Shown: positions 1-64,000 of the stretch, one piece after another
How positions within the stretch are numbered: the stretch's first letter is position 1
How the letters are laid out: every line of letters begins with the position of its first letter
Source of the DNA: a virus
Taxonomy: Duplodnaviria; Caudoviricetes
Strand: one strand, 5' to 3'
Virus record (IMG/VR): IMGVR_UViG_3300033073_001332
Coordinates: 64,001 to 128,000 of that record
Length of the DNA: 64,000 bases
The notes under the pieces: generated by a model
Databases searched by the model: none
What the model saw: the letters and a program-made list of their open reading frames with translations, nothing else
What the model was told of the DNA's origin: nothing
Translations under genes and position numbers: made by a program

Positions 1-4
1 GTAT

Positions 5-1483
5 ATGTTACAAATATACTCTGAATCAAAACGAATCAAATCAATTTTAACAGAATTATTTAACAATCGTTTGGATATTAATACAAACCTACCAATGTGG
101 ACAAGAAACACATGTAAGTTTGGTGATAACTTTGTTTATTTAAAATTAGACCCAGAAAAAGGTATTGTTGGATGTCAACAATTACCTAACATACAAATTG
201 AAAGGTTAGAAAAAGGAATGAGATTCCAACCTGACAAATATTCTCAAGAAATGGAAAACGACGCGTTGAAGTTTACGTGGAAAGAGAAAAACATGGAATT
301 TAACGTTTGGGAGATAGCTCACTTTAGAATATTAGGTGATGATAGAAAATTACCTTACGGAACATCTATGTTAGAAAAGGCTCGTCGTATTTGGAAACAA
401 CTTTTATTATCTGAAGACGCGATGTTAATCTATCGTGTATCAAGAGCACCTGAAAGAAGAGTATTTAAAGTTTTTGTTGGTAACATGGACGATAAAGATG
501 TTGACCCATACGTACAAAGAGTTGCTAGTAAATTTAAAAGAGACCAAATTTCTGACCCAGCAACAGGGAATGTAGATATGAGATATAATCAATTGGCAGT
601 TGACCAAGATTACTTTATCCCTGTTAGAGATGCTGCAGCAACAAACCCAATAGAAACTCTACCAGGTGGAACAAACTTAGCTGAAATTGCAGATATAGAA
701 TATATCCAAAAGAAATTAGTTACAGCTCTTAGAATACCTAAAGCATATTTAGGATTTGAAGAAGCTGTTGGTGATGGTAAAAACTTATCATTATTAGATA
801 TTCGTTTTGCTAGAACAATTAATAGAATTCAAAAATCTATGATTGCAGAATTAAATAAAATTGCAATTGTTCATTTATTCTTATTAGGGTATGAAGACGA
901 ATTAACAAACTTTACATTAGCATTAACTAACCCATCTAAACAATCTGACTTATTAGGTATCGAAGTGTGGAAAGAGAAAATACTTCTTTACAAAGATGCG
1001 GTTGCGGAAATACCAAACGCTTTAGCCCCTGTATCATCTTCATGGGCTAAAAAACATATTTTAGGATTCTCTGATGAAGAAATTAGATTAGACATCCAAC
1101 AACAAAGAGTTGAAAGAGCAGTGGCGGCTGAACTTGGTAAAACTGCAGAAGTTATTACTAACACAGGTTTATTTGATAACATAGATAAGTTATATGGTAA
1201 AAAAGATGGTGCGGCACCTGCGGAAGGTGGAGAATCACCTGAAGATGGAGGGGCTCCTGATATGGGAGGAGGAGTACCACCTATGGGCGGTGAAATGCCA
1301 TCAGAACCACCAGCGCCTGAGGCAGGAGGTGCAGAATTAGCACCTGAAAGTTTTCTAAAAGATGATTTAAATTTATTATTAGAAAAGGGTCTTTTTGGAA
1401 ATGATGATTTTATGAACTTAGGTAAAGGTAGAAATTCCTTAGTTGAAATAGATGAAAGATTGAAAGATTTATTAAATGGGTAA
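5..1483 (+). CDS. gp20: Portal protein, T4 gp20-like (5' end truncated by window)
   Basis: PYGTSMLEKARRIWKQL, EDAMLIYRVSRAPERRVFKVFVGNM, DYFIPVR, IETLPGG, DIEYIQKKLVTALRIP motifs typical of gp20 portals. Confidence 0.93.
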   Translation: MLQIYSESKRIKSILTELFNNRLDINTNLPMWTRNTCKFGDNFVYLKLDPEKGIVGCQQLPNIQIERLEKGMRFQPDKYSQEMENDALKFTWKEKNMEFNVWEIAHFRILGDDRKLPYGTSMLEKARRIWKQLLLSEDAMLIYRVSRAPERRVFKVFVGNMDDKDVDPYVQRVASKFKRDQISDPATGNVDMRYNQLAVDQDYFIPVRDAAATNPIETLPGGTNLAEIADIEYIQKKLVTALRIPKAYLGFEEAVGDGKNLSLLDIRFARTINRIQKSMIAELNKIAIVHLFLLGYEDELTNFTLALTNPSKQSDLLGIEVWKEKILLYKDAVAEIPNALAPVSSSWAKKHILGFSDEEIRLDIQQQRVERAVAAELGKTAEVITNTGLFDNIDKLYGKKDGAAPAEGGESPEDGGAPDMGGGVPPMGGEMPSEPPAPEAGGAELAPESFLKDDLNLLLEKGLFGNDDFMNLGKGRNSLVEIDERLKDLLNG

Positions 1484-1490
1484 TATTTAT
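1484..1490 (+). promoter_or_regulatory. TATTTAT putative late promoter
   Basis: Motif recurs upstream of 18 late genes. Confidence 0.65.
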
Positions 1491-1504
1491 ATAAAAAACT
1501 TGAA

Positions 1505-2236
1505 ATGAATAACTTTGGAACGATTAAAAGTAAATTAGAAAGGGCGAGTGTAGACTTGTTTGGTAAAAAAGAGTTTTCATCCTTTATGAATAACTTCAAA
1601 AGGGACATTTTAGAAAACAAAGATATAAGTGAAATTTATTTTATATATGACGACCTATCTTCAAAAAAAGGTATCGCAAAAGATATTGCAACTGACTATG
1701 TAAACGAATCGATTGAATATTGCCAAATCTTAATTGAAGGTAATAGAACAAAAATTAACCAAATCGATAAATGGATTTCTGATATTATTTCTGAAGTAGA
1801 TAACTCATATAATGTAATTGATACTTTAATTTACCAAAACTCTATAAAAAATTTAGAAAGCGTTTTAGAGTGTAAGAGAAAAGTTATCTCAACAATCATA
1901 TCTGAAGAAAACAAAAAACAAGTAAAAGAATCCATTCAACTACCTATTAAAACTATGGTTAAAGTTGCTGAAGATAATATTAAAAACCAACTTGAGTCTT
2001 TAACTGAATCCGAAAGAAAAGAAATAATCTCAATAGTATCCCTATCTAATGAAGAATTAAATAAGGAATTTAATGAGTTAAAAGAAAGTGTGATTTCAAA
2101 TTTAAAAACGTCTTTAAATGAATCTAAAGAAGATGATATGAAAAGTGTTATTGATAAAACAATATCAAAAATTTCAGATTCTAAATGCACACCATACGAC
2201 GTTTACAAACTTAGAAAGTTAAATTCAGGATTATGA
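1505..2236 (+). CDS. Hypothetical helical protein of head module
   Basis: 243-aa ORF after portal, preceded by TATTTAT motif. Confidence 0.7.
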   Translation: MNNFGTIKSKLERASVDLFGKKEFSSFMNNFKRDILENKDISEIYFIYDDLSSKKGIAKDIATDYVNESIEYCQILIEGNRTKINQIDKWISDIISEVDNSYNVIDTLIYQNSIKNLESVLECKRKVISTIISEENKKQVKESIQLPIKTMVKVAEDNIKNQLESLTESERKEIISIVSLSNEELNKEFNELKESVISNLKTSLNESKEDDMKSVIDKTISKISDSKCTPYDVYKLRKLNSGL

Positions 2237-2532
2237 GTTCAAAAAAATATTTCTTCGGGTGGGGTAATATTAAAAAAGGACTAACTGAATTAATAAGAAT
2301 ATATTCACACAAACCTTCATTTTTCTCCAAAAAAAGAATTGAGTCTGGAATAGCATTTATTATTGCGCAATGGGGGATGGTTTTTTATCTTTTAAAGAAA
2401 TACCCTGATTTATCTATGACAGATATAATTATGTGGGCATCCATAGAATTTGGGATATCAGGTTATATCCTACATCAAATCCAAAAAGAAAAAAAGGTTG
2501 AGGAGCCGACCGACAAAAATCAAGAAAGTTGA
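2233..2532 (+). CDS. Small membrane protein, 2 predicted TM helices (holin-like topology possible)
   Basis: Hydrophobic segments GIAFIIAQWGMVFYLL and IIMWASIEFGISGYIL, charged C-tail; ATGA overlap with upstream gene. Confidence 0.55.
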   Translation: MSSKKYFFGWGNIKKGLTELIRIYSHKPSFFSKKRIESGIAFIIAQWGMVFYLLKKYPDLSMTDIIMWASIEFGISGYILHQIQKEKKVEEPTDKNQES

Positions 2533-2711
2533 TTTCTTTTTTTCTGTAAGTAAATTGCCTTATTAACCTGACTTCTTTTTTTAACCGACTTCTTTGTAAA
2601 TTCTTGTCTATCACGCAATTGCTCTGATTGTTTTGTTTTATAAACTTTGAATTTATATTGTTTCAAAGCTTGTTCAATAGACGAGGCATTTTTTACTTTA
2701 ATAATAATCAT
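2520..2711 (-). CDS. rpsU: Phage-encoded 30S ribosomal protein bS21
   Basis: 63 aa, basic; IEQALKQYK..K, LRDRQEFTKKSVKKR, KAIY (Tyr54) match Bacteroidia-type bS21. Confidence 0.9.
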   Translation of the reverse strand: MIIIKVKNASSIEQALKQYKFKVYKTKQSEQLRDRQEFTKKSVKKRSQVNKAIYLQKKRNQLS

Positions 2712-2731
2712 ATTTTTTTTACTTTATTAAT

Positions 2732-2738
2732 ATAAATA
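2732..2738 (-). promoter_or_regulatory. TATTTAT putative late promoter (bS21)
   Basis: 20 nt upstream of bS21 ATG. Confidence 0.65.
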
Positions 2739-2755
2739 TACCAAAAAAATCCATT

Positions 2756-2787
2756 TTTGACAATTATCTTTTTTACAACTACATTTA
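2756..2787 (+). promoter_or_regulatory. Host-sigma (early/middle) promoter
   Basis: TTGACA(2757)-N17-TACATT(2780); also reads TTTG-N20-TACATTTA, similar to the Bacteroidota -33/-7 consensus. Confidence 0.6.
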
Positions 2788-2816
2788 ATAAAAAATAAAC
2801 TTGTAAGTTATGATTA

Positions 2817-3260
2817 ATGAAAAAAGGAAAAACATCAAAATTAAACATTTTTGATGATGCGAAATGTTTCTACGGAACGGTAGATTCAAAAAATATGAAA
2901 TCAATTTATGTAGTATTACAGACTTGGATAGAACCCATAACCATAGACGAAAATTGGAACAGATTAGTTGGTGAAATAAAAAGACAAATCCAACACACAC
3001 TTTTAGAAGTTATAGATACCCACACATTTGAAAGAAAACAAATAGTAGATTTAGATTTAAGGACAAGTGGAATTCAAAAGAACAAAAAAAGTTTTATGAA
3101 TTTAGAAATTACACTATTTGTTCATAATAAAACATTAGATTTCAAATCCCACATTTTAAGAGATAAAATTAAAAAAATGTTATCATCAATATATGTCGAT
3201 GATTTGAAAAACAATAAACATTTTACACTAAGTAAGACAAAAGTTGTAGAATTCAAATAA
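2817..3260 (+). CDS. Hypothetical protein
   Basis: 147-aa ORF downstream of a sigma70-like promoter. Confidence 0.7.
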   Translation: MKKGKTSKLNIFDDAKCFYGTVDSKNMKSIYVVLQTWIEPITIDENWNRLVGEIKRQIQHTLLEVIDTHTFERKQIVDLDLRTSGIQKNKKSFMNLEITLFVHNKTLDFKSHILRDKIKKMLSSIYVDDLKNNKHFTLSKTKVVEFK

Positions 3261-3266
3261 CCCTAA

Positions 3267-3273
3267 TATTTAT
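3267..3273 (+). promoter_or_regulatory. TATTTAT putative late promoter (prohead protease)
   Basis: In short intergenic gap. Confidence 0.65.
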
Positions 3274-3287
3274 TCATAAAAGAACTT

Positions 3288-3998
3288 ATGAGAATTTTAG
3301 GACCTAGTGATACAGGTAAAGGAATATTAGTCGAGTGGGATGCGGGGATTATTAACCCTAACGAAGCACGTAACCAAAGCGTTATTCAAGAATCTTATGG
3401 ACAATTAGAACATTCAAAACCATTTGTGTTTTATGCAACTCTACAGAAGTGGGGTGTTCCAAATAGAAACGGAAGGGTTTACCCTGAAAAAATATTAAGA
3501 AGAGAAGCTGAAAAATACCAAGATACCATTAAACGTGGTATGGCTATTTCGGAACTAAACCACCCTGAATCATCACTGATAGATTTAGATAGAGTTTCTC
3601 ACCTTATTACTGATATGTGGTGGGAAGGTAATGTTTTGATGGGTAAAATTAAATTACTTACAACACCAGGTTTCCATGAGAGAGGGGTTGTTTCATCAAA
3701 AGGTGATGTTGCAGCTAACTTAATGAGACAAGGTGTTACTATGGGTGTTTCATCTCGTGGGGTTGGTTCCTTAGTTAAAAATGGAGATAAGAATGAAGTT
3801 CAAGATGATTTTGAATTAATATGCTTTGACCTTGTATCTTCACCATCAACACCAGGTGCATATCTTTATTTGAATAAAGAAGATAGACCTAAATATGAAG
3901 AGAAGCTTGCAGAACATGACGCAACTAACTTCTCAGGTGGTGGGATGGAAAAATCTGTTGACTTAATGAAAAGATTAACCGATTATTTAGGAAGATAA
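3288..3998 (+). CDS. gp21: Prohead protease, T4 gp21-like
   Basis: NRNGRVYP, ELNHP (His), GVSSRGVGS (Ser), FDLVSSPSTPGA. Confidence 0.93.
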   Translation: MRILGPSDTGKGILVEWDAGIINPNEARNQSVIQESYGQLEHSKPFVFYATLQKWGVPNRNGRVYPEKILRREAEKYQDTIKRGMAISELNHPESSLIDLDRVSHLITDMWWEGNVLMGKIKLLTTPGFHERGVVSSKGDVAANLMRQGVTMGVSSRGVGSLVKNGDKNEVQDDFELICFDLVSSPSTPGAYLYLNKEDRPKYEEKLAEHDATNFSGGGMEKSVDLMKRLTDYLGR

Positions 3999-4008
3999 AA
4001 ATTTATAT

Positions 4009-4218
4009 ATGGACGAAAAATATTTTGTAGCAAAAATCACAACTGATATGGTTGATGATAACACAGGAAAAATTAAAAAAATTAGAGAAGAAAAACTTGT
4101 AAGAGGATTTTCACCTACAGATGTGGAAGCTAAAGTCACTAAGGCTTACGAAAGTTACTCAATGGATTGGAGAATTACTGCAATTGTTGAGAGCAAAATT
4201 GATGAGGTGATTGAATAA
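4009..4218 (+). CDS. Small protein resembling one DUF4494 half-domain (Bacteroidota family)
   Basis: YFVAKI..GKIKKIREEKLV..SPTDVEAKV..ITAIVESKIDEVI pattern. Confidence 0.5.
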   Translation: MDEKYFVAKITTDMVDDNTGKIKKIREEKLVRGFSPTDVEAKVTKAYESYSMDWRITAIVESKIDEVIE

Positions 4219-4236
4219 TTTTTTTTGTTATTTTCT

Positions 4237-4263
4237 AAGAGGGAACTTCGGTTCCCTTTTTTT
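4237..4263 (+). terminator. Rho-independent terminator
   Basis: AGAGGGAAC-TTCG-GTTCCCTTT plus T run; cUUCGg tetraloop. Confidence 0.9.
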
Positions 4264-4322
4264 ATGCCTTAATTTTTTTGGGATAAAAAACCTATTATAC
4301 GAATTTTTTTGAAAGAAGGATA

Positions 4323-4329
4323 TATTTAT
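4323..4329 (+). promoter_or_regulatory. TATTTAT putative late promoter (scaffold-capsid operon)
   Basis: After terminator, before scaffold ATG. Confidence 0.65.
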
Positions 4330-4368
4330 TTAGTAAAAATAAACGCGTAACGCATTGCATACAAAAAA

Positions 4369-5904
4369 ATGAGTTTAGAAAAAAACGAAAATTTAGTAGA
4401 GAAAGCTTTATTACAAATGAAGTCTATCGAGGAAGCTATAAGCGAAAATGCAAAAGGAATACTTGCTTCTACAATGAAGGAAGAAATCAGTGAACTAGTA
4501 AAAGAGTCATTATTTGGCTCAAAATCTAAAACATCTTTACACGAACAAGAAGAAGAAGGTTCTGAGGTCGAAATCGACACAGACGACGAAACAAACGATG
4601 GTGTAGAGGTAGACGACGCAGAAATTGAAGTGTCCCCTGAAGGAGATGAAGACATCTCTATGATGATGGGCATTGAAGGACCTGCCGATAACGAAGACGA
4701 ATTACCTCCTCTCGATATGACAGGTGCAAAACCTGACGAAGTGTTGAAAGTATTTAAGGCTATGGGTGATGAAGATGGGATTATTGTTGTTAAAGACGGT
4801 AATAACATTCACTTAACTGATAATAACACAGACACTGAATATTTTATCGATTTAGGTGACGATTCAGATATATCTATGGATGAACCTATGGAAGATATGA
4901 ATGAGAGTGTAATTTATGAATTAGTCTTCGAAGAAAAAGAAGGTGACGAAGAAATGGATGAATCATATGAAGATATGGACGAATCTTATGACGAAATGGA
5001 TGAATCATATGAAGATATGGACGAATCTTATGACGAAATGGATGAATCATATGAAGATATGGATGAGACTATTTATGAGTTGGAAGTTAACGAAACTATG
5101 AAACCTAAAGGTATGGGATTCGGAAAAATGAAGAATGGTTTACCTAAATCATCAGTTAATAACAAAGGGTTTGATGAAGATATGAAAGACGGGACAAAAT
5201 CTGAGAAAAAAGGTAAAGGTCCTAAATTTTCTTTCGGTAAAATCAAACATGGAGTTACTGAATCTGAAATGGACGAAGAGTTCATGGAAGGATGGATGGA
5301 TGAAGAAATGGTTGACGATTACAAAATGGAATCTGATTACATGGAAGGTGACTACATGGAAGGTGACTACATGGAAGGTGACTACATGGAGTCTGAACAC
5401 ATGGATGACAATACAGGTGAAACTACAGAAGCTTCAAGAACTATGACTTATAAAAGAAGAGCAGAAAGAGACAGAGTTGCGGCACCAAGTCAATTAAGAA
5501 AAGAATCATACAACAAAGAATTAAGTTTATTAAAAGAAAAGAACGAAGAGTACAAAAAGGCTTTAGACTTTTTCAGAAATAAATTAAATGAAGTTGCAGT
5601 ATTCAATTCTAATTTGGCATATTCTACAAGATTGTTCACTGAACACTCAACAACAAAACAAGAAAAAATAAACATACTTAGAAGATTTGATAACGTTGAG
5701 TCTATCAAAGAATCTAAATCTCTTTACAAGACAATTAAATCTGAACTTGATGGTAACAAATCAACTGACGTTGTTACGGAATCCATCCAAAGACAAGTTG
5801 TTAAAACACCTTCAAATGGTTCAGCATCTAATTTGATTGAAAGTAAAACTTATGAAAATCCTCAATTCTTAAGAATGAGAGATTTGATGTCAAAAATTAA
5901 ATAA
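4369..5904 (+). CDS. Prohead core/scaffold protein (gp22-like)
   Basis: Very acidic low-complexity middle, C-terminal coiled coil, position between protease and major capsid. Confidence 0.8.
   Translation: MSLEKNENLVEKALLQMKSIEEAISENAKGILASTMKEEISELVKESLFGSKSKTSLHEQEEEGSEVEIDTDDETNDGVEVDDAEIEVSPEGDEDISMMMGIEGPADNEDELPPLDMTGAKPDEVLKVFKAMGDEDGIIVVKDGNNIHLTDNNTDTEYFIDLGDDSDISMDEPMEDMNESVIYELVFEEKEGDEEMDESYEDMDESYDEMDESYEDMDESYDEMDESYEDMDETIYELEVNETMKPKGMGFGKMKNGLPKSSVNNKGFDEDMKDGTKSEKKGKGPKFSFGKIKHGVTESEMDEEFMEGWMDEEMVDDYKMESDYMEGDYMEGDYMEGDYMESEHMDDNTGETTEASRTMTYKRRAERDRVAAPSQLRKESYNKELSLLKEKNEEYKKALDFFRNKLNEVAVFNSNLAYSTRLFTEHSTTKQEKINILRRFDNVESIKESKSLYKTIKSELDGNKSTDVVTESIQRQVVKTPSNGSASNLIESKTYENPQFLRMRDLMSKIK
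4951..5063 (+). repeat. In-frame 42-bp tandem repeat (~2.7 copies) encoding (EMDESYEDMDESYD)n
   Basis: GAAATGGATGAATCATATGAAGATATGGACGAATCTTATGAC at 4951 and 4993, partial at 5035. Confidence 0.95.
5326..5390 (+). repeat. In-frame 15-bp tandem repeat encoding (MEGDY)n
   Basis: ATGGAAGGTGACTAC at 5341, 5356, 5371; degenerate copy at 5326. Confidence 0.95.
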
Positions 5905-5937
5905 ACAAATAAATAAACTCAAATTAAAAAAAATAAA

Positions 5938-7776
5938 ATGGGAGCATTATTAGAATCAGGTCTTGTTGGTAACATTGGTTTGAAACACCTTAAAGTTATC
6001 AAAGAAGATACAATTAACAAATGGGATAAATTAGGATTCCTAGATGGTCTTAAAGGACACATTAAAGAGAACATGGCTCAATTATATGAGAACCAAGCAT
6101 CTCACCTTATTAACGAAGCAGCGTCTACAGATAGCTCAGGTTCTTTCGAAACTGTAGTTTTCCCTATCGTAAGACGTGTATTCTCTAAATTGTTGGCTAA
6201 TGATTTAGTATCTGTACAGGCTATGAACTTACCAATCGGTAAATTGTTCTACTTTGTACCTAAGATTCAAAATTACAACACTGCAACTGCATATGACAAT
6301 CCTCACTTTGCACCAATCGGAGCACAAAACGGACCAACACCTGCAGAATCACAAGCGGCATATCCAGCATCATCTAAAAACCTTTATGATAGATTTTATG
6401 AAGGTACTGAGCCGGATTTAGACCCAGCAGGTTTGTGGGATTATTCTAAAGGTGCTTACACAGCTATCACTAAAGCGGCTGTTACTTATGTATGGTCAAG
6501 TGGACAATTAGTTGAAGGTGCTTACACTACAACTAATGGTGGTACTGTTAACGGAGCTACTACAGGTGGTCCTGTTCACAGAAAAGTAATTATCGCTCTT
6601 TCTGGTTTCACATCAGGTGGTGCTGGTAAATTAATCGGACCTGATGGTCAAGTTATGGATAACGAAGCATTCTTATCTGACTTACAAGTTAAGGCTTATG
6701 CTAACACTGTAGCTCAAGCGGCGTTCTCAGGTTTAGGTGTAAATACACCATTACTTTTCAGAGTTGTTACTCAAAAATATGGTAAAGGTATTGTTCAATA
6801 TGGTACTCAAACGACTACTACATGGCCAGGTACTGGTAACGGTGGTTCTTATGATAACCTTTGTGACGCAGCTGGTATCATCTACTTAGAAGTTGATACT
6901 CAAGTTCCTGCAGCAATCGGAGCAGCATCTTTAGATGGTTACTCAGGATTTACTTTAGGTGCTTCTGCAACACAAACTGACGGACAATTCTACTGTACTT
7001 ACAGAATCTACCAAGAATTGGAATTCGAAGACAGAATTGGTGAAGTTTCTTTTGACCTTGAGTCAGTTACTGTATCTGTTACAGAAAGAAAACTAAGAGC
7101 ACAATGGTCTCCTGAATTAGCTCAAGACGTTGCGGCGTTCCATAACATCGATGCTGAGGCTGAGTTAACTGCATTGTTATCTGAGCAAGTAGCTGCTGAG
7201 ATTGACCGTGAAATTTTACGTGACTTACGTAAAGGAGCGGCTTGGAATTTACGTTGGGATTACAACGGATGGAGAAGAATCAACGCAACTACTGCGTATA
7301 CACAAAAAGACTGGAACCAAACATTGATTACTGCTATCAACCAATTGTCAGCACAAATCCACAAGTCAACACTTCGTGGTGGAGCTAACTGGATTGTTGT
7401 ATCTTCTGAGGTTTCTGCGATTTTTGATGATTTAGAATACTTCCACGTATCTAACGCGTCTCCTGAGCAAGACCAATACAACATGGGTATTGAAAGAGTT
7501 GGTACATTAGCTGGTCGTTACCAAGTTTACCGTGACCCTTATTTCCCACCAAACACAGTATTGTTGGGTCACAAAGGTACGTCATTGTTAGACACTGGTT
7601 ACGTTTACGCACCATATGTTCCTCTACAATTAACACCTACAATGTATAACCCATTCAACTTTACACCAATCAAAGGTATCATGACAAGATACGCTAAGAA
7701 AATGGTTAACAACCGTTTCTATGGTAAAATCACAGTTGATGGAGTTAGAACATTTGACTTAAGAGAATTGAGATAA
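5938..7776 (+). CDS. gp23: Major capsid protein, T4 gp23-like, with large central insertion
   Basis: VSVQAMNLPIGKLFY, RKLRAQWSPELAQD, DAEAELTALLSEQVAAEIDREI, GYVYAPYVPL, GIMTRYA. Confidence 0.96.
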   Translation: MGALLESGLVGNIGLKHLKVIKEDTINKWDKLGFLDGLKGHIKENMAQLYENQASHLINEAASTDSSGSFETVVFPIVRRVFSKLLANDLVSVQAMNLPIGKLFYFVPKIQNYNTATAYDNPHFAPIGAQNGPTPAESQAAYPASSKNLYDRFYEGTEPDLDPAGLWDYSKGAYTAITKAAVTYVWSSGQLVEGAYTTTNGGTVNGATTGGPVHRKVIIALSGFTSGGAGKLIGPDGQVMDNEAFLSDLQVKAYANTVAQAAFSGLGVNTPLLFRVVTQKYGKGIVQYGTQTTTTWPGTGNGGSYDNLCDAAGIIYLEVDTQVPAAIGAASLDGYSGFTLGASATQTDGQFYCTYRIYQELEFEDRIGEVSFDLESVTVSVTERKLRAQWSPELAQDVAAFHNIDAEAELTALLSEQVAAEIDREILRDLRKGAAWNLRWDYNGWRRINATTAYTQKDWNQTLITAINQLSAQIHKSTLRGGANWIVVSSEVSAIFDDLEYFHVSNASPEQDQYNMGIERVGTLAGRYQVYRDPYFPPNTVLLGHKGTSLLDTGYVYAPYVPLQLTPTMYNPFNFTPIKGIMTRYAKKMVNNRFYGKITVDGVRTFDLRELR

Positions 7777-7794
7777 TCAATTAAATTGAATAAG

Positions 7795-7825
7795 AAAAAG
7801 GTCGGTTTATCCGACCTTTTTTTTT
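7795..7825 (+). terminator. Rho-independent terminator after major capsid gene
   Basis: AAAAAGGTCGG-TTTAT-CCGACC followed by T9. Confidence 0.9.
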
Positions 7826-7844
7826 GTCTAAGATATTTATTAAT

Positions 7845-8783
7845 ATGAAAAGAAAAATAAATGAGGCTACAGTAACAGGTGGTTCTAGAGGTTCATACAT
7901 CGCCCCATTATTACCTGGTGAAAGATATTTTAAAAAAAATATATTAGCTCCGTTTACAATACAAGATTCAAAGTATAAAAGCCCTGATTTGCAATATGAT
8001 TCATATGACGGTAAAATGGAAAGAAGTAAAAAACAAATAGGTAAAGAAGAAAAGATAGCTAATAAAATATATAATTTTATTAAGTATCATCCTGATGCCA
8101 CTTATAGTGACACTGAGGGTAATCCTATAAATCAGTATCCTGGTAAAAACAAAAATATTGTTCCAATTAAAGAATGGGTAGAATTAGATAGTATTAATTT
8201 GAACGAGACATCAACTTCAACAAGTGCTGGTATATATAATGGACCTGTTGCTATCGGTTTAAAAAAATGGAAAAAAAATGAATTAGACCCATATACTGAA
8301 TTTGTCGACACCACATTTAATCATAGTAAAAAACAAAAAACACTTAAAAACAATAAAAAAGGGTATGTTGGTCATTGGGAACCTAATAAAGATGGTTCTT
8401 ATAGATTAGACAATCATGAAGCGTATGCAATAAATGAAGATTTGGCGGTTTGGTTTGGAAAAAAGAAAAAACCAAAGGGGTCAAAACAACCAAAAGGGCC
8501 ATGGGTGAACATATGTAGAAAAGTGGATGGAAAACATCCACCTTGTGGTAGACCTGACACTTCTAAAGGTGCATATCCTAAATGTAGGGCTGCAGGTGTT
8601 GCTGGTAAAATGAGTGATTCTGCTAAAAGAGCTGCGTGTGCACAAAAAAGAAAGGCTGAAAAAAATGACCCACAATCGGGTAAAGGTCAAAAACCTGTGA
8701 TGACTTCATACAAACCAAAAAAGAAAAGGACCCAAAATGAGTCCTTAGAAAAAATTATTAGAAATATATTAAGTTCACTTTAA
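7845..8783 (+). CDS. Basic modular protein, probable internal head protein (start ATG 7845)
   Basis: TATTTAT 4 nt upstream of ATG; modules separated by INE/IKE/LNE; Cys-containing basic C-module (CGR..YPKC). Confidence 0.65.
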   Translation: MKRKINEATVTGGSRGSYIAPLLPGERYFKKNILAPFTIQDSKYKSPDLQYDSYDGKMERSKKQIGKEEKIANKIYNFIKYHPDATYSDTEGNPINQYPGKNKNIVPIKEWVELDSINLNETSTSTSAGIYNGPVAIGLKKWKKNELDPYTEFVDTTFNHSKKQKTLKNNKKGYVGHWEPNKDGSYRLDNHEAYAINEDLAVWFGKKKKPKGSKQPKGPWVNICRKVDGKHPPCGRPDTSKGAYPKCRAAGVAGKMSDSAKRAACAQKRKAEKNDPQSGKGQKPVMTSYKPKKKRTQNESLEKIIRNILSSL

Positions 8784-9247
8784 CAATAAGTTCCTGAACA
8801 TCTTTTTTTACCATCTAATCCTGGCATTCGACCTTTACATACTTGGACTGCATAACCATTGGCGTATGCACTTGGGTAAACATCGAACTTAGATTTAGCA
8901 GCCGCTTTACCACGAGCACATAATTTAGTACCTGTTTTCTTACGACCTTCAGACATAACCATATCTTTATCGTCTATGTTCATAGAAAGTTCCATACCAT
9001 CTCTTTTTGATTCATTCATTATAAAATCAAATACTTGGTCCATATTATTTTTTGCTTCAGCAATGTGGTCTTGAGCCCAATCATGACCATTATCTAAAAT
9101 ACCCTCTACCATTGATTGGTCTAAGTCTAATAACAAATCACATTGTCTTCTCATTTGTTCTAAATTAGAAAAGAACATATATCTATTAGACCTCATATCG
9201 TGGTCTTCTTTCAACACTTTTTTAATGATTGAATCTAAATTTTTCAT
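8780..9247 (-). CDS. Hypothetical head-associated protein with KFDVYPSAYANG module
   Basis: N-terminal IIKKVLKE; conserved-looking LCARGKAAAKSKFDVYPSAYANGYAVQVCKG. Confidence 0.6.
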   Translation of the reverse strand: MKNLDSIIKKVLKEDHDMRSNRYMFFSNLEQMRRQCDLLLDLDQSMVEGILDNGHDWAQDHIAEAKNNMDQVFDFIMNESKRDGMELSMNIDDKDMVMSEGRKKTGTKLCARGKAAAKSKFDVYPSAYANGYAVQVCKGRMPGLDGKKRCSGTYC

Positions 9248-9249
9248 AA

Positions 9250-10728
9250 TTATTTTTTATTAACGATTTGGAACTGAAGTTCCCTTTTATAAGTATCTAC
9301 ATTTCTATCTGAAACGACCTTTAAATCAATGAAATATTCATTTGGTATTTTGTCTGTGGTATCAAATATAAAATAGTATGAATCAGGTGTTTTATTTATC
9401 CTTGTCCAATCTTGAACTTGAACTTCGGTATTACCACCTTCTTTAACGTATACTCTATAATACGCCTCAATATTATTTAATACTTTATTTGGTGAATATG
9501 CTTGTTTTATTGTGACGTCAACTTTTCTTATGTCGGTATTTAAAATCTGTTCATTTTGTTTTATACCCCCAAAAGAAAACCCGTATATCTTAGGTGTGTT
9601 TGTTGTTGAACCGATAGTATAATTTCCATTTTTAGCTAACATTACAAATTCATTTTGTACGTTTGCAATAGATGTTGAACCAATTGATAATCCTTTCCAT
9701 AAATCATAATACAAACATGGAATGGTTGTTCCCGTCAATCCACTAACAACCACTTTATATACCCCTTTTGTGACCTGACACGTTGTTAAACCTGTGAAGC
9801 CTTGTATTGGGGTTTCATTACTATCTAAAATGTCTACAGTGGGGTTAGAATTCAAATTAACCGCATTACCATTCTCATAAACATATAGGTATAAGTTATT
9901 TACGTTTCCAGCATAAAAAGAATTTCTATCATCATCGATAAAATCATTATAGTTTGTTTCTAAAAATGGTTCATAGAATGTTTGTGTATGTGGGGAAAAG
10001 AACCCAACCGAATAATTTTCAGTTAGACCTGAAATATTCTCAACTGACGGAAGATAAGAAATAATCCATCCTGCTGGTGCCGGTGTATTTCCTGTTAATA
10101 TTGAATTAATTTCGTTAGTCATATCAAACTCAATATCTTCATTACCGAATTCAAAATGTTGTGTGTCGATAACCGTAAGTGCTGAGTAATTTAATCCTGT
10201 TAAACCTGTTAAGGAATTTGTGTTGTTGTAGATACCAGGAGTTGACCAACCTGATATAGTTGTTGCTTGAAACCAATTCGATGGTCTATTAGAAAATGAC
10301 CTATCATTGAAGTTTGTTACACCAAAGTCATAATAGTCATACCCAACACCACTATCCCAACTTTGAGTGGTTCCTGTTGAACCTGAATATCTTGGTATTC
10401 TTAATAATTGTAAATCAAAAGATGTTGCTCTTCTTCTACCTTGACTTGTTTTATCATTCAATAATTCGTTATCAAAAAATGAAGTGTTTGTCATCCTTAA
10501 AGTATGTGTTGGGTTAACACTGCAACCCGTTACAATTACTTTATTATTATAGTTTGCAGTTAACCCCGATAAATCAATATTAAAAATATATCTACTAAAT
10601 CCTGTAGGGTTTGCAGAATTACTTAAGTTACCATAAAATAACTCAACAATTGGGTTTCTACCCGTATTAGTATATGAGTTAAATAATATTGTATTTGACT
10701 TACTGAAATAAGACCTATAAATTGACAT
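9250..10728 (-). CDS. Putative virion structural protein (Ser/Thr/Gly-rich, beta-rich)
   Basis: 492 aa, TATTTAT upstream, about 12 [ST]-G-x-[ST] motifs. Confidence 0.6.
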   Translation of the reverse strand: MSIYRSYFSKSNTILFNSYTNTGRNPIVELFYGNLSNSANPTGFSRYIFNIDLSGLTANYNNKVIVTGCSVNPTHTLRMTNTSFFDNELLNDKTSQGRRRATSFDLQLLRIPRYSGSTGTTQSWDSGVGYDYYDFGVTNFNDRSFSNRPSNWFQATTISGWSTPGIYNNTNSLTGLTGLNYSALTVIDTQHFEFGNEDIEFDMTNEINSILTGNTPAPAGWIISYLPSVENISGLTENYSVGFFSPHTQTFYEPFLETNYNDFIDDDRNSFYAGNVNNLYLYVYENGNAVNLNSNPTVDILDSNETPIQGFTGLTTCQVTKGVYKVVVSGLTGTTIPCLYYDLWKGLSIGSTSIANVQNEFVMLAKNGNYTIGSTTNTPKIYGFSFGGIKQNEQILNTDIRKVDVTIKQAYSPNKVLNNIEAYYRVYVKEGGNTEVQVQDWTRINKTPDSYYFIFDTTDKIPNEYFIDLKVVSDRNVDTYKRELQFQIVNKK

Positions 10729-10749
10729 GTTTGTTTTATCTATAAATAC

Positions 10750-12318
10750 TTAGTTAAGTCGAATATTACTATTCAAAACTTTTTGATAAGCATTTAACAT
10801 ATTTGATAATAAATCATCGACCGTAGTTCCGTCAACCGTAGTTGGTGTTGGAGGTAATCCTGGATATGGGTGAACGTGAGTTATACAAAATTTAACAATT
10901 AGTTGGAGTAGTTCTAATAATTCCTCACCTCTAACCATTGATGATGTATTTGGTTCTATGTCATTTGTTATTCTATCTTGGTCGATACCATAGATTGAGT
11001 CATCAAAATTAATTCTTGTTTTACCAGGAATTTCACTTTCATTTGATAACAAATACAATTTAGTCCCACCTAAAAGTGCTACGGTGTTTTCAGAAAGGTT
11101 TGATGTTGATGGTGCGTATGCAGAACTTTGTAATTCAAATGGTATGTTTGGTGAAAGTTTACTATCTAACACTAACCCATAACCCGGTATTTTCTGAGAT
11201 GAGGATATTTTGACCATTGATGAAAGTTTAATCATATTAGCCGATGAGGTTAATTGATTTGTAACTGGTTTTGTAATTAGGTCAAATATTTTTTTGGAGG
11301 GTCTATAATAGAATGGGTATTGTTGATTTTTTTGTACGGTAGGTGAAAGTAATGCTGACGACGGGTCAGTTATAATACTTCTTAATCTTTGATTAATTTG
11401 TGTTGAAAGGTCATCTAAATTTAAACCTAATGGGAAATTAATCATTCTGATAAGTTGGACACCGTCAGTTGTTCCTGTTAAATCTAAATTTGTTGTAACA
11501 TTAAAATTACCTGTTAATGTTTTTTCAGCTTGCCTTTCAGTACGTAATTGGTAAATGTATAAAACCCCTGTGAATGCTGAAAATTGGTTTTCAGGATTTA
11601 AAACATCATATTCAACAAGGTATTTTATAGGTTTTTTATTCTGTACTAACTTTGTCCTACTTTCAGCATTACCAAAAGTAATATTTGTGTCATATTTTGA
11701 AAGTTGTAAAAAGGCTCTTTTACTATCTGCCTCAGGGATTTGTCCTGTTGAGAAATTTTTGTGTTTTCCTGCTCTTATTAAAACTTCTTTTTCTTTTACA
11801 ATAACGTCTGCAGAATCCCTACCATTTAATGAAATATCTACAGGTTCAGGAAATACCCCTTTATTTTTATTATTCTTGTAAGTGCCGTCTTGATTCTTGA
11901 TAGGAGGAATCTTTTTTGTGGAGTTCCCATAACCTGAATTCAATCTTGTTTGTGACGAAGATGAATCTTCAAATTTTATAGTTGTTGGAGATGAGAAGGT
12001 ACTAATCATGTAGAATTTATTTCTACCTGTTTTTGTATTTGTATTATAATAAAACAACATCACCTTTTCTCCTTTTTTTGGTACTTGATTTACAAAGTAA
12101 GGTAGAAGAGGTAGATAAATAAATGGGTCAACATCAGACCAAGGACCATTTTTATTTGGGTCTGTTGAATTTGCATCAAATTTTGAATTTGAATTTTGTA
12201 ACGCGGTGATATTCATAGTTTCAGGTTCAACCCTAACTCTACCCAACATAAGTGGGTCATCACTATCAATACAGGTCCCAAAAAATATTTGTTGTCCGTC
12301 TATATATTTTTCAGCCAT
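10750..12318 (-). CDS. Baseplate central spike, gp5/VgrG-like
   Basis: N-terminal DDPLMLGRVRV OB-fold motif, PKKGEKV; C-terminal HVHPY (HxH spike-tip motif). Confidence 0.7.
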   Translation of the reverse strand: MAEKYIDGQQIFFGTCIDSDDPLMLGRVRVEPETMNITALQNSNSKFDANSTDPNKNGPWSDVDPFIYLPLLPYFVNQVPKKGEKVMLFYYNTNTKTGRNKFYMISTFSSPTTIKFEDSSSSQTRLNSGYGNSTKKIPPIKNQDGTYKNNKNKGVFPEPVDISLNGRDSADVIVKEKEVLIRAGKHKNFSTGQIPEADSKRAFLQLSKYDTNITFGNAESRTKLVQNKKPIKYLVEYDVLNPENQFSAFTGVLYIYQLRTERQAEKTLTGNFNVTTNLDLTGTTDGVQLIRMINFPLGLNLDDLSTQINQRLRSIITDPSSALLSPTVQKNQQYPFYYRPSKKIFDLITKPVTNQLTSSANMIKLSSMVKISSSQKIPGYGLVLDSKLSPNIPFELQSSAYAPSTSNLSENTVALLGGTKLYLLSNESEIPGKTRINFDDSIYGIDQDRITNDIEPNTSSMVRGEELLELLQLIVKFCITHVHPYPGLPPTPTTVDGTTVDDLLSNMLNAYQKVLNSNIRLN

Positions 12319-12511
12319 TTATTCTTTTTTTATATTCTTCGTATATTTTATTATATTCTTTTTCTGCCATATCCATGTGGTAGGTCAGTTTGATAATTAA
12401 TTCTTTTGTTTTCTCAAAATCGTCTTTCAAAAAATCCATTACATCTGCCAAACTTTTATTTGGTTTACTTTTGTAATTTGCTAGTATGTCTTTTATTTCT
12501 TCAGGTTCCAT
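12311..12511 (-). CDS. Hypothetical small coiled-coil protein
   Basis: 66-aa ORF coupled to neighbours. Confidence 0.6.
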   Translation of the reverse strand: MEPEEIKDILANYKSKPNKSLADVMDFLKDDFEKTKELIIKLTYHMDMAEKEYNKIYEEYKKRING

Positions 12512-12512
12512 A

Positions 12513-14510
12513 TTAAAACGATTTTCCGTATCCTTTTGTTGGTTTAGTTATGCCAGGTCCTGCTAAACCTGGTACAACAACTTTTAATGGTGGTATATAA
12601 ACTTCAGTTTTACCATTTTCAGCTTGTTCTTTATTCATTCCATCAATAATACCCTTGAATGCGTTGTTCATAAAATTTGGACTACCGTCAGGTAAGTCAC
12701 CTGTAGGTAAACCTGATTTTTGAAGGTTTTCAACAACGTTTGCAAATGCTCTGGTATCTGAAACACCGCCAAGTAATTTAGAAGAAGCTAACGCAAATAA
12801 AGGTAATCCAAGATTAAGTTGACTTAATCCTAAATTCAATAGTTTCAATATTTCATCAATAACACTTTTACAATTTCTAAAATCAATGAATGCCTCACCT
12901 AATATTAGTAACGCGTAAAGTATTGATGAATACATTTGTAATTGTTTTGTTTTTGCTTCTTTTATAATGTCTTGTAATAATTGCTCAACTAATTTTTTAA
13001 TGTCTCTTTTAATTATCTTAAAAAGTTCTTCAACATAGATTGCAAAAATTCTTTGTATCATGTTAATGTTGAACTTTCTAAATGTTTTCATAAAATCATT
13101 CAAATTGTCATATGCACTATCTAAATTCTGTGACAAATTATTATTTAATGCTTTTACCATTATTAGAAACCCTAACATTACTTTAGGTGATAGTACCGTT
13201 CTATAAATTACTTTAGCCATTTGACTAATCACATTGAAATCGACATCTGCCTTTATATTCAAATCAATTCCAATTTTTGGTACTAAATTGGCAAAGTTGG
13301 GGTCTTGGGATAAATCATCAAGTGTGTTCTCTATAGTTGTTATTTTACCAGGTACACTATTCTCACTTATTACTTGGTCTAAAGAACTAAACATCCCTTG
13401 TGGATTAATTGGTAATTTTACGTCTCCACAAGATTCAAATTCCACCAAACCTGAAACAATATTATTTATATCGTTTTCAATCCCTCTTAACTCTTGGTTG
13501 GATATTTCAAAAAACGAATCGTCTATTAAATCTAAATCGTTAAGTTTTGCAGTTCCAGCCACATCAATTTTTTTGGTGGGGTCTGAACATATACCCATTA
13601 TTCTTTTAATTATTAAATCAAATTTTTTCTCTTCTCTTAATTTGTCGGTTGATAAACCTAAACTGAAATCAAAACCTCCAAAAAGTTGGTTTAACATTTC
13701 TGTATAAATTGTATCTAAACCTAAAATTTCTATACTACCATAATAATCTTCCAAGAAATCAACAACCGTAGTCGTACTATTAGGTTGTTGTGCTAAAACA
13801 ATTTTATAATAATCACCGAAGTTTGTAGGGTTATTAGAAGGGTAATTTTGAACATATTCAATATCAAATAATTGGTTACCTGATGCTCCAAAATACTTAC
13901 TACCATATTCTGTGTCGTAAGACTGACCTAAGTTCTGTAATCTATTGTATAATTCCCTATTCATACTATAAGGAACCGCACCAACAGATGTATTTTTAGT
14001 TTCGTAGTAATATTTGGCAACGTCATCGTTTGGAGAATATACAAGTCTTTTAAATAAATCGATTTGACTTACCTTAATGTATATTTCTTGACCTACTTTA
14101 TCTTGGTACGATTGTTCTTCCGAACAACCTAATGTAGATACTATTTCATCAACTAAAATTGATTTCACTTGTCCTTTTGTTGTTTCAGCTGCCTCTAAAA
14201 AAACTCTTCTAACTGAGTTAAGAGATTTGTTTTCTGAAGGTGGAAAAGTTTGTTTAAGTAAATCGAGTAGTTGTTCTAATTGATTTTTTATTTGACTCTT
14301 TATTTCATTTTTTTGACCACTTAAAAATTGCTTGGTTTTGTTTTCAATTTCACTAATTTGTTTTACTACATCACTTTTTTTATTATCGAGAGATGTTGTT
14401 GCCTTTTCTTTTTTGTCAAGCACTTTTGTTTTTTTAGTCTCTACTGTTGTTTTGTAGGCACTAACTTTACTTTTAGCTTTTTCGTAGTCGTTTTGAAGGT
14501 CAAGTCCCAT
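12513..14510 (-). CDS. Hypothetical large helical protein (putative virion/baseplate component)
   Basis: 665-aa ORF in late operon with spike gene. Confidence 0.6.
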   Translation of the reverse strand: MGLDLQNDYEKAKSKVSAYKTTVETKKTKVLDKKEKATTSLDNKKSDVVKQISEIENKTKQFLSGQKNEIKSQIKNQLEQLLDLLKQTFPPSENKSLNSVRRVFLEAAETTKGQVKSILVDEIVSTLGCSEEQSYQDKVGQEIYIKVSQIDLFKRLVYSPNDDVAKYYYETKNTSVGAVPYSMNRELYNRLQNLGQSYDTEYGSKYFGASGNQLFDIEYVQNYPSNNPTNFGDYYKIVLAQQPNSTTTVVDFLEDYYGSIEILGLDTIYTEMLNQLFGGFDFSLGLSTDKLREEKKFDLIIKRIMGICSDPTKKIDVAGTAKLNDLDLIDDSFFEISNQELRGIENDINNIVSGLVEFESCGDVKLPINPQGMFSSLDQVISENSVPGKITTIENTLDDLSQDPNFANLVPKIGIDLNIKADVDFNVISQMAKVIYRTVLSPKVMLGFLIMVKALNNNLSQNLDSAYDNLNDFMKTFRKFNINMIQRIFAIYVEELFKIIKRDIKKLVEQLLQDIIKEAKTKQLQMYSSILYALLILGEAFIDFRNCKSVIDEILKLLNLGLSQLNLGLPLFALASSKLLGGVSDTRAFANVVENLQKSGLPTGDLPDGSPNFMNNAFKGIIDGMNKEQAENGKTEVYIPPLKVVVPGLAGPGITKPTKGYGKSF

Positions 14511-14878
14511 TATAATTTATAATTTTCACCTTTGTTATTATCTACGTCTTTTTTGATTAAAGATTGTAAAGTATCTTCATCCATATCTGACAAACTAAAA
14601 GACTCCTCTTTATTGTTGTTAGATTTTTCCCATATGGTTGATTGTAATTTAGAGAGAGTTAACTTCTTTTCAATTGTGTCGTTAATTATTTTTTGCTGCT
14701 CTTTAATCACAGGACCTATTAAGGTCATGTCTTCAGGGTCTTTTAATAAAGCCAACATTTTGTTTTGGATTCTAATTGCAGTTGCTCTTTGTTCAACTAA
14801 CTCATTGTAGATTTCCTGCATAAGACCTAATACAGAATCTTTATTAAGATTAATTTCCTTTTTTCTTGTTCTATTCAT
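14510..14878 (-). CDS. Hypothetical coiled-coil protein
   Basis: 122 aa; TATTTAT 4 nt upstream of ATG. Confidence 0.65.
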   Translation of the reverse strand: MNRTRKKEINLNKDSVLGLMQEIYNELVEQRATAIRIQNKMLALLKDPEDMTLIGPVIKEQQKIINDTIEKKLTLSKLQSTIWEKSNNNKEESFSLSDMDEDTLQSLIKKDVDNNKGENYKL

Positions 14879-14894
14879 ATCAATAAATATTTTA

Positions 14895-15647
14895 TTATTG
14901 ATTATGTATTTTTCTTAAAGTATCTAAATATAATGTTTTATATTTTTTTAGATATGACCTTATTTCTTTTGTGTTAAGGTTAGTCATTTCTCTTAAGGTT
15001 AGTAATACAATATTTTTATTGAATTTATTATTGTCGTTACCTATAAAAATATTCCCATAATCCTCAAAAAGTTCAATTAAAGCGTACCCTAACTTACTTT
15101 CATTATCTTGTAGGTCTGTATCGTTTACATATTTTTTCAAATCGTTTAAAAAAACGTCTATAATCTTTTCAGCATCTATTTTTTCAAACTCTAAATAATA
15201 GACCATATCCGGTCTATTTTCTAATGTACCGGATATGTCCTCATATGAAATTTTTCTATTAGTTTCTTTTTGGTCTTTCAGAATTTGACCCATCAAGTAA
15301 TTTTTACAGATGGTACCAAAATAAGAATATGCTTTTTTATTTTTGGCAGGTTTAAACTTATCGACTTTAGTCATTAGGAAAGAATGGGTATCACTATGAA
15401 TATCATTATAATTCATATCCTTCCTATAAAGTTTATACCTTCTTATGATTGATTCAATCATCTTATCAAGAGGTTCTCTTAAAAATTGGTTATATATAAC
15501 TTCTTTTTCTTGTTTGGTGTCGGCTATTATATAAGCCTTTACCGCCTCTTCTTCACGTACATCGAAGTAATTATTTTTTTTTACTTTCTTTTCCGTCTTA
15601 TTCTCTTCGTAAGTAACTTCTAAAACAGTTCCTGACGATACAAACAT
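14895..15647 (-). CDS. Late-transcription sigma factor, T4 gp55-like
   Basis: Sigma region-2-like KFKPAKNKKAYSYFGTICKNYL resembles gp55-family NFD..K..NPFAYFTQ; N-terminal NYF motif; 250 aa. Confidence 0.65.
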   Translation of the reverse strand: MFVSSGTVLEVTYEENKTEKKVKKNNYFDVREEEAVKAYIIADTKQEKEVIYNQFLREPLDKMIESIIRRYKLYRKDMNYNDIHSDTHSFLMTKVDKFKPAKNKKAYSYFGTICKNYLMGQILKDQKETNRKISYEDISGTLENRPDMVYYLEFEKIDAEKIIDVFLNDLKKYVNDTDLQDNESKLGYALIELFEDYGNIFIGNDNNKFNKNIVLLTLREMTNLNTKEIRSYLKKYKTLYLDTLRKIHNQ

Positions 15648-16453
15648 TATATTTCCTGTGGTTCATATTTTATATTTCTATCTGATGTGAAAAAATGTTC
15701 TTTTTTCGCGGCTTCAATCCAAAAAGTAACCTCATCATCTGAAATTTTATTCTGACCATTTTTGTAATTCCAGAATATTGAACCTTCTCTTAGGTTCATG
15801 TGTTTGTAACCTATTCTAGGAATAGTCATGATTTGTGCTGAGTTATAAGTCAATCTTAATAAAAATTCATATACAAACGTAAGTTTGAATGATGGTTTAA
15901 ATCCTCCATTATCTTGGTATGTTGATTTTTTCACAACCATTCCACTTGTTTGGAAGTTTTGATAATTCATCAAAACGTCATTAGTTAAATAACCAATTTC
16001 AGAATTTAAACTGGCTGCAAATGTTGCTTCATTTGTAAATCCAACAAACATACCTTTTTCGTCAGTATCGACAACTAATGGTAAGAATGCATCTACTTCA
16101 GGATAAGCGTTAATAAATCTTTTTACATTTTTAAACCAAATTGTAGAGTACTCATCATCAAATTCTAAAACACTAATCCATTCCTCTTTTGAGTTTTCAA
16201 CACCAAGATTGACTTGTGAACAAAAATCAACTTTACCTTTATTTTCCACAAAGTTCATAGTAAGACCACTATAATCGAATGCCTCTAACAAAGTTTTTAG
16301 ACCATCTTCATCTGAATGTACCACAATAACTTCTGAAGGTTTTGTATCCTGAATTTGTAAGGATTTAATTGCTCTTTCATAAAACAAATCGAAATCTTTT
16401 TGTTTCGATGAGTTAATCGGGATAATTACCGATACGTTTAAATTATTTTCCAT
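15647..16453 (-). CDS. Glycosyltransferase family 2
   Basis: VSVIIP, EVIVV, NLGV, LEFDD (DxD-like) GT-A motifs. Confidence 0.8.
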   Translation of the reverse strand: MENNLNVSVIIPINSSKQKDFDLFYERAIKSLQIQDTKPSEVIVVHSDEDGLKTLLEAFDYSGLTMNFVENKGKVDFCSQVNLGVENSKEEWISVLEFDDEYSTIWFKNVKRFINAYPEVDAFLPLVVDTDEKGMFVGFTNEATFAASLNSEIGYLTNDVLMNYQNFQTSGMVVKKSTYQDNGGFKPSFKLTFVYEFLLRLTYNSAQIMTIPRIGYKHMNLREGSIFWNYKNGQNKISDDEVTFWIEAAKKEHFFTSDRNIKYEPQEI

Positions 16454-16457
16454 AATA

Positions 16458-17525
16458 TTATCTTGTTTCTTCTGTTACGTTTAGTTTATTTAGTTGTTCT
16501 TTAAATACCTCTTTTCGTGTTGTAAAATATTCATTGAATAATTCTAAAACTGAAGATTCAAATTTAGATTTATCTGAGTAAGATGATGACGTTTTTTCCA
16601 TCCCTTCGTATAAACTTTCAGAAATATTATCCTCTAACCAATTTTGAATGAAATTTGCAATAACATCTACAATATCATTAAATTGATTTAACCAAATACC
16701 ATTTTCTTCTGTTATCCATTCTGGTACCATGTTAGGAATTTTACCTAAAACAGGAGTACCGACTAACATAGATTCTAATGGGTATGTACCAAATGATGAT
16801 TCATTATCAACCCACACACTCAAAAATGATTCTTTTAAGAATTTAGAAAAATCATTCATGTTAATACCTCTCATATCTCTAAAGGTAATCCATCTATATT
16901 GTGGATACTTTAGATAAAAAGTTTTAATAATTTTAGCTGTATCTCTTTGGTCGCGAGTATGAATAGAAATAATTGGTTTTGAAGGTTTATCTTTTTTAGA
17001 AAAAACTTCAGAAATGTAAGGTGTTAATACATCAACACTAACATTTTTCATTACTTCTGAAATATATTTTTTCTGATTTTCAGACGTTGTAATACATTTG
17101 AAAAATCCAAGTTGTGTCCATGTAACACCAGGTGCTAATGTTTCTAACATATGGTCATATGCTTGACACAATACTATTTTACCACATGGTAAGTTTTTAA
17201 TTTGTTCCATAACATGACCATAAAGTTCAGGTAATACGATTATATCTTCAGGTGAAATTGCTAAATTTTGACCATCGATACATTGATGAGGTAATTCCAT
17301 ATAACTTTCGTTTAACCAAGATGAAACACCTTCATACTCTTTTGTTTCGTGGATAATGATTGGGTTATAACCTGAATTTTTCAAGGTTAATGCCATATCA
17401 TAAATGTATTTTATGGATGCTTTTGGGTTACCTTTAGTATCCTGTACTAAAAAATAAATTCTTGCAGTTTTTTCTTCTAAGTTTTTAATCGAACCTTCAA
17501 TTTTTGTAATTTTATCTAATTCCAT
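16458..17525 (-). CDS. GT-B fold glycosyltransferase (GT4-like)
   Basis: DIIVLPE, ESSFGTYPLESMLVGTPV (Ex7E-like). Confidence 0.75.
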   Translation of the reverse strand: MELDKITKIEGSIKNLEEKTARIYFLVQDTKGNPKASIKYIYDMALTLKNSGYNPIIIHETKEYEGVSSWLNESYMELPHQCIDGQNLAISPEDIIVLPELYGHVMEQIKNLPCGKIVLCQAYDHMLETLAPGVTWTQLGFFKCITTSENQKKYISEVMKNVSVDVLTPYISEVFSKKDKPSKPIISIHTRDQRDTAKIIKTFYLKYPQYRWITFRDMRGINMNDFSKFLKESFLSVWVDNESSFGTYPLESMLVGTPVLGKIPNMVPEWITEENGIWLNQFNDIVDVIANFIQNWLEDNISESLYEGMEKTSSSYSDKSKFESSVLELFNEYFTTRKEVFKEQLNKLNVTEETR

Positions 17526-17528
17526 TTT

Positions 17529-17810
17529 TTATAGTTTTTTGATTATTTTATTTAATAATAGAGTATTAAAAGAAATTTTGAATGGTATTGATAAATCTTT
17601 TGCGGAGTGCATACCAAGTGATTCATCAACACCTTCTCTTTCAGTTAATACAACATCCAATAATAACTTAAATGTTTCATATCTAGTAACACTTATTTGT
17701 TCGTTTTCAGTTTCCCCCGATGGGACAACAATTTTAGATTTTAATAGACTTACTTGAGTCTCTAACTCATCTACATCTATGTAGTAATTTTCATTTAAAA
17801 AAGGAATCAT
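17529..17810 (-). CDS. Hypothetical protein
   Basis: 93-aa ORF, coupled to neighbours. Confidence 0.6.
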   Translation of the reverse strand: MIPFLNENYYIDVDELETQVSLLKSKIVVPSGETENEQISVTRYETFKLLLDVVLTEREGVDESLGMHSAKDLSIPFKISFNTLLLNKIIKKL

Positions 17811-18460
17811 AATATAATATCATTTATTAATTTATCTAACTCACCCAATTGTGTTATTTTGTAATTATGATTCATAGTATCATTATATGGTGTAACATAT
17901 TGAACTACAATTTTTTCAGATGGATGTTCGTTTATTAGGTTTGGGTTTGCTGTTAATAAAATATCAACACTATCCCACATATCGTTTATAGTTGCATTAG
18001 AGTAAAACTTTATATTTTCAATTAAACAACCAAATTTAGAAAGGAAAAATAATGTAGCTGGTTTTGACCTACCTATCTCGTCTGATATAATATAAATCTC
18101 AAACTTTTCTCTGTTAGATATGTAAAACTCATTCAACTCATTAAATGAATAAGTTTCTGTTGAACCAGCGTGTCCAAACAATTGCATTGGGAAATCTTCA
18201 AACATGAAGTCATATAGTTCGTCATCGGATTTGAATGTAAAATGGTTTTTTAAATCAAAACTATTAATTGGTTCTATAATTTCATATTTAAAATCCTCCA
18301 CTTTTTCCTCCAAACTGGTATTACCTGAAATGTCAATTTTGAAAGTTTGGTTTGAGTTTTCTGATTCGTAATTTTCAATCATATGTTTTTCATATAATTG
18401 TTTAAATTTACCAAACGTATCCCTTAAGACCCCATTAACTTCAATCCCTATTCTCTTCAT
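17807..18460 (-). CDS. 5'(3')-deoxyribonucleotidase-like HAD protein with degenerate motif I
   Basis: RIGIEVNGVLRD (canonical IGIDxDGVL), C-terminal PYN. Confidence 0.6.
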   Translation of the reverse strand: MKRIGIEVNGVLRDTFGKFKQLYEKHMIENYESENSNQTFKIDISGNTSLEEKVEDFKYEIIEPINSFDLKNHFTFKSDDELYDFMFEDFPMQLFGHAGSTETYSFNELNEFYISNREKFEIYIISDEIGRSKPATLFFLSKFGCLIENIKFYSNATINDMWDSVDILLTANPNLINEHPSEKIVVQYVTPYNDTMNHNYKITQLGELDKLINDIIL

Positions 18461-19178
18461 CGTATTTTTGTAAAATTTTACTAATTAATGGATTTCTTAC
18501 GTTTTTAGCATTTCTGAAATCATATATACCAACATCAGGAATATTATTAAACCTTTGTAAGGCATCATATAATCCTGATTGTTTTTTATCTTTATATCTG
18601 TCAGTTTGCTCTAAGTCTCCTGATATGAAGAATTTACTATTGAATCCGATTCTTGTCAATAGTAATTTCATTTGGTTTGGAGTTGCGTTTTGACCCTCCT
18701 CAAATATTAATATCGAGTTGTCAATATTCATACCCCTCATATAAGCCAATGCAAATACCTCAATAATTTCAGCTTCTTTTAATTTTTCTCTAGCCTCTTT
18801 ACCTATAATTTTATTTAATAGATAATAAGACGGGAAAATATATGGGTCTAATTTTTCTTCTAAATTCCCTGGTAAAGAACCAAGTTTTTCTTCAGCTTCA
18901 ACTGCTGGTCTAACAATAATTAATTTTTCATAAGCATTATTAGGGTCCATTAATAAATCAACCGCAGCCTTCATTGAAATATAACTTTTACCAACACCTG
19001 CGGGACCCGAACATATTGTTATCTGATTAGAAACTAAAGTATCGTAATACTCTTTTTGATTATCAGATAAAAACTTGCTTTTTTGTTTTCTTTTAATTAC
19101 CGAATTAATAAAATCTTTTCTCGATATTGTCTTCGGTATTACCGGCTCCTCCGATTGTGCTACTTTCCTTCTTGTCAT
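18441..19178 (-). CDS. phoH: PhoH-family ATPase
   Basis: GPAGVGKS, RPAVEAEEKLGSLPG, AYMRG, EGQN, LTRIG, GDLEQTD. Confidence 0.95.
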   Translation of the reverse strand: MTRRKVAQSEEPVIPKTISRKDFINSVIKRKQKSKFLSDNQKEYYDTLVSNQITICSGPAGVGKSYISMKAAVDLLMDPNNAYEKLIIVRPAVEAEEKLGSLPGNLEEKLDPYIFPSYYLLNKIIGKEAREKLKEAEIIEVFALAYMRGMNIDNSILIFEEGQNATPNQMKLLLTRIGFNSKFFISGDLEQTDRYKDKKQSGLYDALQRFNNIPDVGIYDFRNAKNVRNPLISKILQKYDEENRD

Positions 19179-19186
19179 TTAATGAA

Positions 19187-20164
19187 TTATTTATTTTTAT
19201 AGAAATCCAACCAATATTCAATCATTTCATCTAACATAGATTCAAACGTATATTTAGGTTCCCATCCTAAGTTATATTTTAGTTTTGAAGAATCACCTTT
19301 TAAGTCATGTAACTCTTCAGGTCTAAAATGTTTTTCATCTATTATAATATAATCATAATAGTTTAAACCTAATTTTGAAAATGTGTATTCACATAAATCT
19401 TTTACTGAGTGTGATATTCCAGTTGCACATACATAATCATCTGGTGTGTCTGTTTGTAACATTAACCACATGGCTTCAACATAATCTTTTGCGTGTCCCC
19501 AATCTCTTGTTGCATCTAAATTACCGATATGTAATTTATCTTGTAATCCCAAACTAATTCTAACCGCCGCCTTTACAACCTTATTGGTTACGAAATTTGT
19601 TCCTCGTCTTGGTGATTCATGGTTAAATAAAATACCATTCCATATTTTCATTCCATATGAGTTACGATAGTTTCTACAAATGTTATATGAAAAAACTTTA
19701 GCACATCCATATGGTGATACAGGATTCATTGGGGTGGATTCTCTTTGAAATCCATCCTCATCAATTGTATTACCAAACATCTCAGAAGATGATGCTTGAT
19801 ATATTTTAATGTCTTTATTTAGTAACTTAACCGCTTCTAATAAATTTAAAGTTCCTAAACCTGTAACATTTGCTGTGTAAATAGGTTGGTCAAATGAAAT
19901 TCTAACATGGGATTGTGCTGCTAAATTATAAATTTCAATAGGTTCAATTTCTTGTATTACTCGAGTTAATGATGATAAATCTGTTAAATCTGCGTAATGC
20001 AATTTTAATTTATCAAAAACAGAATCAATTCTACTTGTTTGATTTTCAGACACTGAGTTTCTTTTCAAAGTTCCATGAACTTCATAACCTTTTTCTAAAA
20101 GGAATTCTGCGAGATATGAACCATCTTGTCCATTAATCCCTGTTATAAGTGCTACTTTCTTCAT
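19187..20164 (-). CDS. gmd: GDP-mannose 4,6-dehydratase
   Basis: ALITGINGQDGSYLAEFLL, LAAQSHV, YQASSSEMFG, SPYGCAK, LFNHESPRRG, RDWGHA. Confidence 0.97.
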   Translation of the reverse strand: MKKVALITGINGQDGSYLAEFLLEKGYEVHGTLKRNSVSENQTSRIDSVFDKLKLHYADLTDLSSLTRVIQEIEPIEIYNLAAQSHVRISFDQPIYTANVTGLGTLNLLEAVKLLNKDIKIYQASSSEMFGNTIDEDGFQRESTPMNPVSPYGCAKVFSYNICRNYRNSYGMKIWNGILFNHESPRRGTNFVTNKVVKAAVRISLGLQDKLHIGNLDATRDWGHAKDYVEAMWLMLQTDTPDDYVCATGISHSVKDLCEYTFSKLGLNYYDYIIIDEKHFRPEELHDLKGDSSKLKYNLGWEPKYTFESMLDEMIEYWLDFYKNK

Positions 20165-21309
20165 TCGTTAATTATTGATACAATAGTTTGAATTTCATCT
20201 AAAGTCAATCCTTGATGATTAGGGATATAAAATCCATATTGGTTAATTAATTCGCAGTTTTTTAATGATACTTCCCCGTATTTTTTTACCCACATCGGTT
20301 TTTTAGACATATCACCAGCAATGAGAGGTCTGACTTCTATATTTTTAGACATCAATTTATTAACAATCATGTCCCTGTTTTCGTCAACTATCGGATATGC
20401 GAAATTTGAAACAAAATCACCTTCTTTTTGGTTAACATTAATTTTGTTATTTTTGATTAGGTTTTTATAATGATTAAAGTTTAGGTTTCTTTTTTCACCA
20501 TAACCATCAAGTTTATCTATTGCCATTAGTCCAATAAAGGCTTGTAAATCAGTTGCTCTCAAATTAAAACCAGGTAAATAGAAGGTATATAATGAATCAA
20601 ACTCACTTACTTTATTTTCATTTCTAAGTTTATTTTGAATGTGTTTTGGTAAGTCTCTATCCCACCCATGACTTCTCATCATCAAAAGTGAGTAATAGAA
20701 ATCTTTATCATTAGTATTAATGAATCCACCTTCAATTGTACTTAAATGATGACCAAAATACATTGAGAAAAATGATGCAAACCCAAAAGAGCCGAGATAT
20801 TGTTCTTGGTATTTTGACCCCATACTTTCACAAACATCTTCTAATAATATTACATTATACTTTTCACAAAGTTCAACAACTTTTTCCATGTTGGGAACTA
20901 ACCCTAATGGTGAAACAAGTATCATACATGATGGGTCATGATTTTTAAATAACTCCTCTAAATGATTTAAATCACATGACAAATCTTCTAAATTACAATC
21001 ACAGAGAATTGGTTCCATACCTAACAACATAGGTGAGCTAACATCAGTTGCCCAACTTAATCCTGGTACAACAATTTTATTATTTCTTAATTTGTCAGTG
21101 TGAAGTAAAGCCGCAAGTGCAAGTAAAATTGCTGAAGACCCTGAGTTTACGTAAACAGAATATTTTGTTCCAATCTTTTCAGCCCATTTTGATTCTAACT
21201 CCCAAGTTAAATTCCCTTTTGTTAATCTAGGAATTTCATCTTGTCCTAACCATTCGATTAATTTATTAATGTCGTTTTTATCTATTGTGTCTTTAACTAA
21301 CTTTATCAT
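20161..21309 (-). CDS. colD: PLP-dependent GDP-4-keto-6-deoxymannose 3-dehydratase (ColD-type DegT family)
   Basis: VNSGSSA, EDVCESMG, FSMYFGHHLSTIEGG (His in place of the DegT catalytic Lys), RSHGWDR. Confidence 0.8.
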   Translation of the reverse strand: MIKLVKDTIDKNDINKLIEWLGQDEIPRLTKGNLTWELESKWAEKIGTKYSVYVNSGSSAILLALAALLHTDKLRNNKIVVPGLSWATDVSSPMLLGMEPILCDCNLEDLSCDLNHLEELFKNHDPSCMILVSPLGLVPNMEKVVELCEKYNVILLEDVCESMGSKYQEQYLGSFGFASFFSMYFGHHLSTIEGGFINTNDKDFYYSLLMMRSHGWDRDLPKHIQNKLRNENKVSEFDSLYTFYLPGFNLRATDLQAFIGLMAIDKLDGYGEKRNLNFNHYKNLIKNNKINVNQKEGDFVSNFAYPIVDENRDMIVNKLMSKNIEVRPLIAGDMSKKPMWVKKYGEVSLKNCELINQYGFYIPNHQGLTLDEIQTIVSIINE

Positions 21310-22210
21310 AATACGTTTCGTAAACTATTTTTATACCATCACTAAGTGGTGTGAATTTAAAATCCGGAAATAAACCCTTGAACTTATCTATTGATACATC
21401 TTTTCTGAACTGACCATTAGGTTTTTCTTTGTCCCATAAAATCTTTATGTTTTTATTATCTGTAACATCAAGTGCGATTTCTGCCATTTGTCTAATTGAA
21501 AGATTTTCTTCCGTAGCTACATTAAAACTATCTGTAATATTATTTTCAATAGTTTGTTTTATTATTTCTGCAAAATCACCAGCATACATAAATTGTCTTA
21601 ATGGTGTGCCATCACCATATAATGTAATATTATCTAATCCATTTTTCTTTGATTCATGTATCTTTTTAATCAAAGATGTTAAAAAATGACTTTTATTCTC
21701 ATCGTCTTTATCTTCAATACCATAAAGATTACATGGTATTAAATACTGGTAGTCTAATTTATATTGTTGGTTATAAGCATCAATCTGTGCTCCCATTGAA
21801 CGTTTTGAATACCCATATGAAAAATTTGTTATGGTTGGGGGTCCTTCGTGTAACATCGACTCATCCATTGGGTAATGTTTAGCAACATCAGGGTAAATAC
21901 AAGTACTTAAAATACCTATAAATTTTTTAACTTTAAAAACCCTCGAATATTCCACCATTAAAGTGTTCATCAATACATTTTGAGTAAAGTATTCTGCGGG
22001 GTGGTTGAGGTTATCGATTATACCTCCAACTCTTGCTGCTAGATGTACAACAACTTCTGGTTTATGTTTTAAAAACATTCTTTTTACACCATCTTCACTA
22101 GTTAAATCATAATCTTTTGATGATATATAGATAGCGTCAGGTAATATCTTTTTAAGATACTTACCAACTAATCCTGACCCACCCGTCACTAATATTTTTT
22201 TATTTTCCAT
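21293..22210 (-). CDS. fcl: GDP-L-fucose/colitose synthase (epimerase-reductase, Fcl/ColC)
   Basis: GGSGLVG, HLAARVGGI, STCIYP, YGYSKR, PCNLYG, GDGTPLRQF. Confidence 0.9.
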   Translation of the reverse strand: MENKKILVTGGSGLVGKYLKKILPDAIYISSKDYDLTSEDGVKRMFLKHKPEVVVHLAARVGGIIDNLNHPAEYFTQNVLMNTLMVEYSRVFKVKKFIGILSTCIYPDVAKHYPMDESMLHEGPPTITNFSYGYSKRSMGAQIDAYNQQYKLDYQYLIPCNLYGIEDKDDENKSHFLTSLIKKIHESKKNGLDNITLYGDGTPLRQFMYAGDFAEIIKQTIENNITDSFNVATEENLSIRQMAEIALDVTDNKNIKILWDKEKPNGQFRKDVSIDKFKGLFPDFKFTPLSDGIKIVYETYYDKVS

Positions 22211-22212
22211 TG

Positions 22213-23076
22213 TTACAAAAATGAATTTGCGGAGTTTATTATTTCTTCAAATGTATTATCATGAATAAAATTTGCCTTTAAATGAACTTTTGTGGTTTCT
22301 TTAGGTAACCAATCAACAATCGACATTTTATTTCGACAGCTAGTCATATTTGTTAAAACCATATTTTTTTTCATACCACCAACCATTGGCCAAATACCAC
22401 TATCGGTTGATATGAAAACTTTACATTTGGATAATAAGTATAAATCATCATTTATTGTTTTATTTTCCACTTTGGTAAAATCAACTATATTTTCATGTAT
22501 AGGCATGGGAGTTTGATTTTTATCACCAATCCTATAAACTTTGTATCCTAAATTTGCATAATGTAACGCAATATTAAAAAACGTATTAATATCCACAAAC
22601 CTTGATGGTTCAGAATCGTTACCATCAATTCTTTTCCAAAATGTGTTTTTTTCTCTGAATTGTAGAACTATCGTATCACTTGGTATGTTGTGAACGTTAG
22701 AATAATTTTCTTCGTTAAATATTAATCTTGTTTCAGGTGATAATTTAAGGTCTTCCCACATACCGTTATATGTCAAACCGTGATGTGCATATGCGGATGG
22801 CATGTATATATCTTTAAATTCTTCCGTACCGTATAAATTATTATTTAATATATCACCGATATTTTGAATATTTAATCCATCAAAAATTTTTGGGAAGAAT
22901 TTAATATTATTTTCATTAATGTTTGGTATACATAACGCAAAATATTTTTGGAATTCGTGTTCCACATAAATTGTAGGATTATCGTCAGGATTTACATCCA
23001 AGTATTGAGCTAAACCATATACATGTTCGGCGGAATTTCCTAATGCGTCGTCATGTCTCCATATTCCATATTTCAT
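22213..23076 (-). CDS. Putative glycosyltransferase (GT9/TIGR04372-like C-terminal domain)
   Basis: LGN N-motif, LQFRE, YRIGD, FISTDSG. Confidence 0.55.
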   Translation of the reverse strand: MKYGIWRHDDALGNSAEHVYGLAQYLDVNPDDNPTIYVEHEFQKYFALCIPNINENNIKFFPKIFDGLNIQNIGDILNNNLYGTEEFKDIYMPSAYAHHGLTYNGMWEDLKLSPETRLIFNEENYSNVHNIPSDTIVLQFREKNTFWKRIDGNDSEPSRFVDINTFFNIALHYANLGYKVYRIGDKNQTPMPIHENIVDFTKVENKTINDDLYLLSKCKVFISTDSGIWPMVGGMKKNMVLTNMTSCRNKMSIVDWLPKETTKVHLKANFIHDNTFEEIINSANSFL

Positions 23077-23714
23077 TGAGGCCAGTTTTTATAATGTTTA
23101 TAATTCATAGGGTCTGAATTTATTTTTTTGTTAACTAACAAAGAAATATACTTATCAATTCCGTGAACCAACATAGGTCTCTTTTCTTTAAACAGAGACT
23201 CTGATTTTTTTCTCAATGTCAATAACTCGTTATCATTATCAGTAGATGCCATAGCGTCTTCTAAATACCAATAACGAATATGTACTATACATAATTTGTC
23301 AATTAATTCAGAAAAAGTATCAGTAATGATATTATCATAATTTGGGAATTTATTCTTATTAAGTAGTAAGTTAACTTTATTTTCGATGTATGTATCTATG
23401 ATATTACCGATTGATTCCTCGTTAAAAAAATCCTTATCGTTCATTGCTTTGTCATCAACTACAATATCGTAATTAAGTTTTTTACCAACCCTTACTTCAT
23501 TATATTTAACTCCCCATTTTTCAAGTTGGGAAATGGTTAATTCTTGCCAATCTATTCCGGTGGTTGCACCTCTAGCGGTATCAATTATAATGTGATGACC
23601 CTCACTAAAAAGTTTATTTACCTTTTCAATTCTTTTCTCGTATGGTTTTGCTATTTCATAATTACCCTCTGTGTTTGTACATAAGGTACCATCTAAATCA
23701 AAGCAATATATCAT
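23073..23714 (-). CDS. HAD phosphatase (capsule-biosynthesis type) fused to C-terminal helical domain
   Basis: FDLDGTL, TARG, K, VDDKA; second domain FSELIDKLCIVHIRYWYLED (DUF4254-like, tentative). Confidence 0.75.
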   Translation of the reverse strand: MIYCFDLDGTLCTNTEGNYEIAKPYEKRIEKVNKLFSEGHHIIIDTARGATTGIDWQELTISQLEKWGVKYNEVRVGKKLNYDIVVDDKAMNDKDFFNEESIGNIIDTYIENKVNLLLNKNKFPNYDNIITDTFSELIDKLCIVHIRYWYLEDAMASTDNDNELLTLRKKSESLFKEKRPMLVHGIDKYISLLVNKKINSDPMNYKHYKNWPQ

Positions 23715-24534
23715 TTGTTTTTCTTAGTTTTTTAGCTATTGGTTTTTCTGTTTCATAAACCACCTTTATACCATCACCTAAGACGGTTTCCATTTTACGA
23801 ATACCTGAAACTAACTCAGAAACATGTTCGATAGATGCTGCTTGGTCTGAACCATACATTGTTCTATCTTTAGTAATATGAAATTCAACACACTCAGAAC
23901 CAAGAGCAACCGCACCATAACAAGGGATAAGCCCACTTGCGTGGTTTGAAAATCCAATTTTGTATTGTGGGTATTTTTGTTTTAATGTGGTGATATAATT
24001 TAAATTAATTTCTTCGTCTTTTGTTGGGTATGTACTGGTACATGCTAAAACATAATCAACATTATTTAATATATTTAAAGCTCCATCAATTTCCTCTTCT
24101 GTTGACATACCAGTTGAGACAATAATACGTTTACCCGTTTCGTTAAGTCTTTGTAAAAAAGATTTGTCAGTCAAAAGTGCTGACGCAACTTTATGATATT
24201 TTACATTTAAATTAGATTCAATTAAATCCACACTATTTAAATCCCAACAAGATACAATAAAGTCCAAGCCTAAATCATTTGAGAATGACTCTAGTTCTTT
24301 ATATTGTTCAATACTGAACTCAAGACCCATTTTTTGTTCACGGTTTGTTGTGCCCCACGGCGATTCTCTGTATGCGTCTAATTCTTCTTTAGTATAAACT
24401 AAATCAATATCACGTTTTTGAAATTTAACGGCATCACAACCACTTGATTTGGCGGTAACAATTAATTCTTTCGCCAAATTAAGGTCACCATTGTGGTTAA
24501 TACCGATTTCTGCAATTACATAAGTTTTTTTCAT
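23698..24534 (-). CDS. neuB: NeuB-family PEP-dependent ulosonic acid synthase (short, no C-terminal AFL domain)
   Basis: IAEIGINHNGD, DAVKFQKR, KVAS, STGMS, CTSTYP, GFSNH, EFHIT, GSDQAAS. Confidence 0.92.
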   Translation of the reverse strand: MKKTYVIAEIGINHNGDLNLAKELIVTAKSSGCDAVKFQKRDIDLVYTKEELDAYRESPWGTTNREQKMGLEFSIEQYKELESFSNDLGLDFIVSCWDLNSVDLIESNLNVKYHKVASALLTDKSFLQRLNETGKRIIVSTGMSTEEEIDGALNILNNVDYVLACTSTYPTKDEEINLNYITTLKQKYPQYKIGFSNHASGLIPCYGAVALGSECVEFHITKDRTMYGSDQAASIEHVSELVSGIRKMETVLGDGIKVVYETEKPIAKKLRKTNDILL

Positions 24535-24538
24535 TTTT

Positions 24539-25108
24539 TTATTTTTTAAACATTTTATTTTCTACGATTTCTAATATTGTGTGTCCAAGTAGAGTATGAC
24601 ATTCTTGTATTCTTGCCGTGTTATTTGATGGTATTATTAAACTAACATCTGAAATATCTTTCATTTCACCACCATCATTTCCTATAAATGAAATTACATA
24701 TGAGCCTTTAGATTTTGCAACATCAATCGCTTTAATAACATTTTTAGATTTACCTGATGTTGAAAAACAAATTAAAATATCACCTTCTTTAACTGATGAT
24801 TTTATTTCACGATAAAAGATGTCTGAGTAAGAATAGTCATTTCCTACTGCAGTCAAATAAGAAACGTTGGAGGCCAATAAAACAACCTCTAACGGTTCCC
24901 TATCAAAGTAAAAACGACCACTTAATTCTGCTGATAAATGTTGAGCATCTGCAAAACTACCACCATTACCACAAAAGAATACTTTATTACCTCTATTATA
25001 ACATTCTATAATTTTTTCAGCAATTATATTTGAGTTATTTATAATAACCTCATCATTCAAAAGTTTAGTTTTTAATTCAATAGACTCTTGAATGTTTTTT
25101 ATAATCAT
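24539..25108 (-). CDS. gmhA: Phosphoheptose isomerase GmhA-like SIS protein (start probably 25108 or 25117)
   Basis: CGNGGSFADAQHLSAELSGRF, TAVGNDY, STSGKSKNV, RIQECH. Confidence 0.88.
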   Translation of the reverse strand: MIIKNIQESIELKTKLLNDEVIINNSNIIAEKIIECYNRGNKVFFCGNGGSFADAQHLSAELSGRFYFDREPLEVVLLASNVSYLTAVGNDYSYSDIFYREIKSSVKEGDILICFSTSGKSKNVIKAIDVAKSKGSYVISFIGNDGGEMKDISDVSLIIPSNNTARIQECHTLLGHTILEIVENKMFKK

Positions 25109-25110
25109 TT

Positions 25111-25929
25111 CTACCATACTGTTTTCCCTCCGTCGATTACCACATTTGAACCTGTCATATATGAACTTGCGTCTGAACACATAAAAACAATTGCTCCTTT
25201 ATATTCATCAATATGAGCCATTCTACCCATTGGTATAATATTAGATAACTTGGTAACAAAATCAACAGGATGGTCATTATAAACTCCCGTTGGACTTAAA
25301 CAATTTACTCTAATATTATTTTTAGCAAAATATGTAGAAAGATATTTTGTCATACCGATAACCGCCCATTTAGCTGCAGAATATGTAATTGGTTTTACAT
25401 TTTGTTCATCTTCGGATTTTGTTTCATCTCGATATATTCTTTGGTCGGGAGCAATTACACCTAAATCTGATGATATATTTAATACAACACCACCACCCGT
25501 TTGCAACATCTTATTACAGATTATTTGTGATGTAAGAAAAGTACCATTAATAATTGCATCAATACCCTCTTTAAAATAAGATTCAGTCATTACCTCAAAT
25601 CTAGTTTCAGGTGTTAAACTTTTATCATCTTTTGTTACTTTTGGGTCTTTAGCCGCGTTGTTTATTAAAATATCAATCCTATCATATTTTTCTGAGACCT
25701 GTAAGATTGTTTCTTTTTTTGTGACATCCATATATTCCCAAAAAACATTCTCTTCACCATAGATTGATGAAAGTTTTTGATGTTTTTCGGATAACGATTT
25801 TGTATCAACATCTGTAAGAATAACTTTAGCACCGTACTCTAAAAGTGCTTCGGCATGTTTAGGACCTAATAATCCACCCGCACCTGTCACTAAAGCTACC
25901 TTACCATCTAAATCAAATAAATTTCTCAT
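25111..25929 (-). CDS. SDR oxidoreductase, PtmA-like (ulosonate-cluster associated)
   Basis: TGAGGLLG, NNAA, YSAAK, IRVNCLSP, SYMTGSNVVIDGG. Confidence 0.85.
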   Translation of the reverse strand: MRNLFDLDGKVALVTGAGGLLGPKHAEALLEYGAKVILTDVDTKSLSEKHQKLSSIYGEENVFWEYMDVTKKETILQVSEKYDRIDILINNAAKDPKVTKDDKSLTPETRFEVMTESYFKEGIDAIINGTFLTSQIICNKMLQTGGGVVLNISSDLGVIAPDQRIYRDETKSEDEQNVKPITYSAAKWAVIGMTKYLSTYFAKNNIRVNCLSPTGVYNDHPVDFVTKLSNIIPMGRMAHIDEYKGAIVFMCSDASSYMTGSNVVIDGGKTVW

Positions 25930-26696
25930 AATAGTTCTTTGATTTTATTGTATGTGTTTTTTATGTAGTTTATCTCATCACCATCAACATCCCTTGCTAA
26001 TTGTAAGATGATGTTATCATGGTAGTTATTTTTTTTTAATGTATCAATTATTGTTTTGAAATCGGTTTGACCTAACCCAAAATGTTTTGTTTGTCCATCA
26101 TAAGTTCTATCTTTAAAGTGGACATTTTTAATTTTATAACCAAAAAAGTTTATTAATTCTTCATGGTTTATTTTTTCTTTATATGTTGATGTAAAATTAC
26201 CAGTGTCGTAGGTGATATAAAAATTATCTCTTTTACTAACCACATCCATAACAATTTCCTTATCACATTCAAACTCAAAACAAAAATTTATATTAGGGTA
26301 GTTTTCAGAAATAGGGACAAAGTTTTTTAAAAATTCATGTCTGATGTATTCATTTTCAACTGAACTATCTTCGAGTAATGGGATAACTATTTTATTTAAA
26401 CCTAACTCCATCATTCGATTCAAAACAGGTACTAAATTTTCATTCATAAACTCTAGTTTATAAAATGAATTACAAACCATAGTATCAACACAAACGGAAA
26501 GAATGTTTGATGGTAGGGATTGCTCAACAAAAAAGGGATTAGTTAAATTATCTTTTGGCGTAATTAACCATTCTATACCTGATAGGTTTATTTGATTAAG
26601 ATTTTGAAATTCATATTCCCAATCATTTGTTGGGAATTCTTGCATTTTTCCATTTACAGGTTTACTTAATCTACCTTGTAATATTCCAAAAATCAT
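25926..26696 (-). CDS. Sugar-phosphate isomerase/epimerase (xylose isomerase-like TIM barrel)
   Basis: GILQGRLS, IEW, FE, YDTGN, VHFKDR, G.GQTDF. Confidence 0.8.
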   Translation of the reverse strand: MIFGILQGRLSKPVNGKMQEFPTNDWEYEFQNLNQINLSGIEWLITPKDNLTNPFFVEQSLPSNILSVCVDTMVCNSFYKLEFMNENLVPVLNRMMELGLNKIVIPLLEDSSVENEYIRHEFLKNFVPISENYPNINFCFEFECDKEIVMDVVSKRDNFYITYDTGNFTSTYKEKINHEELINFFGYKIKNVHFKDRTYDGQTKHFGLGQTDFKTIIDTLKKNNYHDNIILQLARDVDGDEINYIKNTYNKIKELL

Positions 26697-27661
26697 TTCT
26701 TACCGAAATTATAAGGTGTTGGTGCGGTTGGGGAAAGTTGGAACTCGTTATTAAAATCTTTAATCTGTTTTTCAATATCTAATCCCACATTTTCACTCCA
26801 TTTGTTTAGTAATTTTCTTGTAATATCACCCATACCTGAAGTTATCTCAATATAGTTAATTGATGTCATGGGTAGTATACAGAATGGGGTGGCAGTCATA
26901 AAACATTCATCGGAGGTGTATGCGTCATAAGGGGTTAAATCAGATTCAATACATTCAATACCTAATTCATTACATAGGTCAAAAATATAATCTCGACTAA
27001 TACCACGTAATATATTGTGTCCTTTTGGTGTTAAAACTTTTCCGTCTTTAACAAAGAATATATTATCACCACTACCTTCAGCAATGAAACCATTTTCATC
27101 TAATAATACCGCCCAATTGTTTTCACCTTTATAAAAAGATGCTTCAATATTTGCCATTTGGTAATGTAGTCGACTTCTATTTTTAATTCTCGGGTCTAAA
27201 AGGTTGTTACTGATTGCTTTTTGTTGTGTGATAACCCCATTTACTCCACCATCAAATAATTTACCCATACCATTTACGGTCCACTTTAAAGGGAAGTCGG
27301 CAATAATAACGGTAGGTTGGGGGTTTTCAAAAAGGTGTGAGTATAAACCTAAAGGGCCTCGACTCACATTAATCATCAATCGATGCTCATCTGTAGGTAG
27401 AAAATTAGGTTCGTTTATTTCAACTACTTGATTACAAAATTCAATCATTTGTTCTTTTGAATATTGTATAGGTATTCTTAGTATTTTCAAACCATTAAAT
27501 AACCTATCGATATGTTCTTCTAATTTAAATTGTTTTTTATTAAATGACCTAGTCATTTCAAAAACCATATCTCCAAACATCAAAGCTGAATCGTAAATTG
27601 AAATTTTAGCATCCATTTCATCTACAAACTCACCATTATAAAAAACTTTTCTATTACTCAT
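26693..27661 (-). CDS. Class IV PLP aminotransferase (BCAT/D-amino-acid aminotransferase fold)
   Basis: DSALMFGDMVFE, LEEHIDRL, RIKNRSR (catalytic Lys), AEGSGDN, LRGISR. Confidence 0.88.
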   Translation of the reverse strand: MSNRKVFYNGEFVDEMDAKISIYDSALMFGDMVFEMTRSFNKKQFKLEEHIDRLFNGLKILRIPIQYSKEQMIEFCNQVVEINEPNFLPTDEHRLMINVSRGPLGLYSHLFENPQPTVIIADFPLKWTVNGMGKLFDGGVNGVITQQKAISNNLLDPRIKNRSRLHYQMANIEASFYKGENNWAVLLDENGFIAEGSGDNIFFVKDGKVLTPKGHNILRGISRDYIFDLCNELGIECIESDLTPYDAYTSDECFMTATPFCILPMTSINYIEITSGMGDITRKLLNKWSENVGLDIEKQIKDFNNEFQLSPTAPTPYNFGKK

Positions 27662-28329
27662 TTTAATTTATTTTTAAAAATCAGTTCGCAAAGTTCTAAA
27701 TCCTCTAAACTATCAATCTCGAACATTTTCCAACCGTCCATTAATGATAAACCAATTTTACCAAATAATCTATTATTATTTTCAATAAACCCTTCTTTTT
27801 TGAAGACATATATTGAACCATTTTCGACATATTGTATTTCAGAATCCTGTCTCCTTTTTCTATTTTTATAATCATAATTGACACTCTCAAGGGAATCATT
27901 ATTAGATTTCCAAATTAACATATCCTCTAATATGCTGGCAGAAAAAACACTATCTAAATTATTGTTTATTAGTGACTCTATGCTGTTGTCTATATCTTTA
28001 GTTGTTCTTAATGGTGAAGTTGCTTGTAAAAAAACAATATAATCGTAATCTTTGTTTAATGTTTTAATCGTATGGATTAAAGCACTTTCACTTGACGATG
28101 TGTCGGTTGATAATTCTTCAGGTCTTTTTAATGTGGTTGCCCCATATAATTTAGATACTTCTAATATTTCATCAGAATCACTACTAACCACAACATCGGT
28201 AATGTATTTTGAATTTAATGCTTGATTAATTGAGTGACTAATTAATGGTTTACCCGCAAACTCAATTATATTTTTTTTAGGTATTCCTTTACTACCTCCT
28301 CTTGCGGGGATTATACATAGAATTTTCAT
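27658..28329 (-). CDS. neuA: CMP-ulosonic acid synthetase (acylneuraminate cytidylyltransferase)
   Basis: IPARGGSKGIPKKN, LQATSPLR, RRQD, ENGSIY, EIDSLED. Confidence 0.93.
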   Translation of the reverse strand: MKILCIIPARGGSKGIPKKNIIEFAGKPLISHSINQALNSKYITDVVVSSDSDEILEVSKLYGATTLKRPEELSTDTSSSESALIHTIKTLNKDYDYIVFLQATSPLRTTKDIDNSIESLINNNLDSVFSASILEDMLIWKSNNDSLESVNYDYKNRKRRQDSEIQYVENGSIYVFKKEGFIENNNRLFGKIGLSLMDGWKMFEIDSLEDLELCELIFKNKLK

Positions 28330-29054
28330 AAACTTTCAGTTTTTAACACTTTCGTTAAATGTGAAGATTGATTTAGGTTGATTATTTCTACTCCTATTTT
28401 TTTAGCACTTTCATTAATTATATTAAAGTCATTTAAAATATTATTTAAAAATGGGTCAAATTCCGTAACTAAAGTAGGTTGTCTATAAGAACCAAAATAA
28501 CCTTTTTTATAATCTAAATCTACCCCTGTAATATATATTTTTTTACAACCCAATAAAATAGACAAAGCAACCATATGTACAGCAACAGTATCCCCTGCAC
28601 TATATTTTTCGTTATGACCTGTAAATTTTTGTAATTCTTCTTGTATTGTTAATCTATCACTTATGAAGTTATCACACGTGTTTGGACAATTATTACATTT
28701 TTTGTTATTGAAATGTCTTTGGTCATATCCGATATAATTAAAATTTTTCATCCATTCCTCAATCCACCATCTTGGGGTTACATCGACAGAGTCTGAATGG
28801 ACAATCGTAGTGTTAGGAAATTTTTTGAACCTATTAAACATGAAATGTGCTGTCTGATGAGAGTTGGCAAAAACCCAATAGTCGGGTTGTAAATCAGTTA
28901 ATAAGTCAATATCATTACAAGAGACTAAAACTATGTCGTCTCTTTTTGTTTTTATGTAATCGATATTTTCAGAAAACGAAGGACCAAGACCACACACAAA
29001 TGCAATCTTATCTGAATGTTTATTTTTTACTTGGTCAAAATTATATTGTATCAT
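28326..29054 (-). CDS. Maf/DUF115 (MptE-like fold) putative CMP-ulosonate transferase
   Basis: AFVCGLGPSF, SCN, PDYWV, GDTVAVHM..LSILLGCKKIYITGVDL. Confidence 0.7.
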   Translation of the reverse strand: MIQYNFDQVKNKHSDKIAFVCGLGPSFSENIDYIKTKRDDIVLVSCNDIDLLTDLQPDYWVFANSHQTAHFMFNRFKKFPNTTIVHSDSVDVTPRWWIEEWMKNFNYIGYDQRHFNNKKCNNCPNTCDNFISDRLTIQEELQKFTGHNEKYSAGDTVAVHMVALSILLGCKKIYITGVDLDYKKGYFGSYRQPTLVTEFDPFLNNILNDFNIINESAKKIGVEIINLNQSSHLTKVLKTESL

Positions 29055-30024
29055 TATTCAATAATTTTTTTATATCGTATATCCAGTTATTTAGATTTGT
29101 TATTTCATAGTCTTCTACAATATTATTTTCATATAATTTTTCATATACTTTTAATAAATCGTCTTCTATTGATTTATTTTCTAACTTAATTTTTTCTAGT
29201 ATATCTATAAGTTTTGGAACATTTTTATACATTGATATTTCATCAATAAAGTCCACATAAAAATCATGGTAGTTTCTAACTTGATACGTATTTGGTCCAT
29301 GAAACCCAACATGGTAGTTATAATCCCACATAATTCTTTGTGTTACATATCCTTTTAATATATCAGAAAATCTAAAATCAACTGATATTGGGACATACAA
29401 TAAAATAAAAAATAGATTATTCCACAAGGTACTTTGTGTGTTAAAAGGGGCGTAACAATTTTTTTCTAACGATATATCTTCAGATTGATTAAATTTAATA
29501 TGTTTATTAATTGTTAATCTATATATTGCGTCAAAATCGGAGTCATCATTAATAACCCCTTGCCATACACCTATGTTTGTATTTTTTTTATCTTTGGTGT
29601 ATTTGGGTTCATTGTTAATATGTCGTATGTCCATCCCTCTCGGCCAACACTTTTCATCGGTAAAAAAAGTATAAGGATTAACTATTTTTGGTGATGTTAT
29701 TATATTTTCACAATTAAAATTCTTAATACCCCAATTGTCGTAAGGTATTGTATCATCGTCGGTGTCATAAATTAATGATGCACCTTTATTAATTGCGTAT
29801 AAATACCCTATGTTTTTTCTGGAGTAATGGTTATAGGGTGTCGTGTCTGTAATTTTATAACCTAAACTTTTTTGTTGTTCAACATCTAAAAAAGTAACAT
29901 TTGTATGGTTGTATTTTTTACTCTTTAAATCACCAACAACAATGACGTGCCAATCTTTTTTTTCTGAAAATTTAATTACAGATTCTGTTAAATCATTAAT
30001 TGATGTTATTACTACATAATTCAT
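29041..30024 (-). CDS. STELLO/DUF288-like glycosyltransferase
   Basis: VVITSIN, VVGDLKS, PYNHYSRKNIGYLYAI..GA..IYDTDDD, WPRG, PFNTQSTLW, FRFSDI. Confidence 0.8.
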   Translation of the reverse strand: MNYVVITSINDLTESVIKFSEKKDWHVIVVGDLKSKKYNHTNVTFLDVEQQKSLGYKITDTTPYNHYSRKNIGYLYAINKGASLIYDTDDDTIPYDNWGIKNFNCENIITSPKIVNPYTFFTDEKCWPRGMDIRHINNEPKYTKDKKNTNIGVWQGVINDDSDFDAIYRLTINKHIKFNQSEDISLEKNCYAPFNTQSTLWNNLFFILLYVPISVDFRFSDILKGYVTQRIMWDYNYHVGFHGPNTYQVRNYHDFYVDFIDEISMYKNVPKLIDILEKIKLENKSIEDDLLKVYEKLYENNIVEDYEITNLNNWIYDIKKLLNNDTI

Positions 30025-30859
30025 TGTATATCTCGTCCGTATTAGGTATGTGATTTATGAAATTAAATTTTACTCGTGAAAAATTAATACAATTATTATA
30101 AAAAGAAGGGTCTCCACCATGTTGTTTCATAAGACCCGTGTTATCGATAATTGTCATGTTTATGTTTTCATGACCAAATATCAAACATGGGTAAACCCCA
30201 CCGGTCATTGTGCTCATAACTTTTTTACAATTTTCATTCTTAACAATAGTACACCAATCCCTATAATTTTTAATAAAAGTTATATTATGGTTGTCACACC
30301 ATTTTTCAGTTTCTTTACCAAAAACAAATGTTTTAACATTGTTCGTTTTTAATTTTTCAATAAGGTTATCCCAAAACTCATCGCTCATATTTTTTTCAGA
30401 CCAAGCTGCTCTTTTTCTTATTACAAGACATATAAAAGGAGAACTTAAATCATATTCCTCTAAATCACTCCAATCTACGTTGGTAATAATGTGTTTGTCT
30501 CTCTCCCAATTTTGATAAAATGTTGAGTATGGGATTAATCTTTGGTCCAAAGGGCCTGAAGACATTTGTAAAAAAATACCTCTTTCTAATAAATCTATAG
30601 TTTCGTTATTTGAGAGTTCCATCGATTGATATTCTTGGTAACTTATCACGTTGTCAAATATTTTAGTATAAAGACACTTTCGTTCTTCTATGGTTACAAC
30701 ACAATCTGTCTTATCTATTTTACCCTCTTGTAAAAGCATAATTAAATATAGTCTAGTAATAACTAATTCTGTTGCAATCTCTGTGATACTCAACGGGTCT
30801 TTACCATCACTCACGGAATCTCCTTTGTATTTATCTTTTGCAACTATTATGTATTTCAT
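29996..30859 (-). CDS. Hypothetical protein, possible GT-B glycosyltransferase
   Basis: ICLVIRKR..KN pattern, STMTGG; context in glycan cluster. Confidence 0.45.
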   Translation of the reverse strand: MKYIIVAKDKYKGDSVSDGKDPLSITEIATELVITRLYLIMLLQEGKIDKTDCVVTIEERKCLYTKIFDNVISYQEYQSMELSNNETIDLLERGIFLQMSSGPLDQRLIPYSTFYQNWERDKHIITNVDWSDLEEYDLSSPFICLVIRKRAAWSEKNMSDEFWDNLIEKLKTNNVKTFVFGKETEKWCDNHNITFIKNYRDWCTIVKNENCKKVMSTMTGGVYPCLIFGHENINMTIIDNTGLMKQHGGDPSFYNNCINFSRVKFNFINHIPNTDEIYNELCSNNIN

Positions 30860-32436
30860 TTTTTTCTAAAAATTTTATTTTTAATGACTAAAAAGTCTAA
30901 CTCAGTGTTATCCAAAACATAAAATGCGTCCTCATATCTTGTTAGGATTGGTAACCCTTTAATGTTAAATGAAGTATTCAATATGATTGGGATATGGTTT
31001 AATTCCTCAAGTTTATCTAAAATATCATTAAATAACTTATGAGTTTTATTAGTTGTTGTTTGTAATCTTGTTGTTTTGTCCTCATGCACTATTGATTTTA
31101 CTTTATCGATATATTCGTCTTTAATCATCGGCGCGTAACTCATGTAATTAGATACTTTAGGGTTTTCAAAATACTTTTCCATATCTTGAACTCGACAAAC
31201 AGGTGCGAACGGTCTAAACCATTCCCTAAATTTTACTTTAGCGTTTAATATGTCTTTCATATTAGGAAACGATGGGTCACAAATAATACTTCTATTACCT
31301 AACGCTCTTGGGCCAACTTCAGAATAACCATCAATCAACCCCATTATTTTACCATCTTTTAAATAACCTACAATTTTTTCAATAGTTAAATCCTCGTTAG
31401 GGTAATCATTTAAAAATTTATCATATAACTCTTCATCTAATATTTCAATACCGCTATAACAAATTTCTTGTTTACCTAAATTTGGAAACTTAGTTAAAAA
31501 CATACCATATGATTCTCCACAATCATTTGGGTTTGACGGAACATGTAAATCTAAATTAATGGTTTTTAGATATTCTTGTAATTTTTGATTGTAGAGTACG
31601 TTTAGAGCACAACCACCAACCAATACAACATTAGTTTTATGTTCCTCAACAAAAGGTAATATTAATTCATCCATTTTTTTTTCAAAAACATATTGTGATG
31701 TTGCTGCGGCGTCATACGAGTCTTGACCACTAAGTATATCTTTATCACACGGGATACCAATTGATGAACATAATGACTCTAAACTTTTGTCGTTATAATA
31801 TTGTTCAAAATATTGAACCCATTCCTGTCTAACTTTACCGTACGCACATAAGCCCATAACTTTACCCGCATTGGTTAAAGAGTGTTTTGTTTTGTGTACA
31901 GAACTAATTTCTGAAATTAGCCAACCTATTGCGGAATAAGGATTACCAAAGTCATAATTATGACAATTTAATTGCATAATATCATCACCGTTACCTAAAT
32001 ACGCTCTTGTGGTATAAACTTCACTAAAATCATAACCACCTCCGTCTACTGAAAAAATTAAGGATTGATTAAAATTCGATGTATAGTAACCTGAAGCTGC
32101 GTGAGAAAAATGGTGCTTCATTAATTCAAACTCGGCGTTTGGGAAAAAACTTTTTATTAGATTTTTATCTTGGTTATTTAACTCTAAATATAAAACTAAT
32201 TTTATATCGGTGTTTTGAAGATTGTTTTTTACATGTGTTAAAAAGTCTATTCGTTCGTTTTGATTGGACCCCATTAAATCCCATTTATCAAATCGGGACG
32301 AAAACATCGCATATCTTTTTTTGACAAATCTTTCGTATTCATAAACTCGTAAGGTATTGTTTTTATCGATAAAAGTTAATGATGCATCGTGTGAACCATA
32401 AATTGATATCACTTCATTTGGAATGTAGTCTTGCAT
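30856..32436 (-). CDS. O-carbamoyltransferase (NodU/CmcH/TobZ family)
   Basis: HDAS, ERF, HHFSHAAS, DGGG, GKVMGL, GGCALN, GPRALGNRS, KFREWFRPFAP, LNTSFN. Confidence 0.93.
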   Translation of the reverse strand: MQDYIPNEVISIYGSHDASLTFIDKNNTLRVYEYERFVKKRYAMFSSRFDKWDLMGSNQNERIDFLTHVKNNLQNTDIKLVLYLELNNQDKNLIKSFFPNAEFELMKHHFSHAASGYYTSNFNQSLIFSVDGGGYDFSEVYTTRAYLGNGDDIMQLNCHNYDFGNPYSAIGWLISEISSVHKTKHSLTNAGKVMGLCAYGKVRQEWVQYFEQYYNDKSLESLCSSIGIPCDKDILSGQDSYDAAATSQYVFEKKMDELILPFVEEHKTNVVLVGGCALNVLYNQKLQEYLKTINLDLHVPSNPNDCGESYGMFLTKFPNLGKQEICYSGIEILDEELYDKFLNDYPNEDLTIEKIVGYLKDGKIMGLIDGYSEVGPRALGNRSIICDPSFPNMKDILNAKVKFREWFRPFAPVCRVQDMEKYFENPKVSNYMSYAPMIKDEYIDKVKSIVHEDKTTRLQTTTNKTHKLFNDILDKLEELNHIPIILNTSFNIKGLPILTRYEDAFYVLDNTELDFLVIKNKIFRKK

Positions 32437-32492
32437 TTAATATTATTTTTAATAAAAATAGATTAATAGAATTAAAAATGAAGATTAAGGTG

Positions 32493-33263
32493 TTATAATA
32501 TAACCCAATTTTCACAATACACGTCCTTTGTATCCATACCTTGTTTAGCAGGACCAAACCAATTTTTAGGTGATACTACAATTTTGTTTTCATTCGTATT
32601 TAACCAAGAACCCCACCAAGAAAAAGATGAGTTTGCAATTATATTGTTTTCACACAAAGACATTAAATATAAATCTTCATAATCTTCATTATTTTCACAA
32701 TAAACAACTTTATCTAAAAAGTTAAAATTTTCTTTACACCACCCAATGTCGTCAGAAAATATAAAAAATGTTTTATCGTCACCAATTATACCAATGGATT
32801 TTTTATAGTAATCGATATCTTGGACAGGGTGGTGTTCTGACAAATTAAGATAGTCACCTCTTCTGATATGTATTGAACAACTATTATTTAATTTATCGCT
32901 ATATTTTTTTTTAAGTTCATTAATCACTTCATCACATAAAAACAATTCTAAAATTTTTTCTCTGTTGTGATTAAAATATTTTTCAGATTGAAAATACCCA
33001 TGAATGTATGTTGGTAACATAAAATCAGGTATTGGAGAAAAGTGAAAATGAGGTTCGTAATAAACTTGTGTAGTGTTAAAGTTTGAGTCAAATGTGATAT
33101 TCTTTAAAATATTATTTGTGTAATTCGTTATTGGTTTGTGAACCACTTGAATGTTATTTGGGTTAATTACGAATTTTTCACCCAAATCAATAGATTTAGA
33201 ATACCCAGCAGCAATTTGAAATAAGTAATTACCAAGACCCCCCATCAAAAAAGAAGAGACCAT
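32493..33263 (-). CDS. GT11 alpha-1,2-fucosyl/colitosyltransferase
   Basis: GGLGNYLFQ, GYFQSEKYF, HIRRGDY, FSDD, ANSSFSWW. Confidence 0.92.
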   Translation of the reverse strand: MVSSFLMGGLGNYLFQIAAGYSKSIDLGEKFVINPNNIQVVHKPITNYTNNILKNITFDSNFNTTQVYYEPHFHFSPIPDFMLPTYIHGYFQSEKYFNHNREKILELFLCDEVINELKKKYSDKLNNSCSIHIRRGDYLNLSEHHPVQDIDYYKKSIGIIGDDKTFFIFSDDIGWCKENFNFLDKVVYCENNEDYEDLYLMSLCENNIIANSSFSWWGSWLNTNENKIVVSPKNWFGPAKQGMDTKDVYCENWVIL

Positions 33264-33265
33264 AC

Positions 33266-34078
33266 CTATAACGTTTTTATAAAATTATAGACATGTTCGT
33301 CTGGTAACAAAAAGTTCTTACACTTTTCAAAATTCTCTTTAATTGACTCTAATTTGGACTCATATAATGATTCATTACAACTATCTAAAATAGATTCTAA
33401 CTCCTCCATATTGTTAAAAATTAACATACCGTCTACATTAAAGAAATCACCGATAGAAGGACAACCCCAATAGATTGGAATTGTACCTGTGGCAAAACAA
33501 TCGATAAGTTTTTCAGTAAACCAATAATCCCTTTTACAATTTTCAATAACAACGGAAAATTTATAATCTTTTAACCCTTCTATTTTAAATTCAACAGGAG
33601 TATAACCTCTACCGAATACATCCATTTTACTTCCAAACTTTTGAATTACTTCATGTCTTAATTTGTGTCCATCAGTAAATGTTTTATTGGATGATATTAT
33701 TGAAATGTTTTTGTTTTTGTTGTAGATTTTTTGTTCTTCTTTAGGAATCCAACAACAACCAAATGGTATAAATTGTGTTGGGTAAAAAATATCTAATAAG
33801 GTCTTTTCGTGTGTTAAAATATAATCAAACTTCATTAAATTGTTTTTCACATATTCATAGTGTTGAGGTGCAACACACATAGGTTCAATTAACCAAGCAA
33901 TTTTATTTTTACTTGGTGGTATATTTGATGATAAAAAATTGTCGGTGATGACGACATTGTCTTCTTTATTTAATGGACCTCTATCCCAACTAAAATTTTC
34001 AGATACTTGAAAATCTGAACAATATCCTAATATCGAGTGTGAAAATGTATTATCTATTATTTTTATACGTTCTTTCAT
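33266..34078 (-). CDS. GT10-like fucosyltransferase
   Basis: YKFSVVIEN, FTEKLIDCF..GTIPIYWG. Confidence 0.8.
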   Translation of the reverse strand: MKERIKIIDNTFSHSILGYCSDFQVSENFSWDRGPLNKEDNVVITDNFLSSNIPPSKNKIAWLIEPMCVAPQHYEYVKNNLMKFDYILTHEKTLLDIFYPTQFIPFGCCWIPKEEQKIYNKNKNISIISSNKTFTDGHKLRHEVIQKFGSKMDVFGRGYTPVEFKIEGLKDYKFSVVIENCKRDYWFTEKLIDCFATGTIPIYWGCPSIGDFFNVDGMLIFNNMEELESILDSCNESLYESKLESIKENFEKCKNFLLPDEHVYNFIKTL

Positions 34079-34800
34079 CTAACCAATTTTTCGTATGGTT
34101 TATATCCTCTTATGATTTGATTCATTTTTTGAACCTCAGGAAAATTAACTTTGTGTTCGTTTAACGGGTTACTTTCATTATATATGTAGTTTACGTCGTA
34201 CATAAATTTATAGTGTTCTGGTCCACACATTTCAACCATAGGAAACATAAATGCTAAATCACATGCAATTTTCCAATAGTTATTGTTTGAGTCTTTTAAA
34301 TCCTCTTGTTTTATACTTCTCCATAAAAATGATTTCCAAGTTCTTAAGTGTGATAATGTAAATGGTTTTTGTCTTATATCCTCAAACGTGGTATGTGGTT
34401 GTGAAAAACCTGGTCTACCATCATGGTACTTAAAGCTTCCATTTGCTAACCAAACATCACCTGAATTATATGTGTCAACGACTCTTTGAAAAACTTTTGA
34501 ATCGGGTAACCAATCATCCCCATCAACTTCAATACAGATATCTTCATCAGAAATATCATAATCGCCACGAATAACTTGGTCATAATTTCCTGCTTGGTAC
34601 ATTTTTGTTTTATTTTCGATTAACACAAAACGATTATCGTTTTTGATAAATTCTTTAATTTTTTCTACCGTATTGTCTGTTGAAATGTCATCAGTTATAA
34701 AACATCTGAAATCTTTGTATGTCTGTGACATTATTGTCGATAATGAACGCTCAATAAATTTTTCACAATTGTAAGATGTGGTTAAAACAATTACTCCCAT
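34075..34800 (-). CDS. Glycosyltransferase family 2
   Basis: YNCEKFI, DDISTD, VDGDDW. Confidence 0.88.
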   Translation of the reverse strand: MGVIVLTTSYNCEKFIERSLSTIMSQTYKDFRCFITDDISTDNTVEKIKEFIKNDNRFVLIENKTKMYQAGNYDQVIRGDYDISDEDICIEVDGDDWLPDSKVFQRVVDTYNSGDVWLANGSFKYHDGRPGFSQPHTTFEDIRQKPFTLSHLRTWKSFLWRSIKQEDLKDSNNNYWKIACDLAFMFPMVEMCGPEHYKFMYDVNYIYNESNPLNEHKVNFPEVQKMNQIIRGYKPYEKLVR

Positions 34801-34803
34801 TTT

Positions 34804-36441
34804 TTAATTTAAAATTTTAATATATTCCTCTTTTATTTTTTTTGCTACCTCATCAGAGTTAAACTTATTTACATCAGAAGGAACTTCGTGTTTATTTTTA
34901 TCTATTATATTACCATAGTTATCGACATTGTAAATCCATCCTGGTTTACCACATAACCACCCTTCTATTGTTGTTCTACCTAAAAGAATTCCTGCGGTCT
35001 CACTACAATTCTTTACATATTCCTCAACTTTATTGGTTGCTCCAAAATGTTTAACATGTGGATTGTCTAATAACTCAGGCAAGTAATTTGATTTGTTTTC
35101 ACCAACTAACCAAAGTTCTTTACCTATTGATTTTGAGTACTCAACTAAATCTCTAATAGTTTTTTCTCGTAAGTAATCAATTGTCCCAACAAATAACACA
35201 TACGGATATATCTTCGTATTTTGAGTATTAAATCTTTTAGTGTCTATTGGATTATAAATAACTTCAGTGTCGGACGAATTAATATTGAAGTTATCAATTA
35301 TATGTTTTTGTATTTCTGGTCTAATACAAATATATTTTTTTATTGATTCATGAATGAACGGATTTTCTAATTCAATTACCTCAGAGTGTATCGTTGATAT
35401 CTTTGGGGTGTTTGGATACATCTCGGTTATTTGCTTTGAAATTGGGTTGTGTTGGACATGCATTATGTCAAAGTTAACGTCTGACATTTTATACATCATA
35501 TTTGGTTGACTTGTAACTACACCTTGAGGGGTGTTGAATCCCCATTTACCATCGCCCATTTTATAACCTGGTGGATTAGAGAAGGGTAATACTTTAATTC
35601 CTTGTTGAGTTGCTAACTTTGACAACGGACCTTCAATATCTGAAAGTACGGTAACATCACAATTTAATTTTTTCAAACCTTTAGCTAACTCATAAACATA
35701 CATTTCTGAACCAGTAAATGTTTTAAAAAATAAACAAGACAATAATACTTTGATTGGTGAATCTAATGTTAGGTTTCTTTTTATTTTAATAGGTAAAATG
35801 TCCTTATGTTTTTCTGCGAATACAATTCTATTTTTTTCCCATTCTTCATTTGTTGCTCCGATTGATTTATGTGTTACTCTTACATCATAAATCACCCCAA
35901 CTTTTACATCCTCAATAAAGTTTCTAAATGAAAAATCAACATCATAAAAGTGAAACCCTTTTATTTCTTCATTGAATGTTTGCCTAATGTTATTTTTATT
36001 AATAACAATAAAAAGACCATCAACTAAAACAACATCATCTATTTGATTTCCCAAACTCGATGAGTATTTTGATTCCCATTTTTTACCATCATGTTCGTGA
36101 TTAACAATACCTTTCATTTTTGAAAAATCTTCCCACCACTTTGCAGAAGAAGGTAGTTGTGTTGAACCTGCTAAACCTAAAATTCCATAATTTGGGTTAC
36201 GTTTAAAATGTTTTAAAATTTTACTACCCCAATTTTTACTATCAAAGTAGATGTCATCATGACATAAAACAACAATATCATTTGTTGCTTGTTCTAAAAT
36301 CATGTTGTACGCTTCAGGTAATGAATATTTACCATCATTTTCTATTCCAATAATTTGGGGGTTTGATACCCCACAAGTCTTTTTTAATAGTTCTTTAAAA
36401 CTATCATCAACCTTTCTCGATGAAAATCCTATTGTTATCAT
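34804..36441 (-). CDS. Two-domain glycosyltransferase (GT-A N-terminal, GT-B C-terminal)
   Basis: AYN, HDD, FHFYDVD in first half; TGSEMYVYELA, HSE, NPID, GRTTIEG in second half. Confidence 0.8.
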   Translation of the reverse strand: MITIGFSSRKVDDSFKELLKKTCGVSNPQIIGIENDGKYSLPEAYNMILEQATNDIVVLCHDDIYFDSKNWGSKILKHFKRNPNYGILGLAGSTQLPSSAKWWEDFSKMKGIVNHEHDGKKWESKYSSSLGNQIDDVVLVDGLFIVINKNNIRQTFNEEIKGFHFYDVDFSFRNFIEDVKVGVIYDVRVTHKSIGATNEEWEKNRIVFAEKHKDILPIKIKRNLTLDSPIKVLLSCLFFKTFTGSEMYVYELAKGLKKLNCDVTVLSDIEGPLSKLATQQGIKVLPFSNPPGYKMGDGKWGFNTPQGVVTSQPNMMYKMSDVNFDIMHVQHNPISKQITEMYPNTPKISTIHSEVIELENPFIHESIKKYICIRPEIQKHIIDNFNINSSDTEVIYNPIDTKRFNTQNTKIYPYVLFVGTIDYLREKTIRDLVEYSKSIGKELWLVGENKSNYLPELLDNPHVKHFGATNKVEEYVKNCSETAGILLGRTTIEGWLCGKPGWIYNVDNYGNIIDKNKHEVPSDVNKFNSDEVAKKIKEEYIKILN

Positions 36442-37055
36442 AGACCGGTACTTCCGAAACCTTTATCGTTTCTATCTTTTTCTTTTATTTCTTTAACTTG
36501 TACTAAGTTTACTAATTTACCATTCACAACAGGACATAAAACCGCTTGACCGACCTTTTGACCTTTTTCTATTTTTACTTTTTGGTTTGTTGTGTTAAAG
36601 ATAATGACTTTGATTTCTCCTTGATATCCACTATCAACCGTACCTGGTGAATTTAAAACCATTAGACCCTGATTTAACGCTAAACCACTTTTTGACCTTA
36701 CTTGTATTTCATATCCCTCAGGGATATCAAATCTCAATCCTGTTGGTACTAATGCCCTATCAAATGGATGTAACCAAACATCTTCATTTGCTCTTAAATC
36801 AAAACCTGAGTCTGATTCATATGCGTATGATGGATTTTTATTTTCACTATCATTAACGTAATTTAAATTTACCTTAATAAATTCCGATGACATTTCATCA
36901 TTTAAATCCTCAAAATGTTTATTTAAATCTTCCATATTAATACCCAAAGATTTAAACATCTCTTCAGGACTATTCATATCAATATTTCCTAACTTAGATT
37001 GTAAATCTTTTAACATTTTGAATTGCTCTTTCGCTTCTCTAAATCCTTTAAACAT
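36438..37055 (-). CDS. dut: Trimeric dUTPase with N-terminal extension
   Basis: SGFDL, RSKSGLA, GTVDSGYQGE, GQ, RNDKGFGSTG. Confidence 0.95.
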   Translation of the reverse strand: MFKGFREAKEQFKMLKDLQSKLGNIDMNSPEEMFKSLGINMEDLNKHFEDLNDEMSSEFIKVNLNYVNDSENKNPSYAYESDSGFDLRANEDVWLHPFDRALVPTGLRFDIPEGYEIQVRSKSGLALNQGLMVLNSPGTVDSGYQGEIKVIIFNTTNQKVKIEKGQKVGQAVLCPVVNGKLVNLVQVKEIKEKDRNDKGFGSTGL

Positions 37056-37056
37056 A

Positions 37057-37785
37057 TTACTTTAATGATTTTAATTTTAAAATTGCGTTTATTAAAACAT
37101 CAACGTCTTTTTCACAATACTCAACAATTTCAGATAACCTGTTTTGTGTCCAATAAGCATCATGAACCATAGAACCATTTATTGGACCATCTTTTGGTGT
37201 GGGAATATCCAAACAAGTACACATTAAATCTAAAGACCCGATAGCGGTATATGCACCATATTGCCATATTTCTTTAGTGTCAATTGCTTTAACCTCCCAA
37301 GGCTTAGTATCGTAAGAAGGTAACATTTTAGATGGTCTTATTCCGTTGATAATCATACGTTTTGCCAACATAGGGATATCAAAGTTTTTTAGATTATGAC
37401 CACATAAGTAGAAATCTAATTTACTACATCTATCTAAAAGTGTTCTTACCCCCATCAATAAGTCATATTCATTATCTCCTGAAAAACTTTGTTTTTTTAC
37501 TTCACCATTTTCCATAACAAATGCAACAGAAACACAAACAATTTTTGCAAACTCAGGAACTAATGCTGTTCGTCTAGAATAAACATCATTCATTTTTTGC
37601 ATTTCTTCCTCAAGACCATTTGTTTCCACATTGTCTTCAGGAAATCTTTTTAAGAACCAATCGAAATATTTAACGAATTGTTCTGCAATTTTTGGGTTAG
37701 ATTCTTGACAAGTTGACCAATCTTTACAAAGACCAACGGTTTCAATATCTAAAAATAAAATTTTGTTAATAGGTACGTTTATCAT
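37057..37785 (-). CDS. Stand-alone DnaQ-like 3'-5' exonuclease (PolB-exo2 type)
   Basis: FLDIET, GHNLKNFDIP, YCEKDV. Confidence 0.88.
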   Translation of the reverse strand: MINVPINKILFLDIETVGLCKDWSTCQESNPKIAEQFVKYFDWFLKRFPEDNVETNGLEEEMQKMNDVYSRRTALVPEFAKIVCVSVAFVMENGEVKKQSFSGDNEYDLLMGVRTLLDRCSKLDFYLCGHNLKNFDIPMLAKRMIINGIRPSKMLPSYDTKPWEVKAIDTKEIWQYGAYTAIGSLDLMCTCLDIPTPKDGPINGSMVHDAYWTQNRLSEIVEYCEKDVDVLINAILKLKSLK

Positions 37786-38996
37786 TTTACTAAGGATTTA
37801 TATAATTCAGCTCTATCTTTTGTTACTTTATTTAAATCGTATGTGTCTTTAACGGTTTCATACAATCTTTGTCCTAAATCATATGCAAAATTAGGGTTAT
37901 CTATAAGTTTTTTCATGTACTTCGCCCAATCACTATGACTTCTTGCTTCATCAACAAGTAATGCGTTACCATCTGTAAACTCACCATTTTTAAGTGCGTG
38001 TTTTAAATCAATGGTATATGGTCCGACATTTGATGCGATAATTGCTTTTTTGTAAAAACCAGCTTCAATAACTTTAAGTTGTGATTTAACTCTGTTAAAT
38101 ACGTGATTTTTAATTGGAGCTAAAGATACATCAAACCATTTATAGTTGTTAGCATAACTTGTTACTGGTTTTGTCCAAACACGATTATAGAATGGTAATT
38201 CGTTGGATTTATATTCTTCTTCTGAGAACTTCATCAAATATTCTTTGTGTGATGGGTCGACTAATTTATAGTTGTCTGTAAAAATTTCTTCATATCGAGC
38301 CCAAACCGTTTCTTCAGGTTTAATCGGTCTTTGTTTTTGTTCCCCTGTTTGTTGGTTGATTTCTGTTACGGTTCCTCTAATATCAAACCCACACAAATAC
38401 ATACTAAATTTATCTTTCATAGGTGTCAATTTGTTCATTGTCCCATCAAGTAATTTTAAATCATGTAAATGCGATGAACCACCTAACCACCCAAATCTTA
38501 ATTTATCTGAAGGTTCAGACTTTGCATTAAACTGAGATTCTTTAGGGTTTATGGCATTAGGTAATACATAAACGTTTTTATTAAATTTTGAAATTTCTTT
38601 AGCAAAAATAGAAGTTGTTGTTGTAACGTGACCTGCAACTTTTAGATTGTTAATTATTTTTTTATGAAGTTCTGTTTGTACTACCATTTGGTGGACAGGG
38701 TGTTCCTTAGTTGGTAACCAATAGTCATCTAAATCCATAATAGTCACAATACCTAAACTATTTAGTTTTTGGATTAGGTTTACTGAATTTTCATAATCAT
38801 GACCTACGGTTCTATGGAAATGAACAATATCATATTGCTTCCAATAATTTAAATCATTCACTCTTGGCTCGTAATCTATATCAACATGGAATTCATCTGA
38901 ATGGTTATTTTGTAACATAACGTGGGGGTCAACACTCCTAAATTTCCCTACACCCGTTTTGTCTGATGGTAATACTAATACTTTTATTAAACTCAT
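37782..38996 (-). CDS. GT-B glycosyltransferase (GT4-like)
   Basis: DLDDYW, PNAI, GWLGGSSH..DL, FNRVKSQLKVIEAG, ASNVGPY. Confidence 0.85.
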   Translation of the reverse strand: MSLIKVLVLPSDKTGVGKFRSVDPHVMLQNNHSDEFHVDIDYEPRVNDLNYWKQYDIVHFHRTVGHDYENSVNLIQKLNSLGIVTIMDLDDYWLPTKEHPVHQMVVQTELHKKIINNLKVAGHVTTTTSIFAKEISKFNKNVYVLPNAINPKESQFNAKSEPSDKLRFGWLGGSSHLHDLKLLDGTMNKLTPMKDKFSMYLCGFDIRGTVTEINQQTGEQKQRPIKPEETVWARYEEIFTDNYKLVDPSHKEYLMKFSEEEYKSNELPFYNRVWTKPVTSYANNYKWFDVSLAPIKNHVFNRVKSQLKVIEAGFYKKAIIASNVGPYTIDLKHALKNGEFTDGNALLVDEARSHSDWAKYMKKLIDNPNFAYDLGQRLYETVKDTYDLNKVTKDRAELYKSLVK

Positions 38997-39034
38997 ATTT
39001 TCAATTTTTACAATAAAAGTAGTTGATTAAAAAC

Positions 39035-39063
39035 AAAAAATCCACCCCTTTTGAGGGTGGATT
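39035..39063 (-). terminator. Rho-independent terminator separating the late operon from the glycan locus
   Basis: Minus strand AATCCACCCTC-AAAA-GGGGTGGATT followed by TTTT. Confidence 0.85.
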
Positions 39064-39083
39064 AACTATTGAGTTTTATTTAT

Positions 39084-39701
39084 TTATTGTAGTTTTTTAA
39101 TCTTATTTACTTTACCTACAAATAAGTGATTACCCACTTTAAATTGTATTGTATCATTAGAGTTACTTGTAGATTCTACTAACATACCAGCTTCTTTCAA
39201 TTCTTCTCTTACGACATCTCTTACTGTGTCTCTAACCACATCACGTATCATAGATTTCATTTCATTTATATTGAAATTAGACGGAGATGATTGTTGTTGG
39301 TTAGTTGTTGGAATCTTAACTGATTGTGGTTGTTGAGCCGATGTGCTTTTATTCATATTCATTAATCTTTGGGCTCCTTCAATAATATCATCACTAATTG
39401 CTGCACCACCACCCATAGAACTTGGTTGAACTATTGGTTGTTCAATCATTAGTCTTTTAATCTCATCGGGTAGTTTTGAATTTTTAATTCTACTTTCATC
39501 TAATGGTTGTGTTGGGTCAAAATTTGATTTTTGTTGTGAAACTTCACCCATAAATTCTTGTGGGATATTGTAAGAAGCGTTTGGTGTTTCAAAATTTTCT
39601 ACAATAGGTGTTGATGGTGTTGCGGTTCCTCTTTGTATACCAGAATGAACATCCATTATTTTTTTTGATATTGCTAATTTTTGCATTAAATCGTTTGACA
39701 T
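39084..39701 (-). CDS. Hypothetical protein
   Basis: 205-aa ORF, last gene of a late operon. Confidence 0.65.
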   Translation of the reverse strand: MSNDLMQKLAISKKIMDVHSGIQRGTATPSTPIVENFETPNASYNIPQEFMGEVSQQKSNFDPTQPLDESRIKNSKLPDEIKRLMIEQPIVQPSSMGGGAAISDDIIEGAQRLMNMNKSTSAQQPQSVKIPTTNQQQSSPSNFNINEMKSMIRDVVRDTVRDVVREELKEAGMLVESTSNSNDTIQFKVGNHLFVGKVNKIKKLQ

Positions 39702-39702
39702 A

Positions 39703-40104
39703 TTATGCTAAGTTTTCAGTATTATCGTCAAATTTTGCATTTACAATAACCCTAACCATAGACTTGTCACCGTTAGGATTATATAAAGGTCTGACTTCAG
39801 TAAACTTATCTCCTTGTAATTGATAAGTCAATATTTTATCTATTCTAAAAAGTCTCCATCCAGGAATTGGATTACCATCGACTTTGTTTGAGTGAGATGC
39901 TCCTCCTCTTTCCCAAGCCCTCAATACCATGTTTCCTTTTTTACTAACCCCTAAGCAAACCGGCTCGATATCACGATATCCTTTACCATATTCGTCACCA
40001 TCATAATTAATTGTAATCACATTTTTTTGTTTGATGCTTTTTTGAACATCATCAATCGATGCGACTTCGGTAATAAGTTTACTTAAAGTTTTAATTAACT
40101 TCAT
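39703..40104 (-). CDS. Stand-alone WYL-domain protein
   Basis: ITINY..G.RDIEPVCLG..VLRAW..GWRLFRIDKI. Confidence 0.8.
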   Translation of the reverse strand: MKLIKTLSKLITEVASIDDVQKSIKQKNVITINYDGDEYGKGYRDIEPVCLGVSKKGNMVLRAWERGGASHSNKVDGNPIPGWRLFRIDKILTYQLQGDKFTEVRPLYNPNGDKSMVRVIVNAKFDDNTENLA

Positions 40105-40394
40105 GATACGGTGTAGTAAGGATTGTTTTGTGAAAATTTATTTATTTTTAAATCATCTTTTCTTTCTGTGATATCTGTGGATGTTCCTGCTTTCTGATTG
40201 TATACATCTAAATCACCACCAGTACCTCTACCAATTTTATCACCATCAGCAATTGCATCAGGGTGCACTGATGAATATTGGTCAGCGGGATTAAAATCAT
40301 TTCTTGGAAATAACTTTTTTCTTTGTTCTTCTGCGATTCTGGATAATTCGTTGTTTGGTTGTGAAAAATCCATTTTATCTGATTGAACTGCCAT
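40101..40394 (-). CDS. Hypothetical protein
   Basis: 97-aa ORF coupled to neighbours. Confidence 0.6.
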   Translation of the reverse strand: MAVQSDKMDFSQPNNELSRIAEEQRKKLFPRNDFNPADQYSSVHPDAIADGDKIGRGTGGDLDVYNQKAGTSTDITERKDDLKINKFSQNNPYYTVS

Positions 40395-40858
40395 TATAAT
40401 AATTTTTTATATAGTTTATTCATTTCATCAATTTCTTCATTAACTCTTGGGTCAATATCTGAATTTGTTTTTGTGTGTGAATCTAATGGATTCTTTATTA
40501 GTTGGTCTTTTTGATGGTTATCAATAAATTGATTTTGCATCCCTGCATTCATTTTAACCGTTTTACCGTTTTTATCATTTTCTCTCCAAACCCTTAATAC
40601 CTCATCACACCAATTTCTCATTCTGTCACCACCATTTAATATAAATGGAGCGTCTTCTTTTTTTCCTGAATAGTTGTCAAACCAACTTTTTATTCTTTTA
40701 ATTTGTTGATACGTTGCTTTCTTTGATTGTCTTAGTTGTTGGTTCCTGTTATAACCCTCAATGTTTTGATTACCTTGAACCGAACCAAAACAATCATTAA
40801 GATGTTTAACTAAACTATCTGGAATAATTGCAATCCTATCGTATAAATTTTTATTCAT
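40394..40858 (-). CDS. Hypothetical protein
   Basis: 154-aa ORF coupled to neighbours. Confidence 0.6.
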   Translation of the reverse strand: MNKNLYDRIAIIPDSLVKHLNDCFGSVQGNQNIEGYNRNQQLRQSKKATYQQIKRIKSWFDNYSGKKEDAPFILNGGDRMRNWCDEVLRVWRENDKNGKTVKMNAGMQNQFIDNHQKDQLIKNPLDSHTKTNSDIDPRVNEEIDEMNKLYKKLL

Positions 40859-41594
40859 CCTTTAACATATCTATTAATTCTTTCACAGAAACACCATGCT
40901 CCTTAGCCATTTTTTTCAATGACCTAATGTTTCTAATTAAAAGAGGATTAATTAAATCTTTTAATTGTTTTTTTTCAGTATTATCTTCATCTTTTTCTTT
41001 ATTTAATAATACTTCCTCACCTATCTCTTTTTCTTTTAAAATAGGTCTACCTATAAAACCTTTTTTATTTTTGTATCGTGATTTCTTATCTCTTTCAGGA
41101 CTTTTACCAAATTCGTCATCAACTCTCTCTTCCGCCTTCTCATCATCCATACCCAATTCATCTTTGAAATATTTTAGAGTTTCTTTAGCGTCCATGTCTT
41201 TTGTGTCTTTCCACCCAAATGCTTTGGTCATGTTTTCTTCTTTTACATGACCTTCACCGTAATAACCATACCATCCTCTTAACAATGGGTCTCTTGGGTT
41301 TCTTGCTGCTTGTACTATTTGGTCTGTTGTGTTAGTACCAATACCTGCACTTGCGGGTGATAAGATAGGAATATCGGATGATAACCATGTTCCATCGTCA
41401 TCAACAAGCTCAGTCACTTCCTGTTCCTTAGGTTTTTCATCAGAAGATTTTATTTTTTTTAAAAATATTTCGTGGGACTTACAAGGCATGTATTTTCTGT
41501 CACCATTTTCATTATGGTAGTGTGAACCAGTACAACCAAGAGTTTTTGCAACTCTCTCAGCCCTTTCTTCTGTTGAGTATTTGTAGGTTTTCAT
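40851..41594 (-). CDS. Hypothetical protein with N-terminal Cys/His module
   Basis: LGCTGSHYH..YMPCKSH; TATTTAT upstream. Confidence 0.6.
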   Translation of the reverse strand: MKTYKYSTEERAERVAKTLGCTGSHYHNENGDRKYMPCKSHEIFLKKIKSSDEKPKEQEVTELVDDDGTWLSSDIPILSPASAGIGTNTTDQIVQAARNPRDPLLRGWYGYYGEGHVKEENMTKAFGWKDTKDMDAKETLKYFKDELGMDDEKAEERVDDEFGKSPERDKKSRYKNKKGFIGRPILKEKEIGEEVLLNKEKDEDNTEKKQLKDLINPLLIRNIRSLKKMAKEHGVSVKELIDMLKDE

Positions 41595-41608
41595 CTGAGC
41601 TTTTACCT

Positions 41609-41634
41609 ATAAATACTCCAAACAAAGTATTTAT
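41609..41634. promoter_or_regulatory. Back-to-back divergent TATTTAT promoters
   Basis: ATAAATA 41609-41615 (minus gene) and TATTTAT 41628-41634 (plus gene), each oriented toward its own gene. Confidence 0.72.
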
Positions 41635-41645
41635 CATAAAAAAGA

Positions 41646-43796
41646 ATGCCCACTCAGAATTTAAATACATATTATTATCCGAAGTATAAAACTTTTTTGA
41701 ATTCAAGGCAATATTTTGACCTTACATTGGCTGCGGATGAAAGAGATTACGATGAAGAAGTTGTTTTCTCTAATGACATAATCGCTGCGAACGATGGGAA
41801 TAGATTACCTATTAGTTTAGATTTGAATAATACTAACTCTTGTCCTCAGTTGTCAATGTCTTTTGACGTGTTTTATAGTGGTGCAACATTGGTATCTAAA
41901 AATTATTATAATCCTGATAATTTAGACTTAAATTGTTTATCCTCGTTTACAGGAACATGTGATATTGGTTTGACTGCAACCGATAACGGTTTATTTACAG
42001 GAATGACCGGTGAAACATTATACTATACTATGGGTATAAGAGATGACTATAAGTTTCATCCACATTACTATGATAGAAGAATGAAACTTCACATGGTTAC
42101 AGGTTATACCACACCACCTAATACCGTATTTTCAGGTAGACCAAAAACATCCATTTATAATATAGTTTCTAAAAATGAACCAACAATTGGGTATTACCAA
42201 GAATTGTACGGAGGTTTTTATCAAGGGTTTTATAAATTGTTTGGTTATGATTATGAAGTTTTCCCTGAAAGACTAAATAAAGGGTGGACTATGGAAACCG
42301 TAATCAAACCTAGAATTTTAGACCAATACAACATCAATACAAATACTGAAGAATATTTAAACACAAGATATCCTGAAAACGAGGGAACATTTTTTTATTT
42401 TGGAACAAGAGCTGAAAACAAATACTACCATTATGCTGATGGGAACCCCGCTAGTGATAGTGGATATACAAGGGTTACTTCAGGATTAACATCTTTAAGT
42501 AGTTGTACATGTAATGAAAGTGGATATACAAATGCTAATTGTGTAAAACTTTACCCAACAAGTGCAACAACCGCATATCACAACATCGGTTGTAAATGTG
42601 GAGGTTGTTCATCAAGAGTACCTGTTCCACCATTAGACCCTAAGTTTGATGTATTATCAAATGCGTTATCAATCAGATTTAGTGGTTGTGCTGCAGACCC
42701 AAGAATTTGTGTTAAGTCAATAATCATTACAGGTGATTGTGTGACCACAGGTTCTTGTTCTACTACAGGTTTGACGTGGCAAACAGGTTATACTATATCT
42801 GAAGTTTGTAGCCCACCGATATATGAGATATGTGATTATATATGTTCGGCGATTACCGAAGACAGATGGGTTATGGTTACTGCGGTTTTTGAAAGGTATA
42901 CAACCATAGAAGAGTGTGACCTGTTTAATTTAGGTGGGTTGGGTGATATTAGAGAAGTTACATATCAATCTAATCTTAATGGAACTTCTTATAATTTAAT
43001 AATGCCACCTGAAACACATTCAGGAGGAACTAAAGAAGATAAAGTTTATCGAGTTGTTTTTGATAGAAGATGGTTTGATGATGAGTGGTACAGATTAGGC
43101 CGATTGAAAATCTACATCAATGGTTATTACTTTATGGTTATTGAAAACTTCGAGGAAATTATACCAAGAGAATTAAATTGTGAAAAGGAAAAACAATTAG
43201 GAGTTCCTTTTAACATATCATGGGGTGGAGGTTCACAAGGACTTCACGACCATTTGATTTTCAAAGAGTGCTCGAGTTGGACTTGGTCTGTTGGTAATAT
43301 TGATACGAATTTAGTATATACCGCTTGTAGTGGAAATGTAATAACACTAAGCGGTTTGACAGGTCAATCCGGAACAATATATACCAAATATAATACAACA
43401 CCTTATTTTACATCTGCATCGACAGCAACCACATTAACATATACTGGAAATTACGTACCATTAGAGGGGTCATACATTCAAGACCCTGAATTATTTCCTG
43501 ATGAAATTTTATCAGCAACAACATATAGTGGATTAACAACCCAAATTTTAATGGAACAAAATTTTGGGGGTTCGTTTATGGGTGGATTATCTCAGTTTAG
43601 GATGTATACAGAGGCATTTAATAGTTCACAAGTACAACACAACTTTAGAATACTAAAAGATAGATTTAATTTATTTGACTATTGGTGTCCTAATTGTTTA
43701 ACACCATCAATTAATGCTGGTTTTGAAAATCCAATTTTATTCGGTGAAAACACATTCTTCCAAGTTGGTGAGAACGAATACGTTATGTTTACATAA
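41646..43796 (+). CDS. Cys-rich putative virion protein with split LamG/ConA-like beta-sandwich
   Basis: WTMETVIKP, WVMVTAVF, LKIYING, FMGGLSQFRMY..V.HNF; about 13 [ST]-G-x-[ST] motifs. Confidence 0.6.
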   Translation: MPTQNLNTYYYPKYKTFLNSRQYFDLTLAADERDYDEEVVFSNDIIAANDGNRLPISLDLNNTNSCPQLSMSFDVFYSGATLVSKNYYNPDNLDLNCLSSFTGTCDIGLTATDNGLFTGMTGETLYYTMGIRDDYKFHPHYYDRRMKLHMVTGYTTPPNTVFSGRPKTSIYNIVSKNEPTIGYYQELYGGFYQGFYKLFGYDYEVFPERLNKGWTMETVIKPRILDQYNINTNTEEYLNTRYPENEGTFFYFGTRAENKYYHYADGNPASDSGYTRVTSGLTSLSSCTCNESGYTNANCVKLYPTSATTAYHNIGCKCGGCSSRVPVPPLDPKFDVLSNALSIRFSGCAADPRICVKSIIITGDCVTTGSCSTTGLTWQTGYTISEVCSPPIYEICDYICSAITEDRWVMVTAVFERYTTIEECDLFNLGGLGDIREVTYQSNLNGTSYNLIMPPETHSGGTKEDKVYRVVFDRRWFDDEWYRLGRLKIYINGYYFMVIENFEEIIPRELNCEKEKQLGVPFNISWGGGSQGLHDHLIFKECSSWTWSVGNIDTNLVYTACSGNVITLSGLTGQSGTIYTKYNTTPYFTSASTATTLTYTGNYVPLEGSYIQDPELFPDEILSATTYSGLTTQILMEQNFGGSFMGGLSQFRMYTEAFNSSQVQHNFRILKDRFNLFDYWCPNCLTPSINAGFENPILFGENTFFQVGENEYVMFT

Positions 43797-43836
43797 ACAA
43801 TACAACAATGATTAATATATTTATAAAATAAAAATT

Positions 43837-45906
43837 ATGGCACTTACAGGTAAAACTATATCAGAATTAAATTATTTATCGGCAGCAACAAGCAATACTC
43901 TGTTTCCTGTTGAATTATCGGGTTTAACTTATTATGTCCCGTATTCTGGTATGACCGGAATTGTAGGTGGGAATACACCAATATCTATCACATATGATGA
44001 ATTATATTCACTATACACTGGAGGAACTTTAAGTGCCGGTAGACTTTATTTAATTACAGATTTTCAAACCTGTTACGACCAACCAAATTATGATAGTCAA
44101 GGAACACCTATTACTACTGGAAATTTTAAATCAGGTAATACAGAACAAATTGTTGTTTTAGCAACGGCAAGTAATAAATTATCACCACAAGCTTATTCAT
44201 TGGATTATCCTGATGATATATTAAAATATGACATAACTTTCAGATTTACTGAGGTAACTAATACCCGAGCAAAAGGAAGGATAACAGAACGTATTGATAG
44301 ATTTAATAATAGAACAGACTATGATTTTAGAGCAGTTCAATTTATTAGATATGTTGGGTATTTCTCTGAAAGATTTTATGATGGTAAAATTACCTTAACA
44401 TCAAGTAATGGTCTTGTCACAGGTACAACAACGTTGTTTTTAAGTAATTTCTCTAACGGCGATATTTTTGGTGTTTACTACCCTTATGGAGCAACTTTAT
44501 CTTGCTTCAAATATTACGAAATTACATCAATAGTTAGTGATACTGAAATGTATGTCACAGGTAGGACTTTAACAGATATAAGTAATACCTATTTCTCAAG
44601 AGGTTTAACATTACCTAATTATAGTAGTCCTTTTCAAAACAACGTTACGGGAGGTACAAACGATGATTTTGCAGAATATTATACATTTGATGAAAATAGC
44701 TACGGAACTTATATCGGAAATAATAGTGATTATTACGTCTTTATACTTTCAAATAATGTATTCAAAGCTGGAAATTATTACAATAATATTTTTGGGGAAA
44801 ACTCAATTTGTAACACTTTAGATGATGATATGGATTCAAACACATTCGGACCTTTTTCATCATTTAATATTTTAACTAATGATTTTGACAGGAATACGGT
44901 AGGTCCTTTCTTTGAAAGTAATATTATCGATTGTGATATGGAAGGTAATATTATAGGTGAAAGATTTTCATTTAATATGATTGGTGATGCAGACGGACCC
45001 GACTTTGATTACAATAGAATTGGTTTTGGTTATAGATATAATTTTTTAACCTTGAATAATAATTCGTTTAGTAATAATGATATTGGGTATAATTTTTCAA
45101 GTAATATTATTGATAGTGGTTTTAGAAATAATGTTGTAGTTGGGGACTTTACTCTGAACGTAATTGTTTATAATGATTTTAATGATAATTTTATAGGTAA
45201 TAATTTCTACAATAATAATATCCCTGTTGGATTCTCAAATAACAATATAGGGGGTCAATTTTATGACAACAATATTTGGAGTGTTTTTAATGACAATACT
45301 TTAGGTGAAAATGTTTTTACAAATAACTTTGGTAATCCAAATAGTATAGGAACATACCAATTCAATGGTAATAAAATCGGAGGAGACTTTGGGAATAATT
45401 ATTTTTCAGGTAATACTCAATTCAATACTATTGGTTTTTCATGTACGACTAATCATGTGGACAATAATTTTTCATATAATCAAATAGGTTATGGTTTTTA
45501 TAATAATACGATAGCTAATGATTTTGGCTTTGGTGGCGGTAACTACAGAGGAAATATTATTGGTAACGGATTTGTGTCTAATGTGATAGGGGAATATTGT
45601 TATGATAATACATTTGGTGACGAATGTGCTTCTAATAATCTTGGGAACTATTTCACAAACAATAAGATTTCACACTCTTTTAACAATGTAACTACAGTTG
45701 ACTTAGACACTTCAGGTTATTTTCAAAATAATAATTTTACCTACGGATTTTTCAATGTGAATTTAACGTTAACAGGAGGAACAGGTGGAAACCCAATATT
45801 TTACACACAAATAACTACTAATGTTGTAAAAGACTCGGTGGATAATACGGGTTACGTTACCTTCTTGAGTGGTGGTACAATAGTTGCCAGAACAATAATT
45901 GTTTAA
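43837..45906 (+). CDS. Tail fibre/appendage-like protein with C-terminal beta-helix repeats
   Basis: KTISEL N-terminus, YLITDFQT, many N-x-I-G-x-x-F-x-x-N repeats. Confidence 0.65.
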   Translation: MALTGKTISELNYLSAATSNTLFPVELSGLTYYVPYSGMTGIVGGNTPISITYDELYSLYTGGTLSAGRLYLITDFQTCYDQPNYDSQGTPITTGNFKSGNTEQIVVLATASNKLSPQAYSLDYPDDILKYDITFRFTEVTNTRAKGRITERIDRFNNRTDYDFRAVQFIRYVGYFSERFYDGKITLTSSNGLVTGTTTLFLSNFSNGDIFGVYYPYGATLSCFKYYEITSIVSDTEMYVTGRTLTDISNTYFSRGLTLPNYSSPFQNNVTGGTNDDFAEYYTFDENSYGTYIGNNSDYYVFILSNNVFKAGNYYNNIFGENSICNTLDDDMDSNTFGPFSSFNILTNDFDRNTVGPFFESNIIDCDMEGNIIGERFSFNMIGDADGPDFDYNRIGFGYRYNFLTLNNNSFSNNDIGYNFSSNIIDSGFRNNVVVGDFTLNVIVYNDFNDNFIGNNFYNNNIPVGFSNNNIGGQFYDNNIWSVFNDNTLGENVFTNNFGNPNSIGTYQFNGNKIGGDFGNNYFSGNTQFNTIGFSCTTNHVDNNFSYNQIGYGFYNNTIANDFGFGGGNYRGNIIGNGFVSNVIGEYCYDNTFGDECASNNLGNYFTNNKISHSFNNVTTVDLDTSGYFQNNNFTYGFFNVNLTLTGGTGGNPIFYTQITTNVVKDSVDNTGYVTFLSGGTIVARTIIV

Positions 45907-45919
45907 AACTTTTTAAATT

Positions 45920-46273
45920 TTGGAATTTTTTATTAAACAAAACACAACTTTACCAATCATCAAAATGGATGTCGTTTTTGATGGAAGAACCGATGCTGGT
46001 GAAAATTTTTATTCAGTTTTAGATAATGCCACTTTGAGGTTTTCTATGGTAAATGAAAGTAACGGAATACCAAAGGTAAGTATGAAGCAAGCATATATTG
46101 TTGCAAAAGATAAAAGAAATCCCGATGCGCCATGGGAATACTACATTTACTATAAATGGGGTTCAAAAGATACAAATACAAAAGGAAGATTTTTAGGACA
46201 ATTTTTAGTTATATTAGAGTCGGGAGAACTGATTTCACCAATTAGAGAAAATCTTTATATCAATATTATTTGA
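45920..46273 (+). CDS. Hypothetical beta-sandwich protein (TTG start)
   Basis: FFIKQN.TLP..YYKW..DT..G.F.GQF pattern. Confidence 0.6.
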   Translation: MEFFIKQNTTLPIIKMDVVFDGRTDAGENFYSVLDNATLRFSMVNESNGIPKVSMKQAYIVAKDKRNPDAPWEYYIYYKWGSKDTNTKGRFLGQFLVILESGELISPIRENLYINII

Positions 46274-46300
46274 CATGGGTAAATTTTACCTATATATTTA
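46269..46300 (+). promoter_or_regulatory. Host-sigma promoter of DNA polymerase with palindromic spacer
   Basis: TTGACA(46270)-N17-TATATT(46293); spacer contains GGTAAA-T-TTTACC. Confidence 0.65.
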
Positions 46301-46360
46301 AGACGAAGGTAAATGTCGAACCTATTCGACAGCAAATACACCAAACTTAAATATAAAATT

Positions 46361-49186
46361 ATGGTTCCACAAGAAGAAATTGAACGCTTTTTATTAGGCG
46401 AAGACGACGAAAAATATATCGTTTCACTCGAATACGATTACAAATCCTCAAAAATTTATAAAGTAATACAAGACCCTATTAAGGGTAAGTTGTTACGTCC
46501 TGACACATTTATCCCATTTGCTTGGGTTGGTGACTTAAAGGGTAAAAACTTTTATAAAAACGATAAACACGCACAAAAACGTGCGATGAGTGAGAACGGT
46601 ATTATCATAGAAAAATTAGATACTCACGGAGACGAACGTTTAGAGAACGGATTAAAATACATCGTTAAAACAACAAAATCATATTCAAACCTTGTAAACT
46701 TCTTTAAGGGTGGAGGTTTAGACCCGTGGGGTAGAGATAATACGGATAGTATCCAAATCCTATCACCGGTAGAACAATACTTAATTCAAAAAAACAAACG
46801 ACTATTCAAAGGGTTTGAGGAATACGATGAAATCCACAGGTTCGTATTCGATATCGAGACCACAGGTCTTGACCCCAAAACAAGTAAGATATTCTTGATA
46901 GGGATGAAAGACAATCGTGGCTTCTTAAAATTATTATCAGCACAAAATGAAGATGAAGAACGTCAAATGATTGTTGACTTCTTTAAGACTATTGATGAAT
47001 TGAAACCATCTTTAGTTGGTGGTTACAACTCAGCATTCTTTGACTTCCCATTCATTTTGAAACGTGCTGAGATTTTGAAATTGAACATCAAAAAAATATG
47101 TAAGACATTACATCCTGATTATACTTTGAAACAAAAAGATGGTATCCTAAAGTTAGCAAACGAAATGGAACCATATGTACAAACACAAATGTGGGGATAT
47201 AACATTGTAGATATCGCACATGCTGTTCGTAGAGCTCAAGCAATCAACTCAGATATTAAGAGTTGGTCTTTGAAGTACATCACCAAATTTATTGAAGCCG
47301 AAAAAGCGAGTCGTGTTTATGTAGAAGGGGATAAGATTGGTAAAATATATTTTGAAAATGAGGATTACTTTTTGAATCCTGAAAGTGGTGGATTTAAGAA
47401 GGTAGGTATGCCAGGTACTGAAAATCTATTGGAAAGATTTCCTGGTAAGTTTTTAGAAGTAAAAGGTTCAAACATTATTGAACGATACTTGGACGATGAC
47501 CTTTATGAAACGATGGTAGTTGACGAGCAGTTCAATCAAGCAAACTTCTTATTGTCAAAGCTTGTACCAACAACATACGAAAGACTTTCAACGATGGGAA
47601 CTGCAACATTATGGAAAATGATTATGTCCGCATGGTCTTATAAACATAATTTAGCAATCCCAAGAAAGTTAGAGAAACGAAAGTTTACAGGTGGTCTTTC
47701 TCGTTTAGTACAGGTAGGTTATTCTAAAAACGTATTGAAACTTGACTACTCTTCACTATATCCTTCTATTCAGTTGGTTCATGATGTGTTCCCCGCTTGT
47801 GATGTAACGGGAGCAATGAAAAGTATGTTAAAGTACTTCCGAGACACTCGTATCAAGTACAAGAATTTGGCAAGTGAATATAAAACAATTGACCCGAAAC
47901 TTGCAATTTCATATGACAGAAAGCAGTTACCAATCAAAATCTTTATTAACGCATTCTTTGGTTCGTTATCTGCACCACAAGTATTTCCGTGGGGTGATAT
48001 TGATATGGGTGAACAAATTACTTGTACAGGTAGACAATACCTTCGTCAGATGATTATGTTCTTTATGAAAAGAGGTTATGTTCCATTAGTAATGGACACC
48101 GATGGTGTGAACTTTGAAACCCCACAAGATAGAATTGACTACAAGTATATTGGTAAGGGTCTTAACGGGTTAGTAAAAGAAGGAAAAGAATATGTTGGAG
48201 CAGAGGCTGATGTTGCTGAGTATAATGACCTATTCTTACGTGGAGAAATGGGTCTCGATATTGATGGGGTATGGCCTTCAACCATTAACGTGGCTCGTAA
48301 AAACTACGCACTTCTAACAGACAAAGGAAAAGTTAAACTTACAGGTAATACCATTAAATCTAAAAAACTTCAAACATATGTTGCAGAATTTTTGGATACT
48401 GGTCTACGAATGTTATTAGACGGTAAGGGTGGTGAGTTTTTAGATTTCTACTACGAATATGTAGAAAAACTTTACTATAGGCAAATTCCTTTGGCTAAAA
48501 TCGCAAACAAAGCCCGTGTTAAACAATCTATTGATGATTACAAAGTTCACATTACTAAAACAACAAAGGCTGGTAATATGATGTCCCGTCAAGCACACAT
48601 GGAACTTTTAATTAAAGAAGGTAAAAATCCTGGTCTTGGTGATACTATTTTTTACGTAAACAATGGAGAAAAGAAATCACATGGTGATGTACAAAAAAAG
48701 AAAGATGAACTTGTTTTGAATTGTTATCTGATTGATGAGAGGGATATTGAAATGAATCCTGATTTATTAGGTGAATATAATGTCCCAAGATATTTGGCAG
48801 CTTTCAATAAAAGAATTGAACCTCTATTGGTTGTCTACAAACCTGAAATCAGAGAAGACATTCTAATTGAAGACCCTAAGGATAGACCAATATTTACAAA
48901 ATCACAAACTGAATTGGTTCGTGGTTATCCTATGAAAGAAGCACATCAAGATACTTTAGATGAGGTACTTTCATTATCTGATATGGAGTTAACATTTTGG
49001 CAGAGTGTTGGAATTGACCCATACTACATGTATTTAGAAAATACTTTAGATTTAGTGGATATGGATTGGGTTGGAAAAAATAGACATATGATGGATGAGT
49101 ATGTAAAACAAAACAAGAAAGTAGACCAAGACGAATATTATGAATTTGATGCTGATGGAGATTTGATGGCTCTTAGTTTCGACTAA
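46361..49186 (+). CDS. polB: Family B DNA polymerase (start likely ATG 46361)
   Basis: ExoI FDIETTG, GYNSAFFD; LDYSSLYPS, KIFINAFFG, MDTDG, KNYA. Confidence 0.96.
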   Translation: MVPQEEIERFLLGEDDEKYIVSLEYDYKSSKIYKVIQDPIKGKLLRPDTFIPFAWVGDLKGKNFYKNDKHAQKRAMSENGIIIEKLDTHGDERLENGLKYIVKTTKSYSNLVNFFKGGGLDPWGRDNTDSIQILSPVEQYLIQKNKRLFKGFEEYDEIHRFVFDIETTGLDPKTSKIFLIGMKDNRGFLKLLSAQNEDEERQMIVDFFKTIDELKPSLVGGYNSAFFDFPFILKRAEILKLNIKKICKTLHPDYTLKQKDGILKLANEMEPYVQTQMWGYNIVDIAHAVRRAQAINSDIKSWSLKYITKFIEAEKASRVYVEGDKIGKIYFENEDYFLNPESGGFKKVGMPGTENLLERFPGKFLEVKGSNIIERYLDDDLYETMVVDEQFNQANFLLSKLVPTTYERLSTMGTATLWKMIMSAWSYKHNLAIPRKLEKRKFTGGLSRLVQVGYSKNVLKLDYSSLYPSIQLVHDVFPACDVTGAMKSMLKYFRDTRIKYKNLASEYKTIDPKLAISYDRKQLPIKIFINAFFGSLSAPQVFPWGDIDMGEQITCTGRQYLRQMIMFFMKRGYVPLVMDTDGVNFETPQDRIDYKYIGKGLNGLVKEGKEYVGAEADVAEYNDLFLRGEMGLDIDGVWPSTINVARKNYALLTDKGKVKLTGNTIKSKKLQTYVAEFLDTGLRMLLDGKGGEFLDFYYEYVEKLYYRQIPLAKIANKARVKQSIDDYKVHITKTTKAGNMMSRQAHMELLIKEGKNPGLGDTIFYVNNGEKKSHGDVQKKKDELVLNCYLIDERDIEMNPDLLGEYNVPRYLAAFNKRIEPLLVVYKPEIREDILIEDPKDRPIFTKSQTELVRGYPMKEAHQDTLDEVLSLSDMELTFWQSVGIDPYYMYLENTLDLVDMDWVGKNRHMMDEYVKQNKKVDQDEYYEFDADGDLMALSFD

Positions 49187-49515
49187 GAGTTTTTCAAACC
49201 ATCTGATGAAAGAATATACCAGTAATCCCCAATTTTACGATATTCAACACAAGCACCCTTATCAAGTTCTATTATATCAAATTCTTCATCAATTAAAGAG
49301 TCTGCGGTAACATCAACTCTTGTTAAAGCCTTTATAACTACATGGTCAGTTGTTTTGGAATCTAAAAATAATTCACATAAGTCGATTCCTTTTATTACAA
49401 TTGCAGATTCACCATTAGTTGTATACTTAGGGTTTGTCACAACAGCAACATCGGACGTCACGATTTCATGACCATTAATAATTCTTTTTGATGGAATAGA
49501 CCTAAAAATTGACAT
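49183..49515 (-). CDS. Hypothetical beta-rich protein
   Basis: 110-aa ORF downstream of neck gene. Confidence 0.6.
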   Translation of the reverse strand: MSIFRSIPSKRIINGHEIVTSDVAVVTNPKYTTNGESAIVIKGIDLCELFLDSKTTDHVVIKALTRVDVTADSLIDEEFDIIELDKGACVEYRKIGDYWYILSSDGLKNS

Positions 49516-49522
49516 AACAAAA

Positions 49523-50644
49523 TTATATAACGGTATATGGACTTGTAAATGCTCGGAATTTTAAAAGTTTGTTTAAGTTTTCCGCCTGTAATGCTTTTTG
49601 TTCCATCATTTTTTCAGGACGAAGTCTTTCAAGTCTTGCTTTTAATTCTTCCCATAACATTGTTTTTTCATCTTTGGCTTCAGTGGCTAATGATGAATAA
49701 TCCATAGTTAATTCTGAATCAGGAGTTTTTAAATTACCACTAAATTTACCTCTAACTCTCGCTAATGTTTCTTTACAATATGCTGTAAACCATCTTCTAA
49801 CCCAAATTTGTGCAGGAGCATTAAGTTTGTCCCATCTCAATCTATCTAATGGAATATCTGAAGGTAATCTAACCACGTCAGGGTTTTTAGAAAGACAATC
49901 TTCTCTATCGTATGTATCATAGTACCAATACCAAACTCTATATTGATTTCTTTGGATGTTACCAAAGTCAAACTTACCACCGGGTACATTCATAAGGTGA
50001 ACTGCTTTTTTACCTTCAGGTAATGCCGTTACTCTATAAGTTAAGTCTCCTGTAATAATTCTTCTTTTCATTTGAATGTCAGCCATTCTCAAAAGAATAT
50101 CAAATGCTGGGGTAATAAAATAATTACCTGTCGTTCCCATCTGAGAAAAACCTGCTCCACCACCTAAACCAATACCACCGAATCCACCGAATCCACCCAT
50201 GAATGGGTCAAAGTATGCCGCATCTAACTCGGGTCTCGCAAACCATAAAAGTTCGTTTAATTCTCTACCCGCAGGTATTTCATATATTTGTTGACCTGGT
50301 ACTAAATCAATATAATCTTTTTTCAAAACCCAATCACCACCTGCTTGTAAACCAACAATTTTAGAATATGCGTAAGTATATTGGGTTTCCCAATCCATAC
50401 TTCTTGTTGATAATGCTCTTGTAATTGATTGCTCATCTAAGTTAAGACCATAGATTGAAGTCCATTGAGATTCAATTAACCAGTCTTGAACGTGTTGTTC
50501 ATAATCTTCAATAGATAACTCTAAAAGAGAATCCATCATTTCATCCTCTAATTCTACTGAACGTAAAGGTGCCCCCAAAAGATTACGTATTCTTTTGTAA
50601 AGTTTACTTCTATCTGGCTCGTTGATTATAATTGGTGTTGACAT
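49523..50644 (-). CDS. Neck/head-tail adaptor, T4 gp13-like
   Basis: LLGAPLRSVEL, WVRRWFTAYCKETLARVRGKFSG..L. Confidence 0.75.
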   Translation of the reverse strand: MSTPIIINEPDRSKLYKRIRNLLGAPLRSVELEDEMMDSLLELSIEDYEQHVQDWLIESQWTSIYGLNLDEQSITRALSTRSMDWETQYTYAYSKIVGLQAGGDWVLKKDYIDLVPGQQIYEIPAGRELNELLWFARPELDAAYFDPFMGGFGGFGGIGLGGGAGFSQMGTTGNYFITPAFDILLRMADIQMKRRIITGDLTYRVTALPEGKKAVHLMNVPGGKFDFGNIQRNQYRVWYWYYDTYDREDCLSKNPDVVRLPSDIPLDRLRWDKLNAPAQIWVRRWFTAYCKETLARVRGKFSGNLKTPDSELTMDYSSLATEAKDEKTMLWEELKARLERLRPEKMMEQKALQAENLNKLLKFRAFTSPYTVI

Positions 50645-50679
50645 AGATTTTTTTATATAAATATCTAGTCAAAATAATT

Positions 50680-51768
50680 CTACACAGACTTCTTTTTAAT
50701 TTGAGTGGTATATTGGTCGTTCACAAATCCCCAATTCACTACTTTCCAAAAGTTAGAGATATATTCGTCTCTTTTATTTTTATATTTTAAATAATAAGCG
50801 TGTTCCCATAAATCCAAACCTAAAAGTGGATATCCACCATCTTTTTCGGTATTCATCAGTGGGTTATCTTGGTTTGATGTAGTCATAACCTTCAACCTAT
50901 TATTCTTGGTTAAAACTAACCAAACCCAACCTGAACCAAATTTTGATTTCGCTTCAGAACTAAATAATTCTTTAAATTTTTCAAAAGAACCAAAGTCTTT
51001 TTTAATTTTAGAAAGAATTGGGTCAGAAACTTCTTGTTTTTTTGGTGACAACATTTTCCAAAATAATGCGTGATTAAATGCTCCCCCACCATTATTTTTA
51101 ACAACTTTGTTAAATTTTGATATTTTTTCTATGATTTCTTCTAAGTCTAAATCCTTTCCTTTGATTTTTTCTAATTCAACATTTAATTTCTCAACATAAC
51201 CCTTGTAATGTTTGTTATAGTGAGTGTTCATTGTTTCACTATCAATAAATTTCTCCAATGAATTATATTCGTATGGTAACTTATCGATACTGACTTTTTT
51301 TATTTCAGTTATTAAATGATTATTATTAGATGATTTGATTTCTAACAAACTTTCTAAATTTTCAATTCTTTCTGAAAATAGTTTGTATATTGATTTTTCT
51401 AAATTTTTGTGAGACTTCTCAAATTTTTTCATTTCTTGGGATGCCGTTGCGCTAGCATCGTCTTCATTCTTACCTCCAATATCTTTTCCTTTTTTTCTTT
51501 TTAAAACGGTTCTTTGATATTCGTGAGACCACTCATGTGCTAATGTTCTTAATACATCTCGGTTCATTCTGTCTTTTGCCAATATCTTAAGACGATGTTT
51601 ATCTGTTCTAACTCCCGTCGTCATATTTTTGGTTTTCTTTTTAAGGAACAAAATTTCAACATCATCCTTTAGGGGATAATGTCTTTTTAATTGTGAAATA
51701 AAATTGTCGATTAATTCTTTTTCTTTTTTACTTGGTTCTAAATCAACGTATTCAACATTTACCTTCAT
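50680..51768 (-). CDS. sodA: Fusion of N-terminal HExxH zincin-like domain and Mn-type superoxide dismutase
   Basis: LRTLAHEWSHE..EDDA; LPYEYNSLE, HYNKH, NGGGAFNHALFW, FGSGWVWL, NQDNP, DLWEHAYY. Confidence 0.9.
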   Translation of the reverse strand: MKVNVEYVDLEPSKKEKELIDNFISQLKRHYPLKDDVEILFLKKKTKNMTTGVRTDKHRLKILAKDRMNRDVLRTLAHEWSHEYQRTVLKRKKGKDIGGKNEDDASATASQEMKKFEKSHKNLEKSIYKLFSERIENLESLLEIKSSNNNHLITEIKKVSIDKLPYEYNSLEKFIDSETMNTHYNKHYKGYVEKLNVELEKIKGKDLDLEEIIEKISKFNKVVKNNGGGAFNHALFWKMLSPKKQEVSDPILSKIKKDFGSFEKFKELFSSEAKSKFGSGWVWLVLTKNNRLKVMTTSNQDNPLMNTEKDGGYPLLGLDLWEHAYYLKYKNKRDEYISNFWKVVNWGFVNDQYTTQIKKKSV

Positions 51769-51780
51769 GATATATAAATA

Positions 51781-53544
51781 TCAACGACGCTTAGAAATCA
51801 TATTTAACATTTCTTCAATTACCGTTGCTTCATCAAATATATCATCACCCATAACCGTTGAAATGATTTTCTTTTTTCTATTTAATATGTCGTATATGGC
51901 ACCTTCAATTGTGTTTTCAAATAGTGGGTAATAAACAGATGTTGAGTTTTTCTGACCAATTCTATGAGACCTGTCTTCTGCTTGTGAGTGTTCTGCCGGT
52001 ACAAATGATAAGTCGTTCATAATCACGGCCTCCGCTGAGGTTAGAGTAATACCTACACCTGCAGCTTTTAAGTTACCAACAAATACTTTTATCTTATCGT
52101 TTGTTTGGAATTCATCTACAGCATTTTGTCTGTGAAACTTAGTACAACTACCATCTAAATAAACCGCTTGTTTTCCAAAATGGTTATATATTTCGTTTAA
52201 TGTGTCCGTAAAGTTTGTGAATATGATTACCTTTTTACCTTGTTCAATAATATTTTCAGCCAGTTCGATTGTGTTTTTAATTTTTTCCTGTGCAATAACT
52301 TTTCTAACTTTCATCAATTTAGAAAACTGAATTGTTAAAGATGCTGACTCTTCGGGATTTTCATCGTACCAATCAAAGTATTCACCCATCAAATCTTCAT
52401 AATCTTTAGATTTCAATCTTAAATAAACAGGTGTAATGATTTTTTCAGGTAAATCTAAAACGTCTTCCTTCAACCTTCTAAGAATATGAGTTGATGTCCG
52501 TTCTCTTAATTCATCGAGGTTTGATGCTCCCGTGACATTCCAAACTTTTCTTTTACCAACACTAAATTGAAACCCATTACAATATCTTTTAGCGTAAGCC
52601 ATCCAATTCATAGCAACAGGACTATCAACAAGATTTAATAAGTTGTAATAATTCATAGGTCTTGAAGTCATTGGGGTTCCTGATAACAACCATACCCTTG
52701 TTGATTTTTGTGCAATGTCGTTTGCAATTTTTGTTCTTTGTGCTTGTGGGTTTGAAATCATGTGTGCTTCATCCATGATTACCAAATCAAATTCTGTTTT
52801 TAATATTTCTGATTCTTCTTTCTTTTTTGGGTCATGAAAATTTTTCAAGATATCATAATTGATGATAACAAAATCGTGTTCGGTTGAAAATTTCTTTCCT
52901 TCCGCAATAAAAACAGACCTATCAGAATAATTTGCAATTTCACGTTCCCAATTTATCTTTAAAGATGCAGGACATACTATTAATATTTTTTTAGCTCCCG
53001 TTTCTAACGCAGCAACGATTGTGGAAGTTGTTTTACCAAGACCCATATCGTCAGCTAAAATAAACTTTTTATTCTTAACCAGTTTTTCAATCGCTTCTTT
53101 CTGATGTGTCATTGGTGGTCTGTGAGAATATTTTTCATATTCTATTTGGACATTCTTTACTTCGTTGTCTTTAATAAGTGCCGATTTAGGCATCCAAAAC
53201 TCATGTATTGTTTCACCACTGAATATTTTACCCCAAATATGATAGGACTTATCTTTCTCAACCAACAACTTCTCAACGTATATTTCTGTTGGTTCTTTTG
53301 TATACATCTTATCTTCCATAAGTTTTTTACCAAAATATGAATCTAATTTGACCCATTTTTTTGCAACTTTTGGATTTGTGTTTTGATAATTTATAATATA
53401 TTCAGCCTGACTTCTTGTTGGTGTGAAAGTCTTACTATTTTCCTTTTTATGTTTTAAATTTAGGATATAGTTATTTGACCCTTCATAATTTTCTAAAATT
53501 GTGAGGGCTTTTGATTCAGGAGTCTTCGGTACAAAATCTTCCAT
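51781..53544 (-). CDS. SNF2-family (SMARCAL1/HARP-like) helicase/translocase
   Basis: LADDMGLGKT, CPASLK.NW, DEAH, LSGTP, GVGITLT, QAEDRSHRIGQ. Confidence 0.93.
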   Translation of the reverse strand: MEDFVPKTPESKALTILENYEGSNNYILNLKHKKENSKTFTPTRSQAEYIINYQNTNPKVAKKWVKLDSYFGKKLMEDKMYTKEPTEIYVEKLLVEKDKSYHIWGKIFSGETIHEFWMPKSALIKDNEVKNVQIEYEKYSHRPPMTHQKEAIEKLVKNKKFILADDMGLGKTTSTIVAALETGAKKILIVCPASLKINWEREIANYSDRSVFIAEGKKFSTEHDFVIINYDILKNFHDPKKKEESEILKTEFDLVIMDEAHMISNPQAQRTKIANDIAQKSTRVWLLSGTPMTSRPMNYYNLLNLVDSPVAMNWMAYAKRYCNGFQFSVGKRKVWNVTGASNLDELRERTSTHILRRLKEDVLDLPEKIITPVYLRLKSKDYEDLMGEYFDWYDENPEESASLTIQFSKLMKVRKVIAQEKIKNTIELAENIIEQGKKVIIFTNFTDTLNEIYNHFGKQAVYLDGSCTKFHRQNAVDEFQTNDKIKVFVGNLKAAGVGITLTSAEAVIMNDLSFVPAEHSQAEDRSHRIGQKNSTSVYYPLFENTIEGAIYDILNRKKKIISTVMGDDIFDEATVIEEMLNMISKRR

Positions 53545-53599
53545 AATATATTAAAATATAGTAAACATCTATAAAAAATCAATCAAAGTATTTATAGGT

Positions 53600-54115
53600 A
53601 TGGCAGACAATAGAGTTCCGATAACAAGACTAAACAAATTTTTCTCAGAAGAGGATTTCAATTTAGAAATTTCTATGGGTGACGAATGGTTAGGTGGTGA
53701 TATGAATTTCACACTTGTTTTATATCGTATTGATAGACAAAGAACACTTAGTGATGATGTGTATGGTGAAACATTAGAAGACGGAATCCAATTTTTACCA
53801 CCTGTCGAGTTTAAGGGATATGTTCAAATTGAGGCACCTTCTAATGTTGATTACGGTGGTTCACGTCTTTCACAATCAGAACCTGGTAACTTGAAAGTTG
53901 GGGTTTATCAAAAACAACTTGAGGAGTTGGGTATTGATATTAACTATGGTGACTACATTGGATATTACGAAAATGAAACAAGAGTTAGATATTATAGTGT
54001 GGTTGACGATGGTCGTGTATTAAGTGATAATAGACACACTTACGGTGGATATAAACCATTCTATCGTTCGATTGTTGCTGCACCTGCTACGGATAACGAA
54101 TTTAGAGGATTATAA
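53600..54115 (+). CDS. Head closure/neck protein (gp14-like)
   Basis: DDVYGE, GDYI; position before tail terminator and sheath. Confidence 0.55.
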   Translation: MADNRVPITRLNKFFSEEDFNLEISMGDEWLGGDMNFTLVLYRIDRQRTLSDDVYGETLEDGIQFLPPVEFKGYVQIEAPSNVDYGGSRLSQSEPGNLKVGVYQKQLEELGIDINYGDYIGYYENETRVRYYSVVDDGRVLSDNRHTYGGYKPFYRSIVAAPATDNEFRGL

Positions 54116-54117
54116 AA

Positions 54118-55158
54118 ATGGCATTACCAAAAAAAATAAAAAAACATTTACCTTTAATACCTGAGAAGGTTGGTCGTGAAAGAAGACAACAAATGTTGGA
54201 TGATATTACAGACCACGGCACTTTTCTACCTAAAGGTGTTTTACATGCGGATTTAGATTTGGGGATGTTGGATTTTGTAAAAGAAAGATTAAAATTAGTC
54301 GTAACTGAAAAATTAGTCCCTACCGTCGATAAAATTATTACAAATCAAAACTGGTCACAATTTACTGAGACGTGGGATTTCCAAGATTTAGATAAGAACA
54401 TTTCTCTACCTTTTATTGCTACGGTTAGAACACCTGAAGTTAAATACGGAACGTTTCAAGGAGGAGCTGCGAATATACCTAATAGAAGACAATTTTTTTA
54501 TTACACGGTACCAACATGGGACGGGCAAAGAAAAGGTGCGGACGTATATAAAATACCGCAACCAATCCCTGTAGATATTACTTATAATGTAAAACTATTT
54601 TGTAATCGAATGCGAGAACTTAATGAGTTCAACAAAATAGTGATGCAAACTTTCACATCAAAACAAGCATACACACAAATCAAAGGTCATTACATTCCAA
54701 TTACAATGGACGGAGTTGCTGATGAATCGGCAAAGGAGATTGGTAAAAGAAAATATTACATTGCAAGTTATACATTCATTATGAAGGGACTTCTTATTGA
54801 TGAAGCTGAATTTCAAATATCCCCCGCAATTACAAGACAAGTAACTTTATTTGAAACCGAAGATAAAGTTAAAACTAAAAAGGTAGATATAAAACCACCG
54901 AGACCAAATAACTTTGATTTGGATTTATTATTCATCACAGGTAACACCCAACTTACCGAAGTTTTTAGATACGCGGTTGATTTGAAGACAACTGAAATAT
55001 CAAACGTAAGTTCGTATGATGTTTATATAAATTCTAATTTTGTTGGTAGTAACTTAACAACAATACAAATTAATGATGGTGATACTTTTTTAATTAGTGT
55101 TACAAAAATCGATAACACTAAGGAGTCTATTATTAAAACGGTCGCGTATTTGGTTTAG
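54118..55158 (+). CDS. Tail terminator/sheath stabilizer (gp15-like)
   Basis: LPFI, PQPIPVDITYNV motif; position before sheath. Confidence 0.6.
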   Translation: MALPKKIKKHLPLIPEKVGRERRQQMLDDITDHGTFLPKGVLHADLDLGMLDFVKERLKLVVTEKLVPTVDKIITNQNWSQFTETWDFQDLDKNISLPFIATVRTPEVKYGTFQGGAANIPNRRQFFYYTVPTWDGQRKGADVYKIPQPIPVDITYNVKLFCNRMRELNEFNKIVMQTFTSKQAYTQIKGHYIPITMDGVADESAKEIGKRKYYIASYTFIMKGLLIDEAEFQISPAITRQVTLFETEDKVKTKKVDIKPPRPNNFDLDLLFITGNTQLTEVFRYAVDLKTTEISNVSSYDVYINSNFVGSNLTTIQINDGDTFLISVTKIDNTKESIIKTVAYLV

Positions 55159-55320
55159 TTATTCGCCGTATATATCCTTAACTTCTTTGCAGTTTTCTGT
55201 AATAATTTTCTCTAAATATTTATACATCTTTAACCCATGTTTATCACAATAGTTCTTCAATAACATGTGAACTTCGGGTTTTATTTTAAGATTTTTTATT
55301 TTTTTTTGGTCTGTTTTCAT
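55159..55320 (-). CDS. Small ribbon-helix-helix DNA-binding protein (53 aa, not in ORF track)
   Basis: Manual translation MKTDQKKIKNLKIKPEVHMLLKNYCDKHGLKMYKYLEKIITENCKEVKDIYGE; beta-alpha-G-alpha RHH pattern; own TATTTAT motif. Confidence 0.7.
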   Translation of the reverse strand: MKTDQKKIKNLKIKPEVHMLLKNYCDKHGLKMYKYLEKIITENCKEVKDIYGE

Positions 55321-55358
55321 AAAGGTAGAAAAAAGGCAGAATTTATTCTTACTCCTTG

Positions 55359-55408
55359 ATAAATATTATCCTAAGGGAAAGTTTTTTGTAATCTGACGAT
55401 GTATTTAT
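55359..55408. promoter_or_regulatory. Back-to-back divergent TATTTAT promoters (RHH gene / tail sheath)
   Basis: ATAAATA 55359-55365 and TATTTAT 55402-55408. Confidence 0.7.
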
Positions 55409-55442
55409 ATAGAAAAATAAATTCTAAAACTATATTATTAAA

Positions 55443-58400
55443 ATGGCATCATCTAATAAAGTTTTTGTTTCACCAGGTGTATACACATCTGAAAGAGACT
55501 TAACGTTTGTAGCACAAAGTGTAGGTGTAACTACTTTAGGAGTTGTTGGTGAAACTTTACAAGGACCAGCATTTGAACCTATTTTCATCACTAACTTTGA
55601 CGAATTCCAAACGTATTTCGGTGGAACAAGTCCTGAAAAATTCGTTAACACCCAAATTCCAAAATATGAGTTAGGTTATATTGCAAAATCATACCTATCA
55701 CAATCCAATCAATTATTTGTAACAAGAGTACTTGGACTTTCAGGTTATGATGCGGGTCCATCTTGGTCAATTGTAACTATTGGTAATGTTAACCCCGCTA
55801 CAATTGCTGCGACAGGTACTACGGGTCCTGTAGCTGTTACATTTACAGGTACAACTGGAGGAACGGTAACATTAACTTCTGTACCATCATCAATCAACGT
55901 AGGGGGTAATTTTTATAACCCTTACACTGAATTCAATGGTGGAACTTCATCAATTGCATCTGATTTACAAAGTTATTTATCAACACAAATTAATTTATTT
56001 GCAACATCTTCATCTGCATCAGGAGCAACATCTATATTGTGGGGAACTTCAAGTGCATCAACACTGACTAGTGTTACTGGTGTTACTTCCCTTAACACTA
56101 TTACAGGTTCTACTGAAATGTTTGGTGTGAATAATGTGAATTTAGCGTACGCTAATTTATCAGCAGCAACAAACGACGCATGGTACTATGGATTATTTAA
56201 CTACTATCAAGGTACTAATGATGTGAATACTTACTACGGTCAAAGTTTAGGGGCATCCCTTTCAGGTATTTCAACAACACCTACAAGTGGTGTTTACTCA
56301 GGAACGGTTGCATTCTTTACTACCGCTTATTCAGGAGCACCTTATTCAACATACGATGATATGGTAGTTGCTACTTTAAGGTCTCGTGGTATATCAAACT
56401 ATAGTTCATCACAATCAGGACCATCATATGAAGTAACAGGATTAACTGATGTTTCAATGATTTGTACTGGTGGATATTCAGCGGTTACTAAAAACCCATA
56501 TTCGACATTCCAAATCTCAGGTGTTACATATGACGGAAATCCGTTCACGTTTGAAACTTCTATGTTGAATACAAACAAAAATTATGTTAGAAACGTATTT
56601 GGAGCATCTAACTTTGGTAAAGATAGAACTGAAGTTCCATTATTTGTTGAGGAAACGTATTCAGCACTTTTACAAACAGGATACAGAGCAGGTCAAATTA
56701 GAGGTTTATATTGTGATTTAGTTGCTCTTGATAAAGCACGTTCATTGAATACAGATAGTATTGGTTTCTACTTAGAACAATACCAAACACCAGAAACACC
56801 ATTTGTGGTTTCAGAACTTAGAGGTAATAAAGTATTCAAACTATTTAAGTTTGTTTTAATCTCAGACGGAAACGCGGCTAACACATACGTTAAACTTTCA
56901 ATTGGTAATATTTCATTCAATACTGGTACATTTGATGTATTTGTAAGAGACTTCTTTGATAATGACCAAAATGTTAAAGTATTAGAAAGTTTTACAAATT
57001 GTTCATTAGACCCATCACAAAACAATTATATCGCAAACAAAATTGGTACATCGAATGGTGAATACCAAGTTAAATCAAAATTTGTGATGTTAGAAATGAG
57101 TGATGAGGCACCGATAGACGCATTACCATGTGGTTTTGAAGGATACATTATGAGAGAATATGCAAATGCTACTCCTCCGTTTGTCCCTTACAAAACAAAA
57201 TATTACACAGCTGGTGAAACAATTTATAACCCACCATTCGGTTCAACAAGTGGAGGTGATAATCCTGTAATATCAAGTGGTGAAAATCCAAGAAGAGCTT
57301 ACTTAGGTATATCTAACATTACAGGATATGACTATGACTTCTTCCAATATAAAGGAAAACAATTACCAACAAACTTAGCAACAGATACAACAGGACCAGC
57401 ATGGGGTTACCTTACTAAAGGTTTCCACATGGATAGTGGAGCTACTGTAGTTACTATCACAAACGCATACGCAACTTCAGGACAATCCGCATTTGAAGTA
57501 GGAGTTGGAGCATTTAATTCAGAACCGACAGATACTTCAAATCCTTACTATAAATTAAACACTCGTAAATTTACGGTATTAGCTTACGGAGGTTTTGATG
57601 GTTGGGATATCTACAGAGAGTATAGAACAAATAGTGATTCATATGCTTTAGGTCAAACAGGTTTCAAATACGGAGCAGCAAGTTCACCAACATACCCAAC
57701 AGCAACAGGATGGGGAGCATTCAAAGCAATCTCAGGTCCTAACCAAGAAAGTTGGGCAAATACTGACTACTACGCTTACAAATGGGGTCAATCAACATTT
57801 GCAAATCCTGAATCAACAAATATTAACGTATTTGCAACACCAGGAATTGATTATGTAAACAACTCAAACTTAGTTGAGGATGCGATTGATATGATTGAAA
57901 CAGATAGAGCTGACTCAATTTACATTACAACTACACCTGACTTTAACATGTTCTTACCTTCATACCAAGACATTAGTGAAGGTTTGATTTACCCACAAGA
58001 GGCAGTTGACAACTTAGAAGGAACAGGAATTGATTCTAACTACACGGCAACTTACTACCCGTGGGTATTGACAAGAGATACGGTTAATAACACTCAAATC
58101 TACATTCCTGCAACTTCAGAGGTTGTAAGAAACTTAGCATTAACTGATAACATCGCGTTTCCTTGGTTCGCTTCAGCGGGTTACACAAGAGGTCTTGTAA
58201 ATGCAATTAGAGCAAGACGTAAGTTGACTCAAGATGATAGAGACACTCTATACAAAGGAAGAATCAACCCAATCGCTACTTTCTCTGATGTGGGTACGGT
58301 AATTTGGGGTAACAAAACAATGCAAATTAGAGAATCTGCGCTTGACAGAATTAATGTAAGAAGGTTGTTGTTACAAGCTCGTAAATTGATTTCAGCAGTA

Positions 58401-58655
58401 GCGGTTAGATTATTGTTTGAACAAAACGACAACAAAGTAAGACAAGACTTCTTAGATTCAGTTAACCCAATCTTAGACCAAATTAGAAGAGACAGAGGTT
58501 TGATTGACTTTAGAGTTCAAGTTTCTAACACACCTGAAGATTTAGATTCAAATACATTGACAGGTAAAATCTTCTTAAAACCAACAAGAGCGTTAGAATA
58601 CATTGATATCGAATTTGTTATCACACCAACAGGAGCGTCATTTGACAACATCTAA
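55443..58655 (+). CDS. gp18: Contractile tail sheath protein with large insertion
   Basis: SPGVYTSERD, GPAFEP, F..YFG, WFASAGYTRG, RINPI, WGNKT, RINVRRLL, PTRALEYI. Confidence 0.95.
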   Translation: MASSNKVFVSPGVYTSERDLTFVAQSVGVTTLGVVGETLQGPAFEPIFITNFDEFQTYFGGTSPEKFVNTQIPKYELGYIAKSYLSQSNQLFVTRVLGLSGYDAGPSWSIVTIGNVNPATIAATGTTGPVAVTFTGTTGGTVTLTSVPSSINVGGNFYNPYTEFNGGTSSIASDLQSYLSTQINLFATSSSASGATSILWGTSSASTLTSVTGVTSLNTITGSTEMFGVNNVNLAYANLSAATNDAWYYGLFNYYQGTNDVNTYYGQSLGASLSGISTTPTSGVYSGTVAFFTTAYSGAPYSTYDDMVVATLRSRGISNYSSSQSGPSYEVTGLTDVSMICTGGYSAVTKNPYSTFQISGVTYDGNPFTFETSMLNTNKNYVRNVFGASNFGKDRTEVPLFVEETYSALLQTGYRAGQIRGLYCDLVALDKARSLNTDSIGFYLEQYQTPETPFVVSELRGNKVFKLFKFVLISDGNAANTYVKLSIGNISFNTGTFDVFVRDFFDNDQNVKVLESFTNCSLDPSQNNYIANKIGTSNGEYQVKSKFVMLEMSDEAPIDALPCGFEGYIMREYANATPPFVPYKTKYYTAGETIYNPPFGSTSGGDNPVISSGENPRRAYLGISNITGYDYDFFQYKGKQLPTNLATDTTGPAWGYLTKGFHMDSGATVVTITNAYATSGQSAFEVGVGAFNSEPTDTSNPYYKLNTRKFTVLAYGGFDGWDIYREYRTNSDSYALGQTGFKYGAASSPTYPTATGWGAFKAISGPNQESWANTDYYAYKWGQSTFANPESTNINVFATPGIDYVNNSNLVEDAIDMIETDRADSIYITTTPDFNMFLPSYQDISEGLIYPQEAVDNLEGTGIDSNYTATYYPWVLTRDTVNNTQIYIPATSEVVRNLALTDNIAFPWFASAGYTRGLVNAIRARRKLTQDDRDTLYKGRINPIATFSDVGTVIWGNKTMQIRESALDRINVRRLLLQARKLISAVAVRLLFEQNDNKVRQDFLDSVNPILDQIRRDRGLIDFRVQVSNTPEDLDSNTLTGKIFLKPTRALEYIDIEFVITPTGASFDNI

Positions 58656-58668
58656 AAAATAAAATGAG

Positions 58669-58690
58669 TGGGGGGTAGAAATATCCCCCA
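58669..58690 (+). other. Stable RNA hairpin after sheath gene (no U-tract)
   Basis: TGGGGGGTA-GAAA-TATCCCCCA, GNRA loop. Confidence 0.7.
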
Positions 58691-58713
58691 TAAATTATTT
58701 AAATAAAAAAACT

Positions 58714-58851
58714 ATGAAAATAGAGAAAAAATTAATCAAAGAATCTTTAGGTTATAAAACCGAAGGAAAAAAAATGTTTGCAACAAAAAAACAAAATATT
58801 GTTATTACTGAAGCACAATTAGAAAAATTATTAGAGAAACTAAAAAAATAA
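58714..58851 (+). CDS. Small protein (45 aa, not in ORF track)
   Basis: MKIEKKLIKESLGY...KQNIVITEAQLEKLLEKLKK; TAATG overlap with next gene. Confidence 0.6.
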   Translation: MKIEKKLIKESLGYKTEGKKMFATKKQNIVITEAQLEKLLEKLKK

Positions 58852-59723
58852 TGGATATTAGTAAACACATTAAAGAATTTGTTAAATCTCGTAGATTGAA
58901 TGAGGGTTTTACTGAAGAGGGTAACCCTGATACAAAATACTACGCGTTTGATTGGGACGACAACATTATGTTTATGCCAACCTCTATAATTGTACTTAGT
59001 GAAAACGATGAAGAAGTTCCGATGTCTACTGAAGATTTTGCTGAACACAGACACCAAATAGGTAAAGAACCATTCCCATATAAAGGAACAACGGTTGTGG
59101 ATTTTGCACCTGATGCGTTTAGAAATTTTGGAGTTAAGGGTGATAAGAGATTTGTGTTAGATACAATGATGGCACCTTTGGGTCCTTCTTGGAATGACTT
59201 TGTAGAGTGTATAAATGGGGGTTCAATCTTCTCAATCATCACAGCTAGAGGTCACGACCCAAAAACATTAAAAGAGGCTGTATACAACCTTATAATGGCT
59301 AATAAGAATGGTATTAATAGTAGAACATTAGCTGAAAACTTATACAGATACAGACATATTGGAAATGAAGTTGGTGATAGTAAAAAAGTTAAAGCGTTAA
59401 CACCAAAAGAACTTCGTGAATATTTGGACTTATGTCGTTTTTATCCCGTGACTTTTGGGGAAGGTTCTGCAACCAACCCTGAAGAAGGTAAAATCAAAGC
59501 GATGAAGGAATTTATCTCTTATTGTAAGGAAATGGCAAAAGAGGTCGGGGAAAAAGCGTATTTCAAAAACGACGTCGAAAATAATGAGATACTACCAATG
59601 ATTGGTTTTTCAGATGACGACCAGAGAAATATAGAAAAGATGAAAGACTTTTTAGATACACATGATACTGAAAAACTAGTAAAAACTTATTTAACTAAAG
59701 GAGGAGAAAAGAAAGAATACTAG
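58851..59723 (+). CDS. HAD-superfamily phosphatase-like protein
   Basis: FDWDDNI (motif I), ITARGH (motif II), K, GFSDDD (motif IV). Confidence 0.75.
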   Translation: MDISKHIKEFVKSRRLNEGFTEEGNPDTKYYAFDWDDNIMFMPTSIIVLSENDEEVPMSTEDFAEHRHQIGKEPFPYKGTTVVDFAPDAFRNFGVKGDKRFVLDTMMAPLGPSWNDFVECINGGSIFSIITARGHDPKTLKEAVYNLIMANKNGINSRTLAENLYRYRHIGNEVGDSKKVKALTPKELREYLDLCRFYPVTFGEGSATNPEEGKIKAMKEFISYCKEMAKEVGEKAYFKNDVENNEILPMIGFSDDDQRNIEKMKDFLDTHDTEKLVKTYLTKGGEKKEY

Positions 59724-59792
59724 AAAGTTATTTATAATGCAACGATAATTTTTAAAAAATACAAAGTAAATAGAAAAAAATTTAGTTGACGA

Positions 59793-59799
59793 TATTTAT
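59793..59799 (+). promoter_or_regulatory. TATTTAT putative late promoter (tail tube)
   Basis: TGACGA-TATTTATA context shared with sheath promoter. Confidence 0.65.
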
Positions 59800-59833
59800 A
59801 ATAAAAATAAAAGAAACAAAAAAATAGATAGAC

Positions 59834-60322
59834 ATGGCTGATTTGTTAATGAAAATGCCCTTTCAATATGAACCTAAAAGAAAAAATAGGTTTATTATTA
59901 CATTCCCATCTTCTTTGGGGATTAATTCTTGGTATGTAGAAAGTGCTTCAAGACCAAAAATTGAGATTAAAGAAACACCAATTCCATTTTTGAATACTGA
60001 AACTTATGTTGCTGGTCAATTTAAATGGGGTTCAATTGATGTTACTTTCCGTGACCCAATCGGACCTTCTGCTTCTCAAGCTTTAATGGAGTGGGTACGT
60101 TTACACGCTGAGTCTGTAACAGGTCGTATGGGTTATGCTGCTGGTTATAAAAAAGATATTGACCTTGAAATGTTGGACCCAACAGGTGTAGCTGTTGAAA
60201 AATGGATTCTACAAGGTACATTCTTAACAAGTGTTGATTTTGATTCTTTAGGTTATAGTGAAGATGGTTTAGTTACGGTTAAAGCAACTTTAAGACCTGA
60301 CAGATGTATCTTAGTTTACTAA
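59834..60322 (+). CDS. gp19: Tail tube protein, gp19-like
   Basis: EPKRKNRF, RP, YVAG...W, YKKDI.LEMLDPTG..VEKWIL.G.F. Confidence 0.88.
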   Translation: MADLLMKMPFQYEPKRKNRFIITFPSSLGINSWYVESASRPKIEIKETPIPFLNTETYVAGQFKWGSIDVTFRDPIGPSASQALMEWVRLHAESVTGRMGYAAGYKKDIDLEMLDPTGVAVEKWILQGTFLTSVDFDSLGYSEDGLVTVKATLRPDRCILVY

Positions 60323-60344
60323 AAACAAAATAAAAATATTATTC

Positions 60345-60373
60345 AATCCCATCTATTTTAGGTGGGATTTTTT
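60345..60373 (+). terminator. Rho-independent terminator after tail tube gene
   Basis: AATCCCATCTA-TTT-TAGGTGGGATT followed by TTTT. Confidence 0.85.
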
Positions 60374-60416
60374 ATTTACATAAACTAAAGTCAAGTTATT
60401 TTTAAAGAAAAAAATT

Positions 60417-61175
60417 ATGGACAAAAGCGCTCAATACGGTCAAATGGATTTTAATCTTCCACATGATATGGTATCATTACCATCTAAAGGTATTTTTTAC
60501 AAACCAAAAAAAGAAAGTTTAAAAGTTGGGTATCTCACTGCGACTGATGAAAATATTTTGATGTCAAACATCATATCACAAGAAGGATTCGTTCAAACGT
60601 TATTAAGACAAAAAGTTTATGAACCTGGCTTTGACGTTTTACAATTATTGAATTGTGATGTGGAAGCTATTTTAATTTATTTAAGAAATACTTCTTTTGG
60701 TGATTTATATGAATTTAAAGTTAATGACCCCAAAACTAATATCAAGTTTGATGTATCAATAAAATTAGACAGAATAAGCGTTAAAGATGCAGAACAAACC
60801 CCTGATGAGAGTGGACTATTTAACTTTAGATTGCCTAAGTCTGGTAATAATGTAAAACTAAGATTATTAAATTTAGGTGATACAATTTATTTAGAAAAAT
60901 TACAAGACAAATACCCACAAGGTATGGTTGCACCGATTATCACTAGTCGTTTAGAAAGAGCAATTGTTAGTATTGATGGAAATGAAGACAGAGAATTTAT
61001 TTCAAAATTCATTACTCAAATGCCGATTATAGACTCCAAAGAAATAAGAAGATTCCTTAAAACATGTGAACCACAATTAGACTTAAACAGAAAAGTAAAA
61101 GCCCCGTCAGGAGAAGAAGTGACTATAGATTTCACTTTTGGGGTTGAATTTTTTCGTCCTTTCTTCTCAATATAA
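60417..61175 (+). CDS. Tail assembly chaperone / baseplate hub assembly protein (gp26-like)
   Basis: LPSKG..Y, LTATDENIL, LIYLRNTSFG, LPKSG, ends EFFRPFF; lies between tube and tape measure. Confidence 0.7.
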   Translation: MDKSAQYGQMDFNLPHDMVSLPSKGIFYKPKKESLKVGYLTATDENILMSNIISQEGFVQTLLRQKVYEPGFDVLQLLNCDVEAILIYLRNTSFGDLYEFKVNDPKTNIKFDVSIKLDRISVKDAEQTPDESGLFNFRLPKSGNNVKLRLLNLGDTIYLEKLQDKYPQGMVAPIITSRLERAIVSIDGNEDREFISKFITQMPIIDSKEIRRFLKTCEPQLDLNRKVKAPSGEEVTIDFTFGVEFFRPFFSI

Positions 61176-61185
61176 AAAAAATTTA

Positions 61186-61308
61186 ATGGATGAAATGTAT
61201 TACTTGGTTAAGTATGCCAATTTTTCTTACGAGGATTTATTAAAAATGCCAACTTTTGAAAGAAAGTATTTTGTCGAGAAGTTGATTGAAGAGTCAACTA
61301 AAAAATAA
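61186..61308 (+). CDS. Small ORF (40 aa), probable frameshift extension of the tail chaperone (gp51/GT-like)
   Basis: MDEMYYLVKYANFSYEDLLKMPTFERKYFVEKLIEESTKK; this frame is open from 61129, overlapping the end of the upstream gene. Confidence 0.7.
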   Translation: MDEMYYLVKYANFSYEDLLKMPTFERKYFVEKLIEESTKK

Positions 61309-61336
61309 TTTTTTATCTATTTATAATTAAAAAGCT

Positions 61337-63139
61337 ATGTTTTTTGAAGTAGATGGTAATACAGATGCATCAGTCTCTAAATTTGAAAATCTTTCAAAAC
61401 AAATTGATACTTTACAAAGTAAATTAAAAAGTTTTGTAATTGGTACTGATATGGAGGCGGTTTATGAAAACGTCTCAAAACAATTTGTTTCAATGAACGA
61501 TAATGCCACCAAACTTGTTAGAAGTATGGGTGGTGTATTTTTGTCAACAAAAGATTCTGCTACATATGCGAATGCATTCAGAAGCAGATTAATGGAGGCT
61601 GTTGAGGTTAATAAAGAGTTAGGAGCAACCTTCAAAGATGCTAATGAAACGGTTCAATCATTATCCGCCGCGATGGGCAGAATGGTAAACCCAAGTGCTG
61701 CGGTGGTTTCAGATATGATAGTAATGGCAAAATCAACGGGACTATCAAACGCTGAAATTGGAGGTATGGTTGCCAACATTTCTAAGTTTAAAGGTACACA
61801 AGCAGATGCCTTAGATATGATGAGTGACATTGCAATGGAAGCAAGAAAAACGGGTATTAATACTGCTGCTTACATGAAGTCAGTTAATGAAAATATTAAA
61901 AAAGCATCAGGATTTGGTTTTAAAAGTGGTATTGAAGGTGTAAAAAACATGGCAAAACAAGCGGCGATGCTTAGAACCAATATTGAAAGTATCGGAGCAA
62001 AAGGTCTACAAGCTAAGATTTTAGACCCTGAAGGTGCTATTGAAGCTGCGGCACAATTTCAAATGTTAGGAGGAGCGGTAGGGAAATTAGCAGACCCATT
62101 CCAACTATTGAATATGGCTCAAACAGACATGGAAGGTTTACAAAATGAATTAGTCAAGTCAACTTCATCCGCATTTAAATTTAATCAAGAATCTGGTAGA
62201 TTTGAGGCTTCAACTCAAGATTTATATAGATTAAGACAACAAGCGGAAATTACAGGTGCAAACTTCGATGAGATGTTAGAAGCAGGAAAAGAGGCAGCTA
62301 AGTTAGATTTTTTGAAAAATGCTGTTGATTTATCTGGATTAAATGAGGAACAAAAAGGTTTAATCACAAGTTTGTCCGAAATTGGTACAGACGGAAAAAT
62401 AATGTTTGATTTACCAGGTTACGATGAGCAAGGTAAAAATCTTCAAGAATTGATGAAAGACGCTAAATTCAAAGCCGAATTAGATAAATATCAAATGAAG
62501 GAAGGTTTATCTGAAAAACAAATTGCTATTGATTCGATGACTATCGAAGAAGACCAATTAGCCGCTTTATTGGAAATACAACAGGCGGTTGTTTTAGGTT
62601 TAGATTCCTCATCTCAAGAAAAGTTTAGAGAAAATTTAATGACGGCAAATAAAAACGCCGCAGCTCAAGGAACATCATTGGCTAATGAACTTAAAAAAAT
62701 GTCAGGTGAATATGCGGGTTTAAGAGCTGGTGTTGATGCTAAATTTCCCGAAAAAAAGGTTGAAATTGCTGAAGATACAAAAAACGAAGCGGAAAATGCA
62801 ATTACAGCTTTAAAAGAAAAACTTGGAATTGAGGATGGTCTTTTTCCTGCAAACGGCTCCGCCCCAACAATTTTAAAAAGAGGTGCAATTTACAAAGGAA
62901 TTGCAACTGATGATGTTGCTGTTGGTGAAGGGTTAGGTAAAGCACTTAATACTATTTCAAGTGGAGGTGGAAATGTAGGTGGAAAAATAGATATCAATAT
63001 TAATTTAAATGGCTCAATTGCGGGAGACCCGGGTCAAATTACAAAAATGTTTAATTCACCACAAGTTCAAAAACAAATAATGGATACTGTATTGTACAAG
63101 TTGAATGATTATAAAAAACAACAAGGGGTTCTCGCCTAA
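61337..63139 (+). CDS. Tape measure-like protein
   Basis: Ala/Met-rich helical 600 aa following tube and chaperone. Confidence 0.7.
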   Translation: MFFEVDGNTDASVSKFENLSKQIDTLQSKLKSFVIGTDMEAVYENVSKQFVSMNDNATKLVRSMGGVFLSTKDSATYANAFRSRLMEAVEVNKELGATFKDANETVQSLSAAMGRMVNPSAAVVSDMIVMAKSTGLSNAEIGGMVANISKFKGTQADALDMMSDIAMEARKTGINTAAYMKSVNENIKKASGFGFKSGIEGVKNMAKQAAMLRTNIESIGAKGLQAKILDPEGAIEAAAQFQMLGGAVGKLADPFQLLNMAQTDMEGLQNELVKSTSSAFKFNQESGRFEASTQDLYRLRQQAEITGANFDEMLEAGKEAAKLDFLKNAVDLSGLNEEQKGLITSLSEIGTDGKIMFDLPGYDEQGKNLQELMKDAKFKAELDKYQMKEGLSEKQIAIDSMTIEEDQLAALLEIQQAVVLGLDSSSQEKFRENLMTANKNAAAQGTSLANELKKMSGEYAGLRAGVDAKFPEKKVEIAEDTKNEAENAITALKEKLGIEDGLFPANGSAPTILKRGAIYKGIATDDVAVGEGLGKALNTISSGGGNVGGKIDININLNGSIAGDPGQITKMFNSPQVQKQIMDTVLYKLNDYKKQQGVLA

Positions 63140-63176
63140 AAAATCTAAAACAATCTATTTATCATAAAAAGACTAA

Positions 63177-64000
63177 ATGGAGAGTCCACTATCATTTAAT
63201 TCAAGTGAAAATTTTAGAAAAAAACTTTTGGTGCGTAATTTACCACCATACAAAGTGGATAATGCGTTTTCTAATAATAGTAAACCCGGGTCATCAGAAT
63301 TTACCGTTAATGACCTAACACCGATTGATTCACCAAGTGTGGAACAAATTGGAAATCAACAAGAAAAAGTTTTATTACCAATAAATCAATATGGACCACA
63401 AAACAATCAAGGTGATTTTGGTAACATGGTTCCAATTAATGATAATCTTAATTATAAACCAAATGAAGGTGTTTATGGATATCCTGATAGTATCGGTAGT
63501 GATTTAGAGGTAATAGGTAACAATACAGAAAAACAACTGATTATAAAAAATGTTTATAGACCTGAAAATGGTGTTTCAGATTTTGGTTCAACCGCGTGGT
63601 ATATAAATAACGATAAAGTAATCAATACTGTAGGTGAAGGTGAATACTCAATTCAAGATACGGTTGGTAGTAATTTAGAAACAACTGCCAATTTAGATAG
63701 ACCCGCATTAATTACTAATAACCAATACGGACCTGAAACTCAAACTAATGTTGAAGTTCCAATTAATAACAATTACCAATCTAACCCTAATGAAGGGGAG
63801 TATGGTTTTCCTGATACATTCGGAAGTCAATTAGAAACCGTAGGTGATAATGATAGACCTGTATTGTTTGCTATTAATCAATATGGACCTGACAACATTC
63901 CAACAAATGAGGTACAAATCAATCAAAATCTTCAAACTAATTCAAACGAAGGTGAATATGGTTTCTCTGATACCGTTGGTAGTGAATTACAAATAATTGG
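63177..64000 (+). CDS. Large repeat-containing protein, 3' end truncated by window
   Basis: Open from ATG 63177 (MESPLSFNSSENFRKKLLVRNLPPY) to window end; ~50-57-aa repeats NQYGP..IN.N....NEGEYG..D..GS.LE. Confidence 0.8.
   Translation, partial: MESPLSFNSSENFRKKLLVRNLPPYKVDNAFSNNSKPGSSEFTVNDLTPIDSPSVEQIGNQQEKVLLPINQYGPQNNQGDFGNMVPINDNLNYKPNEGVYGYPDSIGSDLEVIGNNTEKQLIIKNVYRPENGVSDFGSTAWYINNDKVINTVGEGEYSIQDTVGSNLETTANLDRPALITNNQYGPETQTNVEVPINNNYQSNPNEGEYGFPDTFGSQLETVGDNDRPVLFAINQYGPDNIPTNEVQINQNLQTNSNEGEYGFSDTVGSELQII

Follow-up and report, generated by a model that had tools for sequence, protein, structure and literature searches.

Placement and orientation of the TATTTAT word

The short word TATTTAT, or its 8-bp form TATTTATA, recurs immediately before genes in a 64,000-nt stretch of phage DNA (hereafter, the window), which raises the question of whether it is a promoter and, if so, which polymerase holoenzyme reads it. 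An initial annotation of the window had listed 18 such sites, and all of them were found to carry TATTTAT on the strand assigned, each 4-39 nt sense-upstream of an ORF. That the word contains only A and T, in a genome of 32% G+C, speaks for a chance by-product of A+T-rich spacers, as does its lack of over-representation across the window as a whole: TATTTAT was observed 37 times compared with 50.3±6.8 in shuffles, and TATTTATA was observed 18 times compared with 13.8±3.7. Given that these window-wide counts are unremarkable, the signal consists of placement and orientation.

When the whole genome (219,553 bp) was scanned, 70 of 135 TATTTAT copies were intergenic and lay sense-upstream of the next gene start, and 46 of 64 copies of TATTTATA were likewise intergenic and pointed at the next gene start; intergenic DNA makes up 4.5% of the genome. 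Within genes, the copies were balanced between the strands (31 sense, 29 antisense). In the spacers upstream of genes, 63 copies of TATTTAT were observed, compared with 7.4±2.8 expected and a maximum of 17 in 1000 simulations under a first-order Markov null modelled on these same spacers (78% A+T). In co-directional spacers, 45 copies were sense and 4 antisense (binomial p=8e-10). The orientation bias that the initial annotation had proposed to look for genome-wide was found. Among all 7-mers in sense-oriented upstream DNA, TATTTAT was the most enriched (64 observed vs. 2.0 expected); as a positive control, the same pipeline recovered ATAAATA in T4. Moreover, the box before the prohead protease gene (position 3267) was unchanged in 45 of the 46 distinct relatives compared, although the sequences flanking it in these diverged orthologous leaders were variable. 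The spacer null, the strand bias, and the leader conservation together refute a chance origin, to which we assign next to no probability.

The initial annotation had also pointed to one ATAAATA, the T4 orientation, before the capsid gene at 5909. This copy is present, but it is not conserved; comparison of relatives revealed it to be one variant of a variable, AATAAA-rich capsid leader.

Box sites in the window and the genes that follow them

In the head-gene region, the plus-strand TATTTAT(A) box at 1484-1490 directly follows the stop codon that ends the portal (gp20-like) gene and is separated by 14 nt from the ATG that opens ORF 1505-2236. Further plus-strand TATTTAT boxes are located at 3267-3273, with the prohead protease (gp21-like) gene (3288-3998) starting 14 nt further on, and at 4323-4329, 39 nt before ORF 4369-5904; the capsid gene (5938-7776) lacks a separate box and is probably served by the latter as well. 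Downstream of the capsid gene, an intrinsic-terminator-like hairpin (plus strand, 7800-7825; stem AAAAGGTCG/CGACCTTTT followed by a T-run) ends about 13 nt before the plus-strand TATTTAT box at 7834-7840, from which the ATG at 7845 (ORF 7845-8783) is 4 nt away. The order across 7800-7845 is therefore terminator, box, and ATG, a leaderless-type spacing.

On the minus strand, a box with a trailing A (2732-2738) lies 20 nt before the ATG of the small ORF 2520-2711, a TATTTAT(A) box (10742-10748) lies 13 nt before ORF 9250-10728, and a TATTTAT box (14883-14889) lies 4 nt before ORF 14510-14878 and starts 5 nt past the stop codon of the sigma factor gene discussed below. Two further minus-strand TATTTAT(A) boxes are found at 50657-50663, 12 nt before ORF 49523-50644, and at 51774-51780, 5 nt (a leaderless-type spacing) before ORF 50680-51768, which encodes an Fe/Mn superoxide dismutase domain.

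Two pairs of boxes are divergent. In the first, a minus-strand TATTTAT(A) box (41609-41615), 14 nt before ORF 40851-41594, forms the left half, and a plus-strand TATTTAT box (41628-41634), 11 nt before ORF 41646-43796, forms the right half. In the second, the left half is a minus-strand TATTTAT box (55359-55365), 38 nt before a 53-aa ORF (55159-55320), and its partner is a plus-strand TATTTAT(A) box (55402-55408), with the tail sheath (gp18-like) gene (55443-58655) beginning 34 nt downstream. The remaining plus-strand boxes are of the TATTTAT(A) form at 43818-43824 (12 nt before ORF 43837-45906), 53589-53595 (4 nt before ORF 53600-54115, again a leaderless-type spacing), 59793-59799 (34 nt upstream of the gene for the gp19-like tail tube, 59834-60322), and 61318-61324 (12 nt before ORF 61337-63139), and of the TATTTAT form at 63156-63162 (14 nt before a 2042-aa ORF starting at 63177). 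Several copies were not on the initial list: a second plus-strand TATTTATA at 59729, 98 nt before the tube gene; a plus-strand copy at 55217; and two antisense copies, at 39077 and 39081, that adjoin a terminator hairpin.

Genome-wide, boxes were found upstream of 61 of 222 genes, and genes within tightly packed operons had none. Boxed genes include homologues of T4 gp20, gp21, gp18, gp19, and gp25(+gp6), as well as a giant fibre gene. In contrast, no box was detected before the polB, SNF2 helicase, primase, gp32, UvrC-like, DenV-like, ClpB-like, or Dam genes; scanning for TATTTAT also confirmed its reported absence before the glycan block. The initial proposal of an oriented, lone box that precedes virion genes and spares replication genes was thus borne out. 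Some boxed genes, namely many small ORFs at genome positions 1-60 kb and the one with the superoxide dismutase domain, have no evident late function, and hence the class that we call late may really be middle plus late.

Form of the box and predicted transcript starts

A frequency table of 59 aligned sites carried information only at rTATTTATA and at a downstream A-run; no conserved upstream or -35 element was seen, the interval from -35 to -5 (counted from the box) being unremarkable. We expect the box to act alone, as a -10-type element with no -35 counterpart, and to be recognised on the non-template strand.

Box-to-ATG distances ranged from 4 to about 40 nt, with peaks at 4-5 nt (20 sites) and 12-14 nt (17 sites). 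In the leadered class, A occupied the fifth, sixth, and seventh positions past the 8-mer in 33, 33, and 30 of 37 sites, respectively. Host boxes in Flavobacterium johnsoniae lie 4-5 nt from the transcription start (PMC6847099). If the phage box is used like these host -7 boxes, transcription would begin at an A 4-5 nt past the 8-mer; about one third of boxed mRNAs would then begin at or beside the AUG and thus be leaderless, and most of the others would carry an A-rich leader of 7-10 nt. Such short, A-rich leaders would fit the Shine-Dalgarno-free translation of Bacteroidota. If T4 spacing held strictly (5 nt from box to start), transcription in the 4-5 nt class would begin within the ATG itself. 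Overall, the spacing suggests that many boxed mRNAs are leaderless.

The proximity of the box to start codons and its two sharp distance peaks could also be explained if it acted on RNA, as a translation enhancer, a ribosome standby site, or a processing or repressor site, with transcription starting elsewhere. Bacteroidota do translate without Shine-Dalgarno sites and need A/U-rich leaders (PMC6847099), and AU-rich RegA sites occur at T4 start codons. However, only the minority of genes noted above are boxed, and tightly packed operon genes lack the box; its distance from the ATG varies both within this genome and between phages (see below). In form the word is a -10-type TATA box, and it co-occurs with a dedicated sigma family. 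In addition, six boxes lie downstream of a perfect hairpin with a T-run, five of them by 12-14 nt and one by 43 nt, and in four of the six the ATG is only 4 nt past the box. If these hairpins work as terminators, the box is the only candidate promoter there, since the five closely spaced sites leave no space for another. A purely RNA-level role is therefore improbable in our judgment.

A divergent sigma factor as candidate reader of the box

The minus-strand ORF at 14895-15647 encodes a 250-aa protein (P0001) that the initial annotation took for a gp55-like sigma factor with a divergent region 2. Our analyses support the assignment to sigma region 2. Pfam Sigma70_r2 matched 51 of 70 members of the protein family, and the significant matches in a PDB profile search were sigma factors, T4 gp55 (7d7c_F) among them. 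When the family profile was searched against all six frames of T4, gene 55 was the best and only match (E=0.003). Direct comparison of P0001 with gp55 by hhalign aligned residues 25-136 with residues 8-124 (E=1.4e-4, probability 53%). An AlphaFold2 model (pLDDT 91.5) had cellular and phage sigma factors as its best Foldseek matches. P0001 is nonetheless not a plain gp55: gp55 has about 185 aa and ends in SLDFLYEAND, whereas P0001 has an extra four-helix C-terminal domain beyond region 2, ends in a long helix (...YLDTLRKIHNQ), and lacks that T4-type clamp-binding tail. No gp45-type clamp was found with Pfam DNA_PPF or gp45-slide_C, nor was any match obtained by blastp with T4 gp44, gp45, and gp62, in a contig that is about 75% complete.

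In T4, the late promoter TATAAATA at -13 to -6 is read by gp55, with gp33 as co-activator and gp45 as sliding clamp; A(-12) and A(-8) are held in deep pockets of gp55, and A(-9) in a shallow pocket formed by N13 and H95 (PMC2988020, PMC7892883). In an alignment of moderate confidence, the gp55 -12 pocket residues Y97, F86, R57, and L54 align with Y109, F98, R70, and I67 of P0001, whereas the -9 pocket residues N13 and H95 align with V30 and Y107, and T99 (-8) aligns with G111. P0001 thus appears to keep the residues that hold A(-12) and to differ at the shallow -9 pocket, but this pocket argument is tentative given the hhalign probability and a one-residue difference between hhalign and MAFFT near gp55 N13.

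The sigma gene closes a long box-free block, a position from which the sigma would be made before the late class is switched on. By homology and co-occurrence, the product of ORF 14895-15647 is a candidate reader of the box.

Host-type promoters and a second sigma factor

A second, canonical RpoD-like sigma gene with Pfam regions 1.2, 2, and 4 lies outside the window, at genome positions 189211-190026, and was not seen in the initial annotation. The box might therefore be the promoter of another holoenzyme, formed either with this full phage sigma or with the host primary sigma reading a variant of TAnnTTTG. Primary-sigma promoters of Bacteroidota consist of -33 TTTG and -7 TAnnTTTG elements, and in F. 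johnsoniae T-7 and G-5 are nearly invariant (PMC6847099). The host box resembles the phage box in being 8 bp long, beginning with TA, and lying equally far from the inferred start, in the same host phylum. Aligned in the host register, TATTTATA matches T-12, A-11, T-8, and T-6 of the F. johnsoniae consensus, with no G at -10/-9, and its spacing to the ATG is at most 1 nt off that of host-type boxes in this genome.

However, where the Bacteroidota sigma-A box has T-12, A-11, T-8, T-7, T-6, and G-5, TATTTATA has A-7 and A-5, so that it lacks both near-invariant bases, and the upstream TTTG or AT-rich element of such promoters is missing too; a sigma with region 4 should leave a -35/-33 signal. 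Genuine TAnnTTTG boxes occur elsewhere in the genome before non-virion genes, including several of the unboxed genes listed above, and some lie 4-5 nt from the ATG. The two kinds of box thus mark different gene sets and segregate by gene function. Moreover, the cultured Flavobacterium phage immuto and Microcystis phage Mel-JY01 have the same box and the gp55-like sigma family, and no canonical (PF04542-detectable) sigma gene was found in either. Taken together, these data make recognition by another holoenzyme unlikely, if less so than a role in RNA.

The box in related phages

When 80 related contigs were pooled, 256 sense and 41 antisense copies were counted. In the late region of immuto, the box was the top upstream 7-mer (14 observed vs. 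0.55 expected), and in Mel-JY01 it ranked second. The ATG follows the box by 12-26 nt in immuto. In Mel-JY01 this gap reaches about 40 nt, and the box precedes ordinary GGAG-type Shine-Dalgarno ribosome sites, so that it is separate from the translation signal. A box directly past the sigma gene was found in four phages, namely the studied phage, immuto, Mel-JY01, and RM378, the last with the form TATTTAAA. In contrast, LR756508 encodes a close homologue of the sigma but has an apparently different recurrent box, indicating that membership of the sigma family does not fix box specificity. Related sequence was also present, as assembled contigs, in RNA runs.

Relation to the T4 late promoter

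The initial annotation described the box as the reverse complement of the T4 late promoter. This is arithmetically true but mechanistically misleading, and reading both in the same orientation is preferable. Because the outer TAT...ATA is palindromic, the two can be set in the same register, in which TATTTATA is the T4 box with its central AA changed to TT; a change at just these two positions yields the reverse complement. Six of the eight positions of the T4 box, T(-13)A(-12)T A A A(-8)T A(-6), are the same in TATTTATA, A(-12) and A(-8) included. On the non-template strand, T4 has TATAAATA whereas this phage has TATTTATA, the T4 orientation being that of the 4 copies rather than the 45 in co-directional spacers. 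T4 late promoters are likewise lone 8-bp TATA-type boxes with no -35 element and A+T-rich DNA downstream, and in T4, too, some 50-60 of them per genome precede virion genes, with sites on both strands. The box-ATG distance differs (3-13 nt here, 14-28 nt in T4), again implying leaderless mRNAs or very short leaders. In T4, the box stands roughly one helical turn from the start, and transcripts made late in infection begin about 6 nt past it.

Other T4-related phages have variant late boxes. That of cyanophage S-PM2 reads NATAAATA. In Aeromonas phage Aeh1, the variant has a/gC at -13/-12 (PMC2988020). These two variants alter the upstream edge of the box, whereas the studied phage alters two central positions. 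Thus, across the T4 superfamily, gp55-family specificity has drifted but the lone-box architecture has been retained. A literature search found no paper reporting the present box.

We consider it probable that TATTTATA is a lone late promoter of virion genes, read by host core polymerase together with the sigma encoded by ORF 14895-15647. Such a promoter would be a two-base variant of the classic T4 late switch, in a ~220-kb T4-like phage of Bacteroidota. More speculatively, the studied phage, immuto, Mel-JY01, and RM378 may belong to a clade of T4-related phages of Bacteroidota and their allies in which late transcription would depend on a re-specified gp55-family sigma, with an added C-terminal domain replacing gp33 and the sliding clamp, would be uncoupled from replication, and would yield many leaderless late mRNAs.

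Genomic distribution of the TATTTAT(A) box

In this study, the box TATTTATA, that is, the 7-mer TATTTAT with its eighth base, TATTTAT(A), was analyzed in a phage contig of 219,553 bp (32% G+C, ~75% complete as estimated by CheckV), of which the window spans bases 64001-128000. The initial annotation had listed 18 such boxes upstream of genes, and each was confirmed to carry TATTTAT on the strand given, 4-39 nt before an ORF on the same strand. Across the entire window TATTTAT was not in excess, with 37 copies compared with 50±7 in shuffled sequences, and the 8-mer was counted 18 times versus 14±4; the evidence for the box rests on the position of its copies and not on their window-wide abundance. 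When genes were called by a simple longest-ORF approach (222 genes, 95.5% coding), 70 of the 135 genomic copies of TATTTAT were found to be intergenic (4.5% of the DNA) and aimed at the next gene, and five intergenic copies were not so aimed. Inside coding DNA there was no bias (31 sense, 29 antisense). Moreover, TATTTAT was the most enriched 7-mer of sense-oriented upstream DNA, at 64 copies versus the 2.0 expected from genome frequency. With a first-order Markov null built on the spacers' own composition (78% A+T), 63 copies were observed versus 7.4±2.8, and the maximum reached in 1000 simulations was 17. In spacers between co-directional genes, orientation was 45:4 (p=8e-10). As a positive control, the same pipeline was applied to T4 bases 75-125 kb and returned ATAAATA as the top word. 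Taken together, these data indicate that the signal is almost certainly real, and that the box is very likely a promoter.

Phage affiliation and gene classes

The major capsid protein encoded in the window is of the gp23 type (Pfam Gp23, E=1.7e-73), and blastp revealed homologues of T4 gp17, gp20, gp21, gp23, gp18, gp19, gp25, and gp6. The closest named phages by capsid protein were Flavobacterium phage immuto, Microcystis phage Mel-JY01, and Rhodothermus phage RM378, at 35-43% identity. E. coli-type sigma-70 promoters were below expectation in window 1-20000 (85, compared with 104±9 by chance), and were rejected as candidates. Given that they were not enriched, and that Bacteroidota-type TAnnTTTG boxes are present in the genome, the host is most likely a member of the Bacteroidota.

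Among the proteins encoded behind a box were the portal, the prohead protease, the tail sheath, the tail tube, the 3197-aa fibre, and gp25, whose gene has gp6 after it. The gene that precedes the capsid gene was boxed as well, as was the 2042-aa ORF with which the window closes. Genes in the window without the box included polB, the SNF2 helicase, and a 24-kb glycan block on the minus strand, the last gene of which encodes P0001, a gp55-like sigma of 250 aa (window 14895-15647, minus strand). Outside the window, the box was likewise missing from the genes for primase, gp32, the UvrC-like, DenV-like, ClpB-like, and Dam proteins, and a second sigma; several of these unboxed genes bear TATaTTTG or TATcTTTG boxes. 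This split is what late and early classes would give. No late function was evident for some boxed genes, namely that of a protein with a superoxide dismutase domain and many small ORFs. The dismutase-domain protein (window 50680-51768, minus strand) has 362 aa; an unassigned N-terminal part of 160 aa precedes a complete Fe/Mn superoxide dismutase domain, which occupies the C-terminal half. The box before its gene has leaderless-type spacing. The 284-nt spacer before the sheath gene (window 55159-55442) contained three boxes (55217+, 55359-, and 55402+) together with a 53-aa minus-strand ORF (55159-55320). Sequence that is tRNA-like by appearance (e.g. ...GTAGCTCAGCTGGATAGAGCA...GGTTCGAATCC...) was also noticed before two small ORFs, at genome ~216,920-217,018 and ~219,478-219,553.

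Anatomy of the box and spacing to the start codon

When 59 sites were aligned, information was confined to rTATTTATA followed by an A-rich stretch; the eighth base of the box was A in 38 of them, and neither a -35 nor a -33 element was present in this alignment. Spacing between the 7-mer and the ATG was bimodal, with sharp maxima at 4-5 nt for 20 sites and at 12-14 nt for 17 sites; the distribution tailed off to ~40 nt. Of 37 sites with longer spacing, 33 had A as the 5th base after the 8-mer, 33 as the 6th, and 30 as the 7th; in the short-spacing class, the A of the ATG occupies this same place. In Flavobacterium johnsoniae, the -7 box of the host-type promoter spans -12 to -5, with 4-5 nt between it and the transcription start (PMC6847099), and the ATG was also located 4-5 nt downstream of five host-type TAnnTTTG boxes in the phage genome. 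If transcription were to start at the A beyond the box, about one third of the boxes would yield leaderless mRNAs, and most others would yield A-rich leaders of 7-10 nt. We consider the chances about even that the box gives leaderless starts. Transcripts of probable early genes behind short-spaced host-type boxes, such as the UvrC-like and Dam genes, would likewise lack a leader, because a box-to-start spacing of 4-5 nt is known in Flavobacterium. TATaTTTG or TATcTTTG boxes with the ATG 4-5 nt on were observed outside the window at genome 9454, 13678 (minus strand), 199274, 201547, and 218000, among others.

A perfect hairpin with a T-run was found to precede six boxes, with a gap of 12-14 nt in five. 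In four of the six, including the box at window 7834, the ATG was 4 nt downstream. If these preceding terminators are functional, the box would be the sole possible promoter for the genes concerned.

Conservation of the box in related phages

In the leaders of protease genes from IMG/VR relatives (82-95% protein identity), TATTTAT was invariant in 45 of 46 distinct leaders; variation was seen in how the upstream gene ends, in its stop codon, and in the 13-15 nt on the downstream side. When 80 loci were pooled, orientation in co-directional spacers was 256:41, a count in which the loci are related and not independent. TATTTAT was also the top upstream 7-mer in the late region of immuto (14 versus 0.55), where boxes precede terminase, portal, structural-protein, and sheath genes, and it ranked second among upstream 7-mers in Mel-JY01. 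The Mel-JY01 boxes lie 13-40 nt before start codons with GGAG-type ribosome sites. That the box is kept though translation signals differ argues against a role at the RNA level. At equivalent places in RM378, TATTTAA(A) was found sense-upstream of many genes. The 484-kb uncultured phage LR756508 (LR756508.1 151982-193520) encodes a sigma closely related to the gp55-like one (E=1e-37); the word repeated before its genes, the capsid gene among them, seems to be of the (T/A)AACTTAA type instead of TATTTAT. Upstream motifs in genomes with this sigma family include TATTTATA, TATTTAAA, and, apparently, the AACTTAA type of LR756508.

The capsid gene itself was without a box. The initial annotation had pointed to an ATAAATA at window 5909 as a motif in T4 orientation before this gene, but as a promoter it was rejected, being unconserved in relatives, some of which have a sense TATTTATA in its place. 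The capsid leader (window 5905-5937) ends ATAAACTC(A/T)AATTAAAAA...ATG. This end was kept across 40 relatives, and the AATAAA repeats before it varied; it may serve as a signal for translating the most abundant protein of the virion. Seven public RNA runs contained related sequence, as assembled contigs; contig depth was high at the capsid gene in the four examined, none of which gave usable 5' ends. In contigs of two metatranscriptome runs (window 5337-8004), summed depth over the capsid gene was up to ~1000, versus <10 over its neighbours. This depth agrees with high expression, though it is confounded by gene conservation.

P0001 belongs to a family of gp55-like sigma factors

Single-sequence queries with P0001 against Pfam, PHROGs, the PDB (phmmer), and phage records (tblastn) returned nothing significant or annotated, and homology was detectable only with a 70-member profile. 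The family comprised 1083 clusters at 50% identity (E≤0.001), and its named members in the protein-cluster search were labelled 'hypothetical protein'. Pfam Sigma70_r2 matched 51 of the 70 aligned members. When the family profile was searched against the PDB, the significant matches were sigma factors (cyanobacterial SigA, E=0.0025; an ECF-type sigma), and T4 gp55 (7d7c_F) appeared at E=0.094. Against the six frames of T4, the best match was gene 55 (E=0.003); the sole other match, at the 5′ end of gene 55, was negligible (E=0.64). By hhalign, P0001 25-136 aligned with gp55 8-124 (E=1.4e-4, probability 53%), and more weakly, over region 2 only, with the canonical sigma of the phage (E=0.055). 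Moreover, the best Foldseek matches of the AlphaFold2 model of P0001 (pLDDT 91.5) were sigma factors, both solved and viral. Unlike T4 gp55, P0001 has a further four-helix C-terminal domain and is without an SLDFLYEAND-type tail. A gp45-type clamp was not found on the ~75% complete contig with PF02916, PF09116, or T4 gp44, gp45, and gp62 as queries.

The canonical sigma (genome 189211-190026, plus strand) has Pfam regions 1.2, 2, and 4 in its 271 aa, is RpoD-like, and could be proposed as the reader of the box. In a PF04542 scan with working controls, this second sigma gene and, weakly, P0001 were detected in our genome; a canonical sigma was detected in RM378 but in neither immuto nor Mel-JY01. 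As a single-protein query, run without a positive control, the RpoD-like sigma had no match in the relatives. The gp55-like family, on the other hand, was found in all four phages. Given this distribution, it is the gp55-like sigma, not the canonical one, with which the box co-occurs. In addition, a box directly follows the gp55-like sigma gene in this phage, immuto, Mel-JY01, and RM378 (as TATTTAA(A) in the last). RM378 has an annotated canonical sigma beside its capsid gene, separate from its gp55-like homologue. From these sequence comparisons, we favor the gp55-like sigma as the probable reader of the box, which would serve the late class.

Comparison with T4 late transcription

Promoter recognition by a minimal sigma has its textbook example in the late transcription of T4. 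The system described here probably works in the T4 manner, with a lone box and a minimal phage sigma that acts together with the core polymerase of the host, but the box has another sequence and the sigma lacks the clamp motif at its C terminus. The initial annotation had called the box the reverse complement of the T4 late promoter box TATAAATA. Although literally true, this relation holds only because TAT...ATA is palindromic; the informative form is a change of the central AA to TT in the same orientation.

The T4 late box spans -13 to -6 (PMC2988020). In the gp55 cryo-EM structure, a deep pocket accommodates A(-12), which stacks against Y97; N13 and H95 form the walls of a shallow pocket that holds A(-9), and T99 makes a hydrogen bond with A(-8). 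L54, R57, and F86 also contribute to the pocket walls (PMC7892883). When TATTTATA is placed in the T4 register, A(-12) and A(-8) are retained, and -10 and -9 are altered. In the alignment, gp55 Y97, F86, R57, and L54 corresponded to P0001 Y109, F98, R70, and I67, respectively, and N13, H95, and T99 corresponded to V30 (or D29), Y107, and G111. An aromatic residue (Y or F) at the H95 position was common to the immuto, Mel-JY01, RM378, and LR756508 homologues. With an alignment of moderate quality, these differences would fit a change of specificity at the centre of the box.

No report of TATTTAT(A) as a phage promoter was found in the literature searched, subscription journals being outside its scope. 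With AA replaced by TT at the centre of the box and other residues at the gp55 -9 pocket positions, the system would represent a natural change of specificity; given that box and pocket both differ, the structural model of gp55 (PDB 7D7C) is directly testable by residue and base swaps. Since Flavobacterium phage immuto has a cultured host, the system can be tested at the bench. The box offers a simple rule for recognizing transcription units and likely late genes in the abundant, mostly unannotated Bacteroidota phages of freshwater and marine environments, and its spacing suggests that late mRNAs with no leader, or almost none, are widespread in a phylum where translation is independent of Shine-Dalgarno sites.

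Follow-up and report, generated by a model that had tools for sequence, protein, structure and literature searches.

A conserved Ser/Thr-Gly-x-Thr motif in outer virion proteins of uncultured aquatic phages is a candidate O-glycosylation sequon

Introduction

To our knowledge, glycosylation of its own particle by a phage has been shown by experiment only in a few actinobacteriophages, and we know of no acceptor sequon for any phage. In mycobacteriophages, virion proteins are reportedly O-glycosylated by phage-encoded glycosyltransferases (GTs) (Freeman et al. 2023, Cell Host Microbe, cited for example in PMC11256854). The capsid and tail-tube subunits of those phages reportedly carry the acceptors on C-terminal extensions; we know of no tetrapeptide sequon described for this system. 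Among bacterial systems, Maf enzymes glycosylate surface-exposed Ser and Thr, often located behind hydrophobic residues, without following a strict sequon. The collagen-like Bacillus protein BclA is glycosylated on Thr within G-x-T triplets, and tandem T-G-x-T units bear O-glycans.

A further related system is the BAHT family of cytoplasmic heptosyltransferases. TibC modifies Ser313 of TibA in the sequence context N-S-G-G-A and also acts on T-S-A-A-V, accepting Ser only (PMC4358343). Recognition by this family is thought to be structural and not based on a linear sequon (PMC5000012).

Here, we analyze a 64,000-nucleotide stretch (referred to as the window) from the 220-kb genome of an uncultured T4-like phage of aquatic origin. 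In this phage and many of its relatives, virion proteins that face outward carry Ser/Thr-Gly-x-Thr at 4-10 times the frequency expected by chance. Sequence comparisons suggest that this motif is a credible candidate signal for attaching a phage-made sugar coat.

Results

Motif-rich proteins of the virion

Four proteins encoded in the window are rich in [ST]-G-x-[ST] when compared with whole-protein shuffles (n=1000), which served as controls. A 492-aa Hoc-like protein with tandem Ig-like domains (9250..10728, minus strand), encoded next to the major capsid gene, contains 12 copies with 1.3 expected (z 9.7). The corresponding values are 13 and 1.8 (z 8.9) for a 716-aa ConA-like (jelly-roll) protein (41646..43796, plus strand), 11 and 2.3 (z 6.0) for a 689-aa protein without assigned family (43837..45906, plus strand) and 13 and 3.8 (z 5.0) for the 1070-aa tail sheath (55443..58655, plus strand). 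The counts of the initial annotation, which had listed about 12 copies for the sheath as well as two SGFT in the capsid protein and one TGNT in the DNA polymerase, are thus reproduced. With shuffling confined to stretches of 10, 20 or 40 residues, z values are still 3.5-8.5, and each of the four reaches p<0.001 under whole-protein as well as local shuffling. Shuffling also bears out the proposed difference from the 957-aa DNA polymerase (46313..49186, plus strand), used as a negative control, whose single copy at residue 677 compares with 0.5 expected.

Enrichment is limited to outer proteins. Baseplate and fibre proteins encoded outside the window also carry the motif, whereas no enrichment was found in internal or enzymatic proteins, namely the portal, protease, capsid, polymerase and GTs as well as two proteins of 2041 and 2317 aa. 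The major capsid protein, a member of the Gp23 family (5938..7776, plus strand; Pfam Gp23, E 1.7e-73), does contain the two SGFT copies described initially, at residues 222 and 336; both fit the extended motif defined below and they are kept in three and four of four related genomes, respectively, but taken alone the pair is not significant (2 copies, 1.1-1.7 expected, p 0.3).

The motif-rich proteins differ in predicted fold, as had been proposed. BLASTP detected no similarity between them, and models and profiles predict an Ig-like tandem, a ConA-like jelly roll and a sheath insertion. The AlphaFold model of the Hoc-like protein (pLDDT 67) resembles titin Z1Z2, Sap S-layer domains, FN3-like modules and Hoc of phage RB49. 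The ConA-like protein is probably a fibre or receptor-binding protein; its model (pTM 0.76) matches jelly rolls of the lectin-like type and the tailspike of a cyanopodophage only weakly, and its relatives have the N-terminal 545 residues in common while the C-terminus varies. For the 689-aa protein, no Pfam or PHROG match was found and a homologue is present in one of three related genomes. In the sheath, 10 of the 13 copies fall within an insertion (residues 124-360, about 55812-56531), and Pfam and PHROG profiles match residues ~790-1068 only. The capsid pair precedes the main Gp23 match (residues 356-599).

Order and residue specificity

The enrichment is specific to the order of residues. 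Across the motif-rich proteins, the observed to expected ratio of [ST]G.[ST] is 3.95, while the permuted arrangements G[ST].[ST], [ST][ST].G, [ST]G..[ST] and [ST]..G[ST] remain at 0.9-1.2. Likewise, x[ST] comes after 59% of [ST]G dipeptides compared with 23% of other xG dipeptides. [ST]A.[ST] is also enriched (2.2-fold), and in a wider set [ST]G[ST]. and [ST].G[ST] are enriched about 2-fold because of collagen-like tracts. Codons within the motif match the background and Ser codons come from both families; the motif is therefore a protein-level feature.

The hydrophobic residue that had been noted to precede many copies proved to be part of a fuller motif, hydrophobic-[ST]-G-[hydrophobic/G/T]-T, which was observed 53 times with 4.6 expected. 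Hydrophobic residues are preferred at positions -1 and +2, with no enrichment of Pro or charged residues at +2; Thr is as frequent as Ser at position 0 and dominates at +3. Beyond -1..+4 no signature was detected, Tyr at +8 being merely 1.4-fold enriched. Copies recur at a spacing of 3 (9 observed, 2.7 expected), and [ST]G.[ST]G occurs 19 times with 3.2 expected. Two known sequons are not enriched, specifically Asn-x-Ser/Thr (34 observed, 36 expected) and the Bacteroidota sequon D-[ST]-[AILVMT] (136 observed, 159 expected).

Distribution across genomes and conservation of sites

Defining an enriched protein as one with at least 5 copies and z >=3, 13 such proteins were found in this genome and 13, 13 and 9 in three related genomes (G001-G003). 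Counts in distant phages, part of which used z >=2.5, are 0 for T4, a Flavobacterium phage and RM378, 1 for the huge phage LR756508 (484 kb), 2 for S-SM2 and 3 for Mel-JY01. The enrichment is thus limited to the clade of this phage. Within individual families, more than 2860 Hoc-like homologues of 65-90% identity contain 2-12 motifs each (median 7), and 128 cluster representatives of the ConA-like family contain 1240 motifs with 267 expected. Sheath orthologues of the relatives have 10-12 copies, compared with 1 in Mel-JY01 and 5 in the Flavobacterium phage.

In the four related genomes, 47 sites are kept in all, compared with 2-11 for control patterns, while lineage-specific sites (65, controls 32-63) are not commoner than in controls. 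The motif excess resides in conserved sites and not in quicker gain, and the suggestion that the motif had accumulated convergently is not borne out.

A soluble glycan locus in the window

The initial annotation had assigned the motif to glycosyltransferases encoded in the same window. A 23-kb locus of soluble glycan enzymes is present, physically interleaved with late and virion genes and lacking any membrane component: among the 29 ORFs from 14510 to 38996, which include the whole locus, 28 have no TM-like segment and none has more than one. At one conserved end, 5 kb from the Hoc-like gene and on the same (minus) strand, a soluble GT2-family glycosyltransferase (15647..16453; Pfam Glycos_transf_2, E 1.9e-6) and a soluble GT-B (GT1/GT4-like) glycosyltransferase (16458..17525; weak Glycos_transf_1 match; best solved relative 8xsg, E 1.6e-6) are encoded. 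Both are conserved in the clade, the GT2 gene being found in 65 of the 66 related loci reaching that far and the GT-B gene in 64 of 66 related loci. Neither had a match among 50,697 cultured-phage records (tblastn for GT2), and the nearest Atlas clusters are viral for GT-B and all viral for GT2. The other conserved end encodes a GT-A/GT-B fusion glycosyltransferase (34804..36441, minus strand; Pfam Glyco_tranf_2_5 and Glyco_transf_4); each of the three related genomes has a homologue of 59-76% identity, two of these being partial.

The middle of the locus (19187..34800, minus strand) is variable, mostly without counterpart in G001-G003, and encodes sugar-nucleotide synthesis and further GTs in ORFs that all lack TM-like segments. 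Pfam domains found here are GMD, DegT, epimerase, NeuB, SIS, SDR, class IV aminotransferase, CMP-transferase, carbamoyltransferase, GT11, GT10 and GT2. A 242-aa Maf-like (PF01973) domain protein (28326..29054, minus strand; Pfam MptE-like, E 1.1e-15), with no match in G001-G004, is encoded near NeuB (E 6.5e-61) and CTP_transf_3 (E 5e-29) genes, and a GmhA-like SIS gene is also present in the window. Homologues of GT11 and GT10 are found in cyanophage S-SM2. A glycan locus of this kind could alternatively serve modification of DNA or of the host surface.

The assignment to these enzymes stands only in part, as most of the locus shows no co-variation with motif density. The Maf-like/NeuB/CMP cassette (22213-32436) is missing from three relatives that are equally enriched in the motif, and phylogenetically independent pairs within the clade revealed no significant relation between Hoc-like motif number and the presence of GMD or DegT. 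Neither the Maf/NeuB cassette nor the heptosyltransferase described below tracks the motif. The GT2 and GT-B genes occur together with the motif in four genomes, and genes and motif are both missing from six, which are unenriched or weakly enriched; this pattern represents a single phylogenetic split between clade and non-clade, and the link of the two genes to the motif is a candidate one. Judged by this distribution, the remaining enzyme candidates would be the clade-conserved, phage-only soluble GT2 and GT-B beside the virion genes.

A TibC-type domain outside the window

A TibC-type O-heptosyltransferase domain is encoded in the same genome, 19-24 kb before the start of the window, as part of a 1527-aa multi-GT protein. 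Using phmmer, residues ~970-1291 of this protein were matched to residues 61-386 of PDB 4rb4 (E 4.9e-68, 233 bits). In the alignment to 4rb4, the domain keeps the catalytic Asp110, the residues T226, K230 and W305 that bind the sugar and the iron-finger cysteines of CxxC..WCP..FEC, whereas R286 of TibC, also a sugar-binding residue, is replaced by Val (residue roles from PMC4358343). The neighbouring gene encodes a 3196-aa protein with a G-[ST]-[SN] array and 480 overlapping [ST]G.[ST] motifs.

Alternative explanations

A chance or compositional artefact of proteins rich in Ser, Thr and Gly is hardly credible. The content of these residues is raised in the rich proteins and two of the control patterns are enriched in the wider set; however, each rich protein stands out in whole and local shuffles, permuted patterns mostly stay near a ratio of 1 and three further genomes, as well as 98 of the 128 cluster representatives from one family, show the enrichment again, so that shuffles and control patterns effectively rule this explanation out. 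A structural turn is a serious rival, although we consider it somewhat unlikely. The motif would then form a turn at a strand edge or a Gly beta-bulge, in which Gly comes after an ST-turn and the hydrophobic residues on either side pack into the core. It would be inherited and kept by folding in the beta-rich outer domains of this lineage, with no enzyme reading it. The high positional conservation, with the excess in sites shared by all four genomes, and the hydrophobic residues at -1 and +2 are equally expected of a strand-bulge or turn. Several sites are kept in homologues of merely 35-55% identity with +2 remaining hydrophobic (TGYT/TGFT; TGLT/TGIT/TGVT), and one copy, located in the conserved C-terminal domain of the sheath, recurs in distant phages (TGAS/TGAT). 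In two models, 23 of 25 motifs have their Gly in coil and 16 of 25 lie at most 4 residues from a strand; about half of the sites fall in regions modelled with low confidence. The 492-aa protein is predicted to be Ig-like, and some copies resemble E-F loops of the FN3 type, as do ...SGLSGGTY and ...TGLTQGTY of a protein encoded at genome 165482-168508. Against a turn stands the enrichment of the same tetrapeptide in unrelated predicted folds without detectable mutual sequence similarity, as well as its mixed secondary-structure contexts in the two models, comprising strand starts, strand ends, coil and one helix N-cap. No Ig or FN3 Pfam domain was found at E<=0.01. With an FN3/Ig signature, each domain of ~90 aa would be expected to hold a single motif in a constant position ahead of a Tyr corner; instead, the 12 motifs of the 492-aa protein lie in mixed contexts, nothing extends past -1..+4 and an Ig-like fold is predicted for no other protein. 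Further, T4, the Flavobacterium phage, RM378, LR756508 and Mel-JY01 lack the enrichment in their outer proteins, sheaths included, and Hoc-like homologues sharing 65-75% identity contain anywhere between 2 and 12 copies, with positions replaced together (SGLT to TDLQ, for example).

The specificity for clade and residue order and the confinement to outer proteins of unrelated folds argue for a trans-acting reader but do not specify it. A reader other than a glycosyltransferase, which might be a different modification enzyme (for example a kinase), a chaperone of assembly or a protein that docks on outer virion proteins to cement or decorate them, seems improbable: no candidate kinase or chaperone was identified in this analysis, the soluble glycan locus is interleaved with late and virion genes and the genome has a domain of a known protein O-glycosyltransferase family. 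We give slightly less credence still to the idea that this TibC/AAH-type domain specifically reads the motif, with the 3196-aa array as its main substrate and the dispersed copies as single units thereof. The strong homology with its conserved catalytic and iron-finger residues, the motif array of the giant neighbour and the GmhA-like SIS gene in the window favor it, as do the heptosylation by TibC of Ser in N-S-G-G-A and T-S-A-A-V (PMC4358343) and the enrichment of [ST]A.[ST] seen here. Two very motif-rich proteins flank the homologous gene in Mel-JY01, and G002, the only lineage without the heptosyltransferase, has the lowest Hoc-like motif count (3). However, the Ser-only specificity of TibC differs from a motif in which Thr equals Ser at position 0 and dominates +3, and Arg286 is not conserved. 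Two genomes argue against this domain as the enzyme behind the dispersed motif. In G002 (76% complete), it was not found at the syntenic site or anywhere in 229 kb, yet the sheath, ConA-like protein and fibre proteins keep 10-16 motifs. The cultured phage Mel-JY01 has the enzyme, but its sheath contains 1 motif and virion-wide enrichment is absent.

Discussion

The explanation we favor, with a probability of roughly 0.4, is that selection has preserved hydrophobic-[Ser/Thr]-Gly-[hydrophobic/Gly/Thr]-Thr as a short linear motif in a large clade of uncultured aquatic phages, where it serves as a site of phage-encoded cytoplasmic O-glycosylation. Located on the Hoc-like Ig-tandem, the ConA-like fibre-type protein, the outer insertion of the sheath and the baseplate and fibre proteins, it would act as the acceptor or recognition site for phage-encoded enzymes before or during assembly. 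The initiator may be one of the soluble clade-conserved GTs, that is the GT2, the GT-B or perhaps the GT-A/GT-B fusion, while sugars particular to each lineage would be provided and elongated by enzymes from the exchangeable middle of the locus. We infer the attachment of a glycan, the acceptor residue and the enzyme reading the motif alike. Somewhat more speculatively, very abundant uncultured aquatic T4-like and jumbo phages might build a programmable virion glycan coat in which a hydrophobic-[ST]-G-x-T sequon, placed in exposed domains across many unrelated virion proteins, is read by a phage-only soluble GT pair and sugar identity is set by a swappable cassette; such a sequon would be the first to be defined for O-glycosylation in a bacterial virus.

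Should the motif be a sequon, sequence alone would suffice to predict glycosylated virion proteins in thousands of uncultured aquatic phages, and the large 'LPS-like' islands of soluble glycan enzymes in aquatic phages would acquire a substrate. The hypervariable middle of these islands would then represent variation of the particle surface, perhaps evading host receptors, defences or grazers. A motif peptide and two small GT genes in E. coli would constitute a simple test system. Even a structural motif would provide a strong signature, specific to the lineage, by which outer virion domains can be recognized, and would help annotate proteins without assigned family.

Comparison with known systems

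Among bacterial systems, the BAHT enzymes (TibC/AAH acting on TibA and AIDA-I) resemble the situation described here in that they O-glycosylate Ser of beta-rich repeat proteins in the cytoplasm, and a homologue is found beside a giant [ST]-G array. Unlike these enzymes, the homologue is one domain of a multi-GT protein located outside the window, and the dispersed motif persists without it in G002, is missing with it in Mel-JY01 and is not restricted to Ser as in TibC. Maf-dependent flagellin O-glycosylation with nonulosonic acids has a parallel in the PF01973 gene adjoining NeuB and CMP-sugar synthetase genes. However, full-length multi-domain Maf architecture (roughly 600 aa) contrasts with the 242 aa found here, and the cassette is present in one of four compared genomes while the motif is common to all. 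As in BclA, the motif recurs at a spacing of 3 and as [ST]G.[ST]G, and giant G-x-y arrays are encoded in the same genome, but most copies are isolated tetrapeptides in globular beta-rich domains and not triple-helix repeats.

Like Asn-x-Ser/Thr and the Bacteroidota D-[ST]-[AILVMT] sequon, the motif is a short linear sequence distributed over many unrelated surface proteins; those systems operate at the membrane on exported proteins, whereas the locus described here has no membrane component and neither sequon is enriched. The hypervariable GT or 'LPS' islands of aquatic T4-like phages are also composed of co-oriented genes for soluble GTs and for sugar-nucleotide synthesis, and their middle is likewise variable. 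They are usually read as host-surface modification with no virion acceptor motif assigned, and S-SM2, which has the GT11 and GT10 homologues, has only two enriched proteins.

Compared with mycobacteriophages, the GT families are different and phage-specific, and modification is inferred from sequence alone. C-terminal acceptors of the mycobacteriophage type are not seen, as the two copies of the unenriched capsid protein are not C-terminal and the 162-aa ORF adjoining the sheath (59834-60322) has zero motifs; instead, the motif is spread over outer domains of many proteins. In both cases soluble phage GTs adjoin structural genes, and in mycobacteriophages their proposed targets are capsid and tail proteins of the phage itself, modified within the cytoplasm.

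An order-specific tetrapeptide in outer virion proteins

The tetrapeptide [ST]-G-x-[ST] occurs 12, 13, 11 and 13 times, respectively, in a 492-aa protein (9250-10728, minus strand), a 716-aa protein (41646-43796, plus strand), the protein encoded at 43837-45906 (plus strand) and the 1070-aa tail sheath (55443-58655, plus strand), as well as twice in the capsid protein and once in the DNA polymerase. These counts reproduce the initial annotation, which had reported about 12 copies for the sheath. Based on 1000 shuffles per protein, 1.3-3.8 copies are expected in the four motif-rich proteins (z 5-10). Shuffling within windows of 10, 20 or 40 residues, which retains local Ser/Thr/Gly richness, still yields z-scores of 3.5-8.5. 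Capsid and polymerase counts are at expectation: the polymerase does carry one motif only, as noted earlier, and both capsid SGFT copies are present but match the number in shuffled sequences.

Residue order is decisive. The count of [ST]G.[ST] in the enriched set is 3.95 times the expected one, while the permuted patterns G[ST].[ST], [ST][ST].G, [ST]G..[ST] and [ST]..G[ST] range from 0.9 to 1.2. Likewise, x-[ST] follows 59% of [ST]G dipeptides compared with 23% of other x-G dipeptides. Whole-protein shuffles, 10-40-aa window shuffles and permuted-pattern controls together rule out composition and local low complexity, and a chance or compositional artefact has a negligible probability. Codons inside the motif follow background usage and draw on both Ser codon families, therefore a DNA-level signal can be ruled out as well.

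The sequence logo favors Leu, Val, Ile, Tyr or Phe at position -1, in line with the earlier remark that copies often follow a hydrophobic residue, and Leu, Gly, Thr, Tyr or Met at +2, with no enrichment of charged residues or Pro at the latter position. Ser and Thr are equally frequent at position 0, Thr far exceeds Ser at +3 (41:8) and Gly is mildly favored at +4. The extended pattern hydrophobic-[ST]-G-[hydrophobic/G/T]-T was seen 53 times against 4.6 expected. Across the motif-rich proteins of the whole genome, [ST]-A-x-[ST] shows an excess too (54 vs 24.6 expected, z 5.7), so Ala may be tolerated besides Gly at +1; in the same proteins, motif-to-motif spacings of 3 (9 vs 2.7 expected) and 6 (6 vs 2.5) are overrepresented. 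None of the known bacterial sequons D[ST][AILVMT], NxS/T and [DE]xNx[ST] is enriched, and literature searches did not return a description of this motif.

Carrier proteins and their folds

With enriched ORFs defined as having at least 5 copies and z of at least 3, 13 of the 197 ORFs of the genome qualify. Beyond the four motif-rich proteins, they include most large proteins of the baseplate/fibre module (152-180 kb, genome coordinates). The portal, protease, capsid protein, a 162-aa ORF beside the sheath, giant proteins of 2041 and 2317 aa, every replication protein and every glycosyltransferase (GT) are not enriched.

All-against-all BLASTP detected no similarity among the motif-rich proteins, and Pfam and PHROGs returned nothing for three of them, which contradicts a hidden shared domain. 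The folds appear unrelated, as had been proposed, comprising an Ig-like tandem, jelly-roll-like models and a sheath segment. The 492-aa protein is predicted to be a Hoc-like decoration protein, because its AlphaFold model (pLDDT 67) matches tandem Ig-like domains, phage RB49 Hoc among them, and its gene is located beside the capsid gene. The model of the 716-aa protein (pTM 0.76) gives weak matches, all with E≥0.05, to lectin-like jelly rolls and a cyanopodophage tailspike. The first 545 residues of this protein are common to its relatives and the remainder is variable, a variable downstream part being likewise found in receptor-binding proteins. Residues ~285-400, predicted with low confidence, form a Cys-rich segment of conserved spacing in which motif copies are interleaved (consensus ...TCxC..., ...TGxCxTTGxCxxTGxT...).

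The suggested location of copies in insertions holds for the sheath, where 10 of 13 fall between residues 124 and 360, beyond the core that the family profiles match. In the models of the 492-aa and 716-aa proteins, motifs are found where strands start or end, in coil and, once, at a helix N-cap. Of the motif Gly residues, 23 of 25 are in coil, compared with 76-83% of all Gly residues, and about half of the motif sites fall in low-confidence model segments. The FN3 E-F loop was considered as a general explanation and discarded, since it fits only a subset of copies and the Tyr-corner signal is absent.

Restriction to one phage lineage

The source record comprises 219,553 bp (completeness estimate 75%, G+C content ~32%) and its window encodes a T4-type portal, prohead protease and Gp23-family capsid protein in addition to the tail sheath, DNA polymerase and an SNF2 helicase. 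Judged by the capsid protein, Flavobacterium phage immuto, Microcystis phage Mel-JY01 and Rhodothermus phage RM378 come closest among cultured phages (only 35-43% identity), and the uncultured 484-kb phage LR756508 is also among the nearest, within the same range. A 7.5-kb megablast query found no match among cultured phages.

More than 2860 database clusters match the 492-aa family; nearly all members are 484-504 aa long among the matches listed, which share 65-90% identity. Each member carries 2-12 motifs (median 7) against ~1.3 expected. Such size and conservation indicate that the uncultured phage group behind this family, with contigs of up to 305 kb, is very abundant. In the 716-aa family, 128 representatives of 50%-identity clusters contain 1240 motifs vs 267 expected, with z≥3 in 98 of them. 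Three related IMG/VR genomes were compared, G001 (292 kb, 99% complete), G002 (229 kb) and G003 (166 kb), two as whole records and one as its first 160 kb. By the same definition, each encodes 9-13 enriched proteins, orthologues of those in the genome under study (G000).

Identical processing of six control genomes identified no enriched protein in T4, Flavobacterium phage immuto and RM378, one in LR756508, two in S-SM2 and three in Mel-JY01. The sheath carries one copy in Mel-JY01 and five in the Flavobacterium phage, compared with 10-13 in the clade formed by G000 and its relatives. The enrichment is therefore a trait of this lineage and not general to T4-like outer proteins.

Conservation of motif sites

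Motif sites were compared with thirteen control patterns, using nine of the rich proteins from a set of 92 ortholog quartets (G000-G003). Sites common to all four genomes number 47 for the motif and 2-11 for the controls, and sites kept in three genomes 18 and 1-15, respectively. Single-genome sites number 65, vs 19-63 for controls (32-63 for permuted [ST]/G arrangements). This combination of an excess in shared sites and control-like singletons argues for purifying selection on existing sites and rules out a faster gain of new ones. The initial description of the motif as convergently accumulated is thus overstated. Positions in the clade are mainly conserved, with some turnover. In the Hoc-like family, one of 12 sites is kept in >95% of sequences, and replacements are coupled, SGLT/TGLT alternating with TDLQ/SDLQ and TGCT with TDCG.

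The glycan locus and its glycosyltransferases

Sugar genes form a co-oriented run of roughly 23 kb on the minus strand (15647 to ~36441). Pfam assigns GT2, a GT-B, a STELLO-like GT, GT11, GT10, a second GT2 and a GT-A/GT-B fusion as transferases. Sugar-nucleotide and tailoring functions comprise GDP-mannose dehydratase, DegT aminotransferase, epimerase, NeuB, a SIS-domain protein, SDR, class IV aminotransferase, CMP-sugar synthetase and carbamoyltransferase, and a 242-aa PF01973 (Maf-like) protein is also encoded. The ends of the locus (15647-38996) are conserved across the four genomes, and its middle is swappable, differing in each of them. One end consists of GT2 (15647-16453), GT-B (16458-17525) and PhoH, the other of the GT-A/GT-B fusion (34804-36441), a dUTPase-like gene, an exonuclease-like gene and a 404-aa ORF. 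Directly next to the first end, the start of a 250-aa protein (14895-15647, minus strand; 78-83% identity in relatives) overlaps the GT2 stop. With its weak match to the sigma-70 family (NCBIfam TIGR02937, E 0.0018), it is a possible late sigma factor in translational coupling with the glycan genes.

The region 22213-32436, encoding the Maf-like protein, NeuB, CMP-sugar synthetase, two aminotransferase/SDR genes and carbamoyltransferase, has no counterpart in G001-G003, and a direct search of G001-G004 found no Maf-like protein. Enrichment is nonetheless full in G001-G003, therefore the motif is independent of this cassette, and the co-variation with the GT locus that the initial annotation put forward as a check fails for it. 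In 54 related loci whose flanks are complete, Hoc-like motif counts are higher where PhoH is followed by GMD (7.8 vs 6.0, raw Mann-Whitney p 0.017) or by DegT (10.2 vs 6.4). Both relations are lost in phylogenetically independent pairs, an underpowered comparison in which GMD gave 3 pairs in the same direction, 0.6 opposite and 6.4 without difference (n=10) and DegT essentially no difference (n=5).

GT2 and GT-B are present in 65/66 and 64/66 of the related loci reaching them and missing from all six control genomes. A tblastn search of 50,697 cultured-phage records gave no match to either, and the Atlas clusters nearest to them are viral. PDB 8xsg, the best relative of GT-B, is cited in work on an Actinobacillus minor glucoside glucosyltransferase. 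For the window GTs as motif readers, the presence of GT2 and GT-B does match the enrichment, but as a single clade-level coincidence compatible with such a role, and the Maf/NeuB cassette is uncoupled from the motif. Of 29 ORFs in 14510-38996, which covers the whole glycan locus, 28 have no TM-like segment and none has more than one. Flippase, polymerase and lipid-carrier transferase are thus missing; the pathway looks entirely soluble, and the glycan acceptor is presumably soluble as well.

A TibC-like heptosyltransferase outside the window

The minus strand of the genome (40176-44759), 19.2-23.8 kb ahead of the window, encodes a 1527-aa multi-GT protein containing GT25-, GT1- and GT9-type as well as methyltransferase domains (Pfam). 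Its residues ~970-1291 match the heptosyltransferase TibC (PDB 4rb4, E 4.9e-68) and clearly represent a protein O-heptosyltransferase of the TibC/AAH type. Compared with the residue roles reported for TibC (PMC4358343), the catalytic Asp110 position, T226, K230, W305 and the iron-finger cysteines (CxxC...WCP...FEC) are conserved and R286 is not. That specifically this enzyme reads the dispersed motif is improbable, the least likely of the reader scenarios, because the two do not co-vary. G002 lacks the gene at the syntenic place and anywhere in its 229 kb (BLASTP, tblastn), yet retains 10-16 motifs in its sheath, ConA-like (716-aa family) and fibre proteins, its Hoc-like protein having only 3. 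Conversely, Mel-JY01 has a 51%-identical homologue and no virion-wide enrichment.

At 29.4-44.1 kb, where the other genomes have the heptosyltransferase and a giant array, G002 encodes different motif-rich proteins of 601 aa (24 copies), 467 aa (24 copies) and 1810 aa (55 copies). In Mel-JY01 (PP395634.1, ~635-9986), the TibC-like domain (7441-8403) lies inside a 1227-aa ORF flanked by extremely Ser/Gly-rich, motif-rich proteins of 805 aa (86 copies) and 180 aa (11 copies).

Possible roles of the motif

We hypothesize that the motif would serve as a sequon for glycosylation by one of the conserved phage GTs, to which reading we assign a probability of roughly 0.4. A trans-acting reader is argued for by one short order-specific motif being conserved in unrelated folds, by its limitation to outer virion proteins and by its occurrence in one lineage only, whose late genes are interleaved with soluble GT genes of its own. 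These same observations bear on a reader of another kind, which we regard as unlikely. A purely structural element is a more credible alternative, if still a doubtful one: sites are highly conserved in position, hydrophobic residues are favored at -1 and +2, and copies are located at strand edges. The facts pointing to a reader and those pointing to structure are mutually compatible.

Protein glycosylation with a related acceptor is known from TibC, which O-heptosylates Ser residues of TibA at mapped sites in N-S-G-G-A and T-S-A-A-V (PMC4358343). By homology, the phage encodes a member of this protein-glycosylating family with a Ser-Gly acceptor context. Being cultured, Mel-JY01 offers a tractable system for phage protein heptosylation. 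The TibC homologue of the phage under study adjoins a giant G-[ST]-[SN] array, a 3196-aa protein with 480 overlapping motif copies.

Follow-up and report, generated by a model that had tools for sequence, protein, structure and literature searches.

Layout and Gene Content of the Block

The locus raises the question of what a tailed phage builds, and on which acceptor, with ten glycosyltransferase (GT) genes and two nucleotide-sugar pathways packed into one run of genes. Genes for a portal, a gp23-like capsid protein, a DNA polymerase, a helicase and a tail sheath were found on the contig, and the phage represents a very common family of large, lake-derived phages, probably with Bacteroidota hosts. 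In the window, by which we mean the whole 64,000-nt stretch analyzed here, positions 14895–38996 of the minus strand were occupied by 28 tightly coupled genes in a terminator-free run (Table 1). A preliminary description had counted about 25 coupled genes at 15647–38996, where 27 minus-strand ORFs were found; the true end of the block lies one gene further, at a sigma-factor gene. The junctions within 15647–38996 are overlaps or gaps of at most 8 nt, with a 56-nt gap at 32436–32493 as the sole exception.

The ten GT genes carry 11 GT domains, which HMM searches assigned to GT2 (genes at 15647 and 34075), GT1/GT4-like (16458 and 37782), TIGR04372 (22213), MptE/Maf-like PF01973 (28326), STELLO-like (29041), GT11 (32493), GT10 (33266) and a GT2_5+GT4 fusion (34804). 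A NodU-type O-carbamoyltransferase gene was located at 30856, and the PhoH, dUTPase and PolB-exo-like genes are interleaved with the GT genes. The GT2, GT4, GT10, GT11, STELLO-like and carbamoyltransferase families named in the preliminary description are thus backed by HMM matches, whereas its GT9-like transferase was not recovered: no island protein matched GT9, and the only such match was to a 1527-aa protein outside the window. Both of the donor pathways that it had proposed are present, namely a GDP-sugar set (Gmd, 19187; DegT-family ColD-like, 20161; Fcl/ColC-like, 21293) and a CMP-ulosonate set (HAD phosphatase, 23073; NeuB, 23698; cytidylyltransferase, 27658), the latter accompanied by GmhA-like, SDR, TIM-barrel isomerase and class IV aminotransferase genes.

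Table 1. Positions in the window of the features of the glycan block and the basis of their assignment.
Feature	Position	Strand	Basis
Intergenic region upstream of the block	38997..39083	-	Intrinsic terminator 39063-39039, then TAyyTTTa box
GT1b, GT4-like GT-B glycosyltransferase, first gene of the block	37782..38996	-	phrog_7162 E 2.5e-45; weak Pfam GT1
PolB-exo/RNase H-like exonuclease, frame gene	37057..37785	-	PF10108 49 bits; in every relative examined
dUTPase/dCTP-deaminase-like, frame gene with N-terminal extension	36438..37055	-	PF00692 91.7 bits; kept in relatives
Two-domain GT, frame gene (GT2_5 N-terminal, GT4 C-terminal)	34804..36441	-	PF13712 94 bits, PF13439 49.6 bits
Variable cassette, 15.6 kb here	19187..34800	-	Family assignments by HMM and PDB sequence matches
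Single-domain Maf/CstII-superfamily transferase, predicted CMP-ulosonate donor, 242 aa	28326..29054	-	PF01973 58.2 bits (cut-off 34.6)
Gmd, ColD, ColC/Fcl-like (GDP-colitose-type pathway)	19187..22210	-	TIGR01472, ColD 2GMS, Fcl model
PhoH, frame gene at distal cassette edge	18441..19178	-	PF02562 208.7 bits
unk217, unk93, GT1a (GT-B), GT2a (GT2), frame genes	15647..18460	-	Pfam GT1 (weak), GT2
Phage RNA polymerase sigma factor, last gene	14895..15647	-	Atlas score 0.99; Sigma70_r2 E 0.02

A Conserved Frame around an Exchangeable Cassette

Comparison with relatives showed that the locus consists of a conserved frame around one exchangeable cassette, an architecture that is new here. The frame runs in the order GT1b-Exo-dUTPase-GT2_5/GT4 ... 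PhoH-unk217-unk93-GT1a-GT2a-sigma, and it was found in each of the four full islands and in almost all of the 50 related loci. GT1b was matched by at least 7991 metagenomic cluster representatives, and its identity among relatives was 61–95%, compared with 42–90% for the adjacent structural protein p716. By sequence comparison, the frame behaves as a core gene set, with GT1b under strong purifying selection. The predicted model of GT1b gave generic GT4 fold matches and nothing more specific, and GT1a matched a putative GT (PDB 8XSG) with E 1.6e-6. On the distal side, unk217, unk93, GT1a and GT2a were all kept in five of the related loci (L055 and L080–L083).

The cassette starts directly downstream of the GT2_5/GT4 gene, which is 40–93% identical across relatives. 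In transcription order, it encodes GT2b, GT10, GT11, the carbamoyltransferase, unk287, the STELLO-like GT and the Maf/CstII-like transferase, then the cytidylyltransferase, class IV aminotransferase, TIM-barrel isomerase, SDR, GmhA-like protein and NeuB, and lastly the HAD phosphatase, TIGR04372 GT, ColC-like protein, ColD and Gmd. Its size ranged from 0 to 15.6 kb across relatives, and 13 types of first cassette gene were counted among 35 loci. One relative (L080) has no cassette, so that PhoH comes straight after GT2_5/GT4, and L081–L083 carry other cassette content. Among near relatives the cassette is a mosaic of retained and swapped genes; it is hypervariable even between near-identical phages, and its exchange is independent of the frame phylogeny.

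Donor Pathways

Gmd was identified as a GDP-mannose 4,6-dehydratase, as it passed the equivalog cut-off of TIGR01472 (419.1 bits; cut-off 415). For the DegT-family protein of the cassette, the best PDB match was ColD (2GMS, E 2e-55, against approximately 1e-28 for perosamine synthases). A GHH motif of the query aligned with SHH of ColD, and histidine was kept in place of the Schiff-base lysine at ColD His188, a position marked by the H188N mutant entry 3B8X. At the level of sequence, the protein is hence a PMP-dependent 3-dehydratase of the ColD type, which bears out the earlier proposal of colitose. The ColC/Fcl-like protein scored 197 bits with the Fcl equivalog model, under its cut-off of 500. 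In the second pathway, the NeuB-family synthase (PF03102, 206 bits; alignment ending at model position 278 of 329) and the CTP_transf_3 cytidylyltransferase (PF02348, 102 bits) fell under the NeuB/PseI and PseF equivalog cut-offs, and so they are assigned to family only. Donor and transferase sets matched in 26 loci, where the CMP pathway was accompanied by the CstII-like transferase and the pathway for GDP-6-deoxyhexose by GT10 and GT11.

The Maf/CstII-Like Transferase

The preliminary description had argued for protein glycosylation from a Maf-like transferase. This enzyme resembles both Maf (5MU5) and the Campylobacter GT42 enzymes CstII and Cst-I (1RO7/1RO8, 2P2V) in its PF01973 domain, its predicted fold and the CMP-ulosonate pathway adjoining its gene. 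Its predicted model (pLDDT 87.9) gave CstII as the top Foldseek matches (E 3e-8), with TM values of 0.52–0.55 both ways over the full length. Maf was found at rank 11 (E 7e-7; sequence match E 2.7e-4), and this match involved the central domain only, covering part of a 632-residue chain with a TM of 0.23 normalized to the target. The GT42 profile PF06002 matched weakly in sequence, at 17.7 bits under a cut-off of 25.

The catalytic domain of Maf (MAF_flag10/DUF115, PF01973) is thus present, while the three-domain architecture of approximately 600 aa is absent from this 242-aa protein and from the 120 homologues listed, which span 137–280 aa. The N- and C-terminal flanking domains of Maf are thought to bind flagellin. 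No flagellin gene was found near the Maf/CstII-like gene, which lay in the context of phage glycan islands in 26 viral loci, closely trailed there by CMP-transferase and NeuB genes. The short family gave two matches in 185,579 species genomes, one of them in the same kind of island, and by these searches it appears almost confined to phage-like contigs. A single-domain protein of this size is similar to CstII, whose acceptor is a glycan, and different from the approximately 630-aa Maf, whose acceptor is a protein. Since the Maf flanking domains are missing, no protein acceptor is implied, and the enzyme could cap a glycan instead. The earlier argument from a Maf-like enzyme is weakened accordingly.

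Solubility and Export Genes

The annotation and transmembrane prediction that had been proposed as a check assigned the families given above and detected no convincing transmembrane segment in any island protein (KD19 maximum 1.8), in agreement with the claim that the enzymes are soluble. Export or polymerase genes elsewhere in the genome would have spoken against virion glycosylation and were searched for. In the 219.5-kb contig (G000, approximately 75% complete by CheckV), no ORF exceeded 4 hydrophobic segments, neither Wzx (PF01943) nor Bac_transf (PF02397) was matched, and all ABC matches (PF00005) were sub-threshold. Its sole 4-segment ORF looks spurious and resembles a low-complexity shadow ORF. 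In a 99%-complete relative (G002), the limit was 3 hydrophobic segments per ORF, and ORFs with 4 or more were likewise missing from two 100%-complete phages (G005 and G006) that belong to other clades and carry the Maf/NeuB module. No polytopic membrane protein and no priming transferase, flippase, polymerase or ABC permease was found in these four genomes of three clades. Soluble enzymes together with the lack of export genes indicate that the glycan is assembled in the cytoplasm without phage-encoded export. Host O-antigen and polysaccharide loci, too, normally contain soluble GTs, and the initiation and export steps could be provided by the host.

Expression of the Block

The start of the sigma-factor gene overlaps the stop of GT2a. 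The gene was matched in the atlas by viral sigma-factor clusters in 29 of 30 cases, and it recurs at the island edge in G001–G005, L022 and L024–L028. In the intergenic region upstream of the block, the terminator scan gave a strong terminator, followed by a conserved TAyyTTTa box approximately 15–20 nt ahead of the GT1b start codon. The positions of the hairpin and box were kept in 6 of the 7 relatives compared, while the remaining spacer diverges. The TATTTATA late-type motif was absent from this region. Transcription of the block would precede that of the late genes, probably start at a host-type promoter and include the nucleotide-metabolism genes and the sigma factor, which would then turn on TATTTATA-type late promoters. 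Expression of the block thus seems to come ahead of that of the structural genes, a timing that is neutral at best for glycosylation of the virion.

A Candidate Sequon in Flanking Virion-Type Proteins

In ten outer virion-type proteins chosen for the largest excess, the motif [ST]-G-x-T was observed 102 times against 16.8 expected (z 21). As controls in the same ten proteins, z was 1.9 for the reversed motif and −0.1 for the Bacteroidota periplasmic sequon D[ST][AILVMT]. The strong enrichment was missing in immuto, Mel-JY01, G005 and G006, four phages without the frame GTs. Of these, the first three have homologues of the capsid, sheath and sigma factor of the present phage, and G006 has those of the capsid and sheath. 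Enrichment was also missing in phi92, which has a distant GT1b homologue. As the association of frame and motif was seen in a single clade only, it is inseparable from shared ancestry. Furthermore, G005 and G006 contain the Maf/NeuB/GT10/GT11 module without the motif, and the cassette chemistry is therefore not tied to this sequon.

Comparison with Known Systems

Polymorphic glycan clusters are already known in jumbo phages and were read as putative host-surface diversification (Iyer et al. 2021, section 3.4.10; PMC7824862). As in the clusters of Iyer et al., several GT families and sugar-nucleotide enzymes were found here in one polymorphic cluster. The clusters of P-SSM2, S-SCSM1 and S-SCSM2R (PMC7824862, PMC12801897) are similar in having many soluble GTs, including GT10, GT11 and GT2, nucleotide-sugar enzymes and KDO-type genes, and in being polymorphic between related large aquatic myophages. 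Unlike them, the present locus has a fixed frame with a single insertion point for a 0–15.6 kb cassette, co-transcription with a phage sigma factor, colitose-type and NeuB/HAD/CMP-ulosonate pathways and a phage-restricted CstII/Maf-like transferase. In addition, the absence of export genes was checked here in complete genomes, and the hosts are probably Bacteroidota, not cyanobacteria.

Bacterial O-antigen and capsule serotype loci, such as that for the colitose-containing O-antigen of E. coli O55, likewise place donor genes (Gmd/ColD/ColC) beside matching GTs and show conserved flanks, a hypervariable center and horizontal exchange of whole cassettes. They differ from the present locus, as neither a Wzx/Wzy- nor an ABC-dependent system was found in the four phage genomes: an initiating phosphoglycosyl transferase, flippase, polymerase, chain-length regulator and ABC transporter were all absent.

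The gene clusters for chlorovirus PBCV-1 Vp54 (PMC7019647) and the mimivirus fibril also consist of virus-encoded soluble GTs and donor pathways, use no ER/Golgi or membrane export step and vary by lineage. Soluble virus GTs without membrane export were likewise found here at the gene level. In those viruses, the glycans and their attachment to protein were chemically proven, whereas the present system is known from its genes, its enzymes are not orthologous and its host is bacterial. Cytoplasmic GTs encoded by a tailed phage are shared with mycobacteriophages, in which the capsid and tail are modified (Freeman et al. 2023, PMC10527164). The mycobacteriophages have only 2–4 GTs, no donor pathways or cassette, actinobacterial hosts and proof by mass spectrometry, unlike the present case.

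What the Block Builds

A fixed frame, a swappable middle and no export machinery together make it probable that the product is a variable glycan built within the infected cell. We favor phage-autonomous, cytoplasmic glycosylation of phage-encoded proteins, most likely those on the outside of the virion, with a probability of roughly 0.45, which places it ahead of remodeling of the host envelope. The five frame GT domains (GT1b, GT2_5/GT4, GT1a and GT2a) would draw on nucleotide sugars common in the host to initiate and extend a conserved inner glycan on a presumably phage-encoded acceptor. The unusual donors would come from the cassette: sugars of the GDP-colitose or GDP-fucose type, and an ulosonic acid, CMP-activated and possibly aminated, for which the NeuB-type synthase, HAD phosphatase and cytidylyltransferase would start from a sugar phosphate. 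Capping by GT10, GT11, the CstII/Maf-like transferase, the STELLO-like GT and the carbamoyltransferase would then give a serotype-like, exchangeable outer part. Soluble sets of GTs and donor enzymes in chloroviruses, mimivirus and mycobacteriophages have been proven to glycosylate virion proteins. To our knowledge, proven phage modification of host surface glycans always proceeds via membrane proteins, as in Gtr systems, O-acetyltransferases and Wzy-type polymerases. The lack of membrane steps in the four genomes also speaks for the virion reading, as do, more indirectly, the candidate sequon and the near confinement of the short Maf-like family to phage-like contigs. Further GT domains elsewhere in the genome point the same way: outside the window, the 1527-aa protein that contains GT25, GT4, GT9 and methyltransferase domains is encoded next to a collagen-like fibre gene.

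The alternative that survives best, possible but somewhat doubtful, is that the phage GTs and donor pathways modify, at the cytoplasmic face, undecaprenyl-linked intermediates that the host makes for LPS O-antigen, capsule or the general O-glycan of Bacteroidota. A host initiating transferase, flippase or ABC exporter, and ligase would display the altered glycan, whereby superinfection by rivals would be blocked or progeny would not be trapped on debris. GT10, GT11, CstII-like enzymes and colitose are classic features of LPS/LOS outer chains, to which the NodU-type carbamoyltransferase can be added, and they count against a virion acceptor and for an envelope one. The same applies to the Maf-like enzyme devoid of the Maf protein-recognition domains. 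Cassette exchange does not follow the frame phylogeny, a trait shared with serotype loci, and the hypervariability of the cassette fits selection on a host surface antigen, as published (PMC7824862); remodeling of this kind has also been the published reading of polymorphic GT clusters in jumbo cyanophages (PMC7824862; PMC12801897). An operon shared with early/middle-type genes behind a pre-late, host-type promoter suits the envelope too, as does the presence of the Maf/NeuB/GT10/GT11 module in phages without the virion sequon signal (G005, G006). However, the four genomes of three clades yielded no component for priming, flipping, polymerization or ligation, and a new 10-GT repeat unit would have to suit the Wzx and Wzy of the host, which as a rule are specific. 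Moreover, phages that probably have different hosts conserve the five frame GT domains as core genes, which calls for a conserved acceptor. As such an acceptor is more easily encoded by the phage than by the host, the conserved frame favors glycosylation of the virion.

It is unlikely that the targets are split, with phage DNA or another non-protein acceptor, such as a small molecule or lipid, as the substrate of the frame GTs and a separate product made by the cassette. The frame GTs are indeed interleaved with dUTPase, exonuclease, PhoH and a possible nucleotidase-like gene, GT1b homologues belong to a cluster of four GTs in lytic coliphages (phi92 and rV5-like phages), and new glycosylated DNA bases continue to be discovered (PMC13326640). 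However, neither a ThyA-like pyrimidine hydroxymethylase nor a TET/JBP dioxygenase was found in the contig, at least five GT domains with two donor pathways go far beyond any known DNA glycosylation system, and the translational coupling of the entire block and its lack of terminators suggest one pathway. General metabolic support by auxiliary genes with no dedicated common product, such as a boost of the host nucleotide-sugar pool, is very improbable. Scattered sugar-metabolism genes are indeed carried by many large aquatic phages, but here synteny within the frame is strict, the genes show translational coupling, strong purifying selection acts on GT1b and matched sets of donors and transferases occur together in 26 loci.

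Organization of the Phage and of the Glycan Block

The window belongs to a large myophage and spans bases 64001-128000 of its contig of 219,553 bp (~30% G+C), which is classed as linear in its record and was estimated by CheckV to be 75% complete. Its T4 gp23-like capsid protein shares ~42% identity with the capsid proteins of an uncultured huge phage, of Microcystis phage Mel-JY01 and of the Flavobacterium "immuto" phages. The glycan block consists of 28 minus-strand ORFs running from 38996 to 14895, of which the junctions overlap or leave a gap of at most 8 nt, with the sole exception of one 56-nt gap. A terminator scan detected a single strong minus-strand terminator directly upstream of the block, and none inside it. 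The gene assignments obtained by HMM searches are listed in the table below. They bear out the preliminary description in its approximately ten glycosyltransferases (GTs) and two donor pathways; a GT9-like gene that it placed inside the island was not confirmed there, and it mentioned neither the interleaved nucleotide-metabolism genes nor the terminal sigma factor.

Features of the window, with the genes of the glycan block in order of transcription
Feature	Position (start or range)	Strand	Remark
Portal	5-1483
T4 gp23-like capsid protein	5938-7776
Family-B DNA polymerase	46313-49186
Helicase	51781-53544
Tail sheath	55443-58655		1070 aa
u247	40851-41594	-	first gene of upstream operon
Terminator	39063-39039	-	strong
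GT4-like GT-B (GT1b)	37782	-	phrog_7162
PolB-exo-like exonuclease (Exo)	37057	-
dUTPase	36438	-
GT2_5 + GT4 fusion (GT2_5/GT4)	34804	-
GT2	34075	-
GT10	33266	-
GT11	32493	-
NodU-type carbamoyltransferase	30856	-
unk287	29996	-	287 aa, no assignment
STELLO-like GT	29041	-
Maf-like protein	28326	-	PF01973
PseF/KdsB-like cytidylyltransferase	27658	-
Class IV aminotransferase	26693	-
Xylose-isomerase-like TIM barrel	25926	-
SDR	25111	-
GmhA-like SIS isomerase	24539-25180	-	listed start GTG
NeuB	23698	-
HAD phosphatase	23073	-
TIGR04372 GT	22213	-
Fcl/ColC-like	21293	-
ColD-like	20161	-
Gmd	19187	-	above equivalog cut-off
PhoH	18441	-
unk217	17807-18460	-	no assignment
unk93	17529	-	no assignment
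GT-B GT (GT1a)	16458	-
GT2 (GT2a)	15647	-
Phage sigma factor	14895-15647	-	250 aa

No match to Pfam or PHROGs was obtained for unk93, unk217 and unk287. The N-terminus of unk217 (IGIEVNGVLRD) resembles, as judged by eye, that of HAD proteins or 5'(3')-deoxyribonucleotidases, with the catalytic Asp residues of such a start replaced by Glu and Asn; this protein without an HMM match may be an inactive or altered nucleotidase. The listed start of the GmhA-like gene runs 70 nt into the SDR gene, and its true start is probably located further downstream.

A Conserved Frame with an Exchangeable Cassette

Fifty loci were retrieved from relatives through p716, the structural protein adjoining the island (42–90% identity). 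In all but a few of them the order GT2_5/GT4, dUTPase, Exo, GT1b and five small genes, with p716 divergent, was constant. Four full islands were compared, in which GT1b, Exo, dUTPase and GT2_5/GT4 on one side and PhoH, unk217, unk93, GT1a, GT2a and the sigma gene on the other enclosed, as a fixed frame, a variable cassette. From p716 to the end of the sigma gene these four islands measure 11.2–20 kb versus 26.7 kb in the window, and one relative (L080) had no cassette, PhoH following GT2_5/GT4 directly. Near relatives with flanks 80–94% identical lacked the carbamoyltransferase, the STELLO-like GT, unk287 and the class IV aminotransferase, and their cassette GTs and cytidylyltransferase were just 38–66% identical to those of the window. 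Other cassettes encode methyltransferases, a class III aminotransferase, a glyoxalase-like protein, and GT2_4 and GT7C enzymes. The first cassette gene fell into 13 clusters (≥60% identity) among 35 loci, one of which was common to phages with a frame gene 77% and 45% identical, respectively, to that of the window, indicating that cassettes move independently of the frame. For GT1b, at least 7991 metagenome cluster representatives were found, the top 120 with 84–90% identity; the family is thus very abundant and GT1b strongly constrained.

Through the Maf-like family, 26 loci were found. There, the Maf-like gene is closely followed by genes for the CMP-transferase, NeuB and mostly also HAD, usually with GT10, GT11, Gmd and Fcl-like genes in the same locus. 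In the module of the distant-clade phage G005, a B12-binding radical-SAM enzyme and a TylC3-type sugar C-methyltransferase were observed (L025:7558-9540 and L025:13043-14326), suggesting that phages make branched or C-methylated deoxysugars.

Donor-Sugar Pathways

The top PDB matches of the DegT-family protein were to ColD (2GMS, E = 2e-55), with perosamine synthases far behind (~1e-28), and a His is retained at the position of ColD His188. Judged from sequence, Gmd, ColD and ColC plausibly constitute a GDP-colitose route, in which the third, Fcl/ColC-like enzyme is indistinguishable from fucose synthase by HMM. The core of the CMP-ulosonate pathway is composed of the NeuB-family synthase, which is shorter than the NeuB equivalog model, the HAD phosphatase and the cytidylyltransferase; all three fell under the Neu5Ac and Pse equivalog cut-offs. 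The presence of a phosphatase suggests that this pathway uses a sugar-phosphate substrate. Such substrates occur in routes of the Kdn-9-P and Kdo-8-P type. The GmhA-like, SDR, TIM-barrel and aminotransferase genes would tailor the substrate, and the resulting ulosonic acid is probably new.

Absence of Export Machinery

No credible membrane segment was detected in any island protein, in agreement with the soluble nature that had been ascribed to these enzymes. The whole contig contained no polytopic membrane protein, Wzx or Bac_transf, and ABC matches were sub-threshold only. Because the contig is incomplete, the hydropathy scan was repeated on whole relatives. In G002 (291,867 bp, 99% complete), which shares 167 of 227 proteins, hydrophobic segments numbered at most three per ORF, and no ORF had four or more in G005 (190,528 bp) and G006 (264,037 bp, terminal repeats), two 100% complete genomes of other clades that carry the Maf/NeuB/GT10/GT11/Gmd module. 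The absence of a flippase, Wzy/Wzz, ABC exporter and priming transferase, as noted in the preliminary description, extends over these three genomes and the contig. The sole sizeable membrane protein of the window phage is encoded outside the window (G000:C1:190626-191810, +); in this 394-aa protein, ~4 hydrophobic segments are accompanied by a long coiled coil and by an acidic tail rich in repeats, and a 419-aa homologue is present in G002 (40523-41782).

The Maf-Like Protein and Other Glycosyltransferases

Membership of the Maf-like protein in PF01973 is solid, as had been proposed, though its length is only 242 aa, and all 120 homologues listed for it were likewise short and unnamed. Its model (pLDDT 87.9) aligned over the full length to the LOS sialyltransferase CstII (E = 3e-8, TM ~0.53 in both directions), and to Maf (5MU5) by the central domain only. 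In the light of this model, the protein is assigned as a CMP-ulosonate transferase of the Maf/CstII superfamily that lacks the flanking domains of Maf. Such a single-domain protein carries no information on a protein acceptor, which weakens the acceptor earlier deduced from its Maf likeness. With a narrower alignment (A2) of the short family, two matches were found in 185,579 species genomes, one of them within the same kind of island on a phage-like contig; there was no match to the protein in 50,697 cultured-phage records. The GT1b model was of low confidence (pLDDT 63.8) and gave generic GT4 matches, among them lipid-linked (PglA) as well as protein (SdgB) transferases, from which no acceptor can be deduced; a search of the PDB with the GT1b and GT2_5/GT4 sequences gave no matches. 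Outside the window, a 1527-aa protein (G000:C1:40176-44759, -; L109:77-4660) contains GT25-like, GT1/GT4, GT9 (heptosyltransferase-like) and FkbM methyltransferase domains, indicating that the phage has further GT capacity.

Sigma Factor and Timing of Expression

The previously unannotated last gene of the block was assigned by a protein atlas to viral RNA-polymerase sigma factors (score 0.99, 29 of 30 matches), with a weak Pfam Sigma70_r2 match. It is translationally coupled to the last GT. A homologue (25–28% identity) again occupies the last position of the glycan module in the distant clade (G005; L022, L024–L028). The motif TATTTATA, (G/A)TATTTAT(A/C), which is the reverse complement of the T4 late promoter box TATAAATA, occurs 64 times in the contig, with 34 copies located within 60 nt upstream of a same-strand start versus 10 in the opposite orientation. 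It precedes most structural genes, including those of the portal, sheath, p716 and the virion-type protein p689, with sites, for example, at 41600-41640 and upstream of 5, 43837, 49523-50644 (-), 53600 and 55443. The sigma factor of the block probably recognizes it as the late promoter of the phage.

A copy also lies upstream of the small operon (41615) that precedes the island, with the strong terminator at its end. Nearly all relatives have kept the five genes of the operon, which had no Pfam or PHROGs match besides DUF3721 on u247 (37.9 bits). Between the terminator and GT1b there was no late motif, and no full Bacteroidota promoter (TTTG-N19-TAnnTTTG) was found upstream of GT1b; a TAyyTTTa box resembling the Bacteroidota -7 element is present there, its position being kept in six of seven relatives compared. 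The last gene of the block encodes the sigma factor that presumably recognizes the late motif, from which we infer that the block is transcribed before the late genes by the host polymerase. Such timing fits virion glycosylation and host remodelling alike.

A Sequon-Like Motif and the Target of the Glycan

The tetrapeptide [ST]-G-x-T occurred 102 times versus 16.8 in shuffles (z = 21) in the ten outer virion-type proteins with the largest excess, a figure inflated by this selection; several of them flank the island. In the same ten proteins neither the reversed motif (z = 1.9) nor the periplasmic Bacteroidota O-glycosylation sequon (z = -0.1) was enriched, and the island enzymes are practically devoid of [ST]-G-x-T. 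Within the family, all p716 homologues covering most of the protein are motif-rich and nearly all loci have the frame, leaving clade-level contrasts only. Strong enrichment was not seen in immuto, Mel-JY01, G005 and G006, which all lack the frame GTs; most of these phages have homologues of the capsid, sheath and sigma proteins of the window phage. This single clade-level contrast in sequence is consistent with the frame GTs reading [ST]-G-x-T. The motif and the Maf/NeuB-type module are not linked, because G005 and G006 have the latter without the former. The cultured coliphage phi92, which has only a distant GT1b homologue and no enrichment, was uninformative as an independent contrast.

We assign a probability of roughly 0.45 to the block glycosylating the virion or phage proteins. 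This is supported by the membrane step that is entirely lacking in four genomes, by the frame behaving as core genes, by the sequon-like motif, and by precedent. The proven phage modifications of the host O-antigen known so far rely on membrane enzymes. By comparison, the proven soluble virus-encoded sets of GTs and donor enzymes serve virion glycosylation (PMC10527164, PMC7019647). The frame GTs would prime the sequon on tail, sheath and fibre proteins wholly in the cytoplasm, and the exchangeable cassette would add a serotype-like outer part with colitose or fucose, a new CMP-ulosonic acid, and carbamoyl and methyl groups. In this full form, with such a frame-primed, cassette-capped glycan covering the tail, sheath and fibres of freshwater Bacteroidota jumbo phages from an extremely abundant family, the reading is rather unlikely.

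Remodelling of the host surface by the phage enzymes is also conceivable, though we hold it only tentatively. The enzyme families are of O-antigen/LOS type, the cassette turnover is serotype-like, the expression context is early-type and the Maf-like enzyme has no protein-binding domains; two reports on comparable jumbo-cyanophage clusters adopt the same interpretation (PMC7824862; PMC12801897). The missing membrane step and the precedents speak for the virion instead. A split target, or DNA or another target, is improbable, DNA-glycosylation markers (ThyA-like hydroxymethylase and TET/JBP families) being absent, and generic auxiliary metabolism is very improbable.

Large polymorphic glycan clusters in big aquatic phages have already been described, as has virion glycosylation in mycobacteriophages and giant viruses. 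New here are the frame/cassette layout with a single insertion point, coupled to a sigma factor; complete genomes that carry no accompanying export gene; a phage-restricted, CstII-sized transferase of the Maf superfamily; and a colitose-type pathway alongside a non-canonical ulosonate pathway. If the virion is coated, the phage would be the bacteriophage counterpart of the autonomous glycosylation of chloroviruses and mimiviruses, and, among viruses that infect Gram-negative bacteria, the block would be the first "virion serotype locus". Tailed phages of such hosts could then bear complex, strain-variable glycan coats, which would affect adsorption, the avoidance of decoys, grazing, particle stability and any detection by antibodies or lectins. 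If the glycan is instead on the host surface, the phage would be the first lytic one to alter a host surface glycan by means of a complete set of soluble GTs, without contributing any membrane enzyme. In both cases, the architecture is a natural source of donor pathways together with their matching transferases, and the short CstII/Maf-like family is of interest for glycoengineering.

The lytic phage phi92 (NC_023693.1; gp60, gp64-67, gp163-166; L084-L090) encodes an RmlABCD dTDP-rhamnose pathway close to PhoH and four clustered soluble GTs, including two distant homologues of GT1b; its record annotates no function for these GTs. With these genes, phi92 may serve as a tractable cultured model of the acceptor question.
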